Source: Candidatus Iainarchaeum sp.
GTDB lineage: Archaea > Iainarchaeota > Iainarchaeia > Iainarchaeales > JACQJH01
Assembly (NCBI GenBank): GCA_016205145.1
Contig: JACQJH010000001.1
Location: 420,001 to 452,000 of the forward strand
Direction: 5' to 3'
DNA: 32,000 nt
The translations under genes were made by a program, and so were the position numbers. How positions within the stretch are numbered: the first letter of the stretch is position 1; each line of letters starts with the position of its first letter. The notes beneath the pieces are model-generated. The model saw only the letters and a program-made list of their open reading frames with translations, did no database searches and was not told the origin of the DNA. Below are positions 1-32,000 of this stretch, in pieces.

Positions 1-104
1 AGTAAGCCTTTCATGAATTAAAATGATGTTTCGCCAGCACCCGCTTGCGGTTCCGATTTTTGTGCATGGAAAAGCTTTTTTACCGGTTAAACGTAATCTT
101 GTGC

Positions 105-833
105 ATGGCAAGAGAACCGCCACGACGGTCCAAGCAGCCTTGGCACAGAAAAGCCAGAAACTGGGTTGCGCTCGGCGTGGGGGCGCTTGGCTTTGGCTGG
201 TTTGGCACAAAAACCGCCGGCCCGAGACAGCCGGTTGCTCCGCAGGCCCAAACTGGCCAGGTTGCGCCGGGGCAACAATCTGCACGGTCCCGCAGGCCGG
301 CCCCGCGGCAACAGCCTGAACAGCCCCGCGGGCGTGCACCGCGATTTAGCCAAACGTTTGAGGCACCTTCAACTTCTGCTGAACCGGTCCGCCCGACAAT
401 ATCTTATCCTGCCGGATCTGCCATGGATAAGGCGCAGAAAAGCGAGTATGCGGCAAGCCTTGAAAAAGCCTTCAAGGGCACCAAGGCAAGCAAGCCGTTC
501 CGCGAGAATTTGATTGACATCTGCCATTTTGCTTACGGCACGGGAATCATGCCGGAGGATGCGGCCAAAGTCCTGCAATTCTGTGCAAAGCACAGCCTGC
601 GCCCGCTTGACTTTTTCTGGGCGGCGGAACACGCAACCGCGGGAACGCCCGCGGCAGTCAAGGTCCATTCATTTCTAAGCGGCCCCGAGCAAAAACGCCT
701 TGCCGACACCATAAAGCGAACTGAAGGCAGCGCAGCCAAAATCGATTCCCTGGTTAAAGGCGCACAGTACGAACGTGACCTGCAACGCTATATAGACGCG
801 CACGGCGGCAACCTGCCGGCCGACCCGGAATAA
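105..833 (+). CDS. hypothetical membrane-anchored protein (basic N-terminus, one TM helix, Pro/Gln/Arg-rich linker, C-terminal globular domain)
   Basis: ORF 45..833. The first ATG at 105 gives MAREPPRRSKQPWHRKARNW followed by hydrophobic VALGVGALGFGWFG. The low-complexity PQR linker is locally GC-rich. No family recognised by eye. Confidence 0.45.
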   Translation: MAREPPRRSKQPWHRKARNWVALGVGALGFGWFGTKTAGPRQPVAPQAQTGQVAPGQQSARSRRPAPRQQPEQPRGRAPRFSQTFEAPSTSAEPVRPTISYPAGSAMDKAQKSEYAASLEKAFKGTKASKPFRENLIDICHFAYGTGIMPEDAAKVLQFCAKHSLRPLDFFWAAEHATAGTPAAVKVHSFLSGPEQKRLADTIKRTEGSAAKIDSLVKGAQYERDLQRYIDAHGGNLPADPE

Positions 834-856
834 AACGGATAATTTGTAAACGTGCC

Positions 857-877
857 TGTTTTTGAAATCAAAAAAAG
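857..877. terminator. A/T-run palindrome between convergent 3' ends (candidate bidirectional terminator)
   Basis: TTTTTGA-aa-TCAAAAA palindrome (859..874) followed by more A. It presents a T-run on both strands and lies between the 3' end of CDS 105..833 (+) and the 3' end of the 5S rRNA (-). Confidence 0.3.
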
Positions 878-944
878 CGCAAGGCAGCGATTCGTAAATT
901 TGATTTTTGTTTTTCCAGCCTAATGGCTGGCTGGAGAAAAAAAT

Positions 945-1062
945 GATTAGCAGCGTTCAGGCGGCTCCAAGCAGAAGCCCAGCGCCAACCTTTTCCCTGC
1001 AGGTCTTAACTTCCGGGTTCGAAACGAGTCCGGGTGTTTCCCCTGCGGTATGGCCGCTAATC
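945..1062 (-). rRNA. rrf: 5S ribosomal RNA (118 nt)
   Basis: The reverse complement reads GATTAGCGGCCATACCGCAGGGGAAACACCCGGACTCGTTTCGAACCCGGAAGTTAAGACCTGCAGGG...GCCTGAACGCTGCTAATC. It contains the archaeal 5S core CCCGG..TTTCGAACCCGGAAGTTAAG. The 5' GATTAGCGGC pairs with the 3' GCTGCTAATC (helix I). A T7 run follows one nucleotide after the 3' end on the minus strand (A7 at 937..943). Confidence 0.88.
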
Positions 1063-1199
1063 ACAATCAATTGGATATTGAAAGGTTTAAAAAACTACTT
1101 TCGCCATTCGGCAGGCTCCGCCGGCCCAAACCCCTGCAGCATTTTTTTTGCATTTTGCAGGCCTTGCTTTTTTTTTGTCCGGGCGTTTGCTTTTTGCGG

Positions 1200-1757
1200 C
1201 TACTTTTTCTTTTTCCCCTTTGCCTTTCTGCCGAGAATCATTTCTTCCGCGACTTTCAGGCCTTTTCTCAGCAGGCTTTCCTTTTTCGCGCCAGCGCAGA
1301 TCATTTTTCCGTTCTTGAACAGGAGCAAAGTTATTTTCGGCTCGGCTATGCGCAGTATCGCGCCCGGGAATTGTTCCGGCTCGTATTCGACGTTGTCGAG
1401 GTTCATTGCAATGCTGAACAAGTCAAGGGTCTTGTCGAGGTTTGCCGTCGCAACCAGGTTCACGACCTGGTATTCGACTTTTCTCTGCACTTTTACGGAG
1501 GGCTGGATGTCGTGGATGAGCTTTGACGCTTTTTTTATCCCAAGTTCAATCTGCTCCTCGTTGCTTGCGCCTGAACAGATTATTTTTCCGTTCTTGAACA
1601 GGAGCATTGAAACCTTGGGCTCCTTCAATTTCAGTATCGCGCCCGGGAATTGTTCCGGCTCGTATTCGATGTTCGGAACCGTTACCGCCAAGTTGTACAA
1701 GTCAAGCGTCGCGTTAAGCGTTGCCGAAGCAACCAAGTTCACAATCTGATATTTCAT
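1200..1757 (-). CDS. tbp: TATA-box binding protein
   Basis: Two internal direct repeats are typical of TBP (QIVNLVASATL..EYEPEQFPGAILKL..LLFKNGKIICSGA and QVVNLVATANL..EYEPEQFPGAILRI..LLFKNGKMICAGA). The C-terminal tail is Lys-rich. Confidence 0.95.
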   Translation of the reverse strand: MKYQIVNLVASATLNATLDLYNLAVTVPNIEYEPEQFPGAILKLKEPKVSMLLFKNGKIICSGASNEEQIELGIKKASKLIHDIQPSVKVQRKVEYQVVNLVATANLDKTLDLFSIAMNLDNVEYEPEQFPGAILRIAEPKITLLLFKNGKMICAGAKKESLLRKGLKVAEEMILGRKAKGKKKK

Positions 1758-1770
1758 CCGTCCCAGACCC

Positions 1771-1828
1771 CCTTTAAAAAGGCTTGAACATTTAAAGCTT
1801 TAAAAGGGTTTAAAAAGGTATTTAAGCG
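1771..1828 (-). promoter_or_regulatory. A/T-rich promoter region with several TATA-like boxes upstream of tbp
   Basis: CCTTTAAAAAGG, TTTAAAGC, TTTAAAAGG and AAAGGTATTTAAG lie 15-70 nt upstream of the tbp ATG (1757). AAAGGTATTTAAG recurs at 12378..12390. Confidence 0.3.
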
Positions 1829-1884
1829 CGGGGCCTTTCACGGCATTGCGGATTATAATTTGGCCAAGCAAATAGCTGACTGGT

Positions 1885-2229
1885 TCAGTGGGCGAACGGA
1901 TTGTCTTCTATGGCCGGCTGCGGCACTGCCTGCTTTTTGCGTTCGCGGTGGAATCTTTCGTATGCCTTGAGGGTTTCCTCGCCGGTTTTGCCGCGCAGTA
2001 TCTTTGTTATCGTGTGCTTCGGCACGGCATTGGAGCCGAGAATGGAAGGCGAATAGTCAACAAGGACGATGTCTTTTTCCTTGATTTCCGAAACAAGCTT
2101 TTCGTCGACGGTCAGGGTTATGATGTTTTCGTCCCACATTTCCAGCAGCGCCTGCGTGCTGTAGTCTGCCGCAATCACGCTTTTGTCGTTTTTTCCGAGA
2201 ACCTTTACAACCGTTCCGACGTGAAACAT
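1885..2229 (-). CDS. hypothetical protein (114 aa)
   Basis: Clean ORF with ATG start in an otherwise empty slot. Composition resembles neighbouring genes. No family recognised. Confidence 0.5.
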   Translation of the reverse strand: MFHVGTVVKVLGKNDKSVIAADYSTQALLEMWDENIITLTVDEKLVSEIKEKDIVLVDYSPSILGSNAVPKHTITKILRGKTGEETLKAYERFHRERKKQAVPQPAIEDNPFAH

Positions 2230-2345
2230 TTTTTTTGCCTCCCCTGCTGAAACTCTTGCCCGCTTTGCTTTTTAAATCTTTTTACGGCTCTATTTGCTTA
2301 TTCGGGTAGTTTTCTCTATCCATACATGGTTTTTCTGGTGGTAAT

Positions 2346-2645
2346 GTGGTTAACAAGAAGGCAAAGGGCCAGCGCGCCAAGACGCGCGACAAGCTGAAGA
2401 ACAAGTCCGGTAAGACGTCAGTCAACAAGCTTTTGGCTGAGCTTCCCGTCGGCGGCAACGTGCAGATAATAATCGACTCTTCGCGGCATGAGGGAATGCC
2501 CCATCACAGGTATCATGGCCTGTCGGGCACGGTTTCAGGCAGGAAGGGAAGGGCTTACGTTATCGCTGTCAACAAGGGGAACAACCGCAAATCGGTCGTT
2601 ACGACGCCCGCGCATTTGAAGGTTATTTCCTCGAAGGTGAGATGA
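2346..2645 (+). CDS. rpl21e: 50S ribosomal protein L21e
   Basis: GTG start. KGQRAKTRDKL...MPHHRYHGLSGTV..GRAY is typical L21e. It heads the conserved L21e-Rpo4-DUF655-KsgA gene order. Confidence 0.9.
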   Translation: MVNKKAKGQRAKTRDKLKNKSGKTSVNKLLAELPVGGNVQIIIDSSRHEGMPHHRYHGLSGTVSGRKGRAYVIAVNKGNNRKSVVTTPAHLKVISSKVR

Positions 2646-2980
2646 TGCTTGGTGAAAAGATTATTGAGATGAAGCCGTTGTCCCTGCTGCAGGTAAGGGA
2701 ACTGCTTGAAGCGAGAAAAGGCGAGAAGGACCTGACTTACGAGCAGGACGTAACATTGAAGTATGCGAAGAAATTCGCAAAGCTTTCGCCGGCAAAGGCC
2801 GAAAAGCTTCTGGCTGAACTGAAGGAAGTGCCGTCAGTTGACGATGAGTTCGCAATAAAGATCTGCGACATCATGCCCGGCTCGAAGGAAGTTCTTGAAT
2901 TGCTTGTGCCGAAAGGCCTGAGTTTCGATGCAGCAAACTCCGGCAAGGTTTTGGAAATTGTCGCAAAATACGCAAAGTAG
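2642..2980 (+). CDS. rpoF: DNA-directed RNA polymerase subunit F (Rpo4)
   Basis: 112 aa, overlaps the L21e stop by 4 nt. AGGTGA Shine-Dalgarno-like motif upstream. Size, helical HRDC-like sequence and position after L21e all fit. Confidence 0.8.
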   Translation: MMLGEKIIEMKPLSLLQVRELLEARKGEKDLTYEQDVTLKYAKKFAKLSPAKAEKLLAELKEVPSVDDEFAIKICDIMPGSKEVLELLVPKGLSFDAANSGKVLEIVAKYAK

Positions 2981-3009
2981 GGTTTTTGGATTGATGGGCG
3001 GGTGGAACA

Positions 3010-3585
3010 ATGCCGAACGAGGACTATTCTATTGTTTTGGATTATTTGCCAAGAGGCAAGTCCACGGGCTACAGGGCGGAACCGCTTTGCCAGATCCTCG
3101 GCACGGAATTCTTCACTATCCTTGAGGCCGTGCCCAAGGCCGGCCTGAAAATCGGCGAAACCGTTTACGTGGGCAAGGATGAACGGCCCAAGATCGGCAT
3201 CATAAAGCGCAGGATCTCGTTTTCCGAGCTCACTTCCACTGCGCAGATTGAACTGCCGAAAGCCATCGAGAAAGTTGTTCTGGAAAACAGCGCCAAGTTC
3301 CTGTTCTTTTTCAATGATTCCGCTTCCCTTTCATTGAGGATGCACCAGCTTGAGCTTTTGCCGGGCCTTGGCAAGAAGCACATGCAGGAAGTGCTGTCGG
3401 AAAGGGAGAAGAAAAAGTTCGAGTCGTTCGCGGAAATAGCGCAGCGCATCCATCTGATGCCTGATCCCGTGAAGCTTTTGGTGCGGCGCATAATGCAGGA
3501 AATCCAGGGCGAGGGCGGCAAGCATTACCTGTTTGCGAGGCCGCCAGCCGACCCGGAGCAGAGAAGGTTCGGCGGCAGGGGCTGA
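3010..3585 (+). CDS. DUF655-family putative RNA-binding protein (OB fold + helix-hairpin-helix)
   Basis: N-terminus EDYSIVLDYLPRGK... and central LELLPGLGKKHMQEVL HhH-like motif. Canonical position between rpoF and ksgA in archaea. Confidence 0.8.
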   Translation: MPNEDYSIVLDYLPRGKSTGYRAEPLCQILGTEFFTILEAVPKAGLKIGETVYVGKDERPKIGIIKRRISFSELTSTAQIELPKAIEKVVLENSAKFLFFFNDSASLSLRMHQLELLPGLGKKHMQEVLSEREKKKFESFAEIAQRIHLMPDPVKLLVRRIMQEIQGEGGKHYLFARPPADPEQRRFGGRG

Positions 3586-3606
3586 TTCCCTTGTGCGCCC
3601 TGAGTG

Positions 3607-3718
3607 CTGTTGCCGCGGCAACGGTATTTATGCTTAGCAATTTACTCGGCGTATCACGCAGTGATACGCCTTGGTTTCGGACCCGGCGGACGAAATCGCC
3701 GCCGGACGAAATCGGCGG
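3607..3718 (+). repeat. structured intergenic repeat, copy 1 (TTACTC / covarying hairpin / TTGGTTTCG-N-ACCC / ACGAAA-loop hairpin, the last module duplicated)
   Basis: Hairpin 0 is CTGTTGCCG/CGGCAACGG (3607..3624). TTACTC is at 3642. Hairpin 1 is GGCGTATCAC-gca-GTGATACGCC, followed by TTGGTTTCGGACCC. Then come GGCGG-acgaaa-TCGCC and GCCGG-acgaaa-TCGGC. Confidence 0.85.
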
Positions 3719-3756
3719 TGGTCGGATTGCCGTTGTCTGAGGAACTGAACGCGCTC

Positions 3757-4548
3757 ATGGTGAAATACCGGTTCAGGCCGAGCAAGAAGATGGCCCAGCA
3801 TTTCATCATCGACGAAGCAGTTGTGCAATCGCTTGTCAGGCACGCCCGCCTGAAACCGGATGACAGGGTCCTGGAGATTGGCTGCGGCACGGGTTTTCTT
3901 ACGCGCGAACTGCTGAAGCAATGCCATGTCCTCGGAGTCGAGCTTGACGACGACCTGTTCGGGCTTCTTGAAAACGAACTGCCCAAGGAAAACCTTGAAT
4001 TGTTCCACGCGAATTTCCTTGAACTGAATGATTTGGATTACAACAAGGTCGTATCGCTGCCGCCTTACACCATTTCCGCTGCGATAATGTTCCGGATTTT
4101 TGCACACGGCTTCGACCGCGCTGTGCTCGTGTTCCAGAGGGAATTCTGCGAAAAGCTTTTGGCAGAGCCCGGTTTCAGGGAGTACAACGCCCTAAGCGTC
4201 CTGACGTCATACCATTGCTCGGCGAAACTCGCGGGCGACGTTTATTCGAATTCCTTTTTTCCGAACCCCAAGGCGGTTTCCTCGACAATCGTCCTTGAAC
4301 CGGAGAAAAGGTTCGGCTTGGCGAAGGATGAGGCGCTGTTCACGGAATTTTTGAGGGCGGTTTTCAGGTTCCCGAACAAGAATGTGGTGAATGCCCTGAG
4401 GTTTTCCGGCCCGTTCCTTGCGAAGGGCTTCGGCCTGGATGAAAAGGCTTTTGCGGAAAAGGCAAAGTCGTCAGGCCTGCCGGAAGAAAAAGTGAACCTG
4501 CTGGAATGCGAAGATTTTGTAGAAATCTTCAATGCGCTTGCGGAATAG
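3757..4548 (+). CDS. rsmA: 16S rRNA (adenine1518/1519-N6)-dimethyltransferase KsgA/Dim1
   Basis: RPSKKMAQHFIID, SAM motif VLEIGCGTGFLT and SLPPYTISAAI. The start is moved to ATG 3757 because the upstream part of ORF 3604.. reads through repeat copy 1. Confidence 0.9.
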   Translation: MVKYRFRPSKKMAQHFIIDEAVVQSLVRHARLKPDDRVLEIGCGTGFLTRELLKQCHVLGVELDDDLFGLLENELPKENLELFHANFLELNDLDYNKVVSLPPYTISAAIMFRIFAHGFDRAVLVFQREFCEKLLAEPGFREYNALSVLTSYHCSAKLAGDVYSNSFFPNPKAVSSTIVLEPEKRFGLAKDEALFTEFLRAVFRFPNKNVVNALRFSGPFLAKGFGLDEKAFAEKAKSSGLPEEKVNLLECEDFVEIFNALAE

Positions 4549-4557
4549 CTTTTTTTG

Positions 4558-4676
4558 ATGTGGCATGTCATCGCGCAACACCACATATTATGCAACTGCT
4601 TACTCGGCGTTCTGCAAAAAGCAGAACGCCTTGGTTTCGGTATGCGCGGTCGAAAACGCGCCCGGACGAAACCGGC
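4558..4676 (+). repeat. structured intergenic repeat, copy 2
   Basis: Hairpin 0 is ATGTGG..CCACAT (4558..4586). TTACTC is at 4600. Hairpin 1 is GGCGTTCTGC-aaaaa-GCAGAACGCC, followed by TTGGTTTCGG. Then come GCGCG-gtcgaaaa-CGCGC and CCGG-acgaaa-CCGG. The element fills the convergent ksgA/deoA spacer and abuts the deoA stop codon. Confidence 0.85.
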
Positions 4677-6214
4677 TAATCTATTTTCTGGATTATGATG
4701 CGCTGCATTTCGGTCATGCCGTCCGATTCCGCGAGCTTTGACGCCAAATCGAGCTTTCTCTTGTTTTCCGCGAAAATTTCAAACAGCTCGTCGCCTTTCC
4801 TGATTTTTGCGCCCTCTTCGACTTTGAGGACGAGGCCGGAAAGCCTGTCCGCGGGGCAGCCTGCCGTGCGTGCAACGCTGATGCATTTGCGCACGTTGAT
4901 TTTGCTTATCACGCCTGACTGGCTTGAAAAGAATTTTTTTGAGAATTTTGCCTTCGGGACTTTCGCTGACTCCGAAGCCTTTTCGCCCTGCGCCTTTATG
5001 ATTTCCCTCATTTTTTTGAGCGCCTTTCCGGACAAGAGGATTTGTTTTGCGTAATCGTATCCTTCGCCCTTTTTTTTCCTGCCGACCAGCTCGAACAATG
5101 CGCCTGCAAGCTCGCAGCTTTTCTGCGCCAAGTTGTCGAAAACTTTTCCTTCCAAAATCATGAGCGCGTGTTTGGCTTCGAGCGCGGGGCCGAAAGCCGG
5201 GCCGCTTGGCGTCGTGCCGTCGGTCAGGAGCACTTCGACTTTTATGCCAAGGCGCTTTCCAACTTCAATGAATTTCTGCGCCATGTCCTTCGCCTTGTCC
5301 ATGCTGCTGATTTTGACGTCCGGGCCGACGGGAAGGTCTATGACCACAAATTTGGCGCCGACGCTCGCCTTTTTCGCCATGACGCTTGCAATGACCTGTC
5401 CCTCCGGGTCCAATGACAGGGGATGCTCGACTTTGATGATTTTGTCGTCGACCGGCGCCAGGTCCAGGGCTCCGCCCCAGACAATCACGCCGCCCGTTTT
5501 TTCCGTAATGCCTGTAATCTGCTTTATGCTGAGGGAAACGTTTGCCAGCACTTCCATTGAATCGGCCGTGCCCGCGGCGCTCGTGATGCTCCTGCTCGAA
5601 GTTTTCGGCATGAACAGGCCGGCGGCCGCCATTATGGGCACGATTATCATTGTCGCCCTGCCGTTGACTCCGCCGATGCTGTGCTTGTCGATGATGGGCT
5701 TTTTCCTTATCTTCAATTGCACGCCGTCTTCCGTGAGCGCCTTTGTCATGGCCGCGGTTTCCTCCAAAGAATAGCCGTTTATGTATACTGCGGATACGAA
5801 TGCCGACAATTCTATGTCATCAATCTTGTTTTCGCCGACGTCTTTCACAATCTGCCTTATTTCCTGCGCGGATAGCTTTTCCCCGTCCAGTTTTTTCTTT
5901 ATGGCTTTCACGCTTTCCGGCCTTGGCACGGCTTTCACTTCAAGTGCCTGGCCCTGCCTTGCCCCGATTTTTTCCCAGACGTCCCTGAACATCCCGATTT
6001 CGTCTTCCTTGACCATGCTGTCCGTCGTGTCCACCAGCGCGGTAATGCGTTTCCCGTTTTTCGGGTTCTTGATTTCAACCCTGTCAAGCGGAAAAACGCC
6101 CAGCTCATTCGCATCAATCCCGTTCAGCACGGCTATGAGCTTTTGCGCGGTGATGTCGAAGTTTCTCGCCTTCAACTGCTGGACAAAGCCCGTCTGGGGC
6201 TGGGATTCAACCAT
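4676..6214 (-). CDS. deoA: AMP phosphorylase (archaeal thymidine-phosphorylase family, DeoA type)
   Basis: 512 aa with the extra N-terminal domain typical of archaeal AMP phosphorylases. Glycosyltransferase family 3 core (DKHSIGGVNGR.., TSSRSITSAAGTADSME) and a C-terminal PYNP domain. Confidence 0.8.
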   Translation of the reverse strand: MVESQPQTGFVQQLKARNFDITAQKLIAVLNGIDANELGVFPLDRVEIKNPKNGKRITALVDTTDSMVKEDEIGMFRDVWEKIGARQGQALEVKAVPRPESVKAIKKKLDGEKLSAQEIRQIVKDVGENKIDDIELSAFVSAVYINGYSLEETAAMTKALTEDGVQLKIRKKPIIDKHSIGGVNGRATMIIVPIMAAAGLFMPKTSSRSITSAAGTADSMEVLANVSLSIKQITGITEKTGGVIVWGGALDLAPVDDKIIKVEHPLSLDPEGQVIASVMAKKASVGAKFVVIDLPVGPDVKISSMDKAKDMAQKFIEVGKRLGIKVEVLLTDGTTPSGPAFGPALEAKHALMILEGKVFDNLAQKSCELAGALFELVGRKKKGEGYDYAKQILLSGKALKKMREIIKAQGEKASESAKVPKAKFSKKFFSSQSGVISKINVRKCISVARTAGCPADRLSGLVLKVEEGAKIRKGDELFEIFAENKRKLDLASKLAESDGMTEMQRIIIQKID

Positions 6215-6327
6215 TTTCGATCAGCTGAAACAAAAACGCCTTTCGTGTATTTAAAGTTTTATTGCGGAAACCGATTGGCTTTTTTTACCGAAAGATTTTT
6301 TTAATTGCCAGGCGTTCTATTCTCAGG

Positions 6328-7350
6328 ATGCCACGGTCTGGACAATCACGGCCTGCCAAGCCGTCGTATGCGCACTTTGTGTCGGTCGCCGACGCCCTGC
6401 ATGAGCTGAGGCGGCGCTTTGCCGAGTCCACGCCAAGCAGGGGCGTCGGTGCGCGTGAAATGCTGGAAGTAGTCCGGCGGCATAACCCGCATTTGTCGGA
6501 GGAAGATTTGCGGCGCGTCGAATTGAATGCGCGGTCAGCCGCGGATGCAAGGCGCAGGCTGCATGCGGTTGCCGGCGTGGAACCGAAAAGCCTTTTCAGC
6601 ATGGCTTTCGGCAAGCCTTTTCCCGCAAACATTCCCGAACAGGCCTTGCAGGTGAGGTTTTCGCCTTATTCTGTCAACTTCATCCTTGACTGCAGTAGCT
6701 TTGATTTCCGGGATTATCTTGGCGATTGGGAGCCATGGGTTCGCGGCTACAGCGCGCCCCGTGCCGCGACTTCTGCAATGGATGGATTAGTCAACGTGGT
6801 TTTTGCCGGTGGAAGGAACGTTTCAAGACACGAAACAAGGCATTCTTTCAACAGGCAGTCCGGCGTGGTCGGACCCCTGTCAGCCGCGCATGAAAAGCAC
6901 CTGCTGTTCCGAGGCGCGGATTCCAAGCTCCTGCGCTCTCTTGAACAGTTCATGAGGGACGAACTTGTGGCAAGAACCGTTGAAAGCGGCCCGTTCCGGT
7001 TCGGGCCGGCAACCTTTGACACTTACGTGAACAACTGTTTCGGCATTCCGTCCACGCCCAAAAAAATGAACAGTTTTGCGCAAAGAATGCTTCGCACAGA
7101 CTACCATTACGTGTCATCGGAAGAATCCTATGACTTGTTCCGCAGGCAATTTTTTCCGGAACAGCTTGCAACTGCGGAAAAGCTCCGCCCAACCATTGAA
7201 AAGGCGGTTGCGGCAATCGCCGAAGCGCAGGCAAAAGGCATTCCCCGGCAGGTTCTCGCAGACTTTGTCGCGATGGTTCCATTGCATTTGATGCCGAGAA
7301 GGCTGCCGAGAATCATTGAGGAATACAGGCGCGCGCATCCGCAGGAATAG
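6328..7350 (+). CDS. hypothetical protein with HExxH motif (putative zincin-like)
   Basis: ORF 6262..7350; the first ATG at 6328 is preferred over TTG at 6262. HETRH is at nt 6829..6843. The protein is Arg-rich and the gene looks GC-richer than its neighbours. No TM segment seen. Confidence 0.5.
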   Translation: MPRSGQSRPAKPSYAHFVSVADALHELRRRFAESTPSRGVGAREMLEVVRRHNPHLSEEDLRRVELNARSAADARRRLHAVAGVEPKSLFSMAFGKPFPANIPEQALQVRFSPYSVNFILDCSSFDFRDYLGDWEPWVRGYSAPRAATSAMDGLVNVVFAGGRNVSRHETRHSFNRQSGVVGPLSAAHEKHLLFRGADSKLLRSLEQFMRDELVARTVESGPFRFGPATFDTYVNNCFGIPSTPKKMNSFAQRMLRTDYHYVSSEESYDLFRRQFFPEQLATAEKLRPTIEKAVAAIAEAQAKGIPRQVLADFVAMVPLHLMPRRLPRIIEEYRRAHPQE

Positions 7351-7357
7351 GCTTTTT

Positions 7358-8062
7358 TCAGCGAAGTTCTTTCGCCAGTTCTTCCGCGGCTTTCTTCACG
7401 TCTTCGGCCTGGTAGATTGCCCTGCCTACAATCGCGTGCCATTTCTTTCCGGCTGCCTTTCCGGAATCAGTGATTTTTCCGCCTTGCGCGACAAGGCCGG
7501 GCGAGTAAAGCGTTGCGTCAACGCCTTTTGACTCAAACAGCTTTTTGTATTCAATGATTTTTTCCGGCTTGTTGCCGGGCACGACAAAGTCTTTCACGCC
7601 CAAGTCGCAGGCAATCTCGTACATGCGTTTCGGCGCCTCATCCGCCAGGAACCCGCCGTCTTTTTTCAGATATGCCTGGTGCGTCATTTCCCCGCCGACA
7701 ATCAGGCCCAAGCCCTCTTCCTGCACCGCCTTAATCCAGGCCGCCTCGGTTTCCGGCCCCGCCTGCGGAAACAAAATCACCGCGTCAACTCCGCTTTGCC
7801 TGCACGCCTGCGCGAACTTTTTTCCCGTTTCAGGAATGTCCGTCGCGGCTTTCTGGTGGTCGTAAATGACCGGCTTGTCCGACAACTGCCGGATTTCCTG
7901 CACGATTTTTTTAAGGCCGTACGGGATTGCAAGCTCGAACCCCACTTTGTATGCGCCCACGCCTTTCACGCCCGATGTCGCGGAAACGATTTCGTTCATG
8001 CGCGCAATGCCTTCGATGTCAAGCGCGGGGATTATCGATTTGTCCTGTTTTACAATGCCCAT
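7358..8062 (-). CDS. pyrF: orotidine 5'-phosphate decarboxylase
   Basis: PALDI, KVGFEL, DHQKAATDIPETG (the DxKxxDIPET motif), SPGLVAQGG and IVGRAIY match OMP decarboxylase signatures. Confidence 0.9.
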   Translation of the reverse strand: MGIVKQDKSIIPALDIEGIARMNEIVSATSGVKGVGAYKVGFELAIPYGLKKIVQEIRQLSDKPVIYDHQKAATDIPETGKKFAQACRQSGVDAVILFPQAGPETEAAWIKAVQEEGLGLIVGGEMTHQAYLKKDGGFLADEAPKRMYEIACDLGVKDFVVPGNKPEKIIEYKKLFESKGVDATLYSPGLVAQGGKITDSGKAAGKKWHAIVGRAIYQAEDVKKAAEELAKELR

Positions 8063-8116
8063 TCCACATCATCCTTTTTGTCTGACTTTTTTTCACAAGT
8101 TATCTGATTATTTTTT

Positions 8117-8521
8117 TTATTTTATTATGCCTTCCGCTCTCAATGCAGCCATCTCTCTTCGGATATTGTAGATTTCCATTGGCAGAATGCGCATTCCGTG
8201 TAGCCGGAGCGTTTCAGTTATCTCTTTATCGGAAATGCCGGGGTTTTCCAGGATAAGATTGCGCATGGCCGCGGCTTTGGTTCCAAGCCTTGAAAATCTT
8301 CGCCCCATATTTTTCCCCGGAACCTGCGGAGCGTTTTCCGGCTGACTGAACCCGTACGCATGCCTTGTAAAACTTACGTCCGACGGCTTTACTTGTGATC
8401 CGCGCGTATTTTCCGGTTTTAACATTTCTGCTATTTGCCGGTCGGTGTGCGTTCCGGCGTGTTGCAGTAGCGCCCGGTGGATTCTGTGCCCTTTTGTCCC
8501 TTCGCTTGGCGGTTTTCTCAT
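8117..8521 (-). CDS. hypothetical protein with two HTH-like repeats (putative DNA-binding)
   Basis: 134 aa. Two similar segments (IHRALLQHAGTHTDRQIAEML and MRNLILENPGISDKEITETL) resemble helix-turn-helix units. The gene is inserted between pyrF and pyrE. Confidence 0.4.
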   Translation of the reverse strand: MRKPPSEGTKGHRIHRALLQHAGTHTDRQIAEMLKPENTRGSQVKPSDVSFTRHAYGFSQPENAPQVPGKNMGRRFSRLGTKAAAMRNLILENPGISDKEITETLRLHGMRILPMEIYNIRREMAALRAEGIIK

Positions 8522-8536
8522 GCTGTTCGGTTCCCC

Positions 8537-9157
8537 TTAGCCTTTTTTCCCCTGCCATTCCTCTGGGTTTTTGAGATAGCTTTTCACGCTGTCGAACTGT
8601 TCTTTTGAGATTTTTTCCTTTTCAAGCAGGACCTGCAGGATTTCGGTTATCGTGAAAACCGCTTTCAGGACATAGCCTTTGCTTTCAATCTGCTGTTTTC
8701 CGCCCTGTTCCCTGTCAACGAGCACGACAATGTATTTGACTTTCAGGCCCGCTTCTTCGAGCGGCGCAATCGCTTCGAACTTGCTTTCGCCGGTCGTAAT
8801 TAAATCGTCGTAGACGAGAATTCGGTCGCCTTCAGCATAATTTCCTTCAATCGTCCTTTTAGTGCCGTAGCCTTTCTGTTCCTTGCGCGGGTAAATCATC
8901 GGAATGTCATTCTCCAAAGAAACCGCGGTTGCAATCGAGATTGCCGCATAAGGAATGCCTGCAATGCGGTCGAATTCGCAGCCGAGCGTGATTTTTCTCA
9001 GTTCAGCCGCAACCTTGTGGAGTATCTGCGGGTATGACACGAGAACGCGCAAATCGATGTAAACCGGGCTTTTCAGCCCGGATTTGAGCGTAAAGTCCCC
9101 GAATTTTATCGCGCCGATGTTGAACAAGTCAAGGCACAGTCTTTCCCTAGAATCCAT
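8537..9157 (-). CDS. pyrE: orotate phosphoribosyltransferase
   Basis: GAIKFGDFTLKSGLKSPVYIDLR and PRPP-binding loop ILVYDDLITTGES. The start is set at ATG 9157, 5 nt after the pyrC stop. The longer ORF to 9235 overlaps pyrC. Confidence 0.9.
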   Translation of the reverse strand: MDSRERLCLDLFNIGAIKFGDFTLKSGLKSPVYIDLRVLVSYPQILHKVAAELRKITLGCEFDRIAGIPYAAISIATAVSLENDIPMIYPRKEQKGYGTKRTIEGNYAEGDRILVYDDLITTGESKFEAIAPLEEAGLKVKYIVVLVDREQGGKQQIESKGYVLKAVFTITEILQVLLEKEKISKEQFDSVKSYLKNPEEWQGKKG

Positions 9158-9161
9158 TTTT

Positions 9162-10490
9162 TCATTCCCCCGTTGTTCCGAAAACGATTTCTTTTCCTTT
9201 GATTTTTTCGCCGAAGCCTTCGCCGTCAAAAACAATCTGCCCGTTCACGACAGTCATTTCCGCCCTGCCTTTGGCTTTCCTGCCGTCGAACGGCGTCCAG
9301 CCGCATTTGCTGTATTGGCCGCCATCCTTTATTGTAAATTCTTTTTTTAAATCGATGATTGCGAAATCGGCGTCGAAGCCTTCGAGTAAGAAGCCCTTTC
9401 CTTTCGCCCTGAACAATACCGCGGGATTTTCACAGCAGAGCCTTACAACTCTTTCAAGCGGAATTTTGTTTGCATTCACTTCAGTGAGCATCAATGGAAG
9501 CGTCGTCTGCAGTCCCGGAACTCCTGACGGCGCGCTCCAGTAATCCTGCTCTTTTTCCCCGGCAGTGTGGGGCGCGTGGTCGGTTGCAATGCAGTCGACC
9601 TTTCCTTCAAGCAGTGCCTTCCACAATCCCGCAACGTCTTTTTTGCTTCGCAATGGAGGGTTCATTTTCGCAAAATTGCCCTTCACTTTCAAAGCCTGCT
9701 CCGTCAGGAAAAGGTGGTGCGGGGCAACTTCGCATGAAACCATTTGCCCGCGTGATTTTGCCTTTTCAACAAGCGCGATTTCTTCCGGAACCGAGGCGTG
9801 CGCGACATGCAGCCGGTTTCCAATGCCGGCCCGTATTTTGAGCGCGTTTTCCACTGCAATGATTGCCGCTTTTTTCGGCCGTATTTTTGAATGGATTTCG
9901 GGATTGTTTTTGCCTTTGAATTTTTCGGCATTTTTCATTATGGTTGCTTCGTCTTCGGCGTGCACCGCGACAACCGTGCCCTTCTGCCTTGCCGCGAAAA
10001 AAACCTTTTTCACGTCGTCGGTTTTGTCGACAAGCAGGCTGCCCGTAGTCGAACCCAAATAGTCTTTTACCCCGCAGATGTTTTTGGCGAGGGAAATTTC
10101 CTGAATGTGTTCATTGCTTGCTCCAAGATAGAGGCCGAAGTTGGCGAGGCTTTTCTTTTGCGCAATCTGCCTTTTTTCCTCAAGCAGTTCGGCAGTGACA
10201 ATGCTCCGCTTGTTGTTCGGCATGTCAAAAAAGCTTGTCACGCCGCCTGCAAGCGCAGCCTTTGAGGCTGTCAGCCAGTCTTCCTTGTATTCCTGCCCCG
10301 GCTCGCGCACATGCACGTGCACGTCAATCAGGCCCGGCAAAATAATCCTGCCATGGCAATCCTGTTGTTTGCCTTCGATTTTGAGCTTGCTTATATCCGA
10401 AATTTTTCCGCCCGCAATCCCGACATTAGCTTCGACCAGGTGGCCTTTGAAAAAAACCTTTCCGTTTGCGAGGACAAGGTCATTTTGCAT
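9162..10490 (-). CDS. pyrC: dihydroorotase
   Basis: Amidohydrolase metal motif DVHVHVREPG, plus ATDHAPH and a C-terminal beta-sandwich. ATG 10490 is preferred over TTG 10526; it overlaps the pyrK stop by 11 nt. Confidence 0.88.
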   Translation of the reverse strand: MQNDLVLANGKVFFKGHLVEANVGIAGGKISDISKLKIEGKQQDCHGRIILPGLIDVHVHVREPGQEYKEDWLTASKAALAGGVTSFFDMPNNKRSIVTAELLEEKRQIAQKKSLANFGLYLGASNEHIQEISLAKNICGVKDYLGSTTGSLLVDKTDDVKKVFFAARQKGTVVAVHAEDEATIMKNAEKFKGKNNPEIHSKIRPKKAAIIAVENALKIRAGIGNRLHVAHASVPEEIALVEKAKSRGQMVSCEVAPHHLFLTEQALKVKGNFAKMNPPLRSKKDVAGLWKALLEGKVDCIATDHAPHTAGEKEQDYWSAPSGVPGLQTTLPLMLTEVNANKIPLERVVRLCCENPAVLFRAKGKGFLLEGFDADFAIIDLKKEFTIKDGGQYSKCGWTPFDGRKAKGRAEMTVVNGQIVFDGEGFGEKIKGKEIVFGTTGE

Positions 10491-11379
10491 TTGCTCTCCA
10501 CCCGTGGAATTCGTGCAGGGAAACAAGCCTTCCTGATTTTATGCGCGCCGTTTTCCCGAAATCCTGCACCTTCCTTATCTGGTCTCCGGTCAGCACCGGC
10601 CCGTCAACGCACAACAGGTATGGCCCGAACGCGCATTGCCCGCACAAGCCCATTCCGCCGCATTTGAAATAGCGTTCAAGCGAAAGCTGGCAGTTCACTT
10701 TCCGTTTTTCACAGATTTCGAAAACCCTGACAAGCATGGCTTCCGGCCCGCATGCGAAAACCGTGCCGATTTTTTCCTTTGAAAGAATCAGTTCGAGCAC
10801 ATCTGTTGCGTAGCCCTTATGTCCAAGGCTTCCGTCTTCCGTCGCCACGAATGCCTTCGAACTGTATTTTTCGGCCAGGCCCTGCATCCAAATCCTTTCC
10901 CTGCTGCGCGCGCCCTGCACGAAAAAAACCTTTGCGCCCTTTTCCTTCAATTCCTTTGCAAGCAAGGGCATTGCAGCCATTCCGCTTCCGCCGCCGATGA
11001 TTGCAGCGCTCTTCACCCCATCCGTGCTGAAACCGTTGCCATATGGGCCGCGCAGGCCAAGCTTCTGCCCGGCTTTCAATTTTTCAAGCTCAACCGTGAA
11101 CTGCCCTTTGCGCAAAACGCCCAACCCGATTTGCTTTCCGCCGGCGTAGGCGACTGCAAAAGGTTTTTCGTCGAGGCCCGGCAGCCAGAGCATGACAAAC
11201 TGGCCGGGTTTAACGCCGCAAGGATAATCGAAAAAGTATGTCGTGATTTCCGGGCACTCTTTTTTTATTTTCACGAGCCTTGCCATTTTCGGCCGAGAAA
11301 TGCAGCTGCTGCCCGTGATTTTTTCGGTGCTTTCGCCGGCTGATTTTTTTATTTGCGGTTTTTTTTCACGTTTTTTCAT
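10480..11379 (-). CDS. pyrK: dihydroorotate dehydrogenase electron-transfer subunit (FAD/2Fe-2S)
   Basis: FNR-like fold with GGGSGMAAM and C-terminal cluster motif CGGMGLCGQC. ATGA overlap with the pyrD stop supports the start at 11379, which gives a Lys-rich 31-aa N-terminal extension. Confidence 0.85.
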   Translation of the reverse strand: MKKREKKPQIKKSAGESTEKITGSSCISRPKMARLVKIKKECPEITTYFFDYPCGVKPGQFVMLWLPGLDEKPFAVAYAGGKQIGLGVLRKGQFTVELEKLKAGQKLGLRGPYGNGFSTDGVKSAAIIGGGSGMAAMPLLAKELKEKGAKVFFVQGARSRERIWMQGLAEKYSSKAFVATEDGSLGHKGYATDVLELILSKEKIGTVFACGPEAMLVRVFEICEKRKVNCQLSLERYFKCGGMGLCGQCAFGPYLLCVDGPVLTGDQIRKVQDFGKTARIKSGRLVSLHEFHGWRANAK

Positions 11380-12281
11380 TTGTGGCCAGCCCCGACCAGT
11401 TCTTTCACGCTTTTCACTTCGTTTTCATTCATCCACGCCTGCATTTCATCGCAGACCTTCCGGAAAACGCCGATTCCCCTGTAATAGATTGCCGAGCCGA
11501 TGCTTGTCGCGCTTGCCCCGGCCATCATTGCCTCGATCGCATCCCTGCCGTTTGAAATTCCGCCGGACGCGATGATCGGAATGTCCACTTTCTCGTAAAT
11601 CTGGTAAATGCACCTGATTGCAATCGGCTTGAGAGCCGGGCCTGAAATCCCGCCGACCTTGTTGTAAAGAACCGGTTTGCGCGCGTCGATGTCGATTGCC
11701 ATTCCGAGCGCAGTGTTTATTGCAGTTATGCCGTCCGCGCCCGCGTCCTCGCACGCCTTTGCGATTTCCGCGACATTGTGCGCCTGCGGAGTCACTTTTG
11801 CAAAAACCGGAATCTTTCCGGAAACGTTTTTGACCGCTGAAACGACTTCCGCCGCGGATTCGCATTTGACGCCGAAAATCATTCCATGCTCTTTCGTGTT
11901 CGGGCACGAAATGTTCAGTTCAAGAAAGTCAGGCTTTTTTCCAGCCAAAAACCGCGAAACTTCGACAAACTCTTCCACGCTTGCCCCGAAAACGCTTGCA
12001 ATGACCGGCGCGTCAATTTTGCCCAGCTTTTCCCATTCGTGCTCCATGCTCTTGTAGCCGGGGCAGGAAAGGCCGATGGCATTCAGCAGGCCGGATTCAA
12101 GCTCTATGACCGTTGGATTCGCCCAGCCGGTCCTCTCCTCTCCGCCAATGGATTTTGTCGTAACGGTCGCGCATCCGTTCTCGACGCATCTTTTCATCAG
12201 GTCCGCGCTGACGTCGAGAATGCCGGACGCCAAAACCGTCGGGTTTCGGAGTTTGACTCTGCAAAGCTCGGTTTCAAGCAT
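11376..12281 (-). CDS. pyrD: dihydroorotate dehydrogenase B catalytic subunit
   Basis: NPTVLASG, NISCPNT, GGISGPALKPIA and ASGGISNGRDA are class 1 DHODH signatures. Confidence 0.92.
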   Translation of the reverse strand: MLETELCRVKLRNPTVLASGILDVSADLMKRCVENGCATVTTKSIGGEERTGWANPTVIELESGLLNAIGLSCPGYKSMEHEWEKLGKIDAPVIASVFGASVEEFVEVSRFLAGKKPDFLELNISCPNTKEHGMIFGVKCESAAEVVSAVKNVSGKIPVFAKVTPQAHNVAEIAKACEDAGADGITAINTALGMAIDIDARKPVLYNKVGGISGPALKPIAIRCIYQIYEKVDIPIIASGGISNGRDAIEAMMAGASATSIGSAIYYRGIGVFRKVCDEMQAWMNENEVKSVKELVGAGHK

Positions 12282-12408
12282 GGCTTCTCACCACGCAGGA
12301 AACACCAAAAAGTTCAAAAAAAGAATCAGAACAGGTTGCAAAAGCGTTCAATTCAACCCGCAATAATTTAAGCCGACAAAGGTATTTAAGGCTAACTGGA
12401 TTGGCAAT

Positions 12409-12426
12409 GAAGTATTTAATAATTCC
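12409..12426 (+). promoter_or_regulatory. TATA-box candidate for the GNAT gene (near-leaderless spacing)
   Basis: GAAGTATTTAATAATTCC is centred about 28 nt upstream of ATG 12444. Confidence 0.35.
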
Positions 12427-12443
12427 GACAACTTTTATCTGTC

Positions 12444-12965
12444 ATGCCTGAAATTCATGGCGGCCGCAGCCATTTGCCCGAATTTATTCTTCACCCTGAC
12501 AAGCATTTGGGCGGCGGCATTTATCTGAAGCGGGTCACAGCCGGCGAGCATCTCAGGCGTTTGCCTCGGAATCCTGGCGCATCCGCCGCTGAAGAGGATA
12601 TAATCCATATTGCAAGGGCAACTCCTTATGGTTCCCACGGTTCAATGGATTTGCGGCACGGGTTCGGAGTTGACAACACGCTTGTGTCCCTTAGTGGTGG
12701 CAGGTTCGAGGGCATGAAGTCGCTGGAAATCCGCAGGGATATCCCGTCAGAACATCGCGGCCGCGGAATAGGCACGCAAATGCTTGTCGAGGCGGAACGG
12801 ATTGGGCGAGAACAGGGTTTTGATGTCCTTTGGGCTCACACAGCAAGCGATAACCTTGGGGCGCGCAGGTCATATGAGCATGCCAGATGGACATTTGTAA
12901 GGGAATATTTTCAAACTGGGGAAGGGCAAAGAGTGCTGTATGTAAAATTCTTGAACGATCAATGA
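12444..12965 (+). CDS. GNAT-family N-acetyltransferase
   Basis: Acetyl-CoA binding motif RGRGIGTQMLVEAERIGREQG followed by NLGARRSYEHARW. The N-terminal boundary is uncertain. Confidence 0.7.
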   Translation: MPEIHGGRSHLPEFILHPDKHLGGGIYLKRVTAGEHLRRLPRNPGASAAEEDIIHIARATPYGSHGSMDLRHGFGVDNTLVSLSGGRFEGMKSLEIRRDIPSEHRGRGIGTQMLVEAERIGREQGFDVLWAHTASDNLGARRSYEHARWTFVREYFQTGEGQRVLYVKFLNDQ

Positions 12966-13026
12966 ATGCGATTTGCTTTTCCATTCCAGATACTTTTAAA
13001 TTCTCTCGCGCACACACTATTTTGGG

Positions 13027-13953
13027 TTGGATTTGAACCACAGGCACCTTGTTTCCATCGCAGACCTGTCGCGCAAGGACATTGAAACCATTCTGCAGCG
13101 GGCCGAAAAAATCGAAAAACTGCCGCGCGCTGAACAGGCGAGGATTCTGCCCGACAAGATTTTGGGAACGCTTTTTTTCGAGCCATCCACGCGCACGCGC
13201 CTGTCGTTTGAAAGCGCGATGCTCCGCTCCGGAGGAAAGGTTTTGGGCTTTGCGGATGCGAGCGTTTCAAGCACGAAAAAAGGCGAAACCCTCGAAGACA
13301 CGATCCGCGTTGTAAGCAATTACTGCGACATCATTGCAATGCGCCATCCCGAAGCCGGTTCGGCGGACCGCGCGGCAAAAGTTGCAACCGTTCCAGTCAT
13401 AAACGGCGGTGACGGCCCGAACCAGCATCCAACGCAGACGCTTTTGGACCTTTACACGATTAAAAAGGCGCACGGAAAAATCGACGGCCTGAACATAGGC
13501 ATGCTCGGCGACCTCAAATACGGGAGAACCGTGCACAGCCTTTCCCGCGCCCTCACGCACTTTGACTGCAGGCAGTACTGGATTTCGCACGAATCCCTGA
13601 AAATGCCTGAAGCGGAAAAGCAGTTTGTCGTGGGCGCAGGCAAAAAGTTTTCCGAAGGCGAAAAGCTGAAAGATTTCCTTCCGGAACTGGATGTTTTGTA
13701 CGTCACGCGCGTGCAGGGCGAAAGGTTTCCTTCAAAGGAAGAGTTTGAAAAGGTCAAGGGCTTTTACGTCGTAAGCAAGGACGCTTTGTCGAAGGCAAAG
13801 CCTTCCCTGAAAGTCATGCATCCCCTGCCGCGCGTCGGCGAAATTTCTTTGGACGTGGATTCGACGCAGTTCGCGGTTTATTTCGAGCAGACCGCAAACG
13901 GCGTTCCGATAAGGCAGGCGATAATGTCATTGCTGTTGAAAGTTGAAGTATGA
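13027..13953 (+). CDS. pyrB: aspartate carbamoyltransferase catalytic subunit
   Basis: FFEPSTRTRLSFE, HPTQTLLD and HPLPR motifs. TTG start at 13027; there is no in-frame ATG near the N-terminus. Confidence 0.92.
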   Translation: MDLNHRHLVSIADLSRKDIETILQRAEKIEKLPRAEQARILPDKILGTLFFEPSTRTRLSFESAMLRSGGKVLGFADASVSSTKKGETLEDTIRVVSNYCDIIAMRHPEAGSADRAAKVATVPVINGGDGPNQHPTQTLLDLYTIKKAHGKIDGLNIGMLGDLKYGRTVHSLSRALTHFDCRQYWISHESLKMPEAEKQFVVGAGKKFSEGEKLKDFLPELDVLYVTRVQGERFPSKEEFEKVKGFYVVSKDALSKAKPSLKVMHPLPRVGEISLDVDSTQFAVYFEQTANGVPIRQAIMSLLLKVEV

Positions 13954-13983
13954 GTACGTTTGTCAGATATTTTTGGCGAACCC

Positions 13984-14121
13984 ATGCTCATGAATTTTTC
14001 CGCTGTTATAAAAAAAGATGCCGGCTGGTTTGTTGCTTATTGTCCTGAACTTGGCGTTGTAAGCCAAGGCAAAACAAAAAAGAGCGCTTTAGCCAACCTG
14101 AAAGTCATTTTTTGTTCTTGA
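13984..14121 (+). pseudogene. HicB/UPF0150-like antitoxin fragment (45 aa, apparently truncated)
   Basis: Not in the ORF track because it is under 60 aa. The translation MLMNFSAVIKKDAGWFVAYCPELGVVSQGKTKKSALANLKVIFCS matches the HicB N-terminal pattern (..KD..G(Y/W)(V/F)A.CPEL.G..SQG.T..EA..NL). It ends early and overlaps the 3' end of the convergent gene by 17 nt. No HicA partner is nearby. Confidence 0.4.
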
Positions 14122-15058
14122 GCAGGCTTAACAGCGAAATCGTTTTTCTTTTTTCCATGCCCATTTCCCTGAACATTTGGACCGCGAAAAGGTGCGGTGC
14201 AAGGATTCCGTTTTCGTAAATTATGCCCGCCACAAGCTCGGCTTCGGTCACGTCGAAGGCAGGATTAGCTATTTTCAGGCTTTTAGGCCTTTCAGCCCAC
14301 ACTTCATCCGGGTCCCTTTCCTCTATTTCTGTGTCGTGCGTGAGGGTTTCCGCGTCAAACTTGTAGGATGACGTCACAACATAGTGCGGAACATCCGCTT
14401 TTTTTGCGGCAAGCGAGATTGCGCGCGTTCCAATCTTGTTTATCGCGCTTCCGTCCGCCGTAACCGAGTCCGCGCCGGAAAAAAAGTAGTCCGCCTTTTT
14501 GATGAACGTTGCTGAGGCCGAGTCGACAATCATTGTTACGGGAATGCCGAAGCGCGAGAGGTTTTCCGCTGTTATCCTGCCCTGATAGCGCGGCCGTGTC
14601 TCGGTGCAGATGACTTCGCTGATTTTCTTGTCCCTCCAGGCCTTTTCCAGCATTGCCTCGATAGTGTTGGAATGGCAGTGCGTGAAGACAACAGAATCTT
14701 TTTCCATCATTTCCGCGCCGATTCTTGCAATCCCGCGCCTTGCATCTTCTGCCCGGTCCTTTGCCTTCGCGCATTCCTCTGCAACAAGCAGTTTCGCCTT
14801 TTCAACGTCTTCTTCTCCTGCGGAGTGCGTGAGAATTATTTTCAGCGCATTCCTCAGGCCGGGTTCTGTGGGCCTTGCCTTGGCCAAAGCGACAATGTTT
14901 TCCTTGAGCTGCTTCCTGAACTGCCCAATGCTTTTAGCATCGCTTCTTCCGGCCCAGCCGGATATCGCGCTTATTGCGGCTTTCAGGATCTTTGACGCGC
15001 CCTGGATGCGGAGTCCGCGTATGTCTTCGGCAATGCGCAGCACGTTTTTGTCGGCCAT
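14105..15058 (-). CDS. eIF-2B alpha/beta/delta family protein, probable ribose-1,5-bisphosphate isomerase
   Basis: 317 aa. FTHCHSNT, TETRPRYQGR and GADSVTADGSAINKIGT are typical of the e2b2/R15P isomerase clade. AMP phosphorylase is encoded in the same window. Confidence 0.65.
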   Translation of the reverse strand: MADKNVLRIAEDIRGLRIQGASKILKAAISAISGWAGRSDAKSIGQFRKQLKENIVALAKARPTEPGLRNALKIILTHSAGEEDVEKAKLLVAEECAKAKDRAEDARRGIARIGAEMMEKDSVVFTHCHSNTIEAMLEKAWRDKKISEVICTETRPRYQGRITAENLSRFGIPVTMIVDSASATFIKKADYFFSGADSVTADGSAINKIGTRAISLAAKKADVPHYVVTSSYKFDAETLTHDTEIEERDPDEVWAERPKSLKIANPAFDVTEAELVAGIIYENGILAPHLFAVQMFREMGMEKRKTISLLSLLKNKK

Positions 15059-15184
15059 GGGTTCACTTTTTCCGGTTTTTCCAAGAGAATTCTTTTTAAA
15101 AACATTTATCGGGCAGTTAATAACAGTAGAATCAACAGGTTTCTTGTTAATAATTTTTTTCTTTGCTTAGGGGAAGGGGATTGG

Positions 15185-16300
15185 ATGGAAGATCTTTTGA
15201 GAAAGGCGATTAAGAGGGCAAAAGCCGAAGAGCTGCAGAAACAGGGCAGGCCGAAGCAGGCTTCGAAGGACGACGAAAGCATCGAAAAGCTGCTGAAATC
15301 TTCGCAGGCGAAAATCGTTGTCGTGGGCTGCGGTGGAGCGGGCTGCAACACTCTGCAGAGAATGTTCGAAGTCGGCATTGTCGGAGGCTCGACTCTTGCC
15401 GTCAACACCGACGCGCAGGACCTGTTGAAGGTGAGCACCGACAAGAAAATCCTGATCGGAAAACAGCTGACGCGCGGTTTGGGCGCCGGCTCCGATCCGA
15501 GCGTGGGCGAAGCCGCGGCAAAAGAAAGCCTCGGCGAACTGAAAGACGCGCTGAAGGGCAGCGACCTGATTTTCATAACCTGCGGAATGGGTGGAGGAAC
15601 CGGCACGGGCTCCGCGCCTGTTGTAGCGGAAATCGCAAAGGAAATGAAGGCGCTGACAATTGGCGTTGTGACTTTGCCTTTCACCGTTGAAGGGCGGAAG
15701 CGCAGCGAAAATGCCATGCTTGGCATAGGAAACCTGCGGAGGAGCGCGGACACCGTCATTGTCATTCCGAACGACAAGATACTTGAAATCGCGCCGGATT
15801 TGCCGGTCAACGCGGCATTCAAGGTAGCGGACGAAGTCCTCACCAATGCCGTCAAAGGCATAACCGAAATGGTCACAAAGCCCGGCCTCATAAACCTCGA
15901 CTTTGCGGACCTGCGCACAATCCTTTCAAAGGGCGGCGCGGCAATGATCGGCTTGGGTGAAAGCAAGTCCTCGGACGCATCCGAAACAAGGGCACTGGAA
16001 GCAGTCGAGAATGCATTGACTTCCCCGCTTTTGGACGTTGACATCAGTGACGCGAACCGCGCGCTCATCAATGTCATAGGCGGAAGCGACATGACCCTGC
16101 GCGAAGCCGAAATGGTCGTTGAAACGGTTTCAACGCGCATTTCCCCGAAAGCGCACATAATCTGGGGCGCAATGGTCGACGACGAGGTTCCGAAAGGCAA
16201 AATCCAGGCAATGGTAGTCATTGCCGGCGGGCGCTTTCCATACCTTGACGGCGGAATGTCCGAAAAAGGCGAACTGGATTTGGGAATCGAATTTACATAA
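15185..16300 (+). CDS. ftsZ: cell division GTPase FtsZ
   Basis: VVGCGGAGCN, tubulin signature GMGGGTGTGSAPV, NTDAQ and DFADL. Confidence 0.95.
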   Translation: MEDLLRKAIKRAKAEELQKQGRPKQASKDDESIEKLLKSSQAKIVVVGCGGAGCNTLQRMFEVGIVGGSTLAVNTDAQDLLKVSTDKKILIGKQLTRGLGAGSDPSVGEAAAKESLGELKDALKGSDLIFITCGMGGGTGTGSAPVVAEIAKEMKALTIGVVTLPFTVEGRKRSENAMLGIGNLRRSADTVIVIPNDKILEIAPDLPVNAAFKVADEVLTNAVKGITEMVTKPGLINLDFADLRTILSKGGAAMIGLGESKSSDASETRALEAVENALTSPLLDVDISDANRALINVIGGSDMTLREAEMVVETVSTRISPKAHIIWGAMVDDEVPKGKIQAMVVIAGGRFPYLDGGMSEKGELDLGIEFT

Positions 16301-16390
16301 GATTTTGTTGGCGTTTTGGGCTTTTGCAGGCAAGGCGCCAGCTTTTATTTTTTTCTTTTGATTGTGTTTGTGGTTTGAGCGGGTGTTTTC

Positions 16391-16570
16391 ATGATTGACA
16401 AGGTCAAAAAGTTTGTTTCCGACGCGCGCAGGGTTTTCATGATTTCGAAGAAGCCTGACGCGCAGGAATTCTCGGTCATGGCGAAGGTAACGGCCCTGGG
16501 CATAATAGTCATAGGCATAATCGGCTTCATTGTCCTGCTGATTTTCACGCTTTCAGGTCTCGGCAAGTGA
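16391..16570 (+). CDS. secE: preprotein translocase subunit SecE (Sec61 gamma)
   Basis: A 59-aa ORF below the track cut-off: MIDKVKKFVSDARRVFMISKKPDAQEFSVMAKVTALGIIVIGIIGFIVLLIFTLSGLGK. It has a single C-terminal TM helix and sits in the conserved ftsZ-secE-spt5 position. Confidence 0.8.
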   Translation: MIDKVKKFVSDARRVFMISKKPDAQEFSVMAKVTALGIIVIGIIGFIVLLIFTLSGLGK

Positions 16571-16686
16571 CTCCGAACCGCGGAGGGCGGCGGTTTCGTC
16601 CGCCGGGTCCGAAACTAAAGCCTATTGCATTGCAATAGGCCGAGTAAGCAATAATGCGTGGTGTCGAAGCAAAGCGGAGACACCAC
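16571..16686 (-). repeat. structured intergenic repeat, copy 3 (inverted relative to copies 1, 2, 4 and 5)
   Basis: Read on the minus strand: hairpin 0 is GTGGTGTC..GACACCAC, then gcattattgc-TTACTC. Hairpin 1 is GGCCTATTGC-aat-GCAATAGGCT (its first pair is a G:T wobble), followed by TTAGTTTCGGACCC. Then come GGCGG-acgaaa-CCGCC and CTCCG-cggtt-CGGAG. It begins directly after the secE stop. Confidence 0.85.
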
Positions 16687-16692
16687 AAGTCG

Positions 16693-16713
16693 CACCCGCC
16701 GGGCGTGACGGCG
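16693..16713 (+). repeat. partial copy of the same repeat (ACCC-GCCGG-gcgtga-CGGC module), opposite orientation to copy 3
   Basis: CACCCGCCGGGCGTGACGGCG closely matches ACCCGCCGGACGTGACGGCG of copy 4 (21716..21735). Confidence 0.6.
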
Positions 16714-16738
16714 TAGGGAACTCCTGACCCTCCCCCCA

Positions 16739-16891
16739 TTCTTGGTTTTTTTTGTGAAGGCAAAAAAAGCTTTTTGCGTTTCGCTTTTTTTCCAAGGTTT
16801 TTTTTGCAAGGGCAAAAAAAAGCTTTTTGCGTTTCGCCATTTTTCCAAGGTTTTTTTTGCAACAGCAAAAAAAAGCTTTTTAAGCGTTTGC
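16739..16891. repeat. 3 x ~53-bp tandem repeat of A/T-run hairpins
   Basis: The unit is CCAAGG-T8-GC-nnnn-GC-A8-GC-T5-GCGTTTCGC. CCAAGG recurs at 16792 and 16845, a 53-nt period. Within each unit T8GC/GCA8 can form a 10-bp hairpin, or GCA7/T5GC an alternative one. Confidence 0.85.
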
Positions 16892-16989
16892 TGGGTTGTT
16901 GTTAGTATTTGTTCCTTATTGATAATTGTAGAAAACGGTTTTAGGCGGTTTCGCCGGCAGTGTTTTTTGATTGGTTTTGTGGTGATTGG

Positions 16990-17430
16990 GTGATTTTTCC
17001 GGTTAGGACAACAGTCGGGCAGGAAAGCCTTGTCGTCGACATTTTGAGCAGCAAAATCCACAAAGAGGAGTTGAACATTTATTCCATCAGCGTCATTCCG
17101 GGCCTGAAAGGCTATATCCTGATTGAGGCCGACAACGAAGTCACTGTCAGGCGCGGAATAACGGGAACTCCGCACATCAAGGGTTCGGGCATAGTCAAGG
17201 GCGCCGTCAACATCGAGGAGCTTTCCTCGTTGCTTGAAGCAAAGCCGCTTATGCAGGCCATAACCGCGGGCATGAAGGTCGAGCTTGTTTCCGGGCCGCT
17301 GAAAGGCGAAAAGGCGGTTGTTTTGAGGGTCAACGAGACAAAGGAAGAGGTCACGGTTGAACTGCTTGAAGGCGTCGTCAAGATGCCGATTACTACAAAA
17401 GCGGAGAACATCCGCATAATCAAGGAATAA
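16990..17430 (+). CDS. spt5: transcription elongation factor Spt5 (NusG)
   Basis: NGN domain start IFPVRTTVGQE and KOW motif GMKVELVSGPLKGEKAVVLRV. GTG 16990 is preferred. The ORF-track start at 16960 adds 10 atypical residues. Confidence 0.88.
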   Translation: MIFPVRTTVGQESLVVDILSSKIHKEELNIYSISVIPGLKGYILIEADNEVTVRRGITGTPHIKGSGIVKGAVNIEELSSLLEAKPLMQAITAGMKVELVSGPLKGEKAVVLRVNETKEEVTVELLEGVVKMPITTKAENIRIIKE

Positions 17431-17497
17431 GCATTGCCGGATTGGCGTGCGGAGCATGGCATTTGGTTTTTAACGTTTTTTGAGGGTGGTTTGTTTT

Positions 17498-17971
17498 ATG
17501 CCGGAAATAGGTGTTTTGGTTGAAGGCGGAAAAGCGACAGCGTCCGCTCCGTTGGGCCCGGCTTTGGGGCCTCTTGGAGTTAACATCGGCGAGGTTGTCA
17601 GCCAGATCAACGAGAAGACAAAGGCCTATGCCGGCATGAAGGTTCCGGTCAAGGTAATAGTCGATTCTTCCACGAAAAGCTTTGAAATCGAGGTCGGAAG
17701 CCCGCCTATGAGCGCGCTGGTCAAAAAGGAAATCAGCCTGCAGAAGGGAGCCGCCAACCCAAAGCTTGAAAACGTCGGAAATCTGACAATGGACCAGGTC
17801 AAAAAAATAGCGGAAATGAAGCTTGACGGCCTGACATCCTATTCCATGAAATCCGCGGCGCGCGAGGTCATTGGAACGTGCAATTCCATGGGCGTTTCGA
17901 TTGACGGCAAGAAAGCCAAGGACGTGCAGAGGGAATTCGACGCGGGCAATTTAGATTCAGTGTTCGGCTGA
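17498..17971 (+). CDS. rpl11: 50S ribosomal protein L11
   Basis: VEGGKATASAPLGPALGPLGVNIGEVV and SPPMSALVKKE. ATG 17498 is preceded by GAGGGTGG. Confidence 0.92.
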   Translation: MPEIGVLVEGGKATASAPLGPALGPLGVNIGEVVSQINEKTKAYAGMKVPVKVIVDSSTKSFEIEVGSPPMSALVKKEISLQKGAANPKLENVGNLTMDQVKKIAEMKLDGLTSYSMKSAAREVIGTCNSMGVSIDGKKAKDVQREFDAGNLDSVFG

Positions 17972-19360
17972 AAGCCTTTTTATTGCCTCATCCATGTTTT
18001 CCCCTATTAGATAGCTTATTACTCCGCGGACTTTTTGTTCCAGGCCGTTTAAGCTTTGCGTGCGCCTGCTGAGTTCATTGAATTCGGCTTGCCCCATTCT
18101 TATTGCCCGGTTGAAGCCCCTTTGCGCGATTTCCGTGCCTTTTGGCCCGTATCCCTGGGCAATTTCGGAAAAGTTGTCAAAAAAGTCGCCGAGCACGAGC
18201 CTTCTAGAATATTGTTCAAGGCTTTTCCTTGTTTTTATGCCGCCCAGGCCCAGGCGTGCGGCATAGCGTTTGACGCTTAGATTATCCGGGGCTGAATCTT
18301 CGCCGTACCGCACGCGCCTGTCGGCATTGTCGAAATCCATTGAAATTTGCCTGTGCCCCAATCCCAGATAGCCTATGGCCCTAATCTGGGGCTCGTTTTC
18401 GAGTTCCGGAAAAAAGCGTTTTGCTTCCCCGAACACGCCGCCCTGCAGGTTTTCCCTTATCCTGTTTTCCCTTATGGCGTCGCTTTCGCGGGAAATGTAA
18501 AATTCCTTTTCAAATGCTTTTTGCAGGCCGGCAAGGCTCTCTCCGGCTTGCAGGCGTTTCTTCAGGCCCTGCAAAATCGCATTCGATTCCTCTTCAGCCC
18601 GCGAAATGCGTTCAAGATCCGTTGCATCGTAATATTCGACCGGCATTATTCTTATGCCCTCGCGTGCCAATTCCAGCAACAGCTCGGATGCGAATTCCCC
18701 AAAATTGGAAAAATCGGGGGACGACCTGTAATGGTTCCTGACGTAGTCTTCCGCCTCCTTTTCTGGCAGGCCCCTGTTTCGAAGCGTTTCAAGGGCCGAT
18801 CTGATGTTGGCGGTTTCCGCATTCATATCGGCGATAAACCTTTGCATGTCGGCTTTCTTGAGGTAGGGGGATTCCATAAGAAAAACGTGGTACGGCCTGC
18901 CTTCCGCCCTTGCCGTGCGGATTTTGTCGATTATGGGCCGGGCATCGTGTGCCCGGATGTGCGGGCCGAAAAGCATTGACACGTCCGCCCTGCGCTCGGC
19001 ATCAGCCAAAAAAGGTATTTTCGGTCTAAGAAATATTGCCCCTGCTGTTGCGAGCATTCCGGCTATCACGCCGCGGCGGGTTCGGCCGGTTTTTTCGCTT
19101 TGTGGCATTTCGCGCACGCGCCGCATTGAAAGGTCGGGCCGTGTTTCCTCTCTTGCCGTTTGGCCTGCCCTGTGCCATGCTGCGGCCATTCTTTCGCGGA
19201 GGCCCATCACGGTTTCTGCCGGTGCTGGTTGTGCTTGCGGCGCTGGCTGCGGCTGTGGCGATGGTTGCGTGGGTTTTTTCCTGCCTCCGCCGGTTCTTTG
19301 GCTTCCGCCCGGCCCCTGCTTGCGCCCGCTGTTTCGCCCATTTCCGCCTCTTCTTGCCAT
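17957..19360 (-). CDS. hypothetical membrane-anchored protein with TraB/Tiki/ChaN-like motif pattern
   Basis: 467 aa. The N-terminus is a disordered basic Gly/Pro/Gln-rich stretch (MARRGGNGRNSGRKQGPGG...PQPQPAPQAQPAPAE). One TM helix follows (GVIAGMLATAGAIFL). The domain then carries FGPH, HVFLMES, SRESDAIRENRI and YLGLGH in that order, reminiscent of the GxxH / E / R(D/E) / GxxH pattern of the TraB-Tiki superfamily. This was judged by eye only. Confidence 0.5.
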   Translation of the reverse strand: MARRGGNGRNSGRKQGPGGSQRTGGGRKKPTQPSPQPQPAPQAQPAPAETVMGLRERMAAAWHRAGQTAREETRPDLSMRRVREMPQSEKTGRTRRGVIAGMLATAGAIFLRPKIPFLADAERRADVSMLFGPHIRAHDARPIIDKIRTARAEGRPYHVFLMESPYLKKADMQRFIADMNAETANIRSALETLRNRGLPEKEAEDYVRNHYRSSPDFSNFGEFASELLLELAREGIRIMPVEYYDATDLERISRAEEESNAILQGLKKRLQAGESLAGLQKAFEKEFYISRESDAIRENRIRENLQGGVFGEAKRFFPELENEPQIRAIGYLGLGHRQISMDFDNADRRVRYGEDSAPDNLSVKRYAARLGLGGIKTRKSLEQYSRRLVLGDFFDNFSEIAQGYGPKGTEIAQRGFNRAIRMGQAEFNELSRRTQSLNGLEQKVRGVISYLIGENMDEAIKRLSAEH

Positions 19361-19549
19361 GCAGTATTTTTAGTGCTTCGGCGAATATATTTCTGCGTTT
19401 GTTTGCCGGTTTTTTTTGGCGGTTTTGGCCGGGGGTTTGGTTTAAATACTTTTCATTGAAATGATTTGGTATTATTTGATTGCGTTGGGCAGTCTCTGAT
19501 TGTTCAACCGTTATACCATGTCGCTCTGCGCATGGGAGGTTAGATTTGA

Positions 19550-20209
19550 ATGAAGCAAGGTGCAGTTGTTCAAGCACTCAAGGCAATGCGCGATGCCTCT
19601 AAGCAGCGCAAGTTCGTGCAGACCGTTGAAATGGTCGTCATTTTCAAGAACCTTAACATGAAAAAGAACGAGCACCAGATTGACCTGCGCGTCGAACTGC
19701 CGCACGCCACCGGCATGGGTTCGGGCAAGTCGCTTATTTTTATCAGGGACAAGACCTTTGCCTTCGAATTGAAGGGCAAGGTCGACCGCATCATAATGGA
19801 AAACGAGATTGAAAAGCTTTCAAAGAAGGATGTTGCCGCGCTCGCCGAAGAATTCGACCTTTTGCTTGCAGAGGGACCAGTCGCTTTGACTGTCGGAAAG
19901 TTTTGCGGTCAGGTTCTGGCGCCCAAGGGAAAAATGCCGAGGCCGGTCCCGCTAAATGTTCATCAGGTCCTGGAAATAGTCAAGTCTTCAAGCGCCGCCA
20001 CAAAGGTGTCGAACAAGAAGGGCAAAACCCTTGCATGCGTGCAGGCAGTCATCGGCAAGGAAAACATGTCCGACAACGATTTGGCCGACAATGCGGTCGC
20101 GCTTTACAATGCCGTTGTCAATGCCGTGCCGAGGAAAACGCAGAGCATCAAGTCGGTCATATTCAAGCCCACTATGGGCGCTCCGGTGAAGGTCGGTGAG
20201 GTTGAATGA
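19550..20209 (+). CDS. rpl1: 50S ribosomal protein L1
   Basis: KQRKFVQTVEMVVIFKNL.. and later ..GKMPRPVP... GGAGGT lies 9 nt upstream of the ATG. Confidence 0.92.
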   Translation: MKQGAVVQALKAMRDASKQRKFVQTVEMVVIFKNLNMKKNEHQIDLRVELPHATGMGSGKSLIFIRDKTFAFELKGKVDRIIMENEIEKLSKKDVAALAEEFDLLLAEGPVALTVGKFCGQVLAPKGKMPRPVPLNVHQVLEIVKSSSAATKVSNKKGKTLACVQAVIGKENMSDNDLADNAVALYNAVVNAVPRKTQSIKSVIFKPTMGAPVKVGEVE

Positions 20210-21120
20210 CCCGCCACGTTTCGTCCTGGAAGAAAAAGGAAGTCGAGGAAATCAGGAAGCTCGCGGGCCAGTATCCCGTCATAGCCATAGCTGATTTGGC
20301 GAATTTTCCGGCCAGCCTGTTCCAGATTCTGAGGAAAAAGCTTCACGGAAAGGCGGTTGTCAAGGTTTCAAAGACAAAGGTTATCAGGCGTGCCCTCTCC
20401 GAATCAAAAATCGGGTCAAAGCTTGACGCGCACACCAACAACTCGGTTGCGGTTATTTTCACGCAGATGAACCCGTTTGAATTGTTCGCTTTTGTCAAAA
20501 AGAACAAGGGCAGGATCGGCGCAAAGCCCGGCCTGCTCGCGCCCGAAGACATTGTCATTCCGGCAGGCGACACCGGCCTGCCGCCGGGTCCGGCTTTGAG
20601 CGACCTGAAAGCGGCTGGCCTGAATCCCAGGCCGCAGGGCGCAACAATCTTTTTGCCTGAAGACAAGGTTGTCACCAGGAAAGGCGAGCCTGTTTCAAAG
20701 GCGGTTTCAAGCGTTCTCGCAAAGCTTGACATCAAGCCCATCAGGGTTGGCTTGAACATTGCGGCAGTGCTTGAAAACGGCGAGGTTTTCACCGCAAAGG
20801 TTTTGGACATTGACACCGAAAAGGTTTTCGCAAACTTTGTTGATGCGCACAGGAAGGCGTTCAACCTTGCGGTCAACGCCGCTTATCCGACCAAGGCGAC
20901 AACCGAACTGCTTGTGCAGAAGGCCTTCAATGACTCTAAAGCGGTTTCATTGGAAGCAAACATCATGAATTCTGCGACAGTTGACCTGCTCCTGGCAAAG
21001 GCCGACAGGCAGGCGAAAGCCCTTGCGGCTTTGGTGCCCGAAGAGGCTGCTTTGCAGGAAGCGGGCAAGGCGGAAGAAGGCGTTGCAGAACCAAGGAGTG
21101 CGGACGGGAGCAAGGCCTGA
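20206..21120 (+). CDS. rplP0: 50S ribosomal protein L10 / acidic ribosomal protein P0
   Basis: SWKKKEVEEIRKLAGQYPVIAIADLANFPASLFQILRKKL. ATGA overlap with rpl1. The C-terminus lacks the usual acidic G-L-x-x-L-F-G tail. Confidence 0.9.
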   Translation: MTRHVSSWKKKEVEEIRKLAGQYPVIAIADLANFPASLFQILRKKLHGKAVVKVSKTKVIRRALSESKIGSKLDAHTNNSVAVIFTQMNPFELFAFVKKNKGRIGAKPGLLAPEDIVIPAGDTGLPPGPALSDLKAAGLNPRPQGATIFLPEDKVVTRKGEPVSKAVSSVLAKLDIKPIRVGLNIAAVLENGEVFTAKVLDIDTEKVFANFVDAHRKAFNLAVNAAYPTKATTELLVQKAFNDSKAVSLEANIMNSATVDLLLAKADRQAKALAALVPEEAALQEAGKAEEGVAEPRSADGSKA

Positions 21121-21183
21121 GTTTCGGCCTGAATTATTTTTCTTTAAATGAGAAAAAAATTGAAACATGTTTGAGGTGAAATT

Positions 21184-21489
21184 ATGGAGTACGTCTATGC
21201 TGCAATGCTTTTGCATTCGGCTAAAAAGGAAATCTCTGAGGACTCTGTTGCAGGCGTCCTGAAGGCAGCGCACGTCGAAGCCGACTCTTCAAGGGTCAAG
21301 GCTTTGGTTGCGTCGCTCAAGGAAGTCAACATAGACGAAGCGATTTCCAAGGCGGCTGTTGCTGTTGCGGCCCCCGCACAGGCGGCTGCGCCGGCGGATG
21401 CTGCAAGCGCACACAAGAAGGAAGAGAAGAAGGAAGAGCAGAAGTCCATCGAAGAGGCTGCGGAAGGCCTTGCCGGATTGTTCGGCTGA
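21184..21489 (+). CDS. rpl12: 50S ribosomal protein L12 / P1 stalk protein
   Basis: [17 protein letters not shown]..., an Ala-rich hinge, [10 protein letters not shown] and the terminal [15 protein letters not shown] Shine-Dalgarno-like motif upstream. Confidence 0.93.
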
Positions 21490-21535
21490 AACCTTCCACT
21501 TTTCATTTTTTCTTCTTCCATTCTGCCTAACCATC

Positions 21536-21562
21536 GGCAAGTTGCCTTGCCGTGCTTTTTTT
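21536..21562 (+). terminator. hairpin + T-run terminator candidate after the L1-P0-P1 operon
   Basis: GGCAAG-ttgc-CTTGCC followed by gtgc-TTTTTTT. Confidence 0.4.
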
Positions 21563-21636
21563 ATTAATTGGGAGAGAAAAGCAGATGGGTACAGCGCGTA
21601 GCGGTGTGCCTGCCGTCGAACCAGCCGGATAAAACG

Positions 21637-21752
21637 CAGGGGTTGCACCCCTTGCAAACCCCTGAAACACGCAATGCTTACTCGGCTTATTGCGAAGCAA
21701 TAAGCCTTGGTTCGTACCCGCCGGACGTGACGGCGAGCCGGACGAAACCGGC
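21637..21752 (+). repeat. structured intergenic repeat, copy 4
   Basis: Hairpin 0 is CAGGGG..CCCCTG (21637..21664). TTACTC is at 21678. Hairpin 1 is GGCTTATTGC-gaa-GCAATAAGCC, followed by TTGGTTCGTACCC. Then come GCCG-gacgtga-CGGC and GCCGG-acgaaa-CCGGC, followed by TTTTT. Confidence 0.85.
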
Positions 21753-21796
21753 TTTTTGGAAAAAGATTTTAAACCCGTTCAAGCCTTATTCTTCTC

Positions 21797-24187
21797 ATGC
21801 AAAAATTTTTTTCAAGAATTTTGCTCGCATTTTTTCTGCTGTCGTTGTTTGCGGGCGCTTTTGCCGTAATTCCAGATTCTTCCATGAACATTTTTGCGGT
21901 CATGGACGACGGCAAGGCGATTGATGCAGACCTTATTCTGCGCATCGAGCCGGGCAACGGCATGGTCTGGAGTTCGGTGCGCACGCTTGTCGGCACTTCA
22001 ACGCAGACAACGGAAAGGATTGCCGTAGAGCTGGCGAAAAACTATTACAAGAACGTTGGCGGTTTTGACTACAAGTTTGACATCAACAGTTCGGCTTCTC
22101 TTGTGGAAGGCCCGTCCGCGGGCGCGGCAATGGCTTTGCTTGTGATTTCCTCTCTGCAGGACAAGAAGGTGCCGGCTTTTGTCGGCCTCACCGGCACGAT
22201 CAATTCGGATGGCAGCATCGGTCCGGTCGGCGGGGTCTTTGAAAAGTCGCGCAAGGCCTCGCAGATTGGCATAAAGCTTTTCATGGTGCCGCAGGGCGAG
22301 GCCCAGCAGATTGTGAAGCTGCCTGACGGCGTGAAGTCCATTGACCTGACGGAGTATGCGGAAAAAGAGTGGGGCATGAAGGTTGTGGAAGTGGCCAACA
22401 TCGACGATGCATTGAAGTTTGCATTCATAAATCCCGCGGACCTTCCGTCGGGCGCTTCCGCCCCGGCTTTGCCTGAATTCGTGCCCATTGCCCTTCCGCC
22501 GAACGATAACCTTGTTTTCATGAAGGAGATAAACGCCGATTATATCAAGGAAGCCGAACGCATGGTCGGCGAGGCCCAGACCGCGCTGTCGGGCACCACG
22601 ATTTCCGACCCGGCCATTTTGGATGTCCTGCTTTCAACGCTGAATTCCTCCAAGACGCTTGTTGACCGCGCCAAGATTTCCTTCGAACAGAACTATTTTT
22701 ACAGTTCCGCGAATTTCGCGTTTTTGGCGCAGATAAACGCGTCCCTTGTTTACGACGTGGCCGCGAATCCCGGCATTTTGTCGGGCAATTCCACGGTTTT
22801 TTCGTCGAAGGTCTCGGATTTGAATGAAAAAATCGCGGCTCTTAAGCGCAAGCTCGGGCAGTCGATTTCGGTTTCCAGCGTTGAATGGCAGGTTTCCGCA
22901 ATGCAGCGCCTCGCTTACGCGGAAAACAATGTCCGGAACCTTTTGAACCCGGAAACGATTGTTGTCACTGTCGGGGAAGGCAGTGACCAGTATGCCGCGG
23001 CATTCCAGAAAATAAACGATCTGGAGTTTGCGGTTGCATGGTATAACGTTGCCGATGACCTGTATTCCAAGACTGACAAGGAAAATCACCGTGTCAAGCT
23101 GGATGACCGTTTTTCGAAGGACCTCGACTCTGCCCTGGCGGAACTGGAAAAAAAGATGTCCTCATTGCCGGACAGCGAGCTTGAGGACATCCAGCGCAGG
23201 CATGACACCGTTGTCCTGGAAAAATCTTCCGGCTGGTACATTGCAGGGCTGTTTGACGCGAAAACCGCAATCGCGTTTGTCGACGCTTTCAATGATTCCG
23301 AGGGCAAAAGCCTGGACGAGTTGCTGCCAATGCTTGACGAAAAAATCGGCCGGCTGGAAAAAAGGATGCTGGACGGCAATGTTTCCGTTGCCTGGCCCAG
23401 GCTTTATTTCGACCACGCAAAATACTATCTTGACGCCGCCAAATTTTACCGGCAGCAGGGCCAGCTGATCAAGGCGTCTGATAACGCGAAGTCCGGCCTG
23501 TCATTGGTTTACCTGGCGGACAACCTTTACGGCCTCACTGTTGAAGCCGACAGTTATTATGCAGGCCTCTCGGAATCGGCGTTTGTTCCGGAGCCGTCAG
23601 CTTCGCCTGCTTCAAAGCCATTGCAGCCGTTTCTGCCATTCGGCCTTAATGTTTCAGGCTTTCTGATGCCCTTGCTTGTCATTCTGGTCGTGCTCATTCT
23701 TGCCATCCTGTTGGCGGCGCTTTTCCCCTTCGCCCGGCTGCATGACTCTGCCGCCGCCAACAGAAAACGCATTGACGCGCTCAAAGGCATGCAGTTGGAA
23801 TTGGACAAACGGCTTTTGGCCGGAAAGATTTCCAAGCCGGATTACTGGGAAATGCACCTCAAATTCGAGCGCGAAATCCTTGCATCCGGGCAGGCGCTCC
23901 TGGCCGAATCAAGGCGCACTGTTGAACTGGAAAACATCCGCGCCGAGCTTTCCGCTTTGCAGGGCTCAGTGCATTCGTTGCGCGCCGATTACAGGAAAGG
24001 CTTTGTCGTCAGGCCTGACTTTGAAAGGAACCTGAAACAGAAAAGCGCCAGGATTGCCGAGCTGTCCTCAAGCCTCGATTCTGTCGCGGCCGGCAAGCCG
24101 TCCAAAAAGCGCTGGCCGCAGAATACAAAAAAGGCAGTGGCATCCAAAAACCAAGCAGCCAAGCGCAAAAATAAAAAGCGGAAATAA
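21797..24187 (+). CDS. membrane S16 (Lon-like) serine protease without an AAA+ module, long helical ectodomain, C-terminal TM and coiled-coil tail
   Basis: N-terminal signal/anchor ILLAFFLLSLFAGAFA. Lon proteolytic domain with GPSAG (Ser107, nt 22115..22117) and FEK (Lys150, nt 22244..22246), spaced 43 residues apart as in the Lon Ser-Lys dyad. A second TM is LMPLLVILVVLILAILLAALF. The tail has two SHOCT-like G-K-I-S..(D/E)-(Y/F) segments and a Lys-rich end. Confidence 0.8.
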   Translation: MQKFFSRILLAFFLLSLFAGAFAVIPDSSMNIFAVMDDGKAIDADLILRIEPGNGMVWSSVRTLVGTSTQTTERIAVELAKNYYKNVGGFDYKFDINSSASLVEGPSAGAAMALLVISSLQDKKVPAFVGLTGTINSDGSIGPVGGVFEKSRKASQIGIKLFMVPQGEAQQIVKLPDGVKSIDLTEYAEKEWGMKVVEVANIDDALKFAFINPADLPSGASAPALPEFVPIALPPNDNLVFMKEINADYIKEAERMVGEAQTALSGTTISDPAILDVLLSTLNSSKTLVDRAKISFEQNYFYSSANFAFLAQINASLVYDVAANPGILSGNSTVFSSKVSDLNEKIAALKRKLGQSISVSSVEWQVSAMQRLAYAENNVRNLLNPETIVVTVGEGSDQYAAAFQKINDLEFAVAWYNVADDLYSKTDKENHRVKLDDRFSKDLDSALAELEKKMSSLPDSELEDIQRRHDTVVLEKSSGWYIAGLFDAKTAIAFVDAFNDSEGKSLDELLPMLDEKIGRLEKRMLDGNVSVAWPRLYFDHAKYYLDAAKFYRQQGQLIKASDNAKSGLSLVYLADNLYGLTVEADSYYAGLSESAFVPEPSASPASKPLQPFLPFGLNVSGFLMPLLVILVVLILAILLAALFPFARLHDSAAANRKRIDALKGMQLELDKRLLAGKISKPDYWEMHLKFEREILASGQALLAESRRTVELENIRAELSALQGSVHSLRADYRKGFVVRPDFERNLKQKSARIAELSSSLDSVAAGKPSKKRWPQNTKKAVASKNQAAKRKNKKRK

Positions 24188-24208
24188 TTTTTTTTTGTTG
24201 CCGCAAAA

Positions 24209-27200
24209 TCAGAATGCTTCGGCTGCCTCTTTTATGTGAAATTCTTTTCCGCCTTTGCCTGAATCGCTTTCGCCGCCGTTTTCGTTTTCCTTGTCCTGCG
24301 TGTCGGCCGCTTCCGTTATAGTGCCCTGCTTGAGCCTTATGCCTATGACCGAGCTTTTTTCCTTGTTCAACGCTACGCCGATTATCTGGTCGGCCTGCTT
24401 TATGAGCTGCTCATTGTGTGTGATTGCCAAAAACTGCGACGTCTTGCTAATCTCCTTTATCATTCTGCCAAGTTTGATGGAATTTTCGGCGTCAAGCGCG
24501 GCATCGGCCTCGTCGAAAACATAGAATGGCGCGGGCTCGTACAGCTGGATTGCGAACAGGAATGCGAGCGCTGTAAGGCTTTTTTCCCCGCCGCTCATGG
24601 AATCAATGTTCTGCAATGCTTCCTTGTGCTTTGCCTGGATTATGAGGCCGGCTTCAAGCGGGTTTTCCGGGTTGCTTAAAGAGAGGTTGCCTGCGCCGCT
24701 GAAAAACGAGTAGAACAGCCTGTTGAAGTTCTTGTTGATTGCGCTGAAGCAGTCCATGAAAACGTTTGTCCTTTTGACCTCGATTTTGCCTATCATGTCC
24801 AATACCGCGAGCCTTTCCTGTTCGAGTTTTCCGGATTTTTCGGTTATGTCGGAAACCTCTTTTTTGAGTTCCTCGAACGAGGCGACGGCGCGCATGTTTA
24901 TTGCGCCGAGCTTTTGGATGCGCTTTTCTATTTCGGGAACCCTTCTCTTGAGCTCTTCCAGGTCGAACCTTTCAAGCGGCTTTGTTCCCTCGAACAGTTT
25001 GGATTCCTCTTTGAGGTCGTTTTCCCTTACTTCAAGCCTGCTGTTTTCAATGATGACCTGGTTTTCAACCTGCTCGGTTTTTTTTATCCTCTGCCTGTGC
25101 GTTTCAATGCGCTCGGCAAATGACCCGGCTTTTTCGGAAACGCGTTTCCTTTTTTCCGCCATGCCCTCGCTTTCCTTCTGCGCCTTTTTCAGGCTGTCCT
25201 GCAGGTCCGAGATTTCGGATTGCAGAATGCCGATGCTTTTACCTTCCGCTGAAACCTGTTCTTCGGCTGAAGAATTTTCAGAGCGTTTTGCGGAAATTTC
25301 CTCAAGGACGCCTTTCCTTTCCGAGTCGAGCCTGGCAAGCCTTTCGTTTTGGATGCCTGACTGTTTCTGCTCGTCAAGGCTTACCTGCCTTTCAAGCTGG
25401 GCTATTCTTGATGCAAGCTCCCCGGCTTTGGAATAGCTTGTCTCTGAAAAAAACGCGTCGATTTCAGCCTGCTTTTGGTGCATTGCCTTCCTGTGCCCGT
25501 CAAGGTTTCTTGCATGCCCGTGCATTCTTGCCTCTTTTTCGGCGAGGCTTTTTCCAGAGAGCGTTGAATTGAGCGCTTCAATGTTTTTAGTCGCGGCCGA
25601 CAGTTCGGCTTCAAGCTCTTCGAGGCCGAAAACTTTTTCCCTGTGCCCTGCAACCTCGTCCAAAACCTGTCTGAGCCGCTGCCTTGACTTTTCGGCCTGT
25701 TCGAGCAAGGCTTTTTCCTTTTCCATTTCCTGTTCGGCCAGCTTTTTTTCGGAAAGCCTTTTTTCCAAGAGAATTTTTTTGCGCTCCAGTTCAAGCGGCT
25801 TTTCGCAGACCGGGCAGCTTGAAATGTCCTTTTTGAGTTCGAGAACCGCTTTTTCCGCCTGCCTTGCCGCGGCTTCAAGCTGTTTCAATTTTTCAATCGA
25901 TTTTTTCTGGCCGGCAAAATTGCTTTCAAGCGCTTCCTCCGGGTCGGGGGTCTGCCTCAAAATGTCCGAAAGCCTTGCCTTGAACGCGCGTTTGTGCCCG
26001 GCTTTTTTTTCCGCGCCCTCGGCGCGCGCCTTTTCGGCTTCAAGCTTTTCCCGCACGCTTTCAAGCCACTTTTTTTCCCTTTCCAGATCGATTTCGCATT
26101 TGTGCAGGTTTTCAAGCCCTTCCGCGAGCCTTGCATCGATTTCCTTTTTTTCCCTTTCAAGCTGTTTTCTCGAGGATTCCTTTTCAGAAATTTTTTTGTC
26201 TAATGCGGCCTTCTCGTTTTTGAGTTCGGCGGCCTGCTGCCTGAGTTTCGGCAGAGCCGACTCGATTTTTTGCGTTTCCTCTTCCAGCGTCCTGCGTTCT
26301 TCCAGCAGTGCGGAGGCCTTTTTTTCAAGCCTTTCAATCTCGCTTTCGTTGCGCTGCATTGCCTGCGATTTGCCCCTCACTTTTTCCTCCAAAACGCCTT
26401 TTTTCGCCTTTTTTTCCTCGAGCTTTACCCCGATTTCCGAATACGTTTTTTCGCTCGCCTTCAGCAGTGCTTCTTCAAGCGCCTTTTCCTCTGCTGCCAG
26501 GCCGGAGAGTTCCTGCGCGAGTTCCGAGATTTTCGCCTCGATTTCCGATTTCTCAGAACGCGCCCTGAGGATTTTCGCGTCGTTCTCGGTTTTAGCCTTC
26601 AAAACCCTTTCAAGTTCGCCGAAAATGATTGTAGCCTTGGCCTGCTTTTTTTCGCTTTCAAGGCTGCCGAATTCCATTGCCGCCTTCCTTTCGGCGTCAA
26701 GCTCTTCCAGGTATTTTTCCCTTTCCTTGAGGACAATCCCCGCTTCTTTTATGCGCGAGTCGACTTTTTCAAGCTCTTTCAGGGCTTCCTCTTTTTTTTC
26801 ATCGAATTCGCTTAAGCCCGCGACCTCGTCGATTATTTCGCGCCTCTGCTGCGAGGACATTTCCATTATCCTGGTTATGTCGCCCTGCACGACGATGTTG
26901 TGGCCGGCCGGCTTTATGCCCAGCTCGCCCAGCAGAGAGGAAATTTCGTTGAGAGTCTTTTTTTCGCTGTCAAGCCTGTAAACGCTTTTTCCCTGCTTGT
27001 CGACCATCCTGCTGATTTCAAACTTTTTGTCATTCTCCTTTTCCCTTAACACTATGTCGCATTTCGCATAGCCTTCGTTCGACGAATAGTTGACCAGGTC
27101 AGTGAGCCGGCTTGCGCGCAGCATTTTAAGCGAGGTTATGCCGAAGCCGAACATGAGCGCGTCAAGCAGGTTGCTTTTTCCGCTGCCATTGCTGCCGGCA

Positions 27201-27286
27201 ATGACCGTGAATCCGTCGGCAATCGGCATTTCGGCTTTCCTGAACGACTTGAAGTTCTTGAGCCTCATATGGGACAGTTTTATCAT
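24209..27286 (-). CDS. smc: SMC-family chromosome ATPase with canonical SMC heads, no recognisable hinge, and a CPVC zinc-hook-like motif at the coiled-coil apex
   Basis: N-head: NFKSF, Walker A GSNGSGKSN, LRASRLTDLV and NIVVQGDITRIMEMS. C-head: signature MSGGEKSLTALAFLFAIQ, Walker B FYVFDEADAALD and QFLAITHN. At 1025 aa it is about 150 aa shorter than typical archaeal SMC. Residues ~165-850 read as continuous heptad-rich coiled coil. SSCPVCEKPL is at residues 489-498 (CPVC at nt 25805..25816). Confidence 0.85.
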   Translation of the reverse strand: MIKLSHMRLKNFKSFRKAEMPIADGFTVIAGSNGSGKSNLLDALMFGFGITSLKMLRASRLTDLVNYSSNEGYAKCDIVLREKENDKKFEISRMVDKQGKSVYRLDSEKKTLNEISSLLGELGIKPAGHNIVVQGDITRIMEMSSQQRREIIDEVAGLSEFDEKKEEALKELEKVDSRIKEAGIVLKEREKYLEELDAERKAAMEFGSLESEKKQAKATIIFGELERVLKAKTENDAKILRARSEKSEIEAKISELAQELSGLAAEEKALEEALLKASEKTYSEIGVKLEEKKAKKGVLEEKVRGKSQAMQRNESEIERLEKKASALLEERRTLEEETQKIESALPKLRQQAAELKNEKAALDKKISEKESSRKQLEREKKEIDARLAEGLENLHKCEIDLEREKKWLESVREKLEAEKARAEGAEKKAGHKRAFKARLSDILRQTPDPEEALESNFAGQKKSIEKLKQLEAAARQAEKAVLELKKDISSCPVCEKPLELERKKILLEKRLSEKKLAEQEMEKEKALLEQAEKSRQRLRQVLDEVAGHREKVFGLEELEAELSAATKNIEALNSTLSGKSLAEKEARMHGHARNLDGHRKAMHQKQAEIDAFFSETSYSKAGELASRIAQLERQVSLDEQKQSGIQNERLARLDSERKGVLEEISAKRSENSSAEEQVSAEGKSIGILQSEISDLQDSLKKAQKESEGMAEKRKRVSEKAGSFAERIETHRQRIKKTEQVENQVIIENSRLEVRENDLKEESKLFEGTKPLERFDLEELKRRVPEIEKRIQKLGAINMRAVASFEELKKEVSDITEKSGKLEQERLAVLDMIGKIEVKRTNVFMDCFSAINKNFNRLFYSFFSGAGNLSLSNPENPLEAGLIIQAKHKEALQNIDSMSGGEKSLTALAFLFAIQLYEPAPFYVFDEADAALDAENSIKLGRMIKEISKTSQFLAITHNEQLIKQADQIIGVALNKEKSSVIGIRLKQGTITEAADTQDKENENGGESDSGKGGKEFHIKEAAEAF

Positions 27287-27311
27287 TCAGGACACCCGCA
27301 GCATTCCCTTT

Positions 27312-28118
27312 TCACTCGAAACCGCCATGCTCTTTCCGGATGTAATAAACCGGCAGGACAAGAAAATAATATGCCGTTGCGGCCAGCGCAAAAACGGTTT
27401 CGGCCGCGGCTGAAAGGATTTCATTCCGGCTGAAATACTGCGTCGCAATGAAAGCGCCAATGTTTGAAAGCAGTGCCGAGAACGCGCCCGCCGCGAGCAG
27501 CAAAACGATTATTCCTAAAAGATGCTTTCCTGAGAACTCCCAGGTTTTTTTCAGGCCCTCCTTGAGGCTCAAATCATCGGCTGCAATGATTGTCAGGAGC
27601 ATTGAAAGCTTTATTGCAATGTACGCCGCGGCAAGGAGAAGCACTATGACTGCGATTCCGCCGAAAAAAGCTGACTGCGCCGAAACAAACTGCACGAGCC
27701 AGTACGCAAAAAAGCCTATTGCGGCGACCGACGCGAAAAAAACCGCGATGGCCAGTCCCTTTCCGATGCTTTTGTTGGCATACACGAACGCGGAGGAGGA
27801 CTCCTGCCCGCCTTCAAGGTTTTTTGCGAAATGCGCGTAGAATGCGGTTAACCAGAATGCCAGAACAAATGAAAACGCGAGCTGTATGCCCAGAATTCCG
27901 AGATTGTAGCCGTAAATTGAAATGAAATGGAACGGCTGCTGCAACAGGCCGGTTTCAGGCGCGGCGTTTTGCGCGAGAACGCCGAAAACAAGGTCGCCGA
28001 TCGCCGGCCCGGTCAGGGACAATGAAACGAAATTGGCGAGCGCCACGGCAAGCGCAGGAAAAACCAGCAATGGCTTTGAAGCCACCAATGCGATTGGTTT
28101 GGCTAAGGACTTGAACAT
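27312..28118 (-). CDS. polytopic membrane protein of unknown function
   Basis: 268 aa with about 6 hydrophobic helices. It ends 25 nt upstream of the smc start on the same strand. Confidence 0.6.
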   Translation of the reverse strand: MFKSLAKPIALVASKPLLVFPALAVALANFVSLSLTGPAIGDLVFGVLAQNAAPETGLLQQPFHFISIYGYNLGILGIQLAFSFVLAFWLTAFYAHFAKNLEGGQESSSAFVYANKSIGKGLAIAVFFASVAAIGFFAYWLVQFVSAQSAFFGGIAVIVLLLAAAYIAIKLSMLLTIIAADDLSLKEGLKKTWEFSGKHLLGIIVLLLAAGAFSALLSNIGAFIATQYFSRNEILSAAAETVFALAATAYYFLVLPVYYIRKEHGGFE

Positions 28119-28209
28119 CGGTTTTCACAAGATAATGGTCGGTTTGAATATATTAAGTTTATTGGTTTGCCTTGCTGTTTGCTGTTTGCCGGTGCGAAGC
28201 CCGGCATGG

Positions 28210-28782
28210 TTATGCCGGAGCGCAGACTTCCTGGCCGGCGCAGGACTCGTCCGGCACAATGAATCCTTCCGGGGCCGGGCATTTTTCCGAATAAATGCAG
28301 GACTCATTTGAAACGCTGTCCAGCATTTCCCGGCTTGGCGGGTTTTCGCCGAAGCTTATGAGAATCCTGTCCAAATCCTTTGGCTTATAGCTTCCGAATC
28401 CGCTGTTCGGAACGCCGTTCACGAACATCCGCAGCTTTCCGCCGTTGCCATTGCAGTGTTCGGCAAGGCCGTCATTGAAGCAGTTTTCGTTGAAGCCCAT
28501 TCCGATGCCCGTGAAAAAATCCGCGAGTGTTGCATCCGGGCCGTGGAAATGAATGACGTTCGGGTTGAAGTCGTGGAGGTGCGCAATGGGTGAAAGCGGC
28601 ATTGCGCCGGTGCTCATGAACTGCGCCCTGTTGAAGTCGACCTGCGCCCCGTCAATGAAAACCTTGAAGTCGGCGTGGACGTGGTATGGCTCAGAGCTTT
28701 GCGTCTGCACGCATCCCGCCAATGCAAGGGCCGCGAGCGCCACGCAAACCGGCCACAAAAAATGCGCTGGTTTCAATTCCAC
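28210..28782 (-). CDS. secreted/lipobox protein with His-rich motifs and Cys-rich C-terminus
   Basis: GTG 28782 gives ELKPAHFLWPVCVALAALALAGC, a signal peptide plus a lipobox-like LAGC. The mature part carries YHVHADF, AHLHDF, VIHFHGPD and 4+ C-terminal Cys. The longer ORF to 29037 would overlap the divergent rpl44e start. Confidence 0.55.
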   Translation of the reverse strand: MELKPAHFLWPVCVALAALALAGCVQTQSSEPYHVHADFKVFIDGAQVDFNRAQFMSTGAMPLSPIAHLHDFNPNVIHFHGPDATLADFFTGIGMGFNENCFNDGLAEHCNGNGGKLRMFVNGVPNSGFGSYKPKDLDRILISFGENPPSREMLDSVSNESCIYSEKCPAPEGFIVPDESCAGQEVCAPA

Positions 28783-28977
28783 ACAATCGCCTTGAAATGC
28801 TTTTTTTTGTTTTGGTGTTTTAGTAGTTGAATGGGAATTATCTTTAATGTCTTTTCGCCCGGTTCCGGAAGCCACCAATAGAGTTTTAAACCATCCACTG
28901 CCATATTTTGTAACTGTTTTTTGCCTTCTCCTGGCAAAAAATCTTCGCAAAAAAAGCATTTTTTTAAGGCATTTTTC

Positions 28978-29253
28978 ATGAACATTCCAAAGGTCATAAG
29001 GACTTACTGCAGGAAGTGCAACCAGCACACCGAGCATAAGCTCAAGATTTTCAAGTCGGGCAAGGCAAGGGCCATGTCCGAAGGCCAGAGGAAAAACATC
29101 CAGAAGAAAAAGGGCTACAAGGGAAAATACCAGTTTACGGCCGTTGTCAAGAAGCAGAACAAGAAGCCCACCTTTGTCGCCGAATGCTCTGTCTGCGGCT
29201 CAAAGCACTACCATGTCGTGCCCAAGCGCATGAAAAAAGTCGAGCTGACTTAA
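28978..29253 (+). CDS. rpl44e: 50S ribosomal protein L44e (eL42)
   Basis: MNIPKVIRTYCRKCNQHTEHK...CSVCGSKH is the zinc-ribbon CxxC...CxxC pattern of L44e. The start is set at ATG 28978. Confidence 0.9.
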   Translation: MNIPKVIRTYCRKCNQHTEHKLKIFKSGKARAMSEGQRKNIQKKKGYKGKYQFTAVVKKQNKKPTFVAECSVCGSKHYHVVPKRMKKVELT

Positions 29254-29580
29254 GGGCTTCCGGCTTTTTTAAATGCTATTCTTCATCCCTGAGGCCGTTC
29301 AGCAATTCTGCTTTCGAATAGGATTTTTTCCTTGCCAAGCTTCCAGCCAACGATTTTTCGATGGCGGATTTTTTGGTCCGAATTACGTTTTTCATAAAGC
29401 CACTATTACAATTTATGGGTTATTTTACTATAACTGCTTTGCTTTGGCTTTTTTTCGCAGGGTGGGCGGTAGAGCGGCAATGCATTTATGTATATGTTGG
29501 GGGCTTCTTGAAGTTTTTTTTCCCTTTCTCTGGTCAAGTTGCCGCTGGTTTTTTATACCGCCTCAGCCTAATAGCTTAAC

Positions 29581-30426
29581 ATGGCCGCGCATAATTCGAT
29601 TTTGTTAATCATCAAGCAGCATAACGGCATCGACCAGGTCTCACTGCTCAACAAGCTTTCCCAGAACTATGCGAGCATGAATTCCGCGCGCGCCGCATTG
29701 AGCCGCGCCTTGAAGGACCTTTCAGCTGTCGGTCTTATCCAGAAAAAGGATAACGCGATTTTTGTCACGGACAAGGGAAACACACTAATCCACTCGGAAA
29801 TGAAAAACAAGCTGTTGCTCAAGCTCAACACTTCCATAAAGCAGAAGGACAGCCTCAACCACATCGACGAAATTGTCAGCCAGCTTTCAACTCTCATTGC
29901 AAGGGCGAAGGCCGACTCCGACCTGCTGAAAGCCGCAAAGGGCAGCACGGACTTCTATTTGTCCGACCTCAACGAGCTGAGCGAAGGCCTTGACCGGCGC
30001 ATAAAGCAGTTCTCCTATCTTGACGGCGTCCTCAAAAACCAGATAACTGCATTGCAGGAACTCAACTTCTACGACGCAAGGCAGTTCGAATGGGCTTCTC
30101 AGGCCCTCGAACTCATAAAATCGGTTCCATCGCAGACCGAAGGCAACACTTTCACTGTGGAATGCCTCAACGAATCCTTTTTTGAAACAGTGAAGCAGGC
30201 CTTCCAGCCGAAAGTGCAGGGCAAAAACATAGTGCTCGAAGACCAGTCACTGCCGAACCTGCTCATGCTCTTGCAGGAAAACCATTCGCTCGAATACAAC
30301 ACAGTCAACCTCTATTTTGCCACAATCCGCATCAGAATTTCCTTTCCGCAAATCCTGTTGTTCGGGCCGTACCAAAAGCTCGAGGAACTGCAGAAAGCAG
30401 GTGCCTTGGCAGCGGCAAAAAAATAG
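29581..30426 (+). CDS. hypothetical protein with N-terminal winged-helix (MarR/ArsR-like) domain
   Basis: ILLIIKQHNGIDQVSLLNKLSQ...ALSRALKDLSAVGLIQKKDNAIFVTDKGNTL resembles a wHTH. The remaining ~200 aa are helical and of unknown function. Confidence 0.55.
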   Translation: MAAHNSILLIIKQHNGIDQVSLLNKLSQNYASMNSARAALSRALKDLSAVGLIQKKDNAIFVTDKGNTLIHSEMKNKLLLKLNTSIKQKDSLNHIDEIVSQLSTLIARAKADSDLLKAAKGSTDFYLSDLNELSEGLDRRIKQFSYLDGVLKNQITALQELNFYDARQFEWASQALELIKSVPSQTEGNTFTVECLNESFFETVKQAFQPKVQGKNIVLEDQSLPNLLMLLQENHSLEYNTVNLYFATIRIRISFPQILLFGPYQKLEELQKAGALAAAKK

Positions 30427-30480
30427 TTATTTGCCAGCCTGGAAAACTTTTGGGAAAAGTTTTATCAAAACTCACGGAAC

Positions 30481-30504
30481 AACCCGTTGCTTGCGCAACG
30501 GGTT
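30481..30504 (-). other. 10-bp perfect hairpin with GCAA tetraloop in the tRNA-Gly 3' trailer
   Basis: The minus strand reads AACCCGTTGC-gcaa-GCAACGGGTT, starting 2 nt after the tRNA 3' end. The stem CCGTTGC/GCAACGG resembles hairpin 0 of repeat copy 1. Confidence 0.4.
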
Positions 30505-30540
30505 TTGCGCCCGCCGGGATTCGAACCCGGGTCATGACCT

Positions 30541-30649
30541 TGTTCCGCACGGAATGTCGTCCTTTACAGCAGGAATTTTTGCTGGGGTTTACTCGGCGTA
30601 TTGCAAAAGCAATACGCCTTGGTTTCGAACCCGCCGGACGAAACCGGCG
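30541..30649 (-). other. tRNA-Gly intron (109 nt)
   Basis: It lies between the exon boundaries given above. About 82 of its nucleotides are repeat copy 5, read antisense. Confidence 0.75.
30567..30648 (+). repeat. structured repeat, copy 5 (inside the tRNA-Gly intron, antisense to the tRNA)
   Basis: Hairpin 0 is CAGCA-ggaatttt-TGCTG. TTACTC is at 30589. Hairpin 1 is GGCGTATTGC-aaaa-GCAATACGCC, followed by TTGGTTTCGAACCC and then GCCGG-acgaaa-CCGGC. It ends 1 nt from the 5' splice site. Confidence 0.85.
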
Positions 30650-30843
30650 TGGGAAGGTCAGATGCTACCATTACACCACAGGCGCGCCTGCATTGTTTTT
30701 TTTGCTGAAGCAGACGATAAAAAGGTGAAAGTTAGATTTTTTAAAACCGACAATTTTTTGCCGCTCCGCCGGAACGAGTTGCCAGAAAAGCTTTTATAGG
30801 CTGCAACCGTTTCTTTTTTTGCCAGCTTTTTTGGTGATCGTAT

Positions 30844-31920
30844 ATGCCCGCCAAGGTAACGAATCGAGCCAAGCCGAAATCCGGGGCAAAGGCCGATTTG
30901 GAGTTGCTTCTTGAACTGATGAACCTTTTCGGGGTTTCGGGCAGCGAGAAAAGCGTGCGCGATTTCATAATCAAAAAGATCCGGCCGCACGTCGATTCGA
31001 TCAAGGTCGACAGGCTCGGCAACCTTGTCGCGACGCAGAAAGGCAGGAAGCCGAAGATAATGCTTGCCGCGCACATGGATGAGATCGGCTTGATGGTGAA
31101 GAGCATCGACCATACCGGCAGCCTGTTCCTTTCCGAAATTGGTTCAATGGCTTCGAAAACCCTTCTTGGCCAGCGCGTCCTCGTGCAATCCGGCAAAGGC
31201 CTGTTGCCTGGCGTGATTTCAACCAAGGCGATTTCCAACTGGGTTGAATCGGACAATTCCGATTCGGAGCTGAAAAACATGTTTGTCGACACCGGCCTCG
31301 ACCTGGCTGCAGTGAAGCGCGCCGGCGTAACCGTTGGAAGCACGGTTTCCCTTGTGCAGGACAATGTTTTTCTTGCAGGCGGCAGGCTTGTCTGCGGCAA
31401 GGCCCTGGACGACCGGGTCGGCTGTTTTGTGCTCATCGAGCTTGCAAGGCGCCTGAGGAAAACGCCGGAAGAAATAGATTTTGTTTTCACTGTGCAGGAA
31501 GAGGTTGGGTTGTATGGCAGCAGGACAAGCGCGTTCTCGGTCGACCCCGACATCGGCATAGCGGTTGACGTGACGAATTCGAATGACGTGCTTGAAGACC
31601 GGCCGACAAAGATTCTGGGCAATGGCCCTGTGCTCATAGTCAAGGATTCGGACATGATTGCAAGCAAGTCCATCAATGACGCGCTTATCGCAATAGCAAA
31701 GCGGAGGAAGGCATCATTGCAGCTTGCGGTGATGAGCGGCGGCACTACCGATGCGTTGAGCATTTCTCTTTCACGCGAGGGCGTTCCTGCAACCGTTGTC
31801 GGCGTTCCGGTAAGGAACATGCACACTGTTTTCGGCATCGCTTCATTGCAGGACATCGAAGAGCTTGTTTTGCTGCTGGAGGATTTTTTGAAAAAGCCGC
31901 CGAAAATCCGCCCGCAGTGA
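30844..31920 (+). CDS. M42-family (TET/FrvX-like) metallo-aminopeptidase
   Basis: LFGVSGSEKSVRDFI, AAHMDEIGLMV, ALDDRVGCFVLIE and VQEEVGLYGS are metal-ligand motifs of the M42 peptidase family. Confidence 0.88.
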   Translation: MPAKVTNRAKPKSGAKADLELLLELMNLFGVSGSEKSVRDFIIKKIRPHVDSIKVDRLGNLVATQKGRKPKIMLAAHMDEIGLMVKSIDHTGSLFLSEIGSMASKTLLGQRVLVQSGKGLLPGVISTKAISNWVESDNSDSELKNMFVDTGLDLAAVKRAGVTVGSTVSLVQDNVFLAGGRLVCGKALDDRVGCFVLIELARRLRKTPEEIDFVFTVQEEVGLYGSRTSAFSVDPDIGIAVDVTNSNDVLEDRPTKILGNGPVLIVKDSDMIASKSINDALIAIAKRRKASLQLAVMSGGTTDALSISLSREGVPATVVGVPVRNMHTVFGIASLQDIEELVLLLEDFLKKPPKIRPQ

Positions 31921-32000
31921 ACGGTTTTTTTCGGATTGGCGATTTGGGTAAAAGTTTTTATTGGCCGGCCGGAGTTTTATTCCGGCGGCGTGGGCTGCGC

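Follow-up and report, generated by a model that had tools for sequence, protein, structure and literature searches.

A lineage-specific family of hairpin repeats, probably mobile, in a Diapherotrites archaeon

We describe a family of short hairpin repeats with five copies in a 32,000-nucleotide stretch of archaeal DNA (hereafter, the window). The family is probably a new, lineage-specific, and non-autonomous hairpin-based DNA repeat, similar in kind to REP sequences and miniature inverted-repeat elements (MITEs). An earlier, sequence-only reading of the window had favored a selected RNA fold over mobile DNA. It had also anticipated the MITE alternative and a strain comparison as its test, and this comparison proved decisive, showing that copies are gained and lost. 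The host is a tiny groundwater archaeon, represented by a Candidatus Diapherotrites (DPANN) MAG.

The core of the repeat is ~65 to 80 nt long and comprises (TGC)TTACTC, a 10-bp hairpin (H1), the linker word TTGGTTTCG, a spacer of 4 to 5 nt, and one or two GC hairpins (H2). In this core unit, the H2 loop contains CGAAA. All five copies reported by the sequence-only reading are present (Table 1): the pattern TTACTCGGN{18,22}CYTTRGTT matches five times in the window and never in 100 shuffles. A covariance model search of the window, 32 kb of a 613-kb contig, found no sixth copy, and within the window GC hairpins with an ACGAAA loop are confined to the repeat copies. The layout given earlier for c4 omitted a GA spacer between the two distal hairpins.

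Table 1. Coordinates of the repeat copies and associated features in the window.
Feature	Position	Strand	Support	Parts and remarks
c1	3642..3716	+	covariance model, 83.6 bits	TTACTC 3642-3647; H1 3648-3657/3661-3670; linker TTGGTTTCG 3671-3679; H2a 3685-3700; duplicated H2b 3701-3716
c2	4600..4675	+	covariance model, 81.8 bits	TTACTC 4600-4605; H1 4606-4615/4621-4630; linker 4631-4639; H2a (loop GTCGAAAA) 4644-4661; H2b CCGG-ACGAAA-CCGG 4662-4675
c2 variable 5' extension	4560..4599	+		GTGG...CCAC hairpin plus ATATTATGC motif
c3	16589..16647	-	covariance model, 84.6 bits	TTACTC strand is minus; TTACTC 16647-16642; H1 16641-16619; linker TTAGTTTCG 16618-16610; H2 16604-16589
c3 whole extra segment	16571..16740	.		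Present in window; absent from relative at c3 site
c4	21678..21752	+	covariance model, 67.7 bits	TTACTC 21678-21683; H1 21684-21693/21697-21706; linker TTGGTTCG 21707-21714; ACGTGA hairpin 21720-21734; ACGAAA hairpin 21737-21752
c4 5' extension	21633..21677	+	fold z = -3.35	GGGGT..ACCCC hairpin plus CCCCTGAAACA
c5	30589..30648	+	covariance model, 88.4 bits	TTACTC 30589-30594; H1 30595-30604/30609-30618; linker 30619-30627; H2 30633-30648
tRNA-Gly(CCC) host gene of c5	30506..30685	-	Rfam RF00005, 43.5 bits	Exon 1 30685-30650; 109-nt intron 30649-30541 at canonical 37/38 position; exon 2 30540-30506

A loosely conserved 5' extension of 25 to 170 nt frequently lies beside the core. The sequence-only reading had placed a further hairpin upstream of every copy; this does not hold generally, as only three of eight upstream segments fold better than shuffles. 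The c2 extension folds no better than shuffles and is missing along with c2 in the empty allele. The c4 extension is shared with an unlinked copy, L124, whose positions 30-125 match window 21633-21727 at 82% while its remainder is unrelated; this extension is thus part of the element in that subfamily. The extra segment around c3 contains a hairpin CTCCG..CGGAG, c3 itself, a hairpin GTGGTGTC..GACACCAC, and an inverted H2-like module, ACCC-GCCGG-GCGTGA-CGGC (16694-16712).

We find that the stems keep pairing while their sequences change, as the sequence-only reading had proposed. H1 pairing is 100% across seven copies, with both sides changed at 5 of 10 pairs, and H2 covaries at three of six pairs. 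Across nine copies, 97.9% of cells are paired and 22 cells carry double changes, values matched by none of 500 shuffles; slid controls pair at 27 to 46%. Such covariation is also expected from recognition of a single-stranded DNA hairpin or from palindrome self-correction, and the latter may lie behind some of the apparent compensation. The linker GGTTTCG had also been proposed to pair with the loop of the last hairpin. The two are indeed complementary in 91% of cells, yet they are invariant, so covariation gives no test of this contact.

Turnover of the copies was assessed against strains that are 90 to 94% identical and one relative that is 71 to 82% identical. Five of seven comparable orthologous sites are polymorphic for presence or absence. 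The c2 site is empty in strain L131, the c3 site in L136/L137, and the c4 site in strain L140. Conversely, a site 3' of the M42 peptidase gene is filled in L135 and empty in the window, and a copy located 5 nt after tRNA-Gly in L138 has no counterpart at that site in the window. At the c1 site, L131 carries a variant copy. In L135a, L138, and L139, H1 is interrupted by a nested insert of 54 nt. L135a and the L138 intron copy, both with this insert, lie at two loci and differ at only 3 positions in ~129 nt; their identity breaks off precisely at the limits of the core, at GAGTA and where H2 starts. Short-read contigs break inside copies. Polymorphism, nesting, the two-locus composite, and the assembly breaks all typify a repeat that moves or recombines, and the flanking genes manage without the copies.

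The events are not clean insertions: empty alleles hold 9 to 31 nt of unrelated sequence, and the additional DNA flanking the core at its TTACTC end ranges from 25 to 170 nt. Part of the polymorphism could stem from deletion or from recombination that replaced alleles, and the near-identical L135a/L138 pair can be ectopic gene conversion instead of transposition. No target-site duplications, which the sequence-only reading had suggested looking for by strain comparison, were found between filled and empty alleles. No terminal inverted repeats were found in the copies.

Replacement, and not simple loss, of sequence in the empty alleles would also fit a very improbable alternative, in which the repeat is a recombination site that shuffles neighboring segments, either as a hotspot of homologous exchange or through a site-specific recombinase that acts on it. 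This would be loosely comparable to integron attC sites, whose structure is conserved more than their sequence. Within the c1 element, L131 switches from unrelated sequence to ~100% identity with the window, although an assembly chimera at the repeat could also produce this junction. In strain ERZ4903072 the tRNA-Gly gene is inverted relative to the window and synteny is broken upstream of the M42 peptidase gene, with elements at the breakpoints. The attC core words R''/R' (RYYYAAC / GTTRRRY) are, however, absent from the alignment, the window has no integrase or recombinase, and the flanks are core housekeeping genes rather than cassettes.

All G:T wobbles lie on the TTACTC strand (H1 of c3 and L131; ACGAAAT variants in c1, L124, and L135a), and no A:C mismatches were seen on that strand of the copies. 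This asymmetry, observed in the sequence-only reading and now extended by additional copies, fits recognition of one DNA strand. As G:U wobbles, it would also suit an independent family of small non-coding RNA genes transcribed from their own promoters on the TTACTC strand, in which H1 and H2 would be the fold under selection. In c1, c2, c3, and L135a a TATA-resembling word like ATTTATGC lies 8 to 25 nt upstream of TTACTC, c4 ends in T5, and the copies fold better than shuffles (z -2.2 to -4.5). We regard such genes as quite improbable. The opposite strand folds equally well, the TATA-like word varies in its spacing to the core and is missing from c4, c5, L123, and L124, and the TTACTC strand is antisense to the tRNA in c5, L123, and L138. 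Furthermore, copies come and go between close strains, and the 54-nt insert inside H1 is tolerated.

The copies lie next to housekeeping genes, as had been stated before, but c5 is located within the intron of a tRNA-Gly(CCC) gene, which the sequence-only reading missed. c1 is flanked by a DUF655 gene (ending at 3585) and ksgA (gene-caller start TTG at 3727), and c4 separates the rpl12 terminator from the lon promoter. c2 adjoins the TAG stop codon of the AMP phosphorylase gene (4676-4678, minus strand) at 0 nt and supplies its AG, while the c3 segment starts directly after the secE TGA stop (16568-16570). L135b also abuts a stop codon at 0 nt (TAG followed by CCGG). Outside the window, L123 lies 4 nt after tRNA-Gln and the L138 copy after tRNA-Gly; read in the tRNA sense, c5 begins 1 nt past the 5' splice site. 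All three independent tRNA-linked copies share one orientation and lie within 1 to 5 nt of a tRNA processing site, which a purely DNA-level model does not predict and which counts against it.

These positions raise the possibility, which we consider unlikely, that the tRNA-sense strand (H2, CGAAACCAA, H1, GAGUAA) is the functional one, as a cis-acting or processed RNA module. It would be co-transcribed with the upstream gene or tRNA and freed by RNase Z from trailers or by the splicing endonuclease from the intron. It might act as a 3'-end stabilizer or terminator, or as a small RNA with a variable 3' tail after its scaffold; mobility would be its means of spread and co-option secondary. At six of nine independent loci, this strand runs in the same direction as the functional unit upstream of it and lies against that unit, and a T9 run follows L123. 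The layout of the strand recalls the 3' module of archaeal omega-RNA (PMC12558985): the loop of a hairpin is complementary to a word further downstream, and a terminal hairpin, a conserved short tail, and variable sequence follow. Against this, c1, c4, and L135a are oriented opposite to both neighboring genes, the wobbles become A:C mismatches on this strand, and copies beside essential genes are dispensable in strains 90 to 94% identical. There is no promoter of fixed geometry, no Rfam match to omega-RNA, snoRNA, or any other family, and no covariation in the loop/linker pairing. As a classical H-type pseudoknot, this pairing would, on structural reasoning, leave zero nucleotides between the third and fourth strands.

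Under the preferred reading of a mobile DNA repeat, copies would be mobilized or recombined by a factor encoded outside the window, and gained, lost, nested, copied, or converted between loci at the pace of strain divergence. The stems may be kept because a trans-acting enzyme recognizes the single-stranded hairpin that the TTACTC strand forms, along with the invariant words that flank it. The likely candidate would be a single-strand transposase of the HUH/Y1 type, the kind that serves REP/RAYT and IS200/IS605 elements; alternatively, copies may exchange sequence by homologous recombination. In a compact genome, copies would persist only where they are harmless: starting inside a stop codon or directly behind one, in the 3' trailer of a tRNA, in the distal portion of a tRNA intron, or between a terminator and a promoter. 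No transposase, integrase, or recombinase was found in the window. Its two ORFs of 371 aa are no partner genes: one is FtsZ and the other an antisense shadow of a peptidase gene.

The repeat was found only in the source clade. In ~59 kb from relatives at 56 to 58% protein identity there are no copies, and scans of genomes, viruses, and metagenomes gave chance matches only, besides two copies from one related population. The sequence-only reading had recognized no named RNA family. Consistent with this, an Rfam search returned no matching family, with no omega-RNA, snoRNA, or IS605-type RNA among its matches, and a literature search found no description of the repeat.

Among known systems, bacterial REP and REPIN sequences are GTAG- or CGTC-tagged palindromes mobilized by RAYT transposases (PMC3733652). 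Like them, the repeat is a short, GC-rich stem-loop whose stem is bordered by a short conserved tag; it is extragenic, multi-copy, and strain-variable, and compensatory changes keep its stems. It likewise forms mosaics with other modules, lacks terminal inverted repeats and target-site duplications, and has strand-specific imperfections. Unlike them, it is tagged with TTAC-TC (GA-GTAA when read on the opposite strand), its unit also includes a second conserved word that is single-stranded (TTGGTTTCG) and a second hairpin whose CGAAA loop is conserved, and its host is a DPANN archaeon with no RAYT gene seen in the window.

Prokaryotic MITEs, including those of DPANN genomes, are similarly non-coding, ~70 to 200 nt long, taxon-restricted, polymorphic, and nested (PMC11602168). 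Miniature elements are abundant in DPANN genomes, reaching 105 to 146 per Mb in some (PMC11602168), and the density in the window is alike (~156 copies per Mb). The absence of terminal inverted repeats and target-site duplications sets the repeat apart from classical MITEs. Detection that relies on these two features, as in MITE-Tracker, would overlook the family.

The repeat has TTAC, the IS608 target, at one boundary. It further resembles IS200/IS605 miniatures (PATE-type) and the right end of TnpB omega-RNA in its asymmetric ends, subterminal hairpins, favored strand, lack of terminal inverted repeats and target-site duplications, and, for omega-RNA, its order of complementary loop, terminal hairpin, and variable flank (PMC12558985). 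Unlike these miniatures, its empty sites have neither TTAC nor any other common target word, its tag is 2 nt from the hairpin rather than 10 to 20 nt, no tnpA or tnpB is nearby, and no IS605-type RNA matches. The wobble asymmetry also favors the strand opposite to an omega-RNA-like reading. Two further comparisons are the palindromic elements of Rickettsia and the Correia elements of Neisseria, the latter of which carry terminal inverted repeats and a TA duplication. Both are small palindromes that settle in or against genes or RNAs yet leave them functional, and they sometimes supply codons or stop codons. The repeat shares their insertion against functional genes and RNAs, which it spares, but is unrelated to them in sequence and architecture.

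Archaeal tRNA introns can transpose among tRNA genes or encode C/D box sRNAs (PMC4090602). The tRNA-Gly(CCC) intron is comparable in being long, in a canonical position, and in holding an extra structured segment, and its content varies among relatives (44 nt in L127 and 163 nt in L138, versus 109 nt in the window). The repeat is not the intron itself, however, as the ends of the intron stay conserved where the repeat is missing; the majority of copies are found away from tRNA genes, and C/D boxes are absent. ARAGORN misses the host gene, which Rfam RF00005 detects.

We find that the element is a genuine structured family. All five copies of the window (c1 to c5, at 3642, 4600, 16647, 21678 and 30589, c3 on the minus strand) were re-found where the sequence-only reading had placed them. 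We call F orientation the strand reading TTACTC, a hairpin (H1), TTGGTTTCG and one or two GC-rich ACGAAA-type hairpins (H2), and R orientation its complement. The pattern TTACTCGG, followed after 18 to 22 nt by CYTTRGTT, matched the window five times and 100 shuffles not once. A covariance model, which that reading had proposed and which was built here on seven copies, found no sixth copy in the window, where density is ~156 copies per Mb. GC-rich ACGAAA-loop hairpins occur in the window only inside copies and were therefore rejected there as an independent dispersed repeat.

The compensatory stem changes reported for these copies withstand shuffled and slid controls. Across nine copies, standard pairs fill 97.9% of cells and double-sided changes 22 cells; none of 500 column shuffles attained the observed pairing and double-change values, and structures slid by 1 to 3 columns dropped to 27 to 46% pairing. 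H1, of 10 bp, is 98.9% paired in the nine copies, with covariation at 5/10 of its pairs and at 3/6 of those of H2. Other details required correction. Copy c4 is real, although its description omitted the GA that separates its two distal hairpins. The “hairpin 0” claimed before every copy is inconsistent (3/8 upstream segments fold better than shuffles). Complementarity between linker and H2 loop is present in 91% of cells, although its words are invariant, so that covariation cannot test the pairing and lends it no support; an H-type pseudoknot of linker and H2 loop, also sterically doubtful, was rejected.

The element was not found outside its clade in metagenome, viral, relative, and Rfam comparisons. 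A specific 21-base pattern run over the whole metagenome collection recovered two genuine copies only, both from Ga0066639, and a loose pattern over genome contigs gave 120 chance matches, none with the downstream motifs. Matches in viral contigs were chance occurrences in coding sequence only (L122, which recurs as L125/L126, and L141), and relatives at 56 to 58% protein identity held no copy in ~59 kb. At gathering threshold, Rfam 15 reports only 5S rRNA and tRNA in the window, and permissive searches of the c5, c1, and c2 surroundings (E<=10 and E<=1) returned no matching family, in agreement with the earlier reading, which recognised no named RNA family.

Insertion sites were compared with relatives at 90 to 94% nucleotide identity to the window (ERZ4903055, ERZ4903072, and ERZ28563803; BLAST) and with the Ga0066639/ERZ27293400 population at 71 to 82% (BLAST). 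This comparison, also proposed from the sequence, shows copies absent at orthologous sites, and five of seven comparable sites are polymorphic. Gain and loss are rapid and take place beside essential genes. The right edge of c2 lies inside the AMP phosphorylase stop codon: the empty allele ends the gene with TGA, the filled allele with TAG, whose AG comes from the element. At the c1 site, identity between contig L131 and the window begins inside the element. Rearrangement breakpoints fall at copies in the tRNA-Gly inversion, where synteny is lost upstream of the M42 peptidase gene, and at the L131 junction. One Logan contig that matches the window identically terminates inside c1, as expected if the repeat collapses short-read assemblies. 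The element breaks assemblies and marks rearrangement breakpoints.

Features and compared sites in the window and on related contigs (L-numbers)
Feature	Location	Strand	Remark
c1 site	L131, filled		different H1 (GGCGTGTCG/CGGCACGCC), single H2, unrelated upstream flank
c2 site	L131, empty		~9 nt replace ~118 nt
c3 site	L136/L137, empty		~165-nt window segment starting directly after secE TGA
c4 site	L140, empty		31 unrelated nt replace ~195 nt
Site downstream of M42 peptidase gene	window, empty; L135, filled		
tRNA-Gly 3' end	L138, extra copy; window, without		5 nt past tRNA
tRNA-Gly(CCC)	window 30506-30685	-	Rfam, 43.5 bits
tRNA-Gly(CCC), inverted relative to upstream neighbour	L138 3172-3404	+	strain ERZ4903072
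54-nt palindromic insert	L135 1298-1351; L138 3234-3287; L139 1198-1247		three contigs, two samples
c1 H2 end to ksgA start	window 3717-3726		~10 nt
Sequence after last hairpin of c1, containing GGTGG	window 3717-3729		
ksgA starts	window 3727; 3757		TTG (gene caller); alternative ATG
Inverted H2-like module	window 16694-16712	+	ACCC-GCCGG-GCGTGA-CGGC
53-nt tandem units	window 16744-16890	+	~three units, CCAAGGTTTTTTTTGCAAnnGCAAAAAAAAGCTTTTTGCGTTTCGC
53-nt tandem units	L137 2645-2779; L136 3627-3685		
5S rRNA gene	window 945-1061	-	adjoins the 185-aa ORF
185-aa ORF	window 1200-1757	-	internal duplication
Direct duplication	window 1279-1394 / 1558-1673		279-nt spacing, blocks 77-98% identical
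EcoRII-C domain protein	L136 361-1116		Ga0066639 relative

The tight end of the element is the H2 end. In R orientation, c2, L135b (one of two copies on contig L135), and c3 start inside or right after a stop codon, the first two reading TAG followed by CCGGTTTCGTCCGG; the copies of L123 (tRNA-Gln, then a T9 run) and L138 (tRNA-Gly) start 4 to 5 nt past a tRNA 3' end. At three loci co-oriented in F, the H2 end points toward the downstream gene; that of c1 lies just before the TTG at which the gene caller starts ksgA. GGTGG, contained in the sequence that directly follows the last hairpin of c1, could serve as a ribosome-binding site; in that case, c1 may affect translation of ksgA.

The TTACTC side carries 25 to 170 nt of heterogeneous extra DNA. 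Five full inserted segments hold no terminal inverted repeats, only internal hairpins and weak GC-rich pairs (71 to 89%). No direct repeat marks the junctions in four filled/empty comparisons, at 6 to 29% divergence, over which short duplications may have eroded. Empty alleles contain neither TTAC/GTAA nor a common junction word, evidence against insertion at a pre-existing TTAC target as in IS608. At its left junction, c2 has TTGAT, the ISDra2 target; this word was dismissed because it recurs at no other junction. Beyond the upstream hairpin of c3 lies an inverted H2-like module that resembles the ACGTGA hairpin of c4; the c3 insertion may thus be two head-to-head elements, one truncated.

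Copies are also nested and have moved between loci. H1 tolerates a 54-nt insert, which splits it in L138, L139, and L135a (the other copy on L135). This insert, built of two perfect hairpins (CATGGCAAAATCG/CGATTTTGCCATG and CCGGAATC/GATTCCGG), is absent from the window and may represent a separate miniature element family targeting hairpins. L135a and the intron copy of L138, at different loci of one assembly, show 3 differences over ~129 nt, and their identity breaks off suddenly where H2 starts and at GAGTA. Near-identity with such sharp ends indicates that the core, insert included, was copied between loci, by either transposition or ectopic gene conversion bounded by the repeat. Contig L124 matches the window over c4 and 45 nt upstream only (BLAST). 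It is therefore an unlinked copy of the same subfamily, not an orthologue of c4, and the upstream hairpin travels with the core in this subfamily.

Taken together, the element is probably a new hairpin repeat, specific to this lineage, that moves or recombines. The data fit a REP/MITE-like miniature selfish repeat better than a conserved RNA gene: local density is high, the taxonomic range narrow, and gain and loss beside essential genes rapid; copies are nested, have been copied between loci with sharply bounded cores, and coincide with rearrangement breakpoints, and H1 tolerates a 54-nt insert. The sequence-only reading was right about the structured family, and its interpretation finds partial support. 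Stem covariation among dispersed copies in one genome is not, alone, evidence for an RNA gene. Quasi-palindromes can self-correct during replication.

The element resembles several known families. Like REP/REPIN sequences, it is a short, GC-rich extragenic stem-loop in many copies. REP elements are recognised as single-stranded DNA hairpins beside a short tag, a GTAG or CGTC tetranucleotide at one stem end (PMC3733652), and stem covariation is therefore compatible with a mobile repeat. The element differs in its invariant flank, TTACTC before H1 or, read on the complementary strand, GAGTAA after it, with neither GTAG nor CGTC adjacent. Like classical MITEs, it is small, non-coding, and polymorphic in presence between related genomes, although it lacks visible terminal inverted repeats and target-site duplications. 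Unlike IS200/IS605 miniatures or omega-RNA right ends, it has no fixed target tetra- or pentanucleotide in empty sites, and Rfam 15 yielded no IS605-type or omega-type RNA match. For these reasons of tag, termini, and target, it cannot be assigned to any named family. C (RUGAUGA) and D (CUGA) boxes of archaeal C/D box sRNAs are absent from both strands of the aligned core, and no Rfam snoRNA matched.

Integron attC sites consist of R''/R' core sites (RYYYAAC ... GTTRRRY) bracketing an imperfect hairpin, and occur with an integron integrase. In the copy alignment, these core words are absent at the hairpin feet; the window encodes no integron integrase, and the element's neighbours are housekeeping genes. 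The window proteins (NCBI MBI4052803-MBI4052831; locus tags HY394_...; Candidatus Diapherotrites MAG, contig of 612,963 bp) include core archaeal genes: rpl21e, rpoF, DUF655, ksgA, AMP phosphorylase, ftsZ, secE, spt5, rpl11, rpl1, rpl10, rpl12, a Lon-like protease, SMC, and the M42 peptidase. Neither a transposase nor a RAYT (IS200/IS605-like Y1 transposase) gene, which REPs typically flank, was found among scanned window ORFs, and no tnpA or tnpB sharing the element's ends occurs in the window. Two ORFs near c3 and c5, both of exactly 371 aa, were considered as TnpB candidates and dismissed: one is FtsZ, the other an antisense shadow of the M42 peptidase gene, and they are mutually unrelated.

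The earlier claim that all copies sit between housekeeping genes fails for c5, which lies inside a tRNA-Gly(CCC) intron. This intron, 109 nt at the canonical 37/38 position, extends the gene to 180 nt; ARAGORN did not detect the gene in the window. Copy c5 begins 1 nt past the 5' splice site and forms the first ~60 intron nt in the tRNA sense, and folding still predicts the cloverleaf arms and the extended anticodon helix with c5 in place. L138 and L139 are also occupied at this site. L127/L128 are more distant; their orthologous intron measures 44 nt, with an H2-like CCGG-ATGAAA-CCGG hairpin as sole remnant, and intron length is 44, 109, or 163 nt across three related genomes. The element alters stop codons, and it has made a tRNA intron three times as long.

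The main rival, in which the tRNA-sense strand yields a processed RNA, is improbable in our assessment, although it retains appreciable weight, mainly because two strand signals conflict. The R strand runs in the tRNA sense at each of the three independent insertions linked to tRNAs. The non-Watson-Crick stem positions, however, are all G:T on the F strand, with no A:C (H1 of c3 and L131; ACGAAAT variants of c1, L124, and L135a), so the G:T wobbles noted earlier on the TTACTC strand alone hold across further copies. This bias to F, roughly four independent events versus none, is suggestive only. Folding energy is useless as a strand indicator, since both strands fold equally well. Processing of the tRNA-linked strand into an RNA, if real, would add a new case of small-RNA maturation via the tRNA machinery. 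More speculatively, and with still longer odds, the element might be the first REP-like single-strand-hairpin mobile system to be described in Archaea, with insertion or retention coupled to RNA 3'-end and tRNA-processing sites. Its tRNA-sense transcript would be excised by RNase Z or the splicing endonuclease, and would then act as an omega-RNA-like scaffold-plus-variable-tail RNA or serve propagation of the element itself.

For the selfish repeat that we favour, the kind of phenomenon is unsurprising, since DPANN genomes are documented to bear high MITE loads (PMC11602168). What appears undescribed is the family itself, together with its architecture and its placement linked to tRNAs; we found no matching account in the literature. 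Lacking terminal inverted repeats and target-site duplications, the element probably escapes MITE detection that relies on them. Little is understood of the ways in which DPANN archaea, with their very small and compact genomes, tolerate and control selfish DNA. Discovery of a partner enzyme would extend REP/RAYT- or IS200/IS605-type single-strand transposition to them.

Other features were noted. Between secE/c3 and spt5, tandem 53-nt units, each with a T8/A8 hairpin, are 92 to 93% conserved in a relative whose genes are only ~82% identical, and may form a bidirectional terminator or promoter array. In the Ga0066639 relative, a protein with a restriction endonuclease-like EcoRII-C domain is encoded two genes upstream of ftsZ. 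Beside the 5S rRNA gene, the 185-aa ORF contains a direct duplication, and Logan contig L121 begins within its second block, at window 1640.

Follow-up and report, generated by a model that had tools for sequence, protein, structure and literature searches.

The open reading frame at 24,209 to 27,286 of the analysed window (the whole stretch of DNA under study, 32,000 nucleotides from Candidatus Iainarchaeum sp.) raises the question of whether an SMC protein may occur in nature with a Rad50-type zinc hook in place of its hinge. An earlier note on this DNA had proposed precisely such an architecture on an SMC head, and the in silico analysis presented here supports that reading. Three findings named beforehand as speaking against it have been looked for, namely a hinge match in the protein, absence of CxxC conservation in the orthologues, and a head placed within Rad50 or another known hook-bearing family; none of them was encountered. 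The head scores, the identity of the apex, the conservation of the CPxC motif and the phylogeny jointly indicate the SMC of this lineage with a hinge-to-hook swap, and not a Rad50. It is considered probable that the protein is the housekeeping SMC orthologue (the prokaryotic condensin ATPase) of Iainarchaeota/Diapherotrites (DPANN), in which the hinge has been replaced in place by a zinc hook of about 15 residues.

Gene and domain organization

The 1025-residue reading frame described in the earlier note has been recovered on the (-) strand with an ATG start, and the CPVC motif falls on exactly the residues and nucleotides given there. The deduced protein is identical to an NCBI entry labelled 'AAA family ATPase' from Ca. 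Diapherotrites archaeon. The gene and its parts are as follows:

24209..27286, (-) strand: hook-type SMC gene, 1025 aa and stop codon (open reading frame listing)
26819..27286, (-) strand: N-terminal half of the ABC ATPase head, aa 1-156 (AF2 secondary structure and translated motifs)
27170-27196, (-) strand: Walker A, GSNGSGKSN, aa 31-39 (translated sequence)
26879-26899, (-) strand: Q-loop, NIVVQGD (translated sequence)
25835..26812, (-) strand: N-terminal coiled-coil arm helix, aa 159-484 (AF2 helices 159-368, 370-445 and 449-484)
25790..25834, (-) strand: apex loop KKDISSCPVCEKPLE, aa 485-499, 15 residues (non-helical in both AF2 models)
25805-25816, (-) strand: putative zinc-hook motif CPVC, aa 491-494 (translated sequence)
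24701..25789, (-) strand: C-terminal coiled-coil arm helix, aa 500-862 (AF2; joint-like breaks at aa 765-776 and 793-800)
24332..24700, (-) strand: C-terminal half of the ABC ATPase head, aa 863-985 (motifs; PDB sequence matches to Smc heads)
24581-24595, (-) strand: signature, SGGEK, aa 898-902 (translated sequence)
24509-24526, (-) strand: Walker B, FYVFDE, aa 921-926 (translated sequence)
24410-24424, (-) strand: H-loop, ITHNE (translated sequence)
24209..24325, (-) strand: acidic, Gly-rich C-terminal tail, aa 988-1025, and stop codon (pLDDT <50)

The Walker A, Q-loop, signature, Walker B, D-loop and H-loop elements are all present and make up a complete split ABC ATPase head. The following residues are invariant in an alignment of 115 sequences: G31, N33, G36, K37, Q134, S898-K902, D925, E926, D928 and H957. 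The C-terminal tail is not conserved, and homologues cover only about 96% of the protein.

Identity of the head

The head halves, assigned in the earlier note to SMC rather than Rad50, show this affiliation in profile scores, PDB matches, Foldseek ranking and the head tree alike. The highest-scoring model is TIGR02169 SMC_prok_A with 536.4 bits (1.3e-160), while TIGR02168 gives 394.3 bits; both values lie below the equivalog cut-offs (729.4 and 567.35, respectively), a deficit that corresponds to the missing hinge segment and is expected for a hingeless protein. The Pfam SMC_N family is matched across aa 4-977 with 157 bits (5e-46), the gathering score being 40. Among the Rad50 models NF003034 scores highest, with 112 bits where the cut-off lies at 700; the ASRP model NF045487 reaches 91.8 bits against 300, and the arcadin-4 model 29 bits.

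In a PDB sequence search the Pyrococcus Smc heads (5xei, 5xns, 4i99) are the best matches at 3e-91, whereas Rad50 heads are found merely at 1e-14. With the full-length AF2 model as a query, Foldseek places condensin Smc4, P. yayanosii Smc (5xei, matched over the head and joint) and P. furiosus Smc in the lead, with TMt values up to 0.86, and Rad50 appears for the first time at rank 17.

Arms and absence of the hinge

The arms follow the SMC profiles on both sides of the apex. Residues 6-490 align to SMC_prok_A positions 4-495 and residues 499-975 to TIGR02168 positions 690-1170, so that the hinge stretch of the profile (about 495-690) is bypassed, and the arms, of about 325 and 360 residues, remain within a few residues of the profile length on each side. 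The full-length AF2 model (pLDDT 78.5) consists in this part of helices 159-484 and 500-862, and no globular middle domain was found in it. The earlier note had described a hingeless protein with an uninterrupted coiled coil; the absence of the hinge stands in the Pfam, HMM and AF2 analyses, whereas the coil turned out to contain a few short breaks.

The Pfam SMC_hinge model (PF06470), a match to which had been named as an argument against the hingeless reading, finds nothing anywhere in the protein even at E<=10. With a local hinge HMM, searched under --max, the lowest E-value among the 120 family members is 0.73. On hinge-bearing SMCs this HMM gives 1e-52 to 1e-79, and Pfam detects the hinge in DPANN SMCs at about 1e-33; both served as positive controls. 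Profile alignment and structural prediction together confirm that a hinge of about 160-190 residues is cleanly swapped for the predicted apex hook, with the arms kept.

The apex hook

The likeness of the apex to the archaeal Rad50 hook, pointed out in the earlier note, is borne out by a profile of this region, whose significant matches in the PDB are confined to two zinc hooks of P. furiosus Rad50, 1L8D (1.4e-8) and 6ZFF (6e-8); the next match follows at 0.046. The aligned core, LKKA..CPVC..L....ELL, includes the flanking heptads and yields 38 bits over about 80 residues. Of 33 family members, 29 give a match to the Rad50_zn_hook model (PF04423) at E<=0.01. Taken alone, the window protein scores 15.4-20 bits, under the gathering score of 24.3, and a short-arm relative (L014) exceeds it with 25.5 bits. 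In the AF2 prediction the apex region is a helical hairpin with CPxC on the tip loop and no thioredoxin fold. A Foldseek search with just the apex fragment did not discriminate (best E-value 0.19; 1L8D at 0.7).

In the 115-sequence alignment C491, P492 and C494 are conserved in at least 90% of the sequences, and the arms are otherwise barely conserved. The window protein contains five cysteines in total, and the conserved ones are limited to C491, C494 and the head residue C846. These features point to putative zinc binding and dimerization through the hook, as read from about 40 residues of sequence.

Conservation and phylogeny of the family

The CPxC motif, whose conservation in orthologues the earlier note had put forward as a test, is kept in 118 of 120 homologues with an overall identity of 37-46%, and as judged from these sequences this conservation is far in excess of chance. 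Some members of the clade (P0096, P0108 and L015) have lost the CxxC, and their persistence means that the hook is not absolutely indispensable in every lineage.

The head tree was constructed by the NJ distance method from 395 head columns with 100 bootstraps and carries no Rad50 or MukB outgroup. The hook proteins form one clade (100% bootstrap), the sister of which is a hinge-bearing group (L016; 100%) with members also labelled Ca. Diapherotrites, and both are nested among DPANN SMCs. For the head placement asked about in the earlier note, the profile scores, the PDB matches, the Foldseek ranking and this tree together put the protein inside SMC and outside Rad50, ASRP and the other known hook-bearing families. 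Among the 80 loci kept, none carries a second SMC from an assembly with the hook SMC, and none of the hinge-bearing matches listed appears to share a contig with it, which suggests one SMC per genome in these archaea.

Genomic neighbourhood

Two genes located upstream on the same strand, reported in the earlier note as a membrane and a lipobox protein, have been found at the following positions:

27312..28118, (-) strand: polytopic membrane protein gene, GPDPase_memb-like, 268 aa, 25 nt from the SMC start
28210-29037, (-) strand: lipobox-like protein gene (open reading frame reading)

A box resembling TTAATATA lies upstream of the membrane protein gene. The Pfam GPDPase_memb model gives 17.5 bits for the window copy and 36.5 bits, over the gathering score, for the copy at another locus (L006). 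In each of the 13 hook-type loci a homologue of this membrane protein is encoded directly upstream of the hook SMC and on its strand, and none was found beside hinge-bearing SMCs, the sister clade included. The membrane protein gene is probably co-transcribed with the hook SMC; a functional tie between the two is an unproven, candidate link.

The absence of adjacent ScpA/ScpB genes noted earlier extends to the whole 32-kb window and to +-6-10 kb around the 13 hook-type loci, as searched with local ScpA/ScpB HMMs at E<=1. For comparison, scpA lies directly 3' of smc in 51 other loci. Two hinge-bearing loci of the sister clade likewise have no adjacent scpA, and for this reason its absence is not specific to the hook. 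A ScpA database search returned matches from Aenigmatarchaeota only. No mre11 or other metallophosphoesterase gene was found among the open reading frames of the window or the called genes of the orthologous loci, nor were herA and nurA found in the window.

The hook SMC adjoins the genes of a Lon-like protease-rpl12-rpl10-rpl1-rpl11...ftsZ and of pyrimidine synthesis, and this gene order is kept in the orthologous loci. A defence-related SMC-like ATPase (Lamassu LmuB, MADS3 or Wadjet JetC) has been rejected on account of weak model scores and these housekeeping neighbours: the PADLOC values for mad3 (172 bits) and LmuB (77 bits) reflect generic SMC-head similarity, and the NCBIfam MADS3 model gives 31 bits against a cut-off of 420.

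Proposed mechanism

Each protomer is predicted to fold back on itself, giving a head as well as a coiled coil that is antiparallel and about 50 nm long, with CPxC on the tip loop. The analogy with Rad50, and the fact that a tetrahedral site is not completed by two cysteines, suggest that one Zn2+ would be shared by two protomers through four cysteines; a constitutive apex-to-apex homodimer would thereby replace dimerization by the hinge. Head engagement and ATP hydrolysis would proceed as in Smc, since the residues of the Walker A/B, Q-loop, signature, D-loop and H-loop are invariant. On the chromosome the dimer may then serve as a motor of the SMC type that entraps DNA or extrudes loops; a kleisin whose gene lies in another part of the genome would presumably close it.

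The capacity of such an architecture to sustain Smc function is demonstrated by Smc(Zh), a B. subtilis Smc engineered to bear the hook of P. furiosus Rad50, which supports normal growth (Buermann et al. 2017, PMC5344682). The reverse swap, in Rad50-MukB/Smc-hinge chimeras, is functional in yeast Rad50 (Tatebe et al. 2020, PMC6969161).

Alternative explanations

A divergent Rad50 that is merely SMC-like would act with Mre11 in the repair of DNA double-strand breaks, tethering and processing the ends. The CPxC hook of Rad50 type on the tip of the coiled coil, the missing hinge and the weak matches to NCBIfam Rad50 models (2e-32) agree with it; against it stand an advantage of more than 400 bits for the SMC models, the preference for Smc heads in the PDB and Foldseek searches, arms aligning over their full length to SMC profiles, and the lack of mre11, herA and nurA in the window. 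Together with a head tree that nests the protein in DPANN SMCs beside a hinge-bearing sister, these scores led to the rejection of a Rad50 identity of the heads; this reading is already largely refuted and its probability is close to negligible. It is also quite unlikely that the protein is an SMC-derived paralogue, comparable to ASRP/ClsN, LmuB or MADS3, with a new, non-condensin function beside a canonical SMC encoded elsewhere. Other hook-bearing SMC-related archaeal families such as ASRP/ClsN are known (PMC9389158), the smc-scpA linkage is lost, a lineage-specific membrane-protein neighbour has been gained and PADLOC mad3 reaches 172 bits. However, the ASRP (92 bits) and MADS3 (31 bits) scores remain far under the SMC score of 536, and the clade occupies the place expected of the lineage's SMC orthologue, as sister to the hinge-bearing Diapherotrites SMCs. 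The paralogue reading is further weakened by the lack of a second SMC from these assemblies among the 80 loci kept, by a ribosomal and cell-division context instead of a defence island, and by the two hinge-bearing sister loci that are also without adjacent scpA.

The CPxC motif may alternatively form a redox-active or structural disulfide, or a staple of the hairpin at the arm tip, with dimerization achieved otherwise, e.g. through arm-arm or head-head contacts. Glutaredoxin- and DsbA-type redox motifs resemble CPxC, and the members without CxxC show that some forms manage without it. The likeness to the Rad50 hook nevertheless goes beyond two cysteines, extending to LKKA..CPVC..L and the flanking heptads; moreover, the apex is a helical hairpin only, two cysteines per chain fit the 2+2 stoichiometry of Rad50, and apart from C846 the hook pair has no conserved cysteine partner. 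Such a role of the CPxC motif is therefore regarded as very unlikely. A change of mechanism is the last possibility: a hook-SMC working without ScpAB and partnered by the membrane protein co-located in 13 of 13 loci might serve as a Rad50-like machine, associated with the membrane, that tethers or segregates DNA, and might unite the roles of condensin and Rad50 in a reduced genome. It is judged unlikely, and if true it would represent a new kind of SMC complex. The preferred reading remains that of a housekeeping SMC with the hinge exchanged for a hook.

Relation to known systems

Canonical Smc of the Smc-ScpAB type (e.g. Pyrococcus) shares with the window protein the ABC head, the joint, the arm length and the phylogenetic placement. 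It differs in possessing a hinge instead of the 15-residue CPxC loop and in having scpA often directly 3' of smc, in contrast to the hook-type loci. The Rad50/SbcC hook (PF04423; 1L8D, 6ZFF) has the apex motif and its flanks in common with the window protein, on the tip of a coiled coil with antiparallel strands, whereas the heads and arms differ and the Mre11 neighbour is absent from the window. The residue following the second cysteine is G in Rad50 and mostly D/E in the hook-SMC family.

The Smc(Zh) chimera is identical in design, with Smc head and arms and a Rad50 hook for the hinge. It was made in the laboratory, whereas the archaeal form is natural, ancient and fixed in a clade of at least 118 sequence clusters at about 40% identity. 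ASRP/ClsN (coalescin)/Sph1-2 are zinc-hook proteins related to SMC and specific to archaea (PMC9389158); like the window protein, they are archaeal ATPases of the SMC superfamily whose coiled coil carries a CxxC hook in the place of a hinge, but ASRP is a separate, shorter family (NCBIfam profile of 593 positions), the cut-off of which the window protein does not approach. The 'hinge-less' SMC of marine Actinobacteria is bacterial and reported to be without CXXC (Sussfeld et al. 2025, PMC12153180). It represents a natural loss of the hinge within the SMC clade, as does the window protein, and it is closer to the rare hook-less forms P0096 and L015.

Significance

A literature search revealed no paper on a natural SMC with a hook in place of the hinge, and the protein is the natural counterpart of a chimera that had until now been met solely as a laboratory construct. 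Its annotation as a mere 'AAA family ATPase' follows from the missing hinge, which drops such proteins under the SMC cut-offs.

The roles credited to the SMC hinge beyond dimerization include binding of DNA, service as a gate for DNA entry and communication with the heads, and its replaceability has so far been backed mainly by engineered chimeras. The clade described here provides a long-lived natural experiment, in which the hook-SMC, apparently the only SMC of a whole archaeal lineage, has diverged to about 40% identity with the arm length and head motifs retained. It would offer a native Smc(Zh) for structural and single-molecule tests of whether the hinge is needed for loop extrusion or DNA entrapment, and its natural relatives with short arms, without a hook or of the mini-SMC form would constitute a ready series for the study of arm-length rules. 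For the superfamily as a whole, it indicates that modules have been exchanged, or have converged, between the Rad50 and SMC branches.

SMC head and absence of the hinge

The gene at 24209..27286 on the minus strand is an open reading frame with an ATG start, encoding 1025 aa, and all motifs quoted in the earlier note are present on its direct translation. The identical NCBI entry is named "AAA family ATPase [Candidatus Diapherotrites archaeon]" and lies on a 612,963-bp contig. The protein contains five cysteines only. The motifs read from the direct translation are:

aa 31-39, Walker A, GSNGSGKSN
Q-loop, NIVVQGD
aa 491-494 (nt 25805-25816), CPVC
aa 898-902, signature, SGGEK
aa 921-926, Walker B, FYVFDE
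H-loop, ITHNE

The assignment of the head to SMC, not Rad50, which the earlier note had made from motifs, is borne out by profile searches. Pfam SMC_N matches aa 4-977 (5e-46), and the bit scores are 536 for SMC (TIGR02169), 112 for the best Rad50 model, 92 for the model of ASRP (an archaeal SMC-related family with a zinc hook), 31 for MADS3 and 29 for arcadin-4. Among PDB sequences the Pyrococcus Smc heads are matched best (3e-91), the Rad50 heads only at 1e-14. The plain database name is explained by the SMC score, which is under the TIGR02169 equivalog cut-off of 729 bits. A role as a defence ATPase of the Lamassu, MADS or Wadjet type was rejected in view of the scores and the genomic context.

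The claim that the protein is hingeless also stands. Pfam SMC_hinge gives no match in it, even at E<=10, the precomputed SMC_hinge domain is found in none of the best 120 database homologues, and a local hinge HMM never scores better than E=0.73 on 120 family members. The test is sensitive, because control SMCs score strongly: canonical SMCs of Nanoarchaeia and Woesearchaeota (other DPANN) and of Methanosarcina give about 1e-33 with Pfam SMC_hinge, and the local HMM gives 1e-52 to 1e-79 on hinge-bearing proteins. The breakpoints were taken from NCBIfam profile coordinates; global MAFFT and BLASTP alignments against hinge-bearing SMCs slid along the low-complexity coiled coil. Positions 4-495 of TIGR02169 align with aa 6-490, and positions 690-1170 of TIGR02168, likewise an SMC equivalog, with aa 499-975, so that the hinge segment is passed over while both arms are of normal length.

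Predicted zinc-hook apex

The apex is, by sequence, a Rad50-type hook and not just any CxxC, as had been proposed earlier from the CPVC motif. Among all PDB sequences, an apex profile built from aa 450-540 of 33 sequences matches significantly only the P. furiosus Rad50 zinc hooks 1L8D (1.4e-8) and 6ZFF (6e-8); the match after these falls to E 0.046. When the 33 members were scanned singly, Pfam Rad50_zn_hook was found at E<=0.01 in 29, with a best E of 4.8e-7; in the window protein itself the match is sub-threshold, at 15-20 bits (gathering score 24.3). The likeness to the Rad50 hook reaches past the cysteines, the family consensus being aikeLkKaiakCPvCdskLeeekKkellekK. A short-arm hook-type SMC of 772-790 aa from a Ca. 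Iainarchaeum MAG (L014:4949-7264) has CPVC at aa ~380, and its hook scores 25.5 bits, above the gathering score.

The best 120 database homologues are 985-1025 aa long, longer where inteins are present, and 37-46% identical to the window protein. CPxC is retained at the arm midpoint in 118 of them, so the cysteine pair is indeed conserved among orthologues, the check that the earlier note had named. C491, P492 and C494 are each at least 90% conserved, and the arms elsewhere are almost without conserved columns.

Inteins (Intein_splicing with a LAGLIDADG homing endonuclease) interrupt several of the hook-type SMC genes and bring the proteins to ~1200-1560 aa: L001:10001-14617 (P0111, archaeon GW2011_AR10), P0107, P0119, P0100, P0116 and L009. 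All five P-numbered proteins among these were checked and keep the CPxC hook.

Predicted structure

The AlphaFold2 model of the window protein (115 homologues, pLDDT 78.5) has no globular middle domain and is divided as follows:

aa 1-156, N-terminal head half
aa 159 to 484, helix
aa 485-499, non-helical apex
aa 500 to 862, helix with short breaks, including joint-like ones at 765-776 and 793-800
aa 863-985, C-terminal head half
aa 988-1025, disordered tail

In a Foldseek search of the PDB, the top matches are condensin Smc4, the head and joint of P. yayanosii Smc and the P. furiosus Smc head (TMt up to 0.86), with Rad50 only at rank 17. The apex modelled alone (aa 450-540, pLDDT 92.5) is predicted to be a helical hairpin with CPVC on a seven-residue loop. 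Foldseek with this 91-residue model returned only generic helical hairpins (best E 0.19, the P. furiosus Rad50 hook 1L8D at 0.7) and was not discriminating.

Distribution and head phylogeny

The named sources of the best 120 homologues are Ca. Diapherotrites, Ca. Iainarchaeum, "archaeon" and, once, Micrarchaeota. In a scan of GTDB species genomes, hook-type genes (L005-L014) occur, among the matches listed, only in MAGs labelled Iainarchaeota or Diapherotrites and in unnamed archaeal MAGs.

A neighbour-joining tree was built from 395 head-domain columns of 55 sequences with 100 bootstraps. The method is distance-based and the tree has no outgroup from Rad50 or MukB, a gap that the HMM and structural comparisons fill. 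One clade, supported at 100%, unites all hook-type proteins and a few derivatives that lack the hook. Sister to it, again at 100%, is L016, an SMC of 1186 aa whose hinge is normal (2e-52). Together they fall, weakly (56%), among other DPANN SMCs. Taken with the profile and structural comparisons, the tree places the heads inside SMC, the point of head phylogeny raised in the earlier note. The group of L016, as found by a search with it, is made up of hinge-bearing SMCs of 1163-1192 aa, several of them likewise labelled Ca. Diapherotrites, followed by Micrarchaeota.

Neither hinge nor CxxC is present in P0096, P0108 (924 aa), L015:6001-8721, P0270, P0281 and P0291 (915-932 aa). In P0096 and P0108 the C-terminal arm is additionally shortened by a deletion of ~69 aa. 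The placement of P0096, P0108 and L015 within the hook clade implies that their cysteines were lost secondarily. The simplest reading is that the hook replaced the hinge once, in the ancestor of a large subclade of Iainarchaeota, and that the cysteines were later lost in rare cases, namely these three. No second SMC was seen for the hook-bearing genomes among the hinge-bearing matches listed or the 80 loci listed, both tests being incomplete.

Gene neighbourhood and partners

The setting is one of archaeal housekeeping: rpl11, rpl1, rpl10, rpl12, FtsZ, a Lon-like protease, L44e, pyrimidine-biosynthesis genes, 5S rRNA and an intron-bearing tRNA. Genes near smc include:

21797-24187 (+), Lon-like protein of 796 aa, membrane-anchored, Lon_C proteolytic domain present, no AAA module detected, convergent with smc
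27312-28118 (-), polytopic, GPDPase_memb-like membrane protein of 268 aa, separated from the smc start by 25 nt
29581-30426 (+), protein of 281 aa whose N-terminal winged-helix domain is strongly conserved, no family assignment

A membrane protein gene of ~260 aa directly precedes smc on the same strand, with a 25-60 nt spacer, in 13 of 13 hook-type loci with upstream sequence; the winged-helix protein is encoded nearby in 12 of 13. Neither occurs in any of the hinge-bearing SMC loci examined, those of the sister clade among them. Downstream of smc, the convergent Lon-like protease and the ribosomal-protein cluster recur in nearly all hook-type loci; the position of the lipobox protein pointed out in the earlier note is not conserved. 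A TTAATATA-like box upstream of the membrane protein gene suggests that this gene and smc form a two-gene operon. The only resemblance of the membrane protein is to the GPDPase_memb membrane domain, beyond which Pfam and PADLOC found nothing meaningful in either protein. A disguised kleisin or kite was rejected for both (hhalign against ScpA/ScpB alignments, <1% probability).

With local ScpA/ScpB HMMs, scpA was found directly 3' of smc in 51 hinge-bearing loci of archaea and bacteria, including the Aenigmatarchaeota mini-SMC loci. The same HMMs detected neither gene in the window, as noted earlier, nor within 6-10 kb on either side of any hook-type gene; Mre11 is likewise not found in the window. 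Missing ScpA/ScpB is not peculiar to the hook form, as they are also lacking from two hinge-bearing loci in the sister clade. A DPANN ScpA profile run against a 5.8-billion-protein database is uninformative for Iainarchaeota, all 120 matches listed being Aenigmatarchaeota-like. A kleisin-free, membrane-linked SMC/Rad50 hybrid machine, a reading drawn only from the gene neighbourhood, is improbable.

Natural "mini-SMCs" of ~812-841 aa were observed in Aenigmatarchaeota and unnamed archaea (L018, L020, L021, L022, L027, L028, L039). Their SMC_hinge is normal (Pfam 1e-33 to 1e-37 at aa ~350-465, four scanned), but the arms, at only ~180 aa, reach roughly half of the canonical length. Of the seven loci, six have scpA next after smc, and four have scpB as well. 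These proteins are a natural counterpart of engineered mini-Smc proteins.

Other features of the window include a tRNA at 30506-30685 (-) (Rfam, 43.5 bits); the match spans 180 nt and therefore implies a long intron, and ARAGORN reports no tRNA in the window. A 5S rRNA gene lies at 945-1061 (-) (Rfam, 67 bits), and the 280-aa ORF at 907-1749 (+) that overlaps it is probably at least partly spurious. A 467-aa ORF without a Pfam match, 17957-19360 (-), is located between rpl11 (17480-17971) and rpl1 (19550-20209). In the orthologous locus L003, rpl11 and rpl1 lie next to each other, and the ORF may have been inserted into the ribosomal-protein cluster in this lineage specifically.

Proposed mechanism and relation to known systems

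By sequence and model, the SMC ATPase head is intact, the SMC arm is of full length and its tip carries a predicted Rad50-like CPxC loop; the interpretation of the earlier note is supported by heads, hinge absence, hook and phylogeny. It is likely that the protein is the SMC native to this lineage and that its Rad50-type zinc hook is functional. By analogy with Rad50, two chains would share one Zn2+, because the two cysteines of a single chain are too few for a tetrahedral site, and would form a constitutive apex-to-apex homodimer in place of hinge dimerisation. Head engagement would be driven by ATP as in Smc, and the ring would probably be closed by a kleisin encoded elsewhere. Such an architecture is viable, since B. 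subtilis Smc engineered with the P. furiosus Rad50 hook supports normal growth (PMC5344682) and Rad50 with an SMC hinge is functional in yeast (PMC6969161).

Rad50/SbcC shares the hook but differs in head family, and ASRP/ClsN (PMC9389158) is a hook-bearing archaeal family separate from SMC. The marine actinobacterial "hinge-less" SMC (PMC12153180) is a natural hinge loss, but explicitly without CXXC. The engineered Smc(Zh) has the same design but is artificial. The window protein departs from SMC in one defining feature, the hinge, and from Rad50 in head and partner; it is best described as a variant of SMC, not as a member of any hook-bearing family. The full-text literature searched, with most subscription-only papers outside it, does not describe any naturally occurring SMC orthologue that bears a zinc hook, including in DPANN or Iainarchaeota. 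The principle has already been shown by laboratory chimeras; a natural, clade-wide Smc(Zh) is notable and experimentally useful.

Follow-up and report, generated by a model that had tools for sequence, protein, structure and literature searches.

How archaeal tRNA genes gain and remodel their introns is an unsettled question. In Thermoproteales, whole tRNA introns, including their BHB boundaries, are described as common to several tRNA genes (Fujishima et al., 2010, as summarised in PMC4090602 and PMC4033280). For the tRNA-Thr locus of Caldiarchaeum subterraneum, Sugahara et al. (2012, PMC3293823) connected intron gain and tRNA fragments with a 1.8-kb element that encodes a recombinase. The tRNA-Gly(CCC) gene analysed here lies in a 32,000-nt stretch of DNA (the window), and its predicted 109-nt intron contains a copy of a 64-nt dispersed repeat. 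As for the transposed introns of Thermoproteales, intron sequence recurs at other loci of the genome, implying movement at the DNA level; unlike there, only 64 of the 109 nt are common, together with the 5' boundary alone, and the other copies lie in spacers without a BHB. The same intron with its BHB boundaries did not recur in the few tRNA genes of the lineage that were examined, and the intron of a tRNA-Thr on a metagenome contig (L014) is unrelated. In common with C. subterraneum, an element is implicated in tRNA remodelling and tRNA fragments or att-type repeats lie nearby (here in the relatives L017 and L019), but the window element is only 64 nt long and non-coding, and no recombinase was found in the window. 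An att-type direct repeat of the tRNA 3' part around an island was not found in the window; among the relatives, such repeats were present in L017 (three repeats) and partly in L019 (14 nt).

Several groups of small hairpin elements also invite comparison. REP/BIME sequences, archaeal MITEs and palindrome-associated elements are small, non-coding, high-copy and intergenic, have conserved hairpins and break assemblies, while IS200/IS605-type hairpin elements are imperfect palindromes that are read single-stranded on one strand and have a partner HUH transposase. The window repeat is likewise short, dispersed and intergenic with a variable number of terminal hairpin units, and it shares with MITEs the many short non-coding intergenic copies (five in 32 kb, with assembly breaks and copies in relatives). 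It differs from REP/BIME and MITEs in lacking terminal inverted repeats, target-site duplications and a REP-type GTAG, and in its association with tRNA boundaries; inspection of the flanks of eight copies revealed neither a shared direct repeat nor inverted ends beyond CGGCG/CGCCG. A RAYT, TnpA or other transposase belonging to the repeat is not known either. Set against REP and IS200-type elements, its hairpins show compensatory changes, G.U pairs occur on one strand from about three events, and both strands fold equally well. Finally, in Haloferax and other Euryarchaeota a box C/D guide RNA resides in the tRNA-Trp intron. This case is similar in that a structured RNA module of its own is embedded in an archaeal tRNA intron, but the module in the window has no C/D boxes or K-turn and is a dispersed repeat in antisense orientation.

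The features of the locus are as follows:

30506..30685, minus strand: tRNA-Gly(CCC) gene with intron, 180 nt; mature tRNA 71 nt, CCA not encoded (Rfam, ARAGORN, orthologue in L019)
30650..30685, minus strand: 5' exon, tRNA positions 1-37, anticodon CCC at 30651-30653
30541..30649, minus strand: predicted intron at the canonical 37/38 position with hBHBh' motif, 109 nt
30506..30540, minus strand: 3' exon, tRNA positions 38-73
30586..30649, plus strand: repeat copy c5, full 64-nt core (covariance model R1, 89.3 bits, E 1.9e-24, model positions 1-64)
30595..30618, plus strand: P1 hairpin of c5, 10-bp stem, AAAA loop
30632..30649, plus strand: P2 hairpin unit of c5, CGCCGG ACGAAA CCGGCG
30541..30585, minus strand: non-repeat part of the intron, 45 nt, with a hairpin CAGCA-AAAAUUCC-UGCUG at 30567-30584 and GGAA at 30543-30546
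30481..30504, minus strand: hairpin 2 nt 3' of the tRNA end; structure kept in L019, sequence wholly different (alignment)

Rfam matched RF00005 to the minus strand at 30506-30685 with 43.5 bits (gathering score 29) and placed a single 112-nt insert within the anticodon loop. ARAGORN reported nothing in default mode and, with introns allowed, returned tRNA-Gly(ccc) at c[30506,30685] with a 109-nt intron, the boundary of which can be moved by one base due to an A/A ambiguity. The spliced sequence of 71 nt folded in ARAGORN into a clean cloverleaf with G1-C72, C2-G71, G3-C70 and A73. Both programs thus confirmed what the first-pass annotation, made from the sequence alone, had claimed for the removal of 30541..30649 at position 37/38, and the tRNA-finder search suggested there gave the expected gene. 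The window contains no further tRNA according to Rfam and ARAGORN with introns, and stretches of 11 nt or more from either exon do not recur in it. A Logan contig of the same sample that covers the tRNA gene is continuous through c5. Since this independent contig passes through the repeat unbroken, the intron is not an assembly chimera.

A BHB scan of the gene yielded tgacc TTCC [CA|C] gc ... gc GGAA [CA|A] ggtca, in which the anticodon stem has 5 bp, the central helix 4 bp, and each strand carries one bulge of 3 nt. U32-C35 pair with GGAA (30543-30546) in the central helix, and both predicted splice sites fall inside the bulges. The outer helix h' consists of 2 bp, a bulged U and 3 bp more, in which GCCGG on the tRNA strand, the end of the P2 hairpin of the repeat, pairs with CCGUGC. 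When constrained to this motif, the precursor folded at -76.6 kcal/mol, 3.4 kcal/mol above the MFE of -80.0. The scan and the constrained fold therefore extend the BHB-like arrangement noted earlier (UUCC/GGAA with 3-nt bulges) to a complete motif. Position, helix-bulge-helix-bulge-helix layout, 3-nt bulges and 4-bp central helix are those of canonical archaeal BHB introns, for which removal by endonuclease and RtcB is expected; unlike these, the intron is long (109 nt), more than half of it is a repeat of intergenic type, and its outer helix derives from the repeat. Splicing of the pre-tRNA is predicted from the geometry of the motif. Genes for the splicing endonuclease and RtcB are both absent from the window.

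The repeat copy c5 makes up intron nucleotides 1-64, antisense to the tRNA, i.e. 64 of 109 nt or 59%. The first-pass annotation had recognised the repeat copy in the intron and put it at about 82 nt; the copy stands, while secure homology is restricted to 64 nt (59%). The additional 18 nt correspond to the hairpin at 30567-30584, to which the hairpins upstream of the other repeat copies are unrelated in sequence, and the orthologous copy in the relative L015 has no upstream hairpin at all. Likewise, the reported distance of 1 nt between the copy and the 5' splice site holds under the alternative boundary of ARAGORN; otherwise the copy is flush with the first nucleotide of the intron. The 45-nt remainder is probably the ancestral intron, as its resemblance to the intron of a relative suggests (see below).

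For the analysis of the repeat family, the covariance model R1 was built on eight copies; beyond the window, three copies occur on metagenome contigs (L013-L015). Searching the window with R1 resulted in exactly five full-length copies with 67-89 bits (E 4e-18 to 2e-24), and all other matches scored at most 19 bits. The intron copy c5 is the top-scoring one (89.3 bits) and nearest to the family consensus. The other four, which R1, ARAGORN and Rfam place outside tRNA genes as previously stated, are:

3639..3717 (core 3639-3701), plus strand: c1, 83.3 bits, with a second overlapping P2-type unit; DUF655-KsgA spacer, sense to both genes
4597..4676 (core 4597-4661), plus strand: c2, 78.1 bits, core and P3 unit; downstream of KsgA
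16588..16650, minus strand: c3, 84.7 bits; FtsZ-NusG spacer, antisense to both genes
21675..21753 (core 21675-21735), plus strand: c4, 67.4 bits, core and P3 unit; between ribosomal protein L12 and LonB

An orthologous copy of c1 exists in L015, and c4 has a 5' extension of about 45 nt in common with L013, which is 82% identical over 98 nt. The repeat is composed of YUUACUCGGC, the 10-bp hairpin P1, a linker GCCUUGGUUUCGGACC and one or two P2 units of 6 bp (type CGGCGG-ACGAAA-CCGCCG). Both hairpins covary across copies: 97.6% of the cells are paired and both sides change in 8 of 16 pairs, with compensatory changes in 5 of the 10 pairs of P1. None of 500 shuffles matched the observed values, and slid controls were paired to 28-50%. 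An alternative pairing proposed by RNAalifold (GGUUUCG/CGAAACC) was rejected, being without covariation and disrupted in several copies. Hammerhead, K-turn/K-loop and box C/D motifs were sought in the repeat by eye, and none fits.

With about one copy per 6 kb, mostly in intergenic spacers, the repeat is dense in the window. Independent Logan contigs of the same sample terminate within c1 and c4, which indicates that the repeat is high-copy. Conserved gene arrays have much shorter spacers in relatives without the repeat, as for L12-Lon with 69 nt in L017 vs 308 nt in the window. Relative to their flanking genes, five copies are sense and two antisense, and no orientation rule is apparent.

We also searched for the repeat beyond the window. 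Rfam, run over the whole window both with gathering scores and with an E limit of 5, detected only 5S rRNA, tRNA and one chance match, and no family for the repeat. Scanning 185,579 representative genomes with TTACTCGGC-N-GCYTTRGTTTCG gave eight matches, roughly as many as chance would produce, all of them bacterial and none archaeal. A metagenome scan uncovered the three genuine copies on L013, L014 and L015; three further matches were discarded as chance, all of them copies of one marine sequence. Viral contigs and plasmids gave no match, the phages yielded nothing but a chance match of 25 nt within genes of enterobacterial phages, and relatives with about 50% protein identity lacked a full copy. 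The repeat was seen only in close relatives of this Diapherotrites-like archaeon, L015 representing a lineage of 95% identity, and is lineage-restricted as far as these collections indicate. It would represent a new structured repeat family in DPANN archaea, and one that breaks short-read assemblies.

Comparison with relatives revealed the same tRNA gene in four states: without intron (L017, L018 and L024), with a short repeat-free intron (L025), with terminal units of the repeat only (L019) and with the complete repeat (window). In the orthologue of L019/L020, where the M42 peptidase is 69% identical, the tRNA exons are near-identical to those of the window; the only changes in the acceptor stem of L019 are C-G to U.G and U.G to C-G, so that pairing is kept. 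The splice core, TTCC[CA|C]gc...gcGGAA[CA|A], is identical to that of the window. The intron of L019 measures 44 nt and consists of two P2-type units and a 3' end in common with the window; P1 and the linker are absent. The more distant relative L025 carries a 55-nt repeat-free intron at the same site. Its layout (splice site, 1 nt, a hairpin with CAGC...GCUG stem, UA, a spacer of 18-19 nt and GGAACA) is matched by the 45 nt of the window. We rate this resemblance in short motifs (CAGC...GCUG UA, GGAACA) as weak to moderate, and it is partly forced by the requirement to pair with UUCC. The splice motif is common to all three intron-bearing genes. The intron-less relatives group in one clade; the distances from it to the window lineage and to L025 are about equal, and a single ancestral intron that was lost once is not more parsimonious than independent gains. 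M42 homologues of 53-57% identity (L021-L023) have no adjoining tRNA-Gly.

The explanation that we favour, at a probability of roughly 60%, is that a passenger copy of the repeat inserted into an older, shorter intron and is spliced out normally; tRNA-Gly(CCC) would then be a functional intron-containing gene of an uncultured Diapherotrites-like (DPANN) archaeon. The event would have taken place in DNA, one copy entering an intron of about 45 nt at its 5' extremity, directly against the 5' splice site, in the orientation that gives the pre-tRNA the repeat's reverse complement. The hBHBh' motif would have been preserved, with the anticodon stem as inner helix, U32-C35/GGAA as central helix and CA|C and CA|A as bulges, and the outer helix would have newly formed between the terminal stem of the inserted element and old intron sequence. 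Because the BHB still forms in the pre-tRNA, the archaeal splicing endonuclease should excise the entire 109 nt; RtcB would join the exons, leaving the inserted element harmless to the tRNA. In the lineage of L019, we infer that an internal deletion followed the insertion. If the insertion happened before the split from L019, purifying selection or gene conversion would be required for the near-consensus sequence of c5. An archaeal tRNA intron would thus be able to accommodate a dispersed non-coding element, with part of the element co-opted for a structure recognised by the endonuclease. The repeat itself is presumably mobile, and neither inverted ends, target duplications nor a transposase were found for it. 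In about 40 ORFs of the window scanned against Pfam, no transposase, integrase or recombinase domain was found, and a 467-aa ORF between L11 and L1, considered as a transposase candidate, was dismissed with no Pfam domain.

Two histories had been put forward in the first-pass annotation, and the one in which an element landed in the tRNA and was tolerated by splicing fits better, refined here to an insertion into an existing intron. That the element entered such an intron and not a bare anticodon loop is most likely because the 45-nt remainder shares the layout of L025. An unlikely idea is that the repeat, or P2 units alone, created the intron by inserting into the uninterrupted anticodon loop of tRNA-Gly(CCC), with a BHB formed at once or soon evolved. 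Three relatives do have uninterrupted genes, both intron-bearing members of the window clade have repeat-type units at the 5' splice site which supply the outer helix, and the relationships between the clades are compatible with a separate gain; such a locus would capture directly how an archaeal tRNA gains an intron from a dispersed non-coding element. However, GGAA and the 3' bulge belong to the non-repeat part, and the repeat alone cannot form the BHB. In addition, the repeat-free intron of L025, with its same site, same 3' end and CAGC-hairpin layout, points to an older intron. The second history, the spread of an intron-derived element, fared worse, as similarity is confined to one boundary and no consistent BHB surrounds the other copies. 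We rejected the possibility that these copies are BHB introns of other transcripts: by chance alone, a segment of 64 nt picked at random is surrounded by 1.27 BHB-like motifs per strand, the other copies are not above this rate, and the distances are inconsistent. Very unlikely, in our view, is also a reverse flow in which the P2 unit is native to the intron or 3' trailer of tRNA-Gly(CCC) and was captured and spread to intergenic DNA by the 64-nt family. L017 has a P2 unit 2 nt past its native tRNA-Gly 3' end with a 15-nt match to c4 and the TCGTAC linker, L019 has one beside a 14-nt duplicate of the tRNA-Gly 3' end, and the intron of L019 contains P2 units only. Yet the trailers of L024 and L025 lack P2, the E of the 15-nt match, for one of five queries, is about 0.006, neither a reverse transcriptase nor any other route from RNA back to DNA was seen, and the full element also occurs at a tRNA-Lys, which speaks for an association with tRNA boundaries generally and not with tRNA-Gly specifically.

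A function of the intron copy appears improbable to a high degree. Archaeal introns are usually circularised after splicing, and the excised, probably circular intron might act in trans on copies in mRNA spacers by antisense or loop-loop pairing, or the hairpin might be a processing signal at tRNA boundaries. P2 units are kept at the splice site in two lineages that are 69% protein identity apart, c5 is closest of all copies to the consensus, the polarity is identical at four tRNA boundaries, and several copies are sense within operons, where complementary targets would exist. Nevertheless, P1 and the linker were lost in L019, leaving just the hairpin unit of 16 nt, L025 manages without the repeat, as do the intron-less relatives, and the hairpins beside the tRNA 3' ends of the window and L019 are unrelated in sequence. 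We give almost no credence to a pseudogene disrupted by insertion of the repeat. An insert of 109 nt is long for an archaeal tRNA intron, but the cloverleaf is intact and the BHB complete, and a diverged orthologue keeps the exons and the splice core with acceptor-stem changes of C-G to U.G and U.G to C-G only.

Insertion of a passenger into an older intron, our preferred reading, has to be seen together with the position of the repeat at tRNA genes. All tRNA-associated copies found have one polarity, antisense to the tRNA and with the P2 end facing the tRNA boundary, a uniformity absent from the earlier reading. In two lineages (window and L019), the P2 end directly abuts the 5' splice site of tRNA-Gly(CCC). 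In L014, a full element ends with P2 3 nt past the 3' end of tRNA-Lys. L017, a distant relative, has a P2 unit 2 nt past the 3' end of its native tRNA-Gly(CCC); this unit is an exact 15-nt match to c4 (E ~0.006 for one query among five), and the TCGTAC linker matches too. L019 has another P2 unit 1 nt from the 14-nt duplicate of a tRNA-Gly 3' end, and the tRNA-Gly of L017 is an integration hot spot with three direct repeats that begin in the anticodon loop. The tRNA-Gly trailers of L024 and L025 contain no P2 unit.

The same hairpin repeatedly beside tRNA ends is a concrete mechanistic lead. It is conceivable, if rather doubtful, that the repeat or its terminal hairpin unit of 16-18 nt targets tRNA boundaries and is not a random passenger. 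Targeting could proceed via a recombinase at tRNA att sites, or via RNA ends generated by the splicing endonuclease or RNase Z. If so, a dispersed non-coding repeat would build and reshape archaeal tRNA introns, and the excised intron could pair with many sense copies in mRNAs. As a separate observation, the exact position at the splice site and the recurrence beside tRNA 3' ends are not predicted by random insertion and may reflect targeting or a selected processing function.

The orientation of the intron copy, described earlier as puzzling as wobble pairs seemed to favour the strand opposite to the tRNA, loses much of its weight. G.U pairs are indeed confined to that strand, in six cells, but these trace back to about three independent changes, and the folding energies of the two strands are equal (-224 vs -221 kcal/mol, summed over eight copies). 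The intron copy c5 contains Watson-Crick pairs only.

Beyond the hairpin that follows the tRNA 3' end, which is alike in structure only, one block is near-identical in sequence between the window and L019:

30443..30477, no strand assigned: AAAAyTTTTGGsAAAAkTTTTATCAAAACTCACGG

This block may be either an oligo-U terminator run for the tRNA or a BRE/TATA-like promoter on the plus strand. It resembles AAAGCTTTTATAG, a sequence upstream of the M42 peptidase gene.

The first-pass annotation had proposed, from sequence, a tRNA-Gly(CCC) gene with a 109-nt intron at position 37/38, and both proved real. The Rfam tRNA model matched 30506-30685 with 43.5 bits (gathering score 29) and placed a single 112-nt insert in the anticodon loop. 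ARAGORN, which did not call a tRNA-Gly at 30506-30685 in default mode, returned tRNA-Gly(ccc) c[30506,30685] with an intron of 109 nt once introns were allowed, and the spliced 71-nt sequence forms a clean cloverleaf (G1-C72, C2-G71, G3-C70, A73). The bulge-helix-bulge (BHB) splice motif described there was also confirmed: U32 U33 C34 C35 pair with GGAA near the intron 3' end, two 3-nt bulges on opposite strands (CA|C and CA|A) each hold a splice site, the inner helix is the anticodon stem and the outer helix consists of G-C, C-G, a bulged U and three further pairs. Folding under the constraint of this motif costs 3.4 kcal/mol above the unconstrained minimum, and the predicted motif is complete.

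Features of the tRNA gene and of the repeat in the window
30506-30685, minus strand: tRNA-Gly(ccc) gene (Rfam tRNA model; ARAGORN with introns allowed)
30649..30541, minus strand: intron of 109 nt between positions 37 and 38 (ARAGORN with introns allowed)
3639-3701, plus strand: repeat copy c1 (covariance model)
4597-4661, plus strand: repeat copy c2 (covariance model)
16588-16650, minus strand: repeat copy c3 (covariance model)
21675-21735, plus strand: repeat copy c4 (covariance model)
30586-30649, plus strand: repeat copy c5, in the intron (covariance model)

The window contains five occurrences of the sequence TTACTCGG. Exactly five full-length matches (67-89 bits) were found there with a covariance model derived from eight copies; the intron copy c5 scored highest, and nothing else exceeded 19 bits. 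The core of 64 nt consists of YUUACUCGGC, a 10-bp hairpin (P1), the linker GCCUUGGUUUCGGACC and a terminal 6-bp hairpin (P2) with the loop ACGAAA; a second P2-type unit is present in three of the copies. Covariation is seen in both hairpins: 97.6% of cells are paired, compared to 28-50% in slid controls, 8/16 pairs change on both sides, and none of 500 shuffles matched the observed values. We found no Rfam family for the repeat, no match in viral, plasmid and phage collections and no archaeal match in species-representative genomes. One metagenome scan yielded three true copies, on the contigs L013, L014 and L015. L013 has a 45-nt 5' extension in common with c4, while L015 belongs to a close relative (DUF655 protein 95% identical). 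Its DUF655-KsgA spacer holds the orthologue of c1, whose P1 differs but remains paired and which has a single P2 unit where c1 has two.

The intron does carry a repeat copy, as had been noticed, although its share is smaller than the roughly 75% proposed: the core covers intron nucleotides 1-64, or 59%. The extra 18 nt had come from a hairpin at 30567-30584; hairpins are also found upstream of the other copies, unrelated to it in sequence, and the c1 orthologue has none.

Orthologous genes in relatives provided a series of intron states, which gives the locus its comparative value. In the locus L019/L020, from a relative, the same tRNA gene lies upstream of an M42 peptidase gene (protein 69% identical to that of the window), the exons are near-identical with all acceptor-stem differences wobble-compensated, and the window shares the identical splice core TTCC[CA|C]gc...gcGGAA[CA|A]. 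The intron of this relative measures 44 nt and consists of two P2-type hairpin units, one of which matches the window P2 at 15/16 positions, and after them the 3' end that it shares with the window. The neighbouring 281-aa gene gave access to more distant relatives. The tRNA is uninterrupted in L017, L018 and L024, which form one clade about equally distant from the window lineage and from L025; the latter has a 55-nt intron at 37/38 without the repeat. Its layout is that of the 45 non-repeat nucleotides of the window intron, C-CAGCA-AAAAUUCC-UGCUG-UA-...-GGAACA.

Intron of L025 compared with the non-repeat part of the window intron
After the splice site: one nt in L025, one nt in the window
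Hairpin stem: CAGC...GCUG in L025, CAGC...GCUG in the window
Nucleotides following the stem: UA in L025, UA in the window
Spacer: about 19 nt in L025, 18 nt in the window
3' end: GGAACA in L025, GGAACA in the window

The simplest history comprises three steps. There would first have been an older, short, L025-type intron; a repeat copy would then have inserted at the extreme 5' end of that intron in the common ancestor of L019 and the window; and an internal deletion would later have removed P1 together with the linker and the old hairpin from the L019 lineage. The insert may have been tolerated because the BHB stayed intact. L025 has no outer BHB helix, and that of the window would represent the terminal stem of the element paired with old intron sequence. 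That the repeat itself created the intron is less likely, since GGAA and the 3' bulge are not part of it. The reverse route, in which the dispersed family is an intron that spread, had been offered as one of two interpretations and was not supported: a splice site coincides with only one boundary of the repeat, and no consistent BHB surrounds the remaining copies. Judged by its sequence, the tRNA gene looks functional, and its intron has taken up a copy of a structured repeat that is new and specific to the lineage. Archaeal BHB introns and mobile elements at tRNA genes are both known already, and the locus is a variant of these.

At 29581-31920 of the window, the tRNA gene is inverted relative to the 281-aa gene compared with 4/4 outgroup loci (L017, L018, L024, L025). 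An IF-2B gene lies between the two in three outgroups and 15 kb off in the window (14105-15058, minus strand). L014 contains a tRNA-Thr(UGU) gene (26-127) with a canonical 30-nt intron and a good BHB, unrelated to the repeat, which shows short introns to be normal in the group.

The orientation of c5 had been called puzzling, as G.U pairs pointed to the strand opposite to the tRNA as the functional one. Such pairs indeed occur only on that strand (6 G.U cells, 0 A.C cells), but they derive from about three independent changes, one of them at the loop-closing pair of P2, and the two strands of the 8 copies fold equally well (-224 versus -221 kcal/mol). With respect to flanking genes, 5 copies are sense and 2 antisense. 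We do not consider either strand established as the functional one. Downstream of the tRNA gene, a block at 30443-30477 is almost identical between the window and L019, though the M42 proteins are only 69% identical, and it is similar to the BRE/TATA-like sequence that precedes M42 at about 30786-30801. The adjoining hairpin (30481-30504) is kept in structure with a completely different sequence. If the block were a plus-strand promoter, the tRNA gene would be transcribed antisense and the intron copy sense.

An association with tRNA boundaries provides a further lead on the repeat. In the window, L019, L014 and L017, the P2 end faces a tRNA boundary and is always antisense to the tRNA. It lies at the 5' splice site of tRNA-Gly(CCC) in the window and L019, and 3 nt past the 3' end of tRNA-Lys(CUU) for the full copy in L014 (1460-1523). 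In L017 (13371-13414), a P2-type hairpin, AGCCGTCACGTCCGGCT, lies 2 nt past the native tRNA-Gly(CCC) 3' end; it matches c4 exactly over 15 nt (E 0.006) and is joined to the same TCGTAC linker and a second, P1-like hairpin of 7 bp, mirroring the full element after tRNA-Lys in L014. At the start of L019, 1 nt separates the P2 end from a duplicated 14-nt stretch of the tRNA-Gly 3' end (TGCGCCCGCCGGGA), which lies 79 nt downstream of the gene (1-34, 99-113); the hairpin unit beside this duplicate, GGGCGATGACGG, occurs a further time in the L019 intron, and the contig probably starts there through an assembly break at a repeat. The pattern suggests that tRNA boundaries are targeted or that selection favours a hairpin there, in a sample biased by two loci fetched for containing tRNA-Gly. 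L017 also has three direct repeats of the tRNA-Gly(CCC) 3' part (11922-11963, 12687-12728, 13329-13370), each beginning in the anticodon loop and flanking two small islets including a PemK toxin gene; the last one matches the native sequence in L018. This arrangement is the signature of integrase att sites, which makes tRNA-Gly(CCC) an integration hot spot in the phylum.

The window genes are archaeal housekeeping genes (TBP, L21e, RpoF, DUF655, KsgA, AMP phosphorylase, FtsZ, NusG, L11, L1, L10, L12, LonB, Rad50, L44e, M42 peptidase) together with pyrimidine synthesis genes, and the window showed no domain of a transposase or integrase. Homologues carry the names Candidatus Diapherotrites or Iainarchaeum, the nearest only about 50% identical. 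From sample SRR12113383, two Logan contigs that match the window at 100% identity end inside c1 and c4, as expected of a high-copy repeat; the Logan contig over the tRNA runs unbroken through c5.

At 3686-3720, copy c1 has two overlapping 16-nt P2 units differing by a compensatory pair, and the single unit of its L015 orthologue indicates that slippage or unequal exchange alters the number of units. Because the two hairpins of c1 have a CGCCG segment in common, they cannot form simultaneously. The probable start of KsgA, at 3722-3760, is a TTG directly following c1 and preceded by GGTG, which places the repeat inside the conserved L21e-RpoF-DUF655-KsgA array, presumably transcribed as a single unit; a long GTG-initiated ORF (3604-4548) runs through c1. 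Beside c3, the long FtsZ-NusG spacer contains a T/A-rich tandem repeat (16744-16880, period 53 nt, about 2.5 copies). Between the L11 and L1 genes, which are adjacent in L017, the opposite strand carries an ORF of 467 aa (17957-19360, minus strand); its N-terminus is of low complexity, basic and rich in proline, and the ORF has no Pfam domain. A stand-alone 5S rRNA gene (945-1061, minus strand) is located beside the TBP gene (1200-1757, minus strand), whose internal direct repeats account for the repeat families D5, D6 and D13 of the window.
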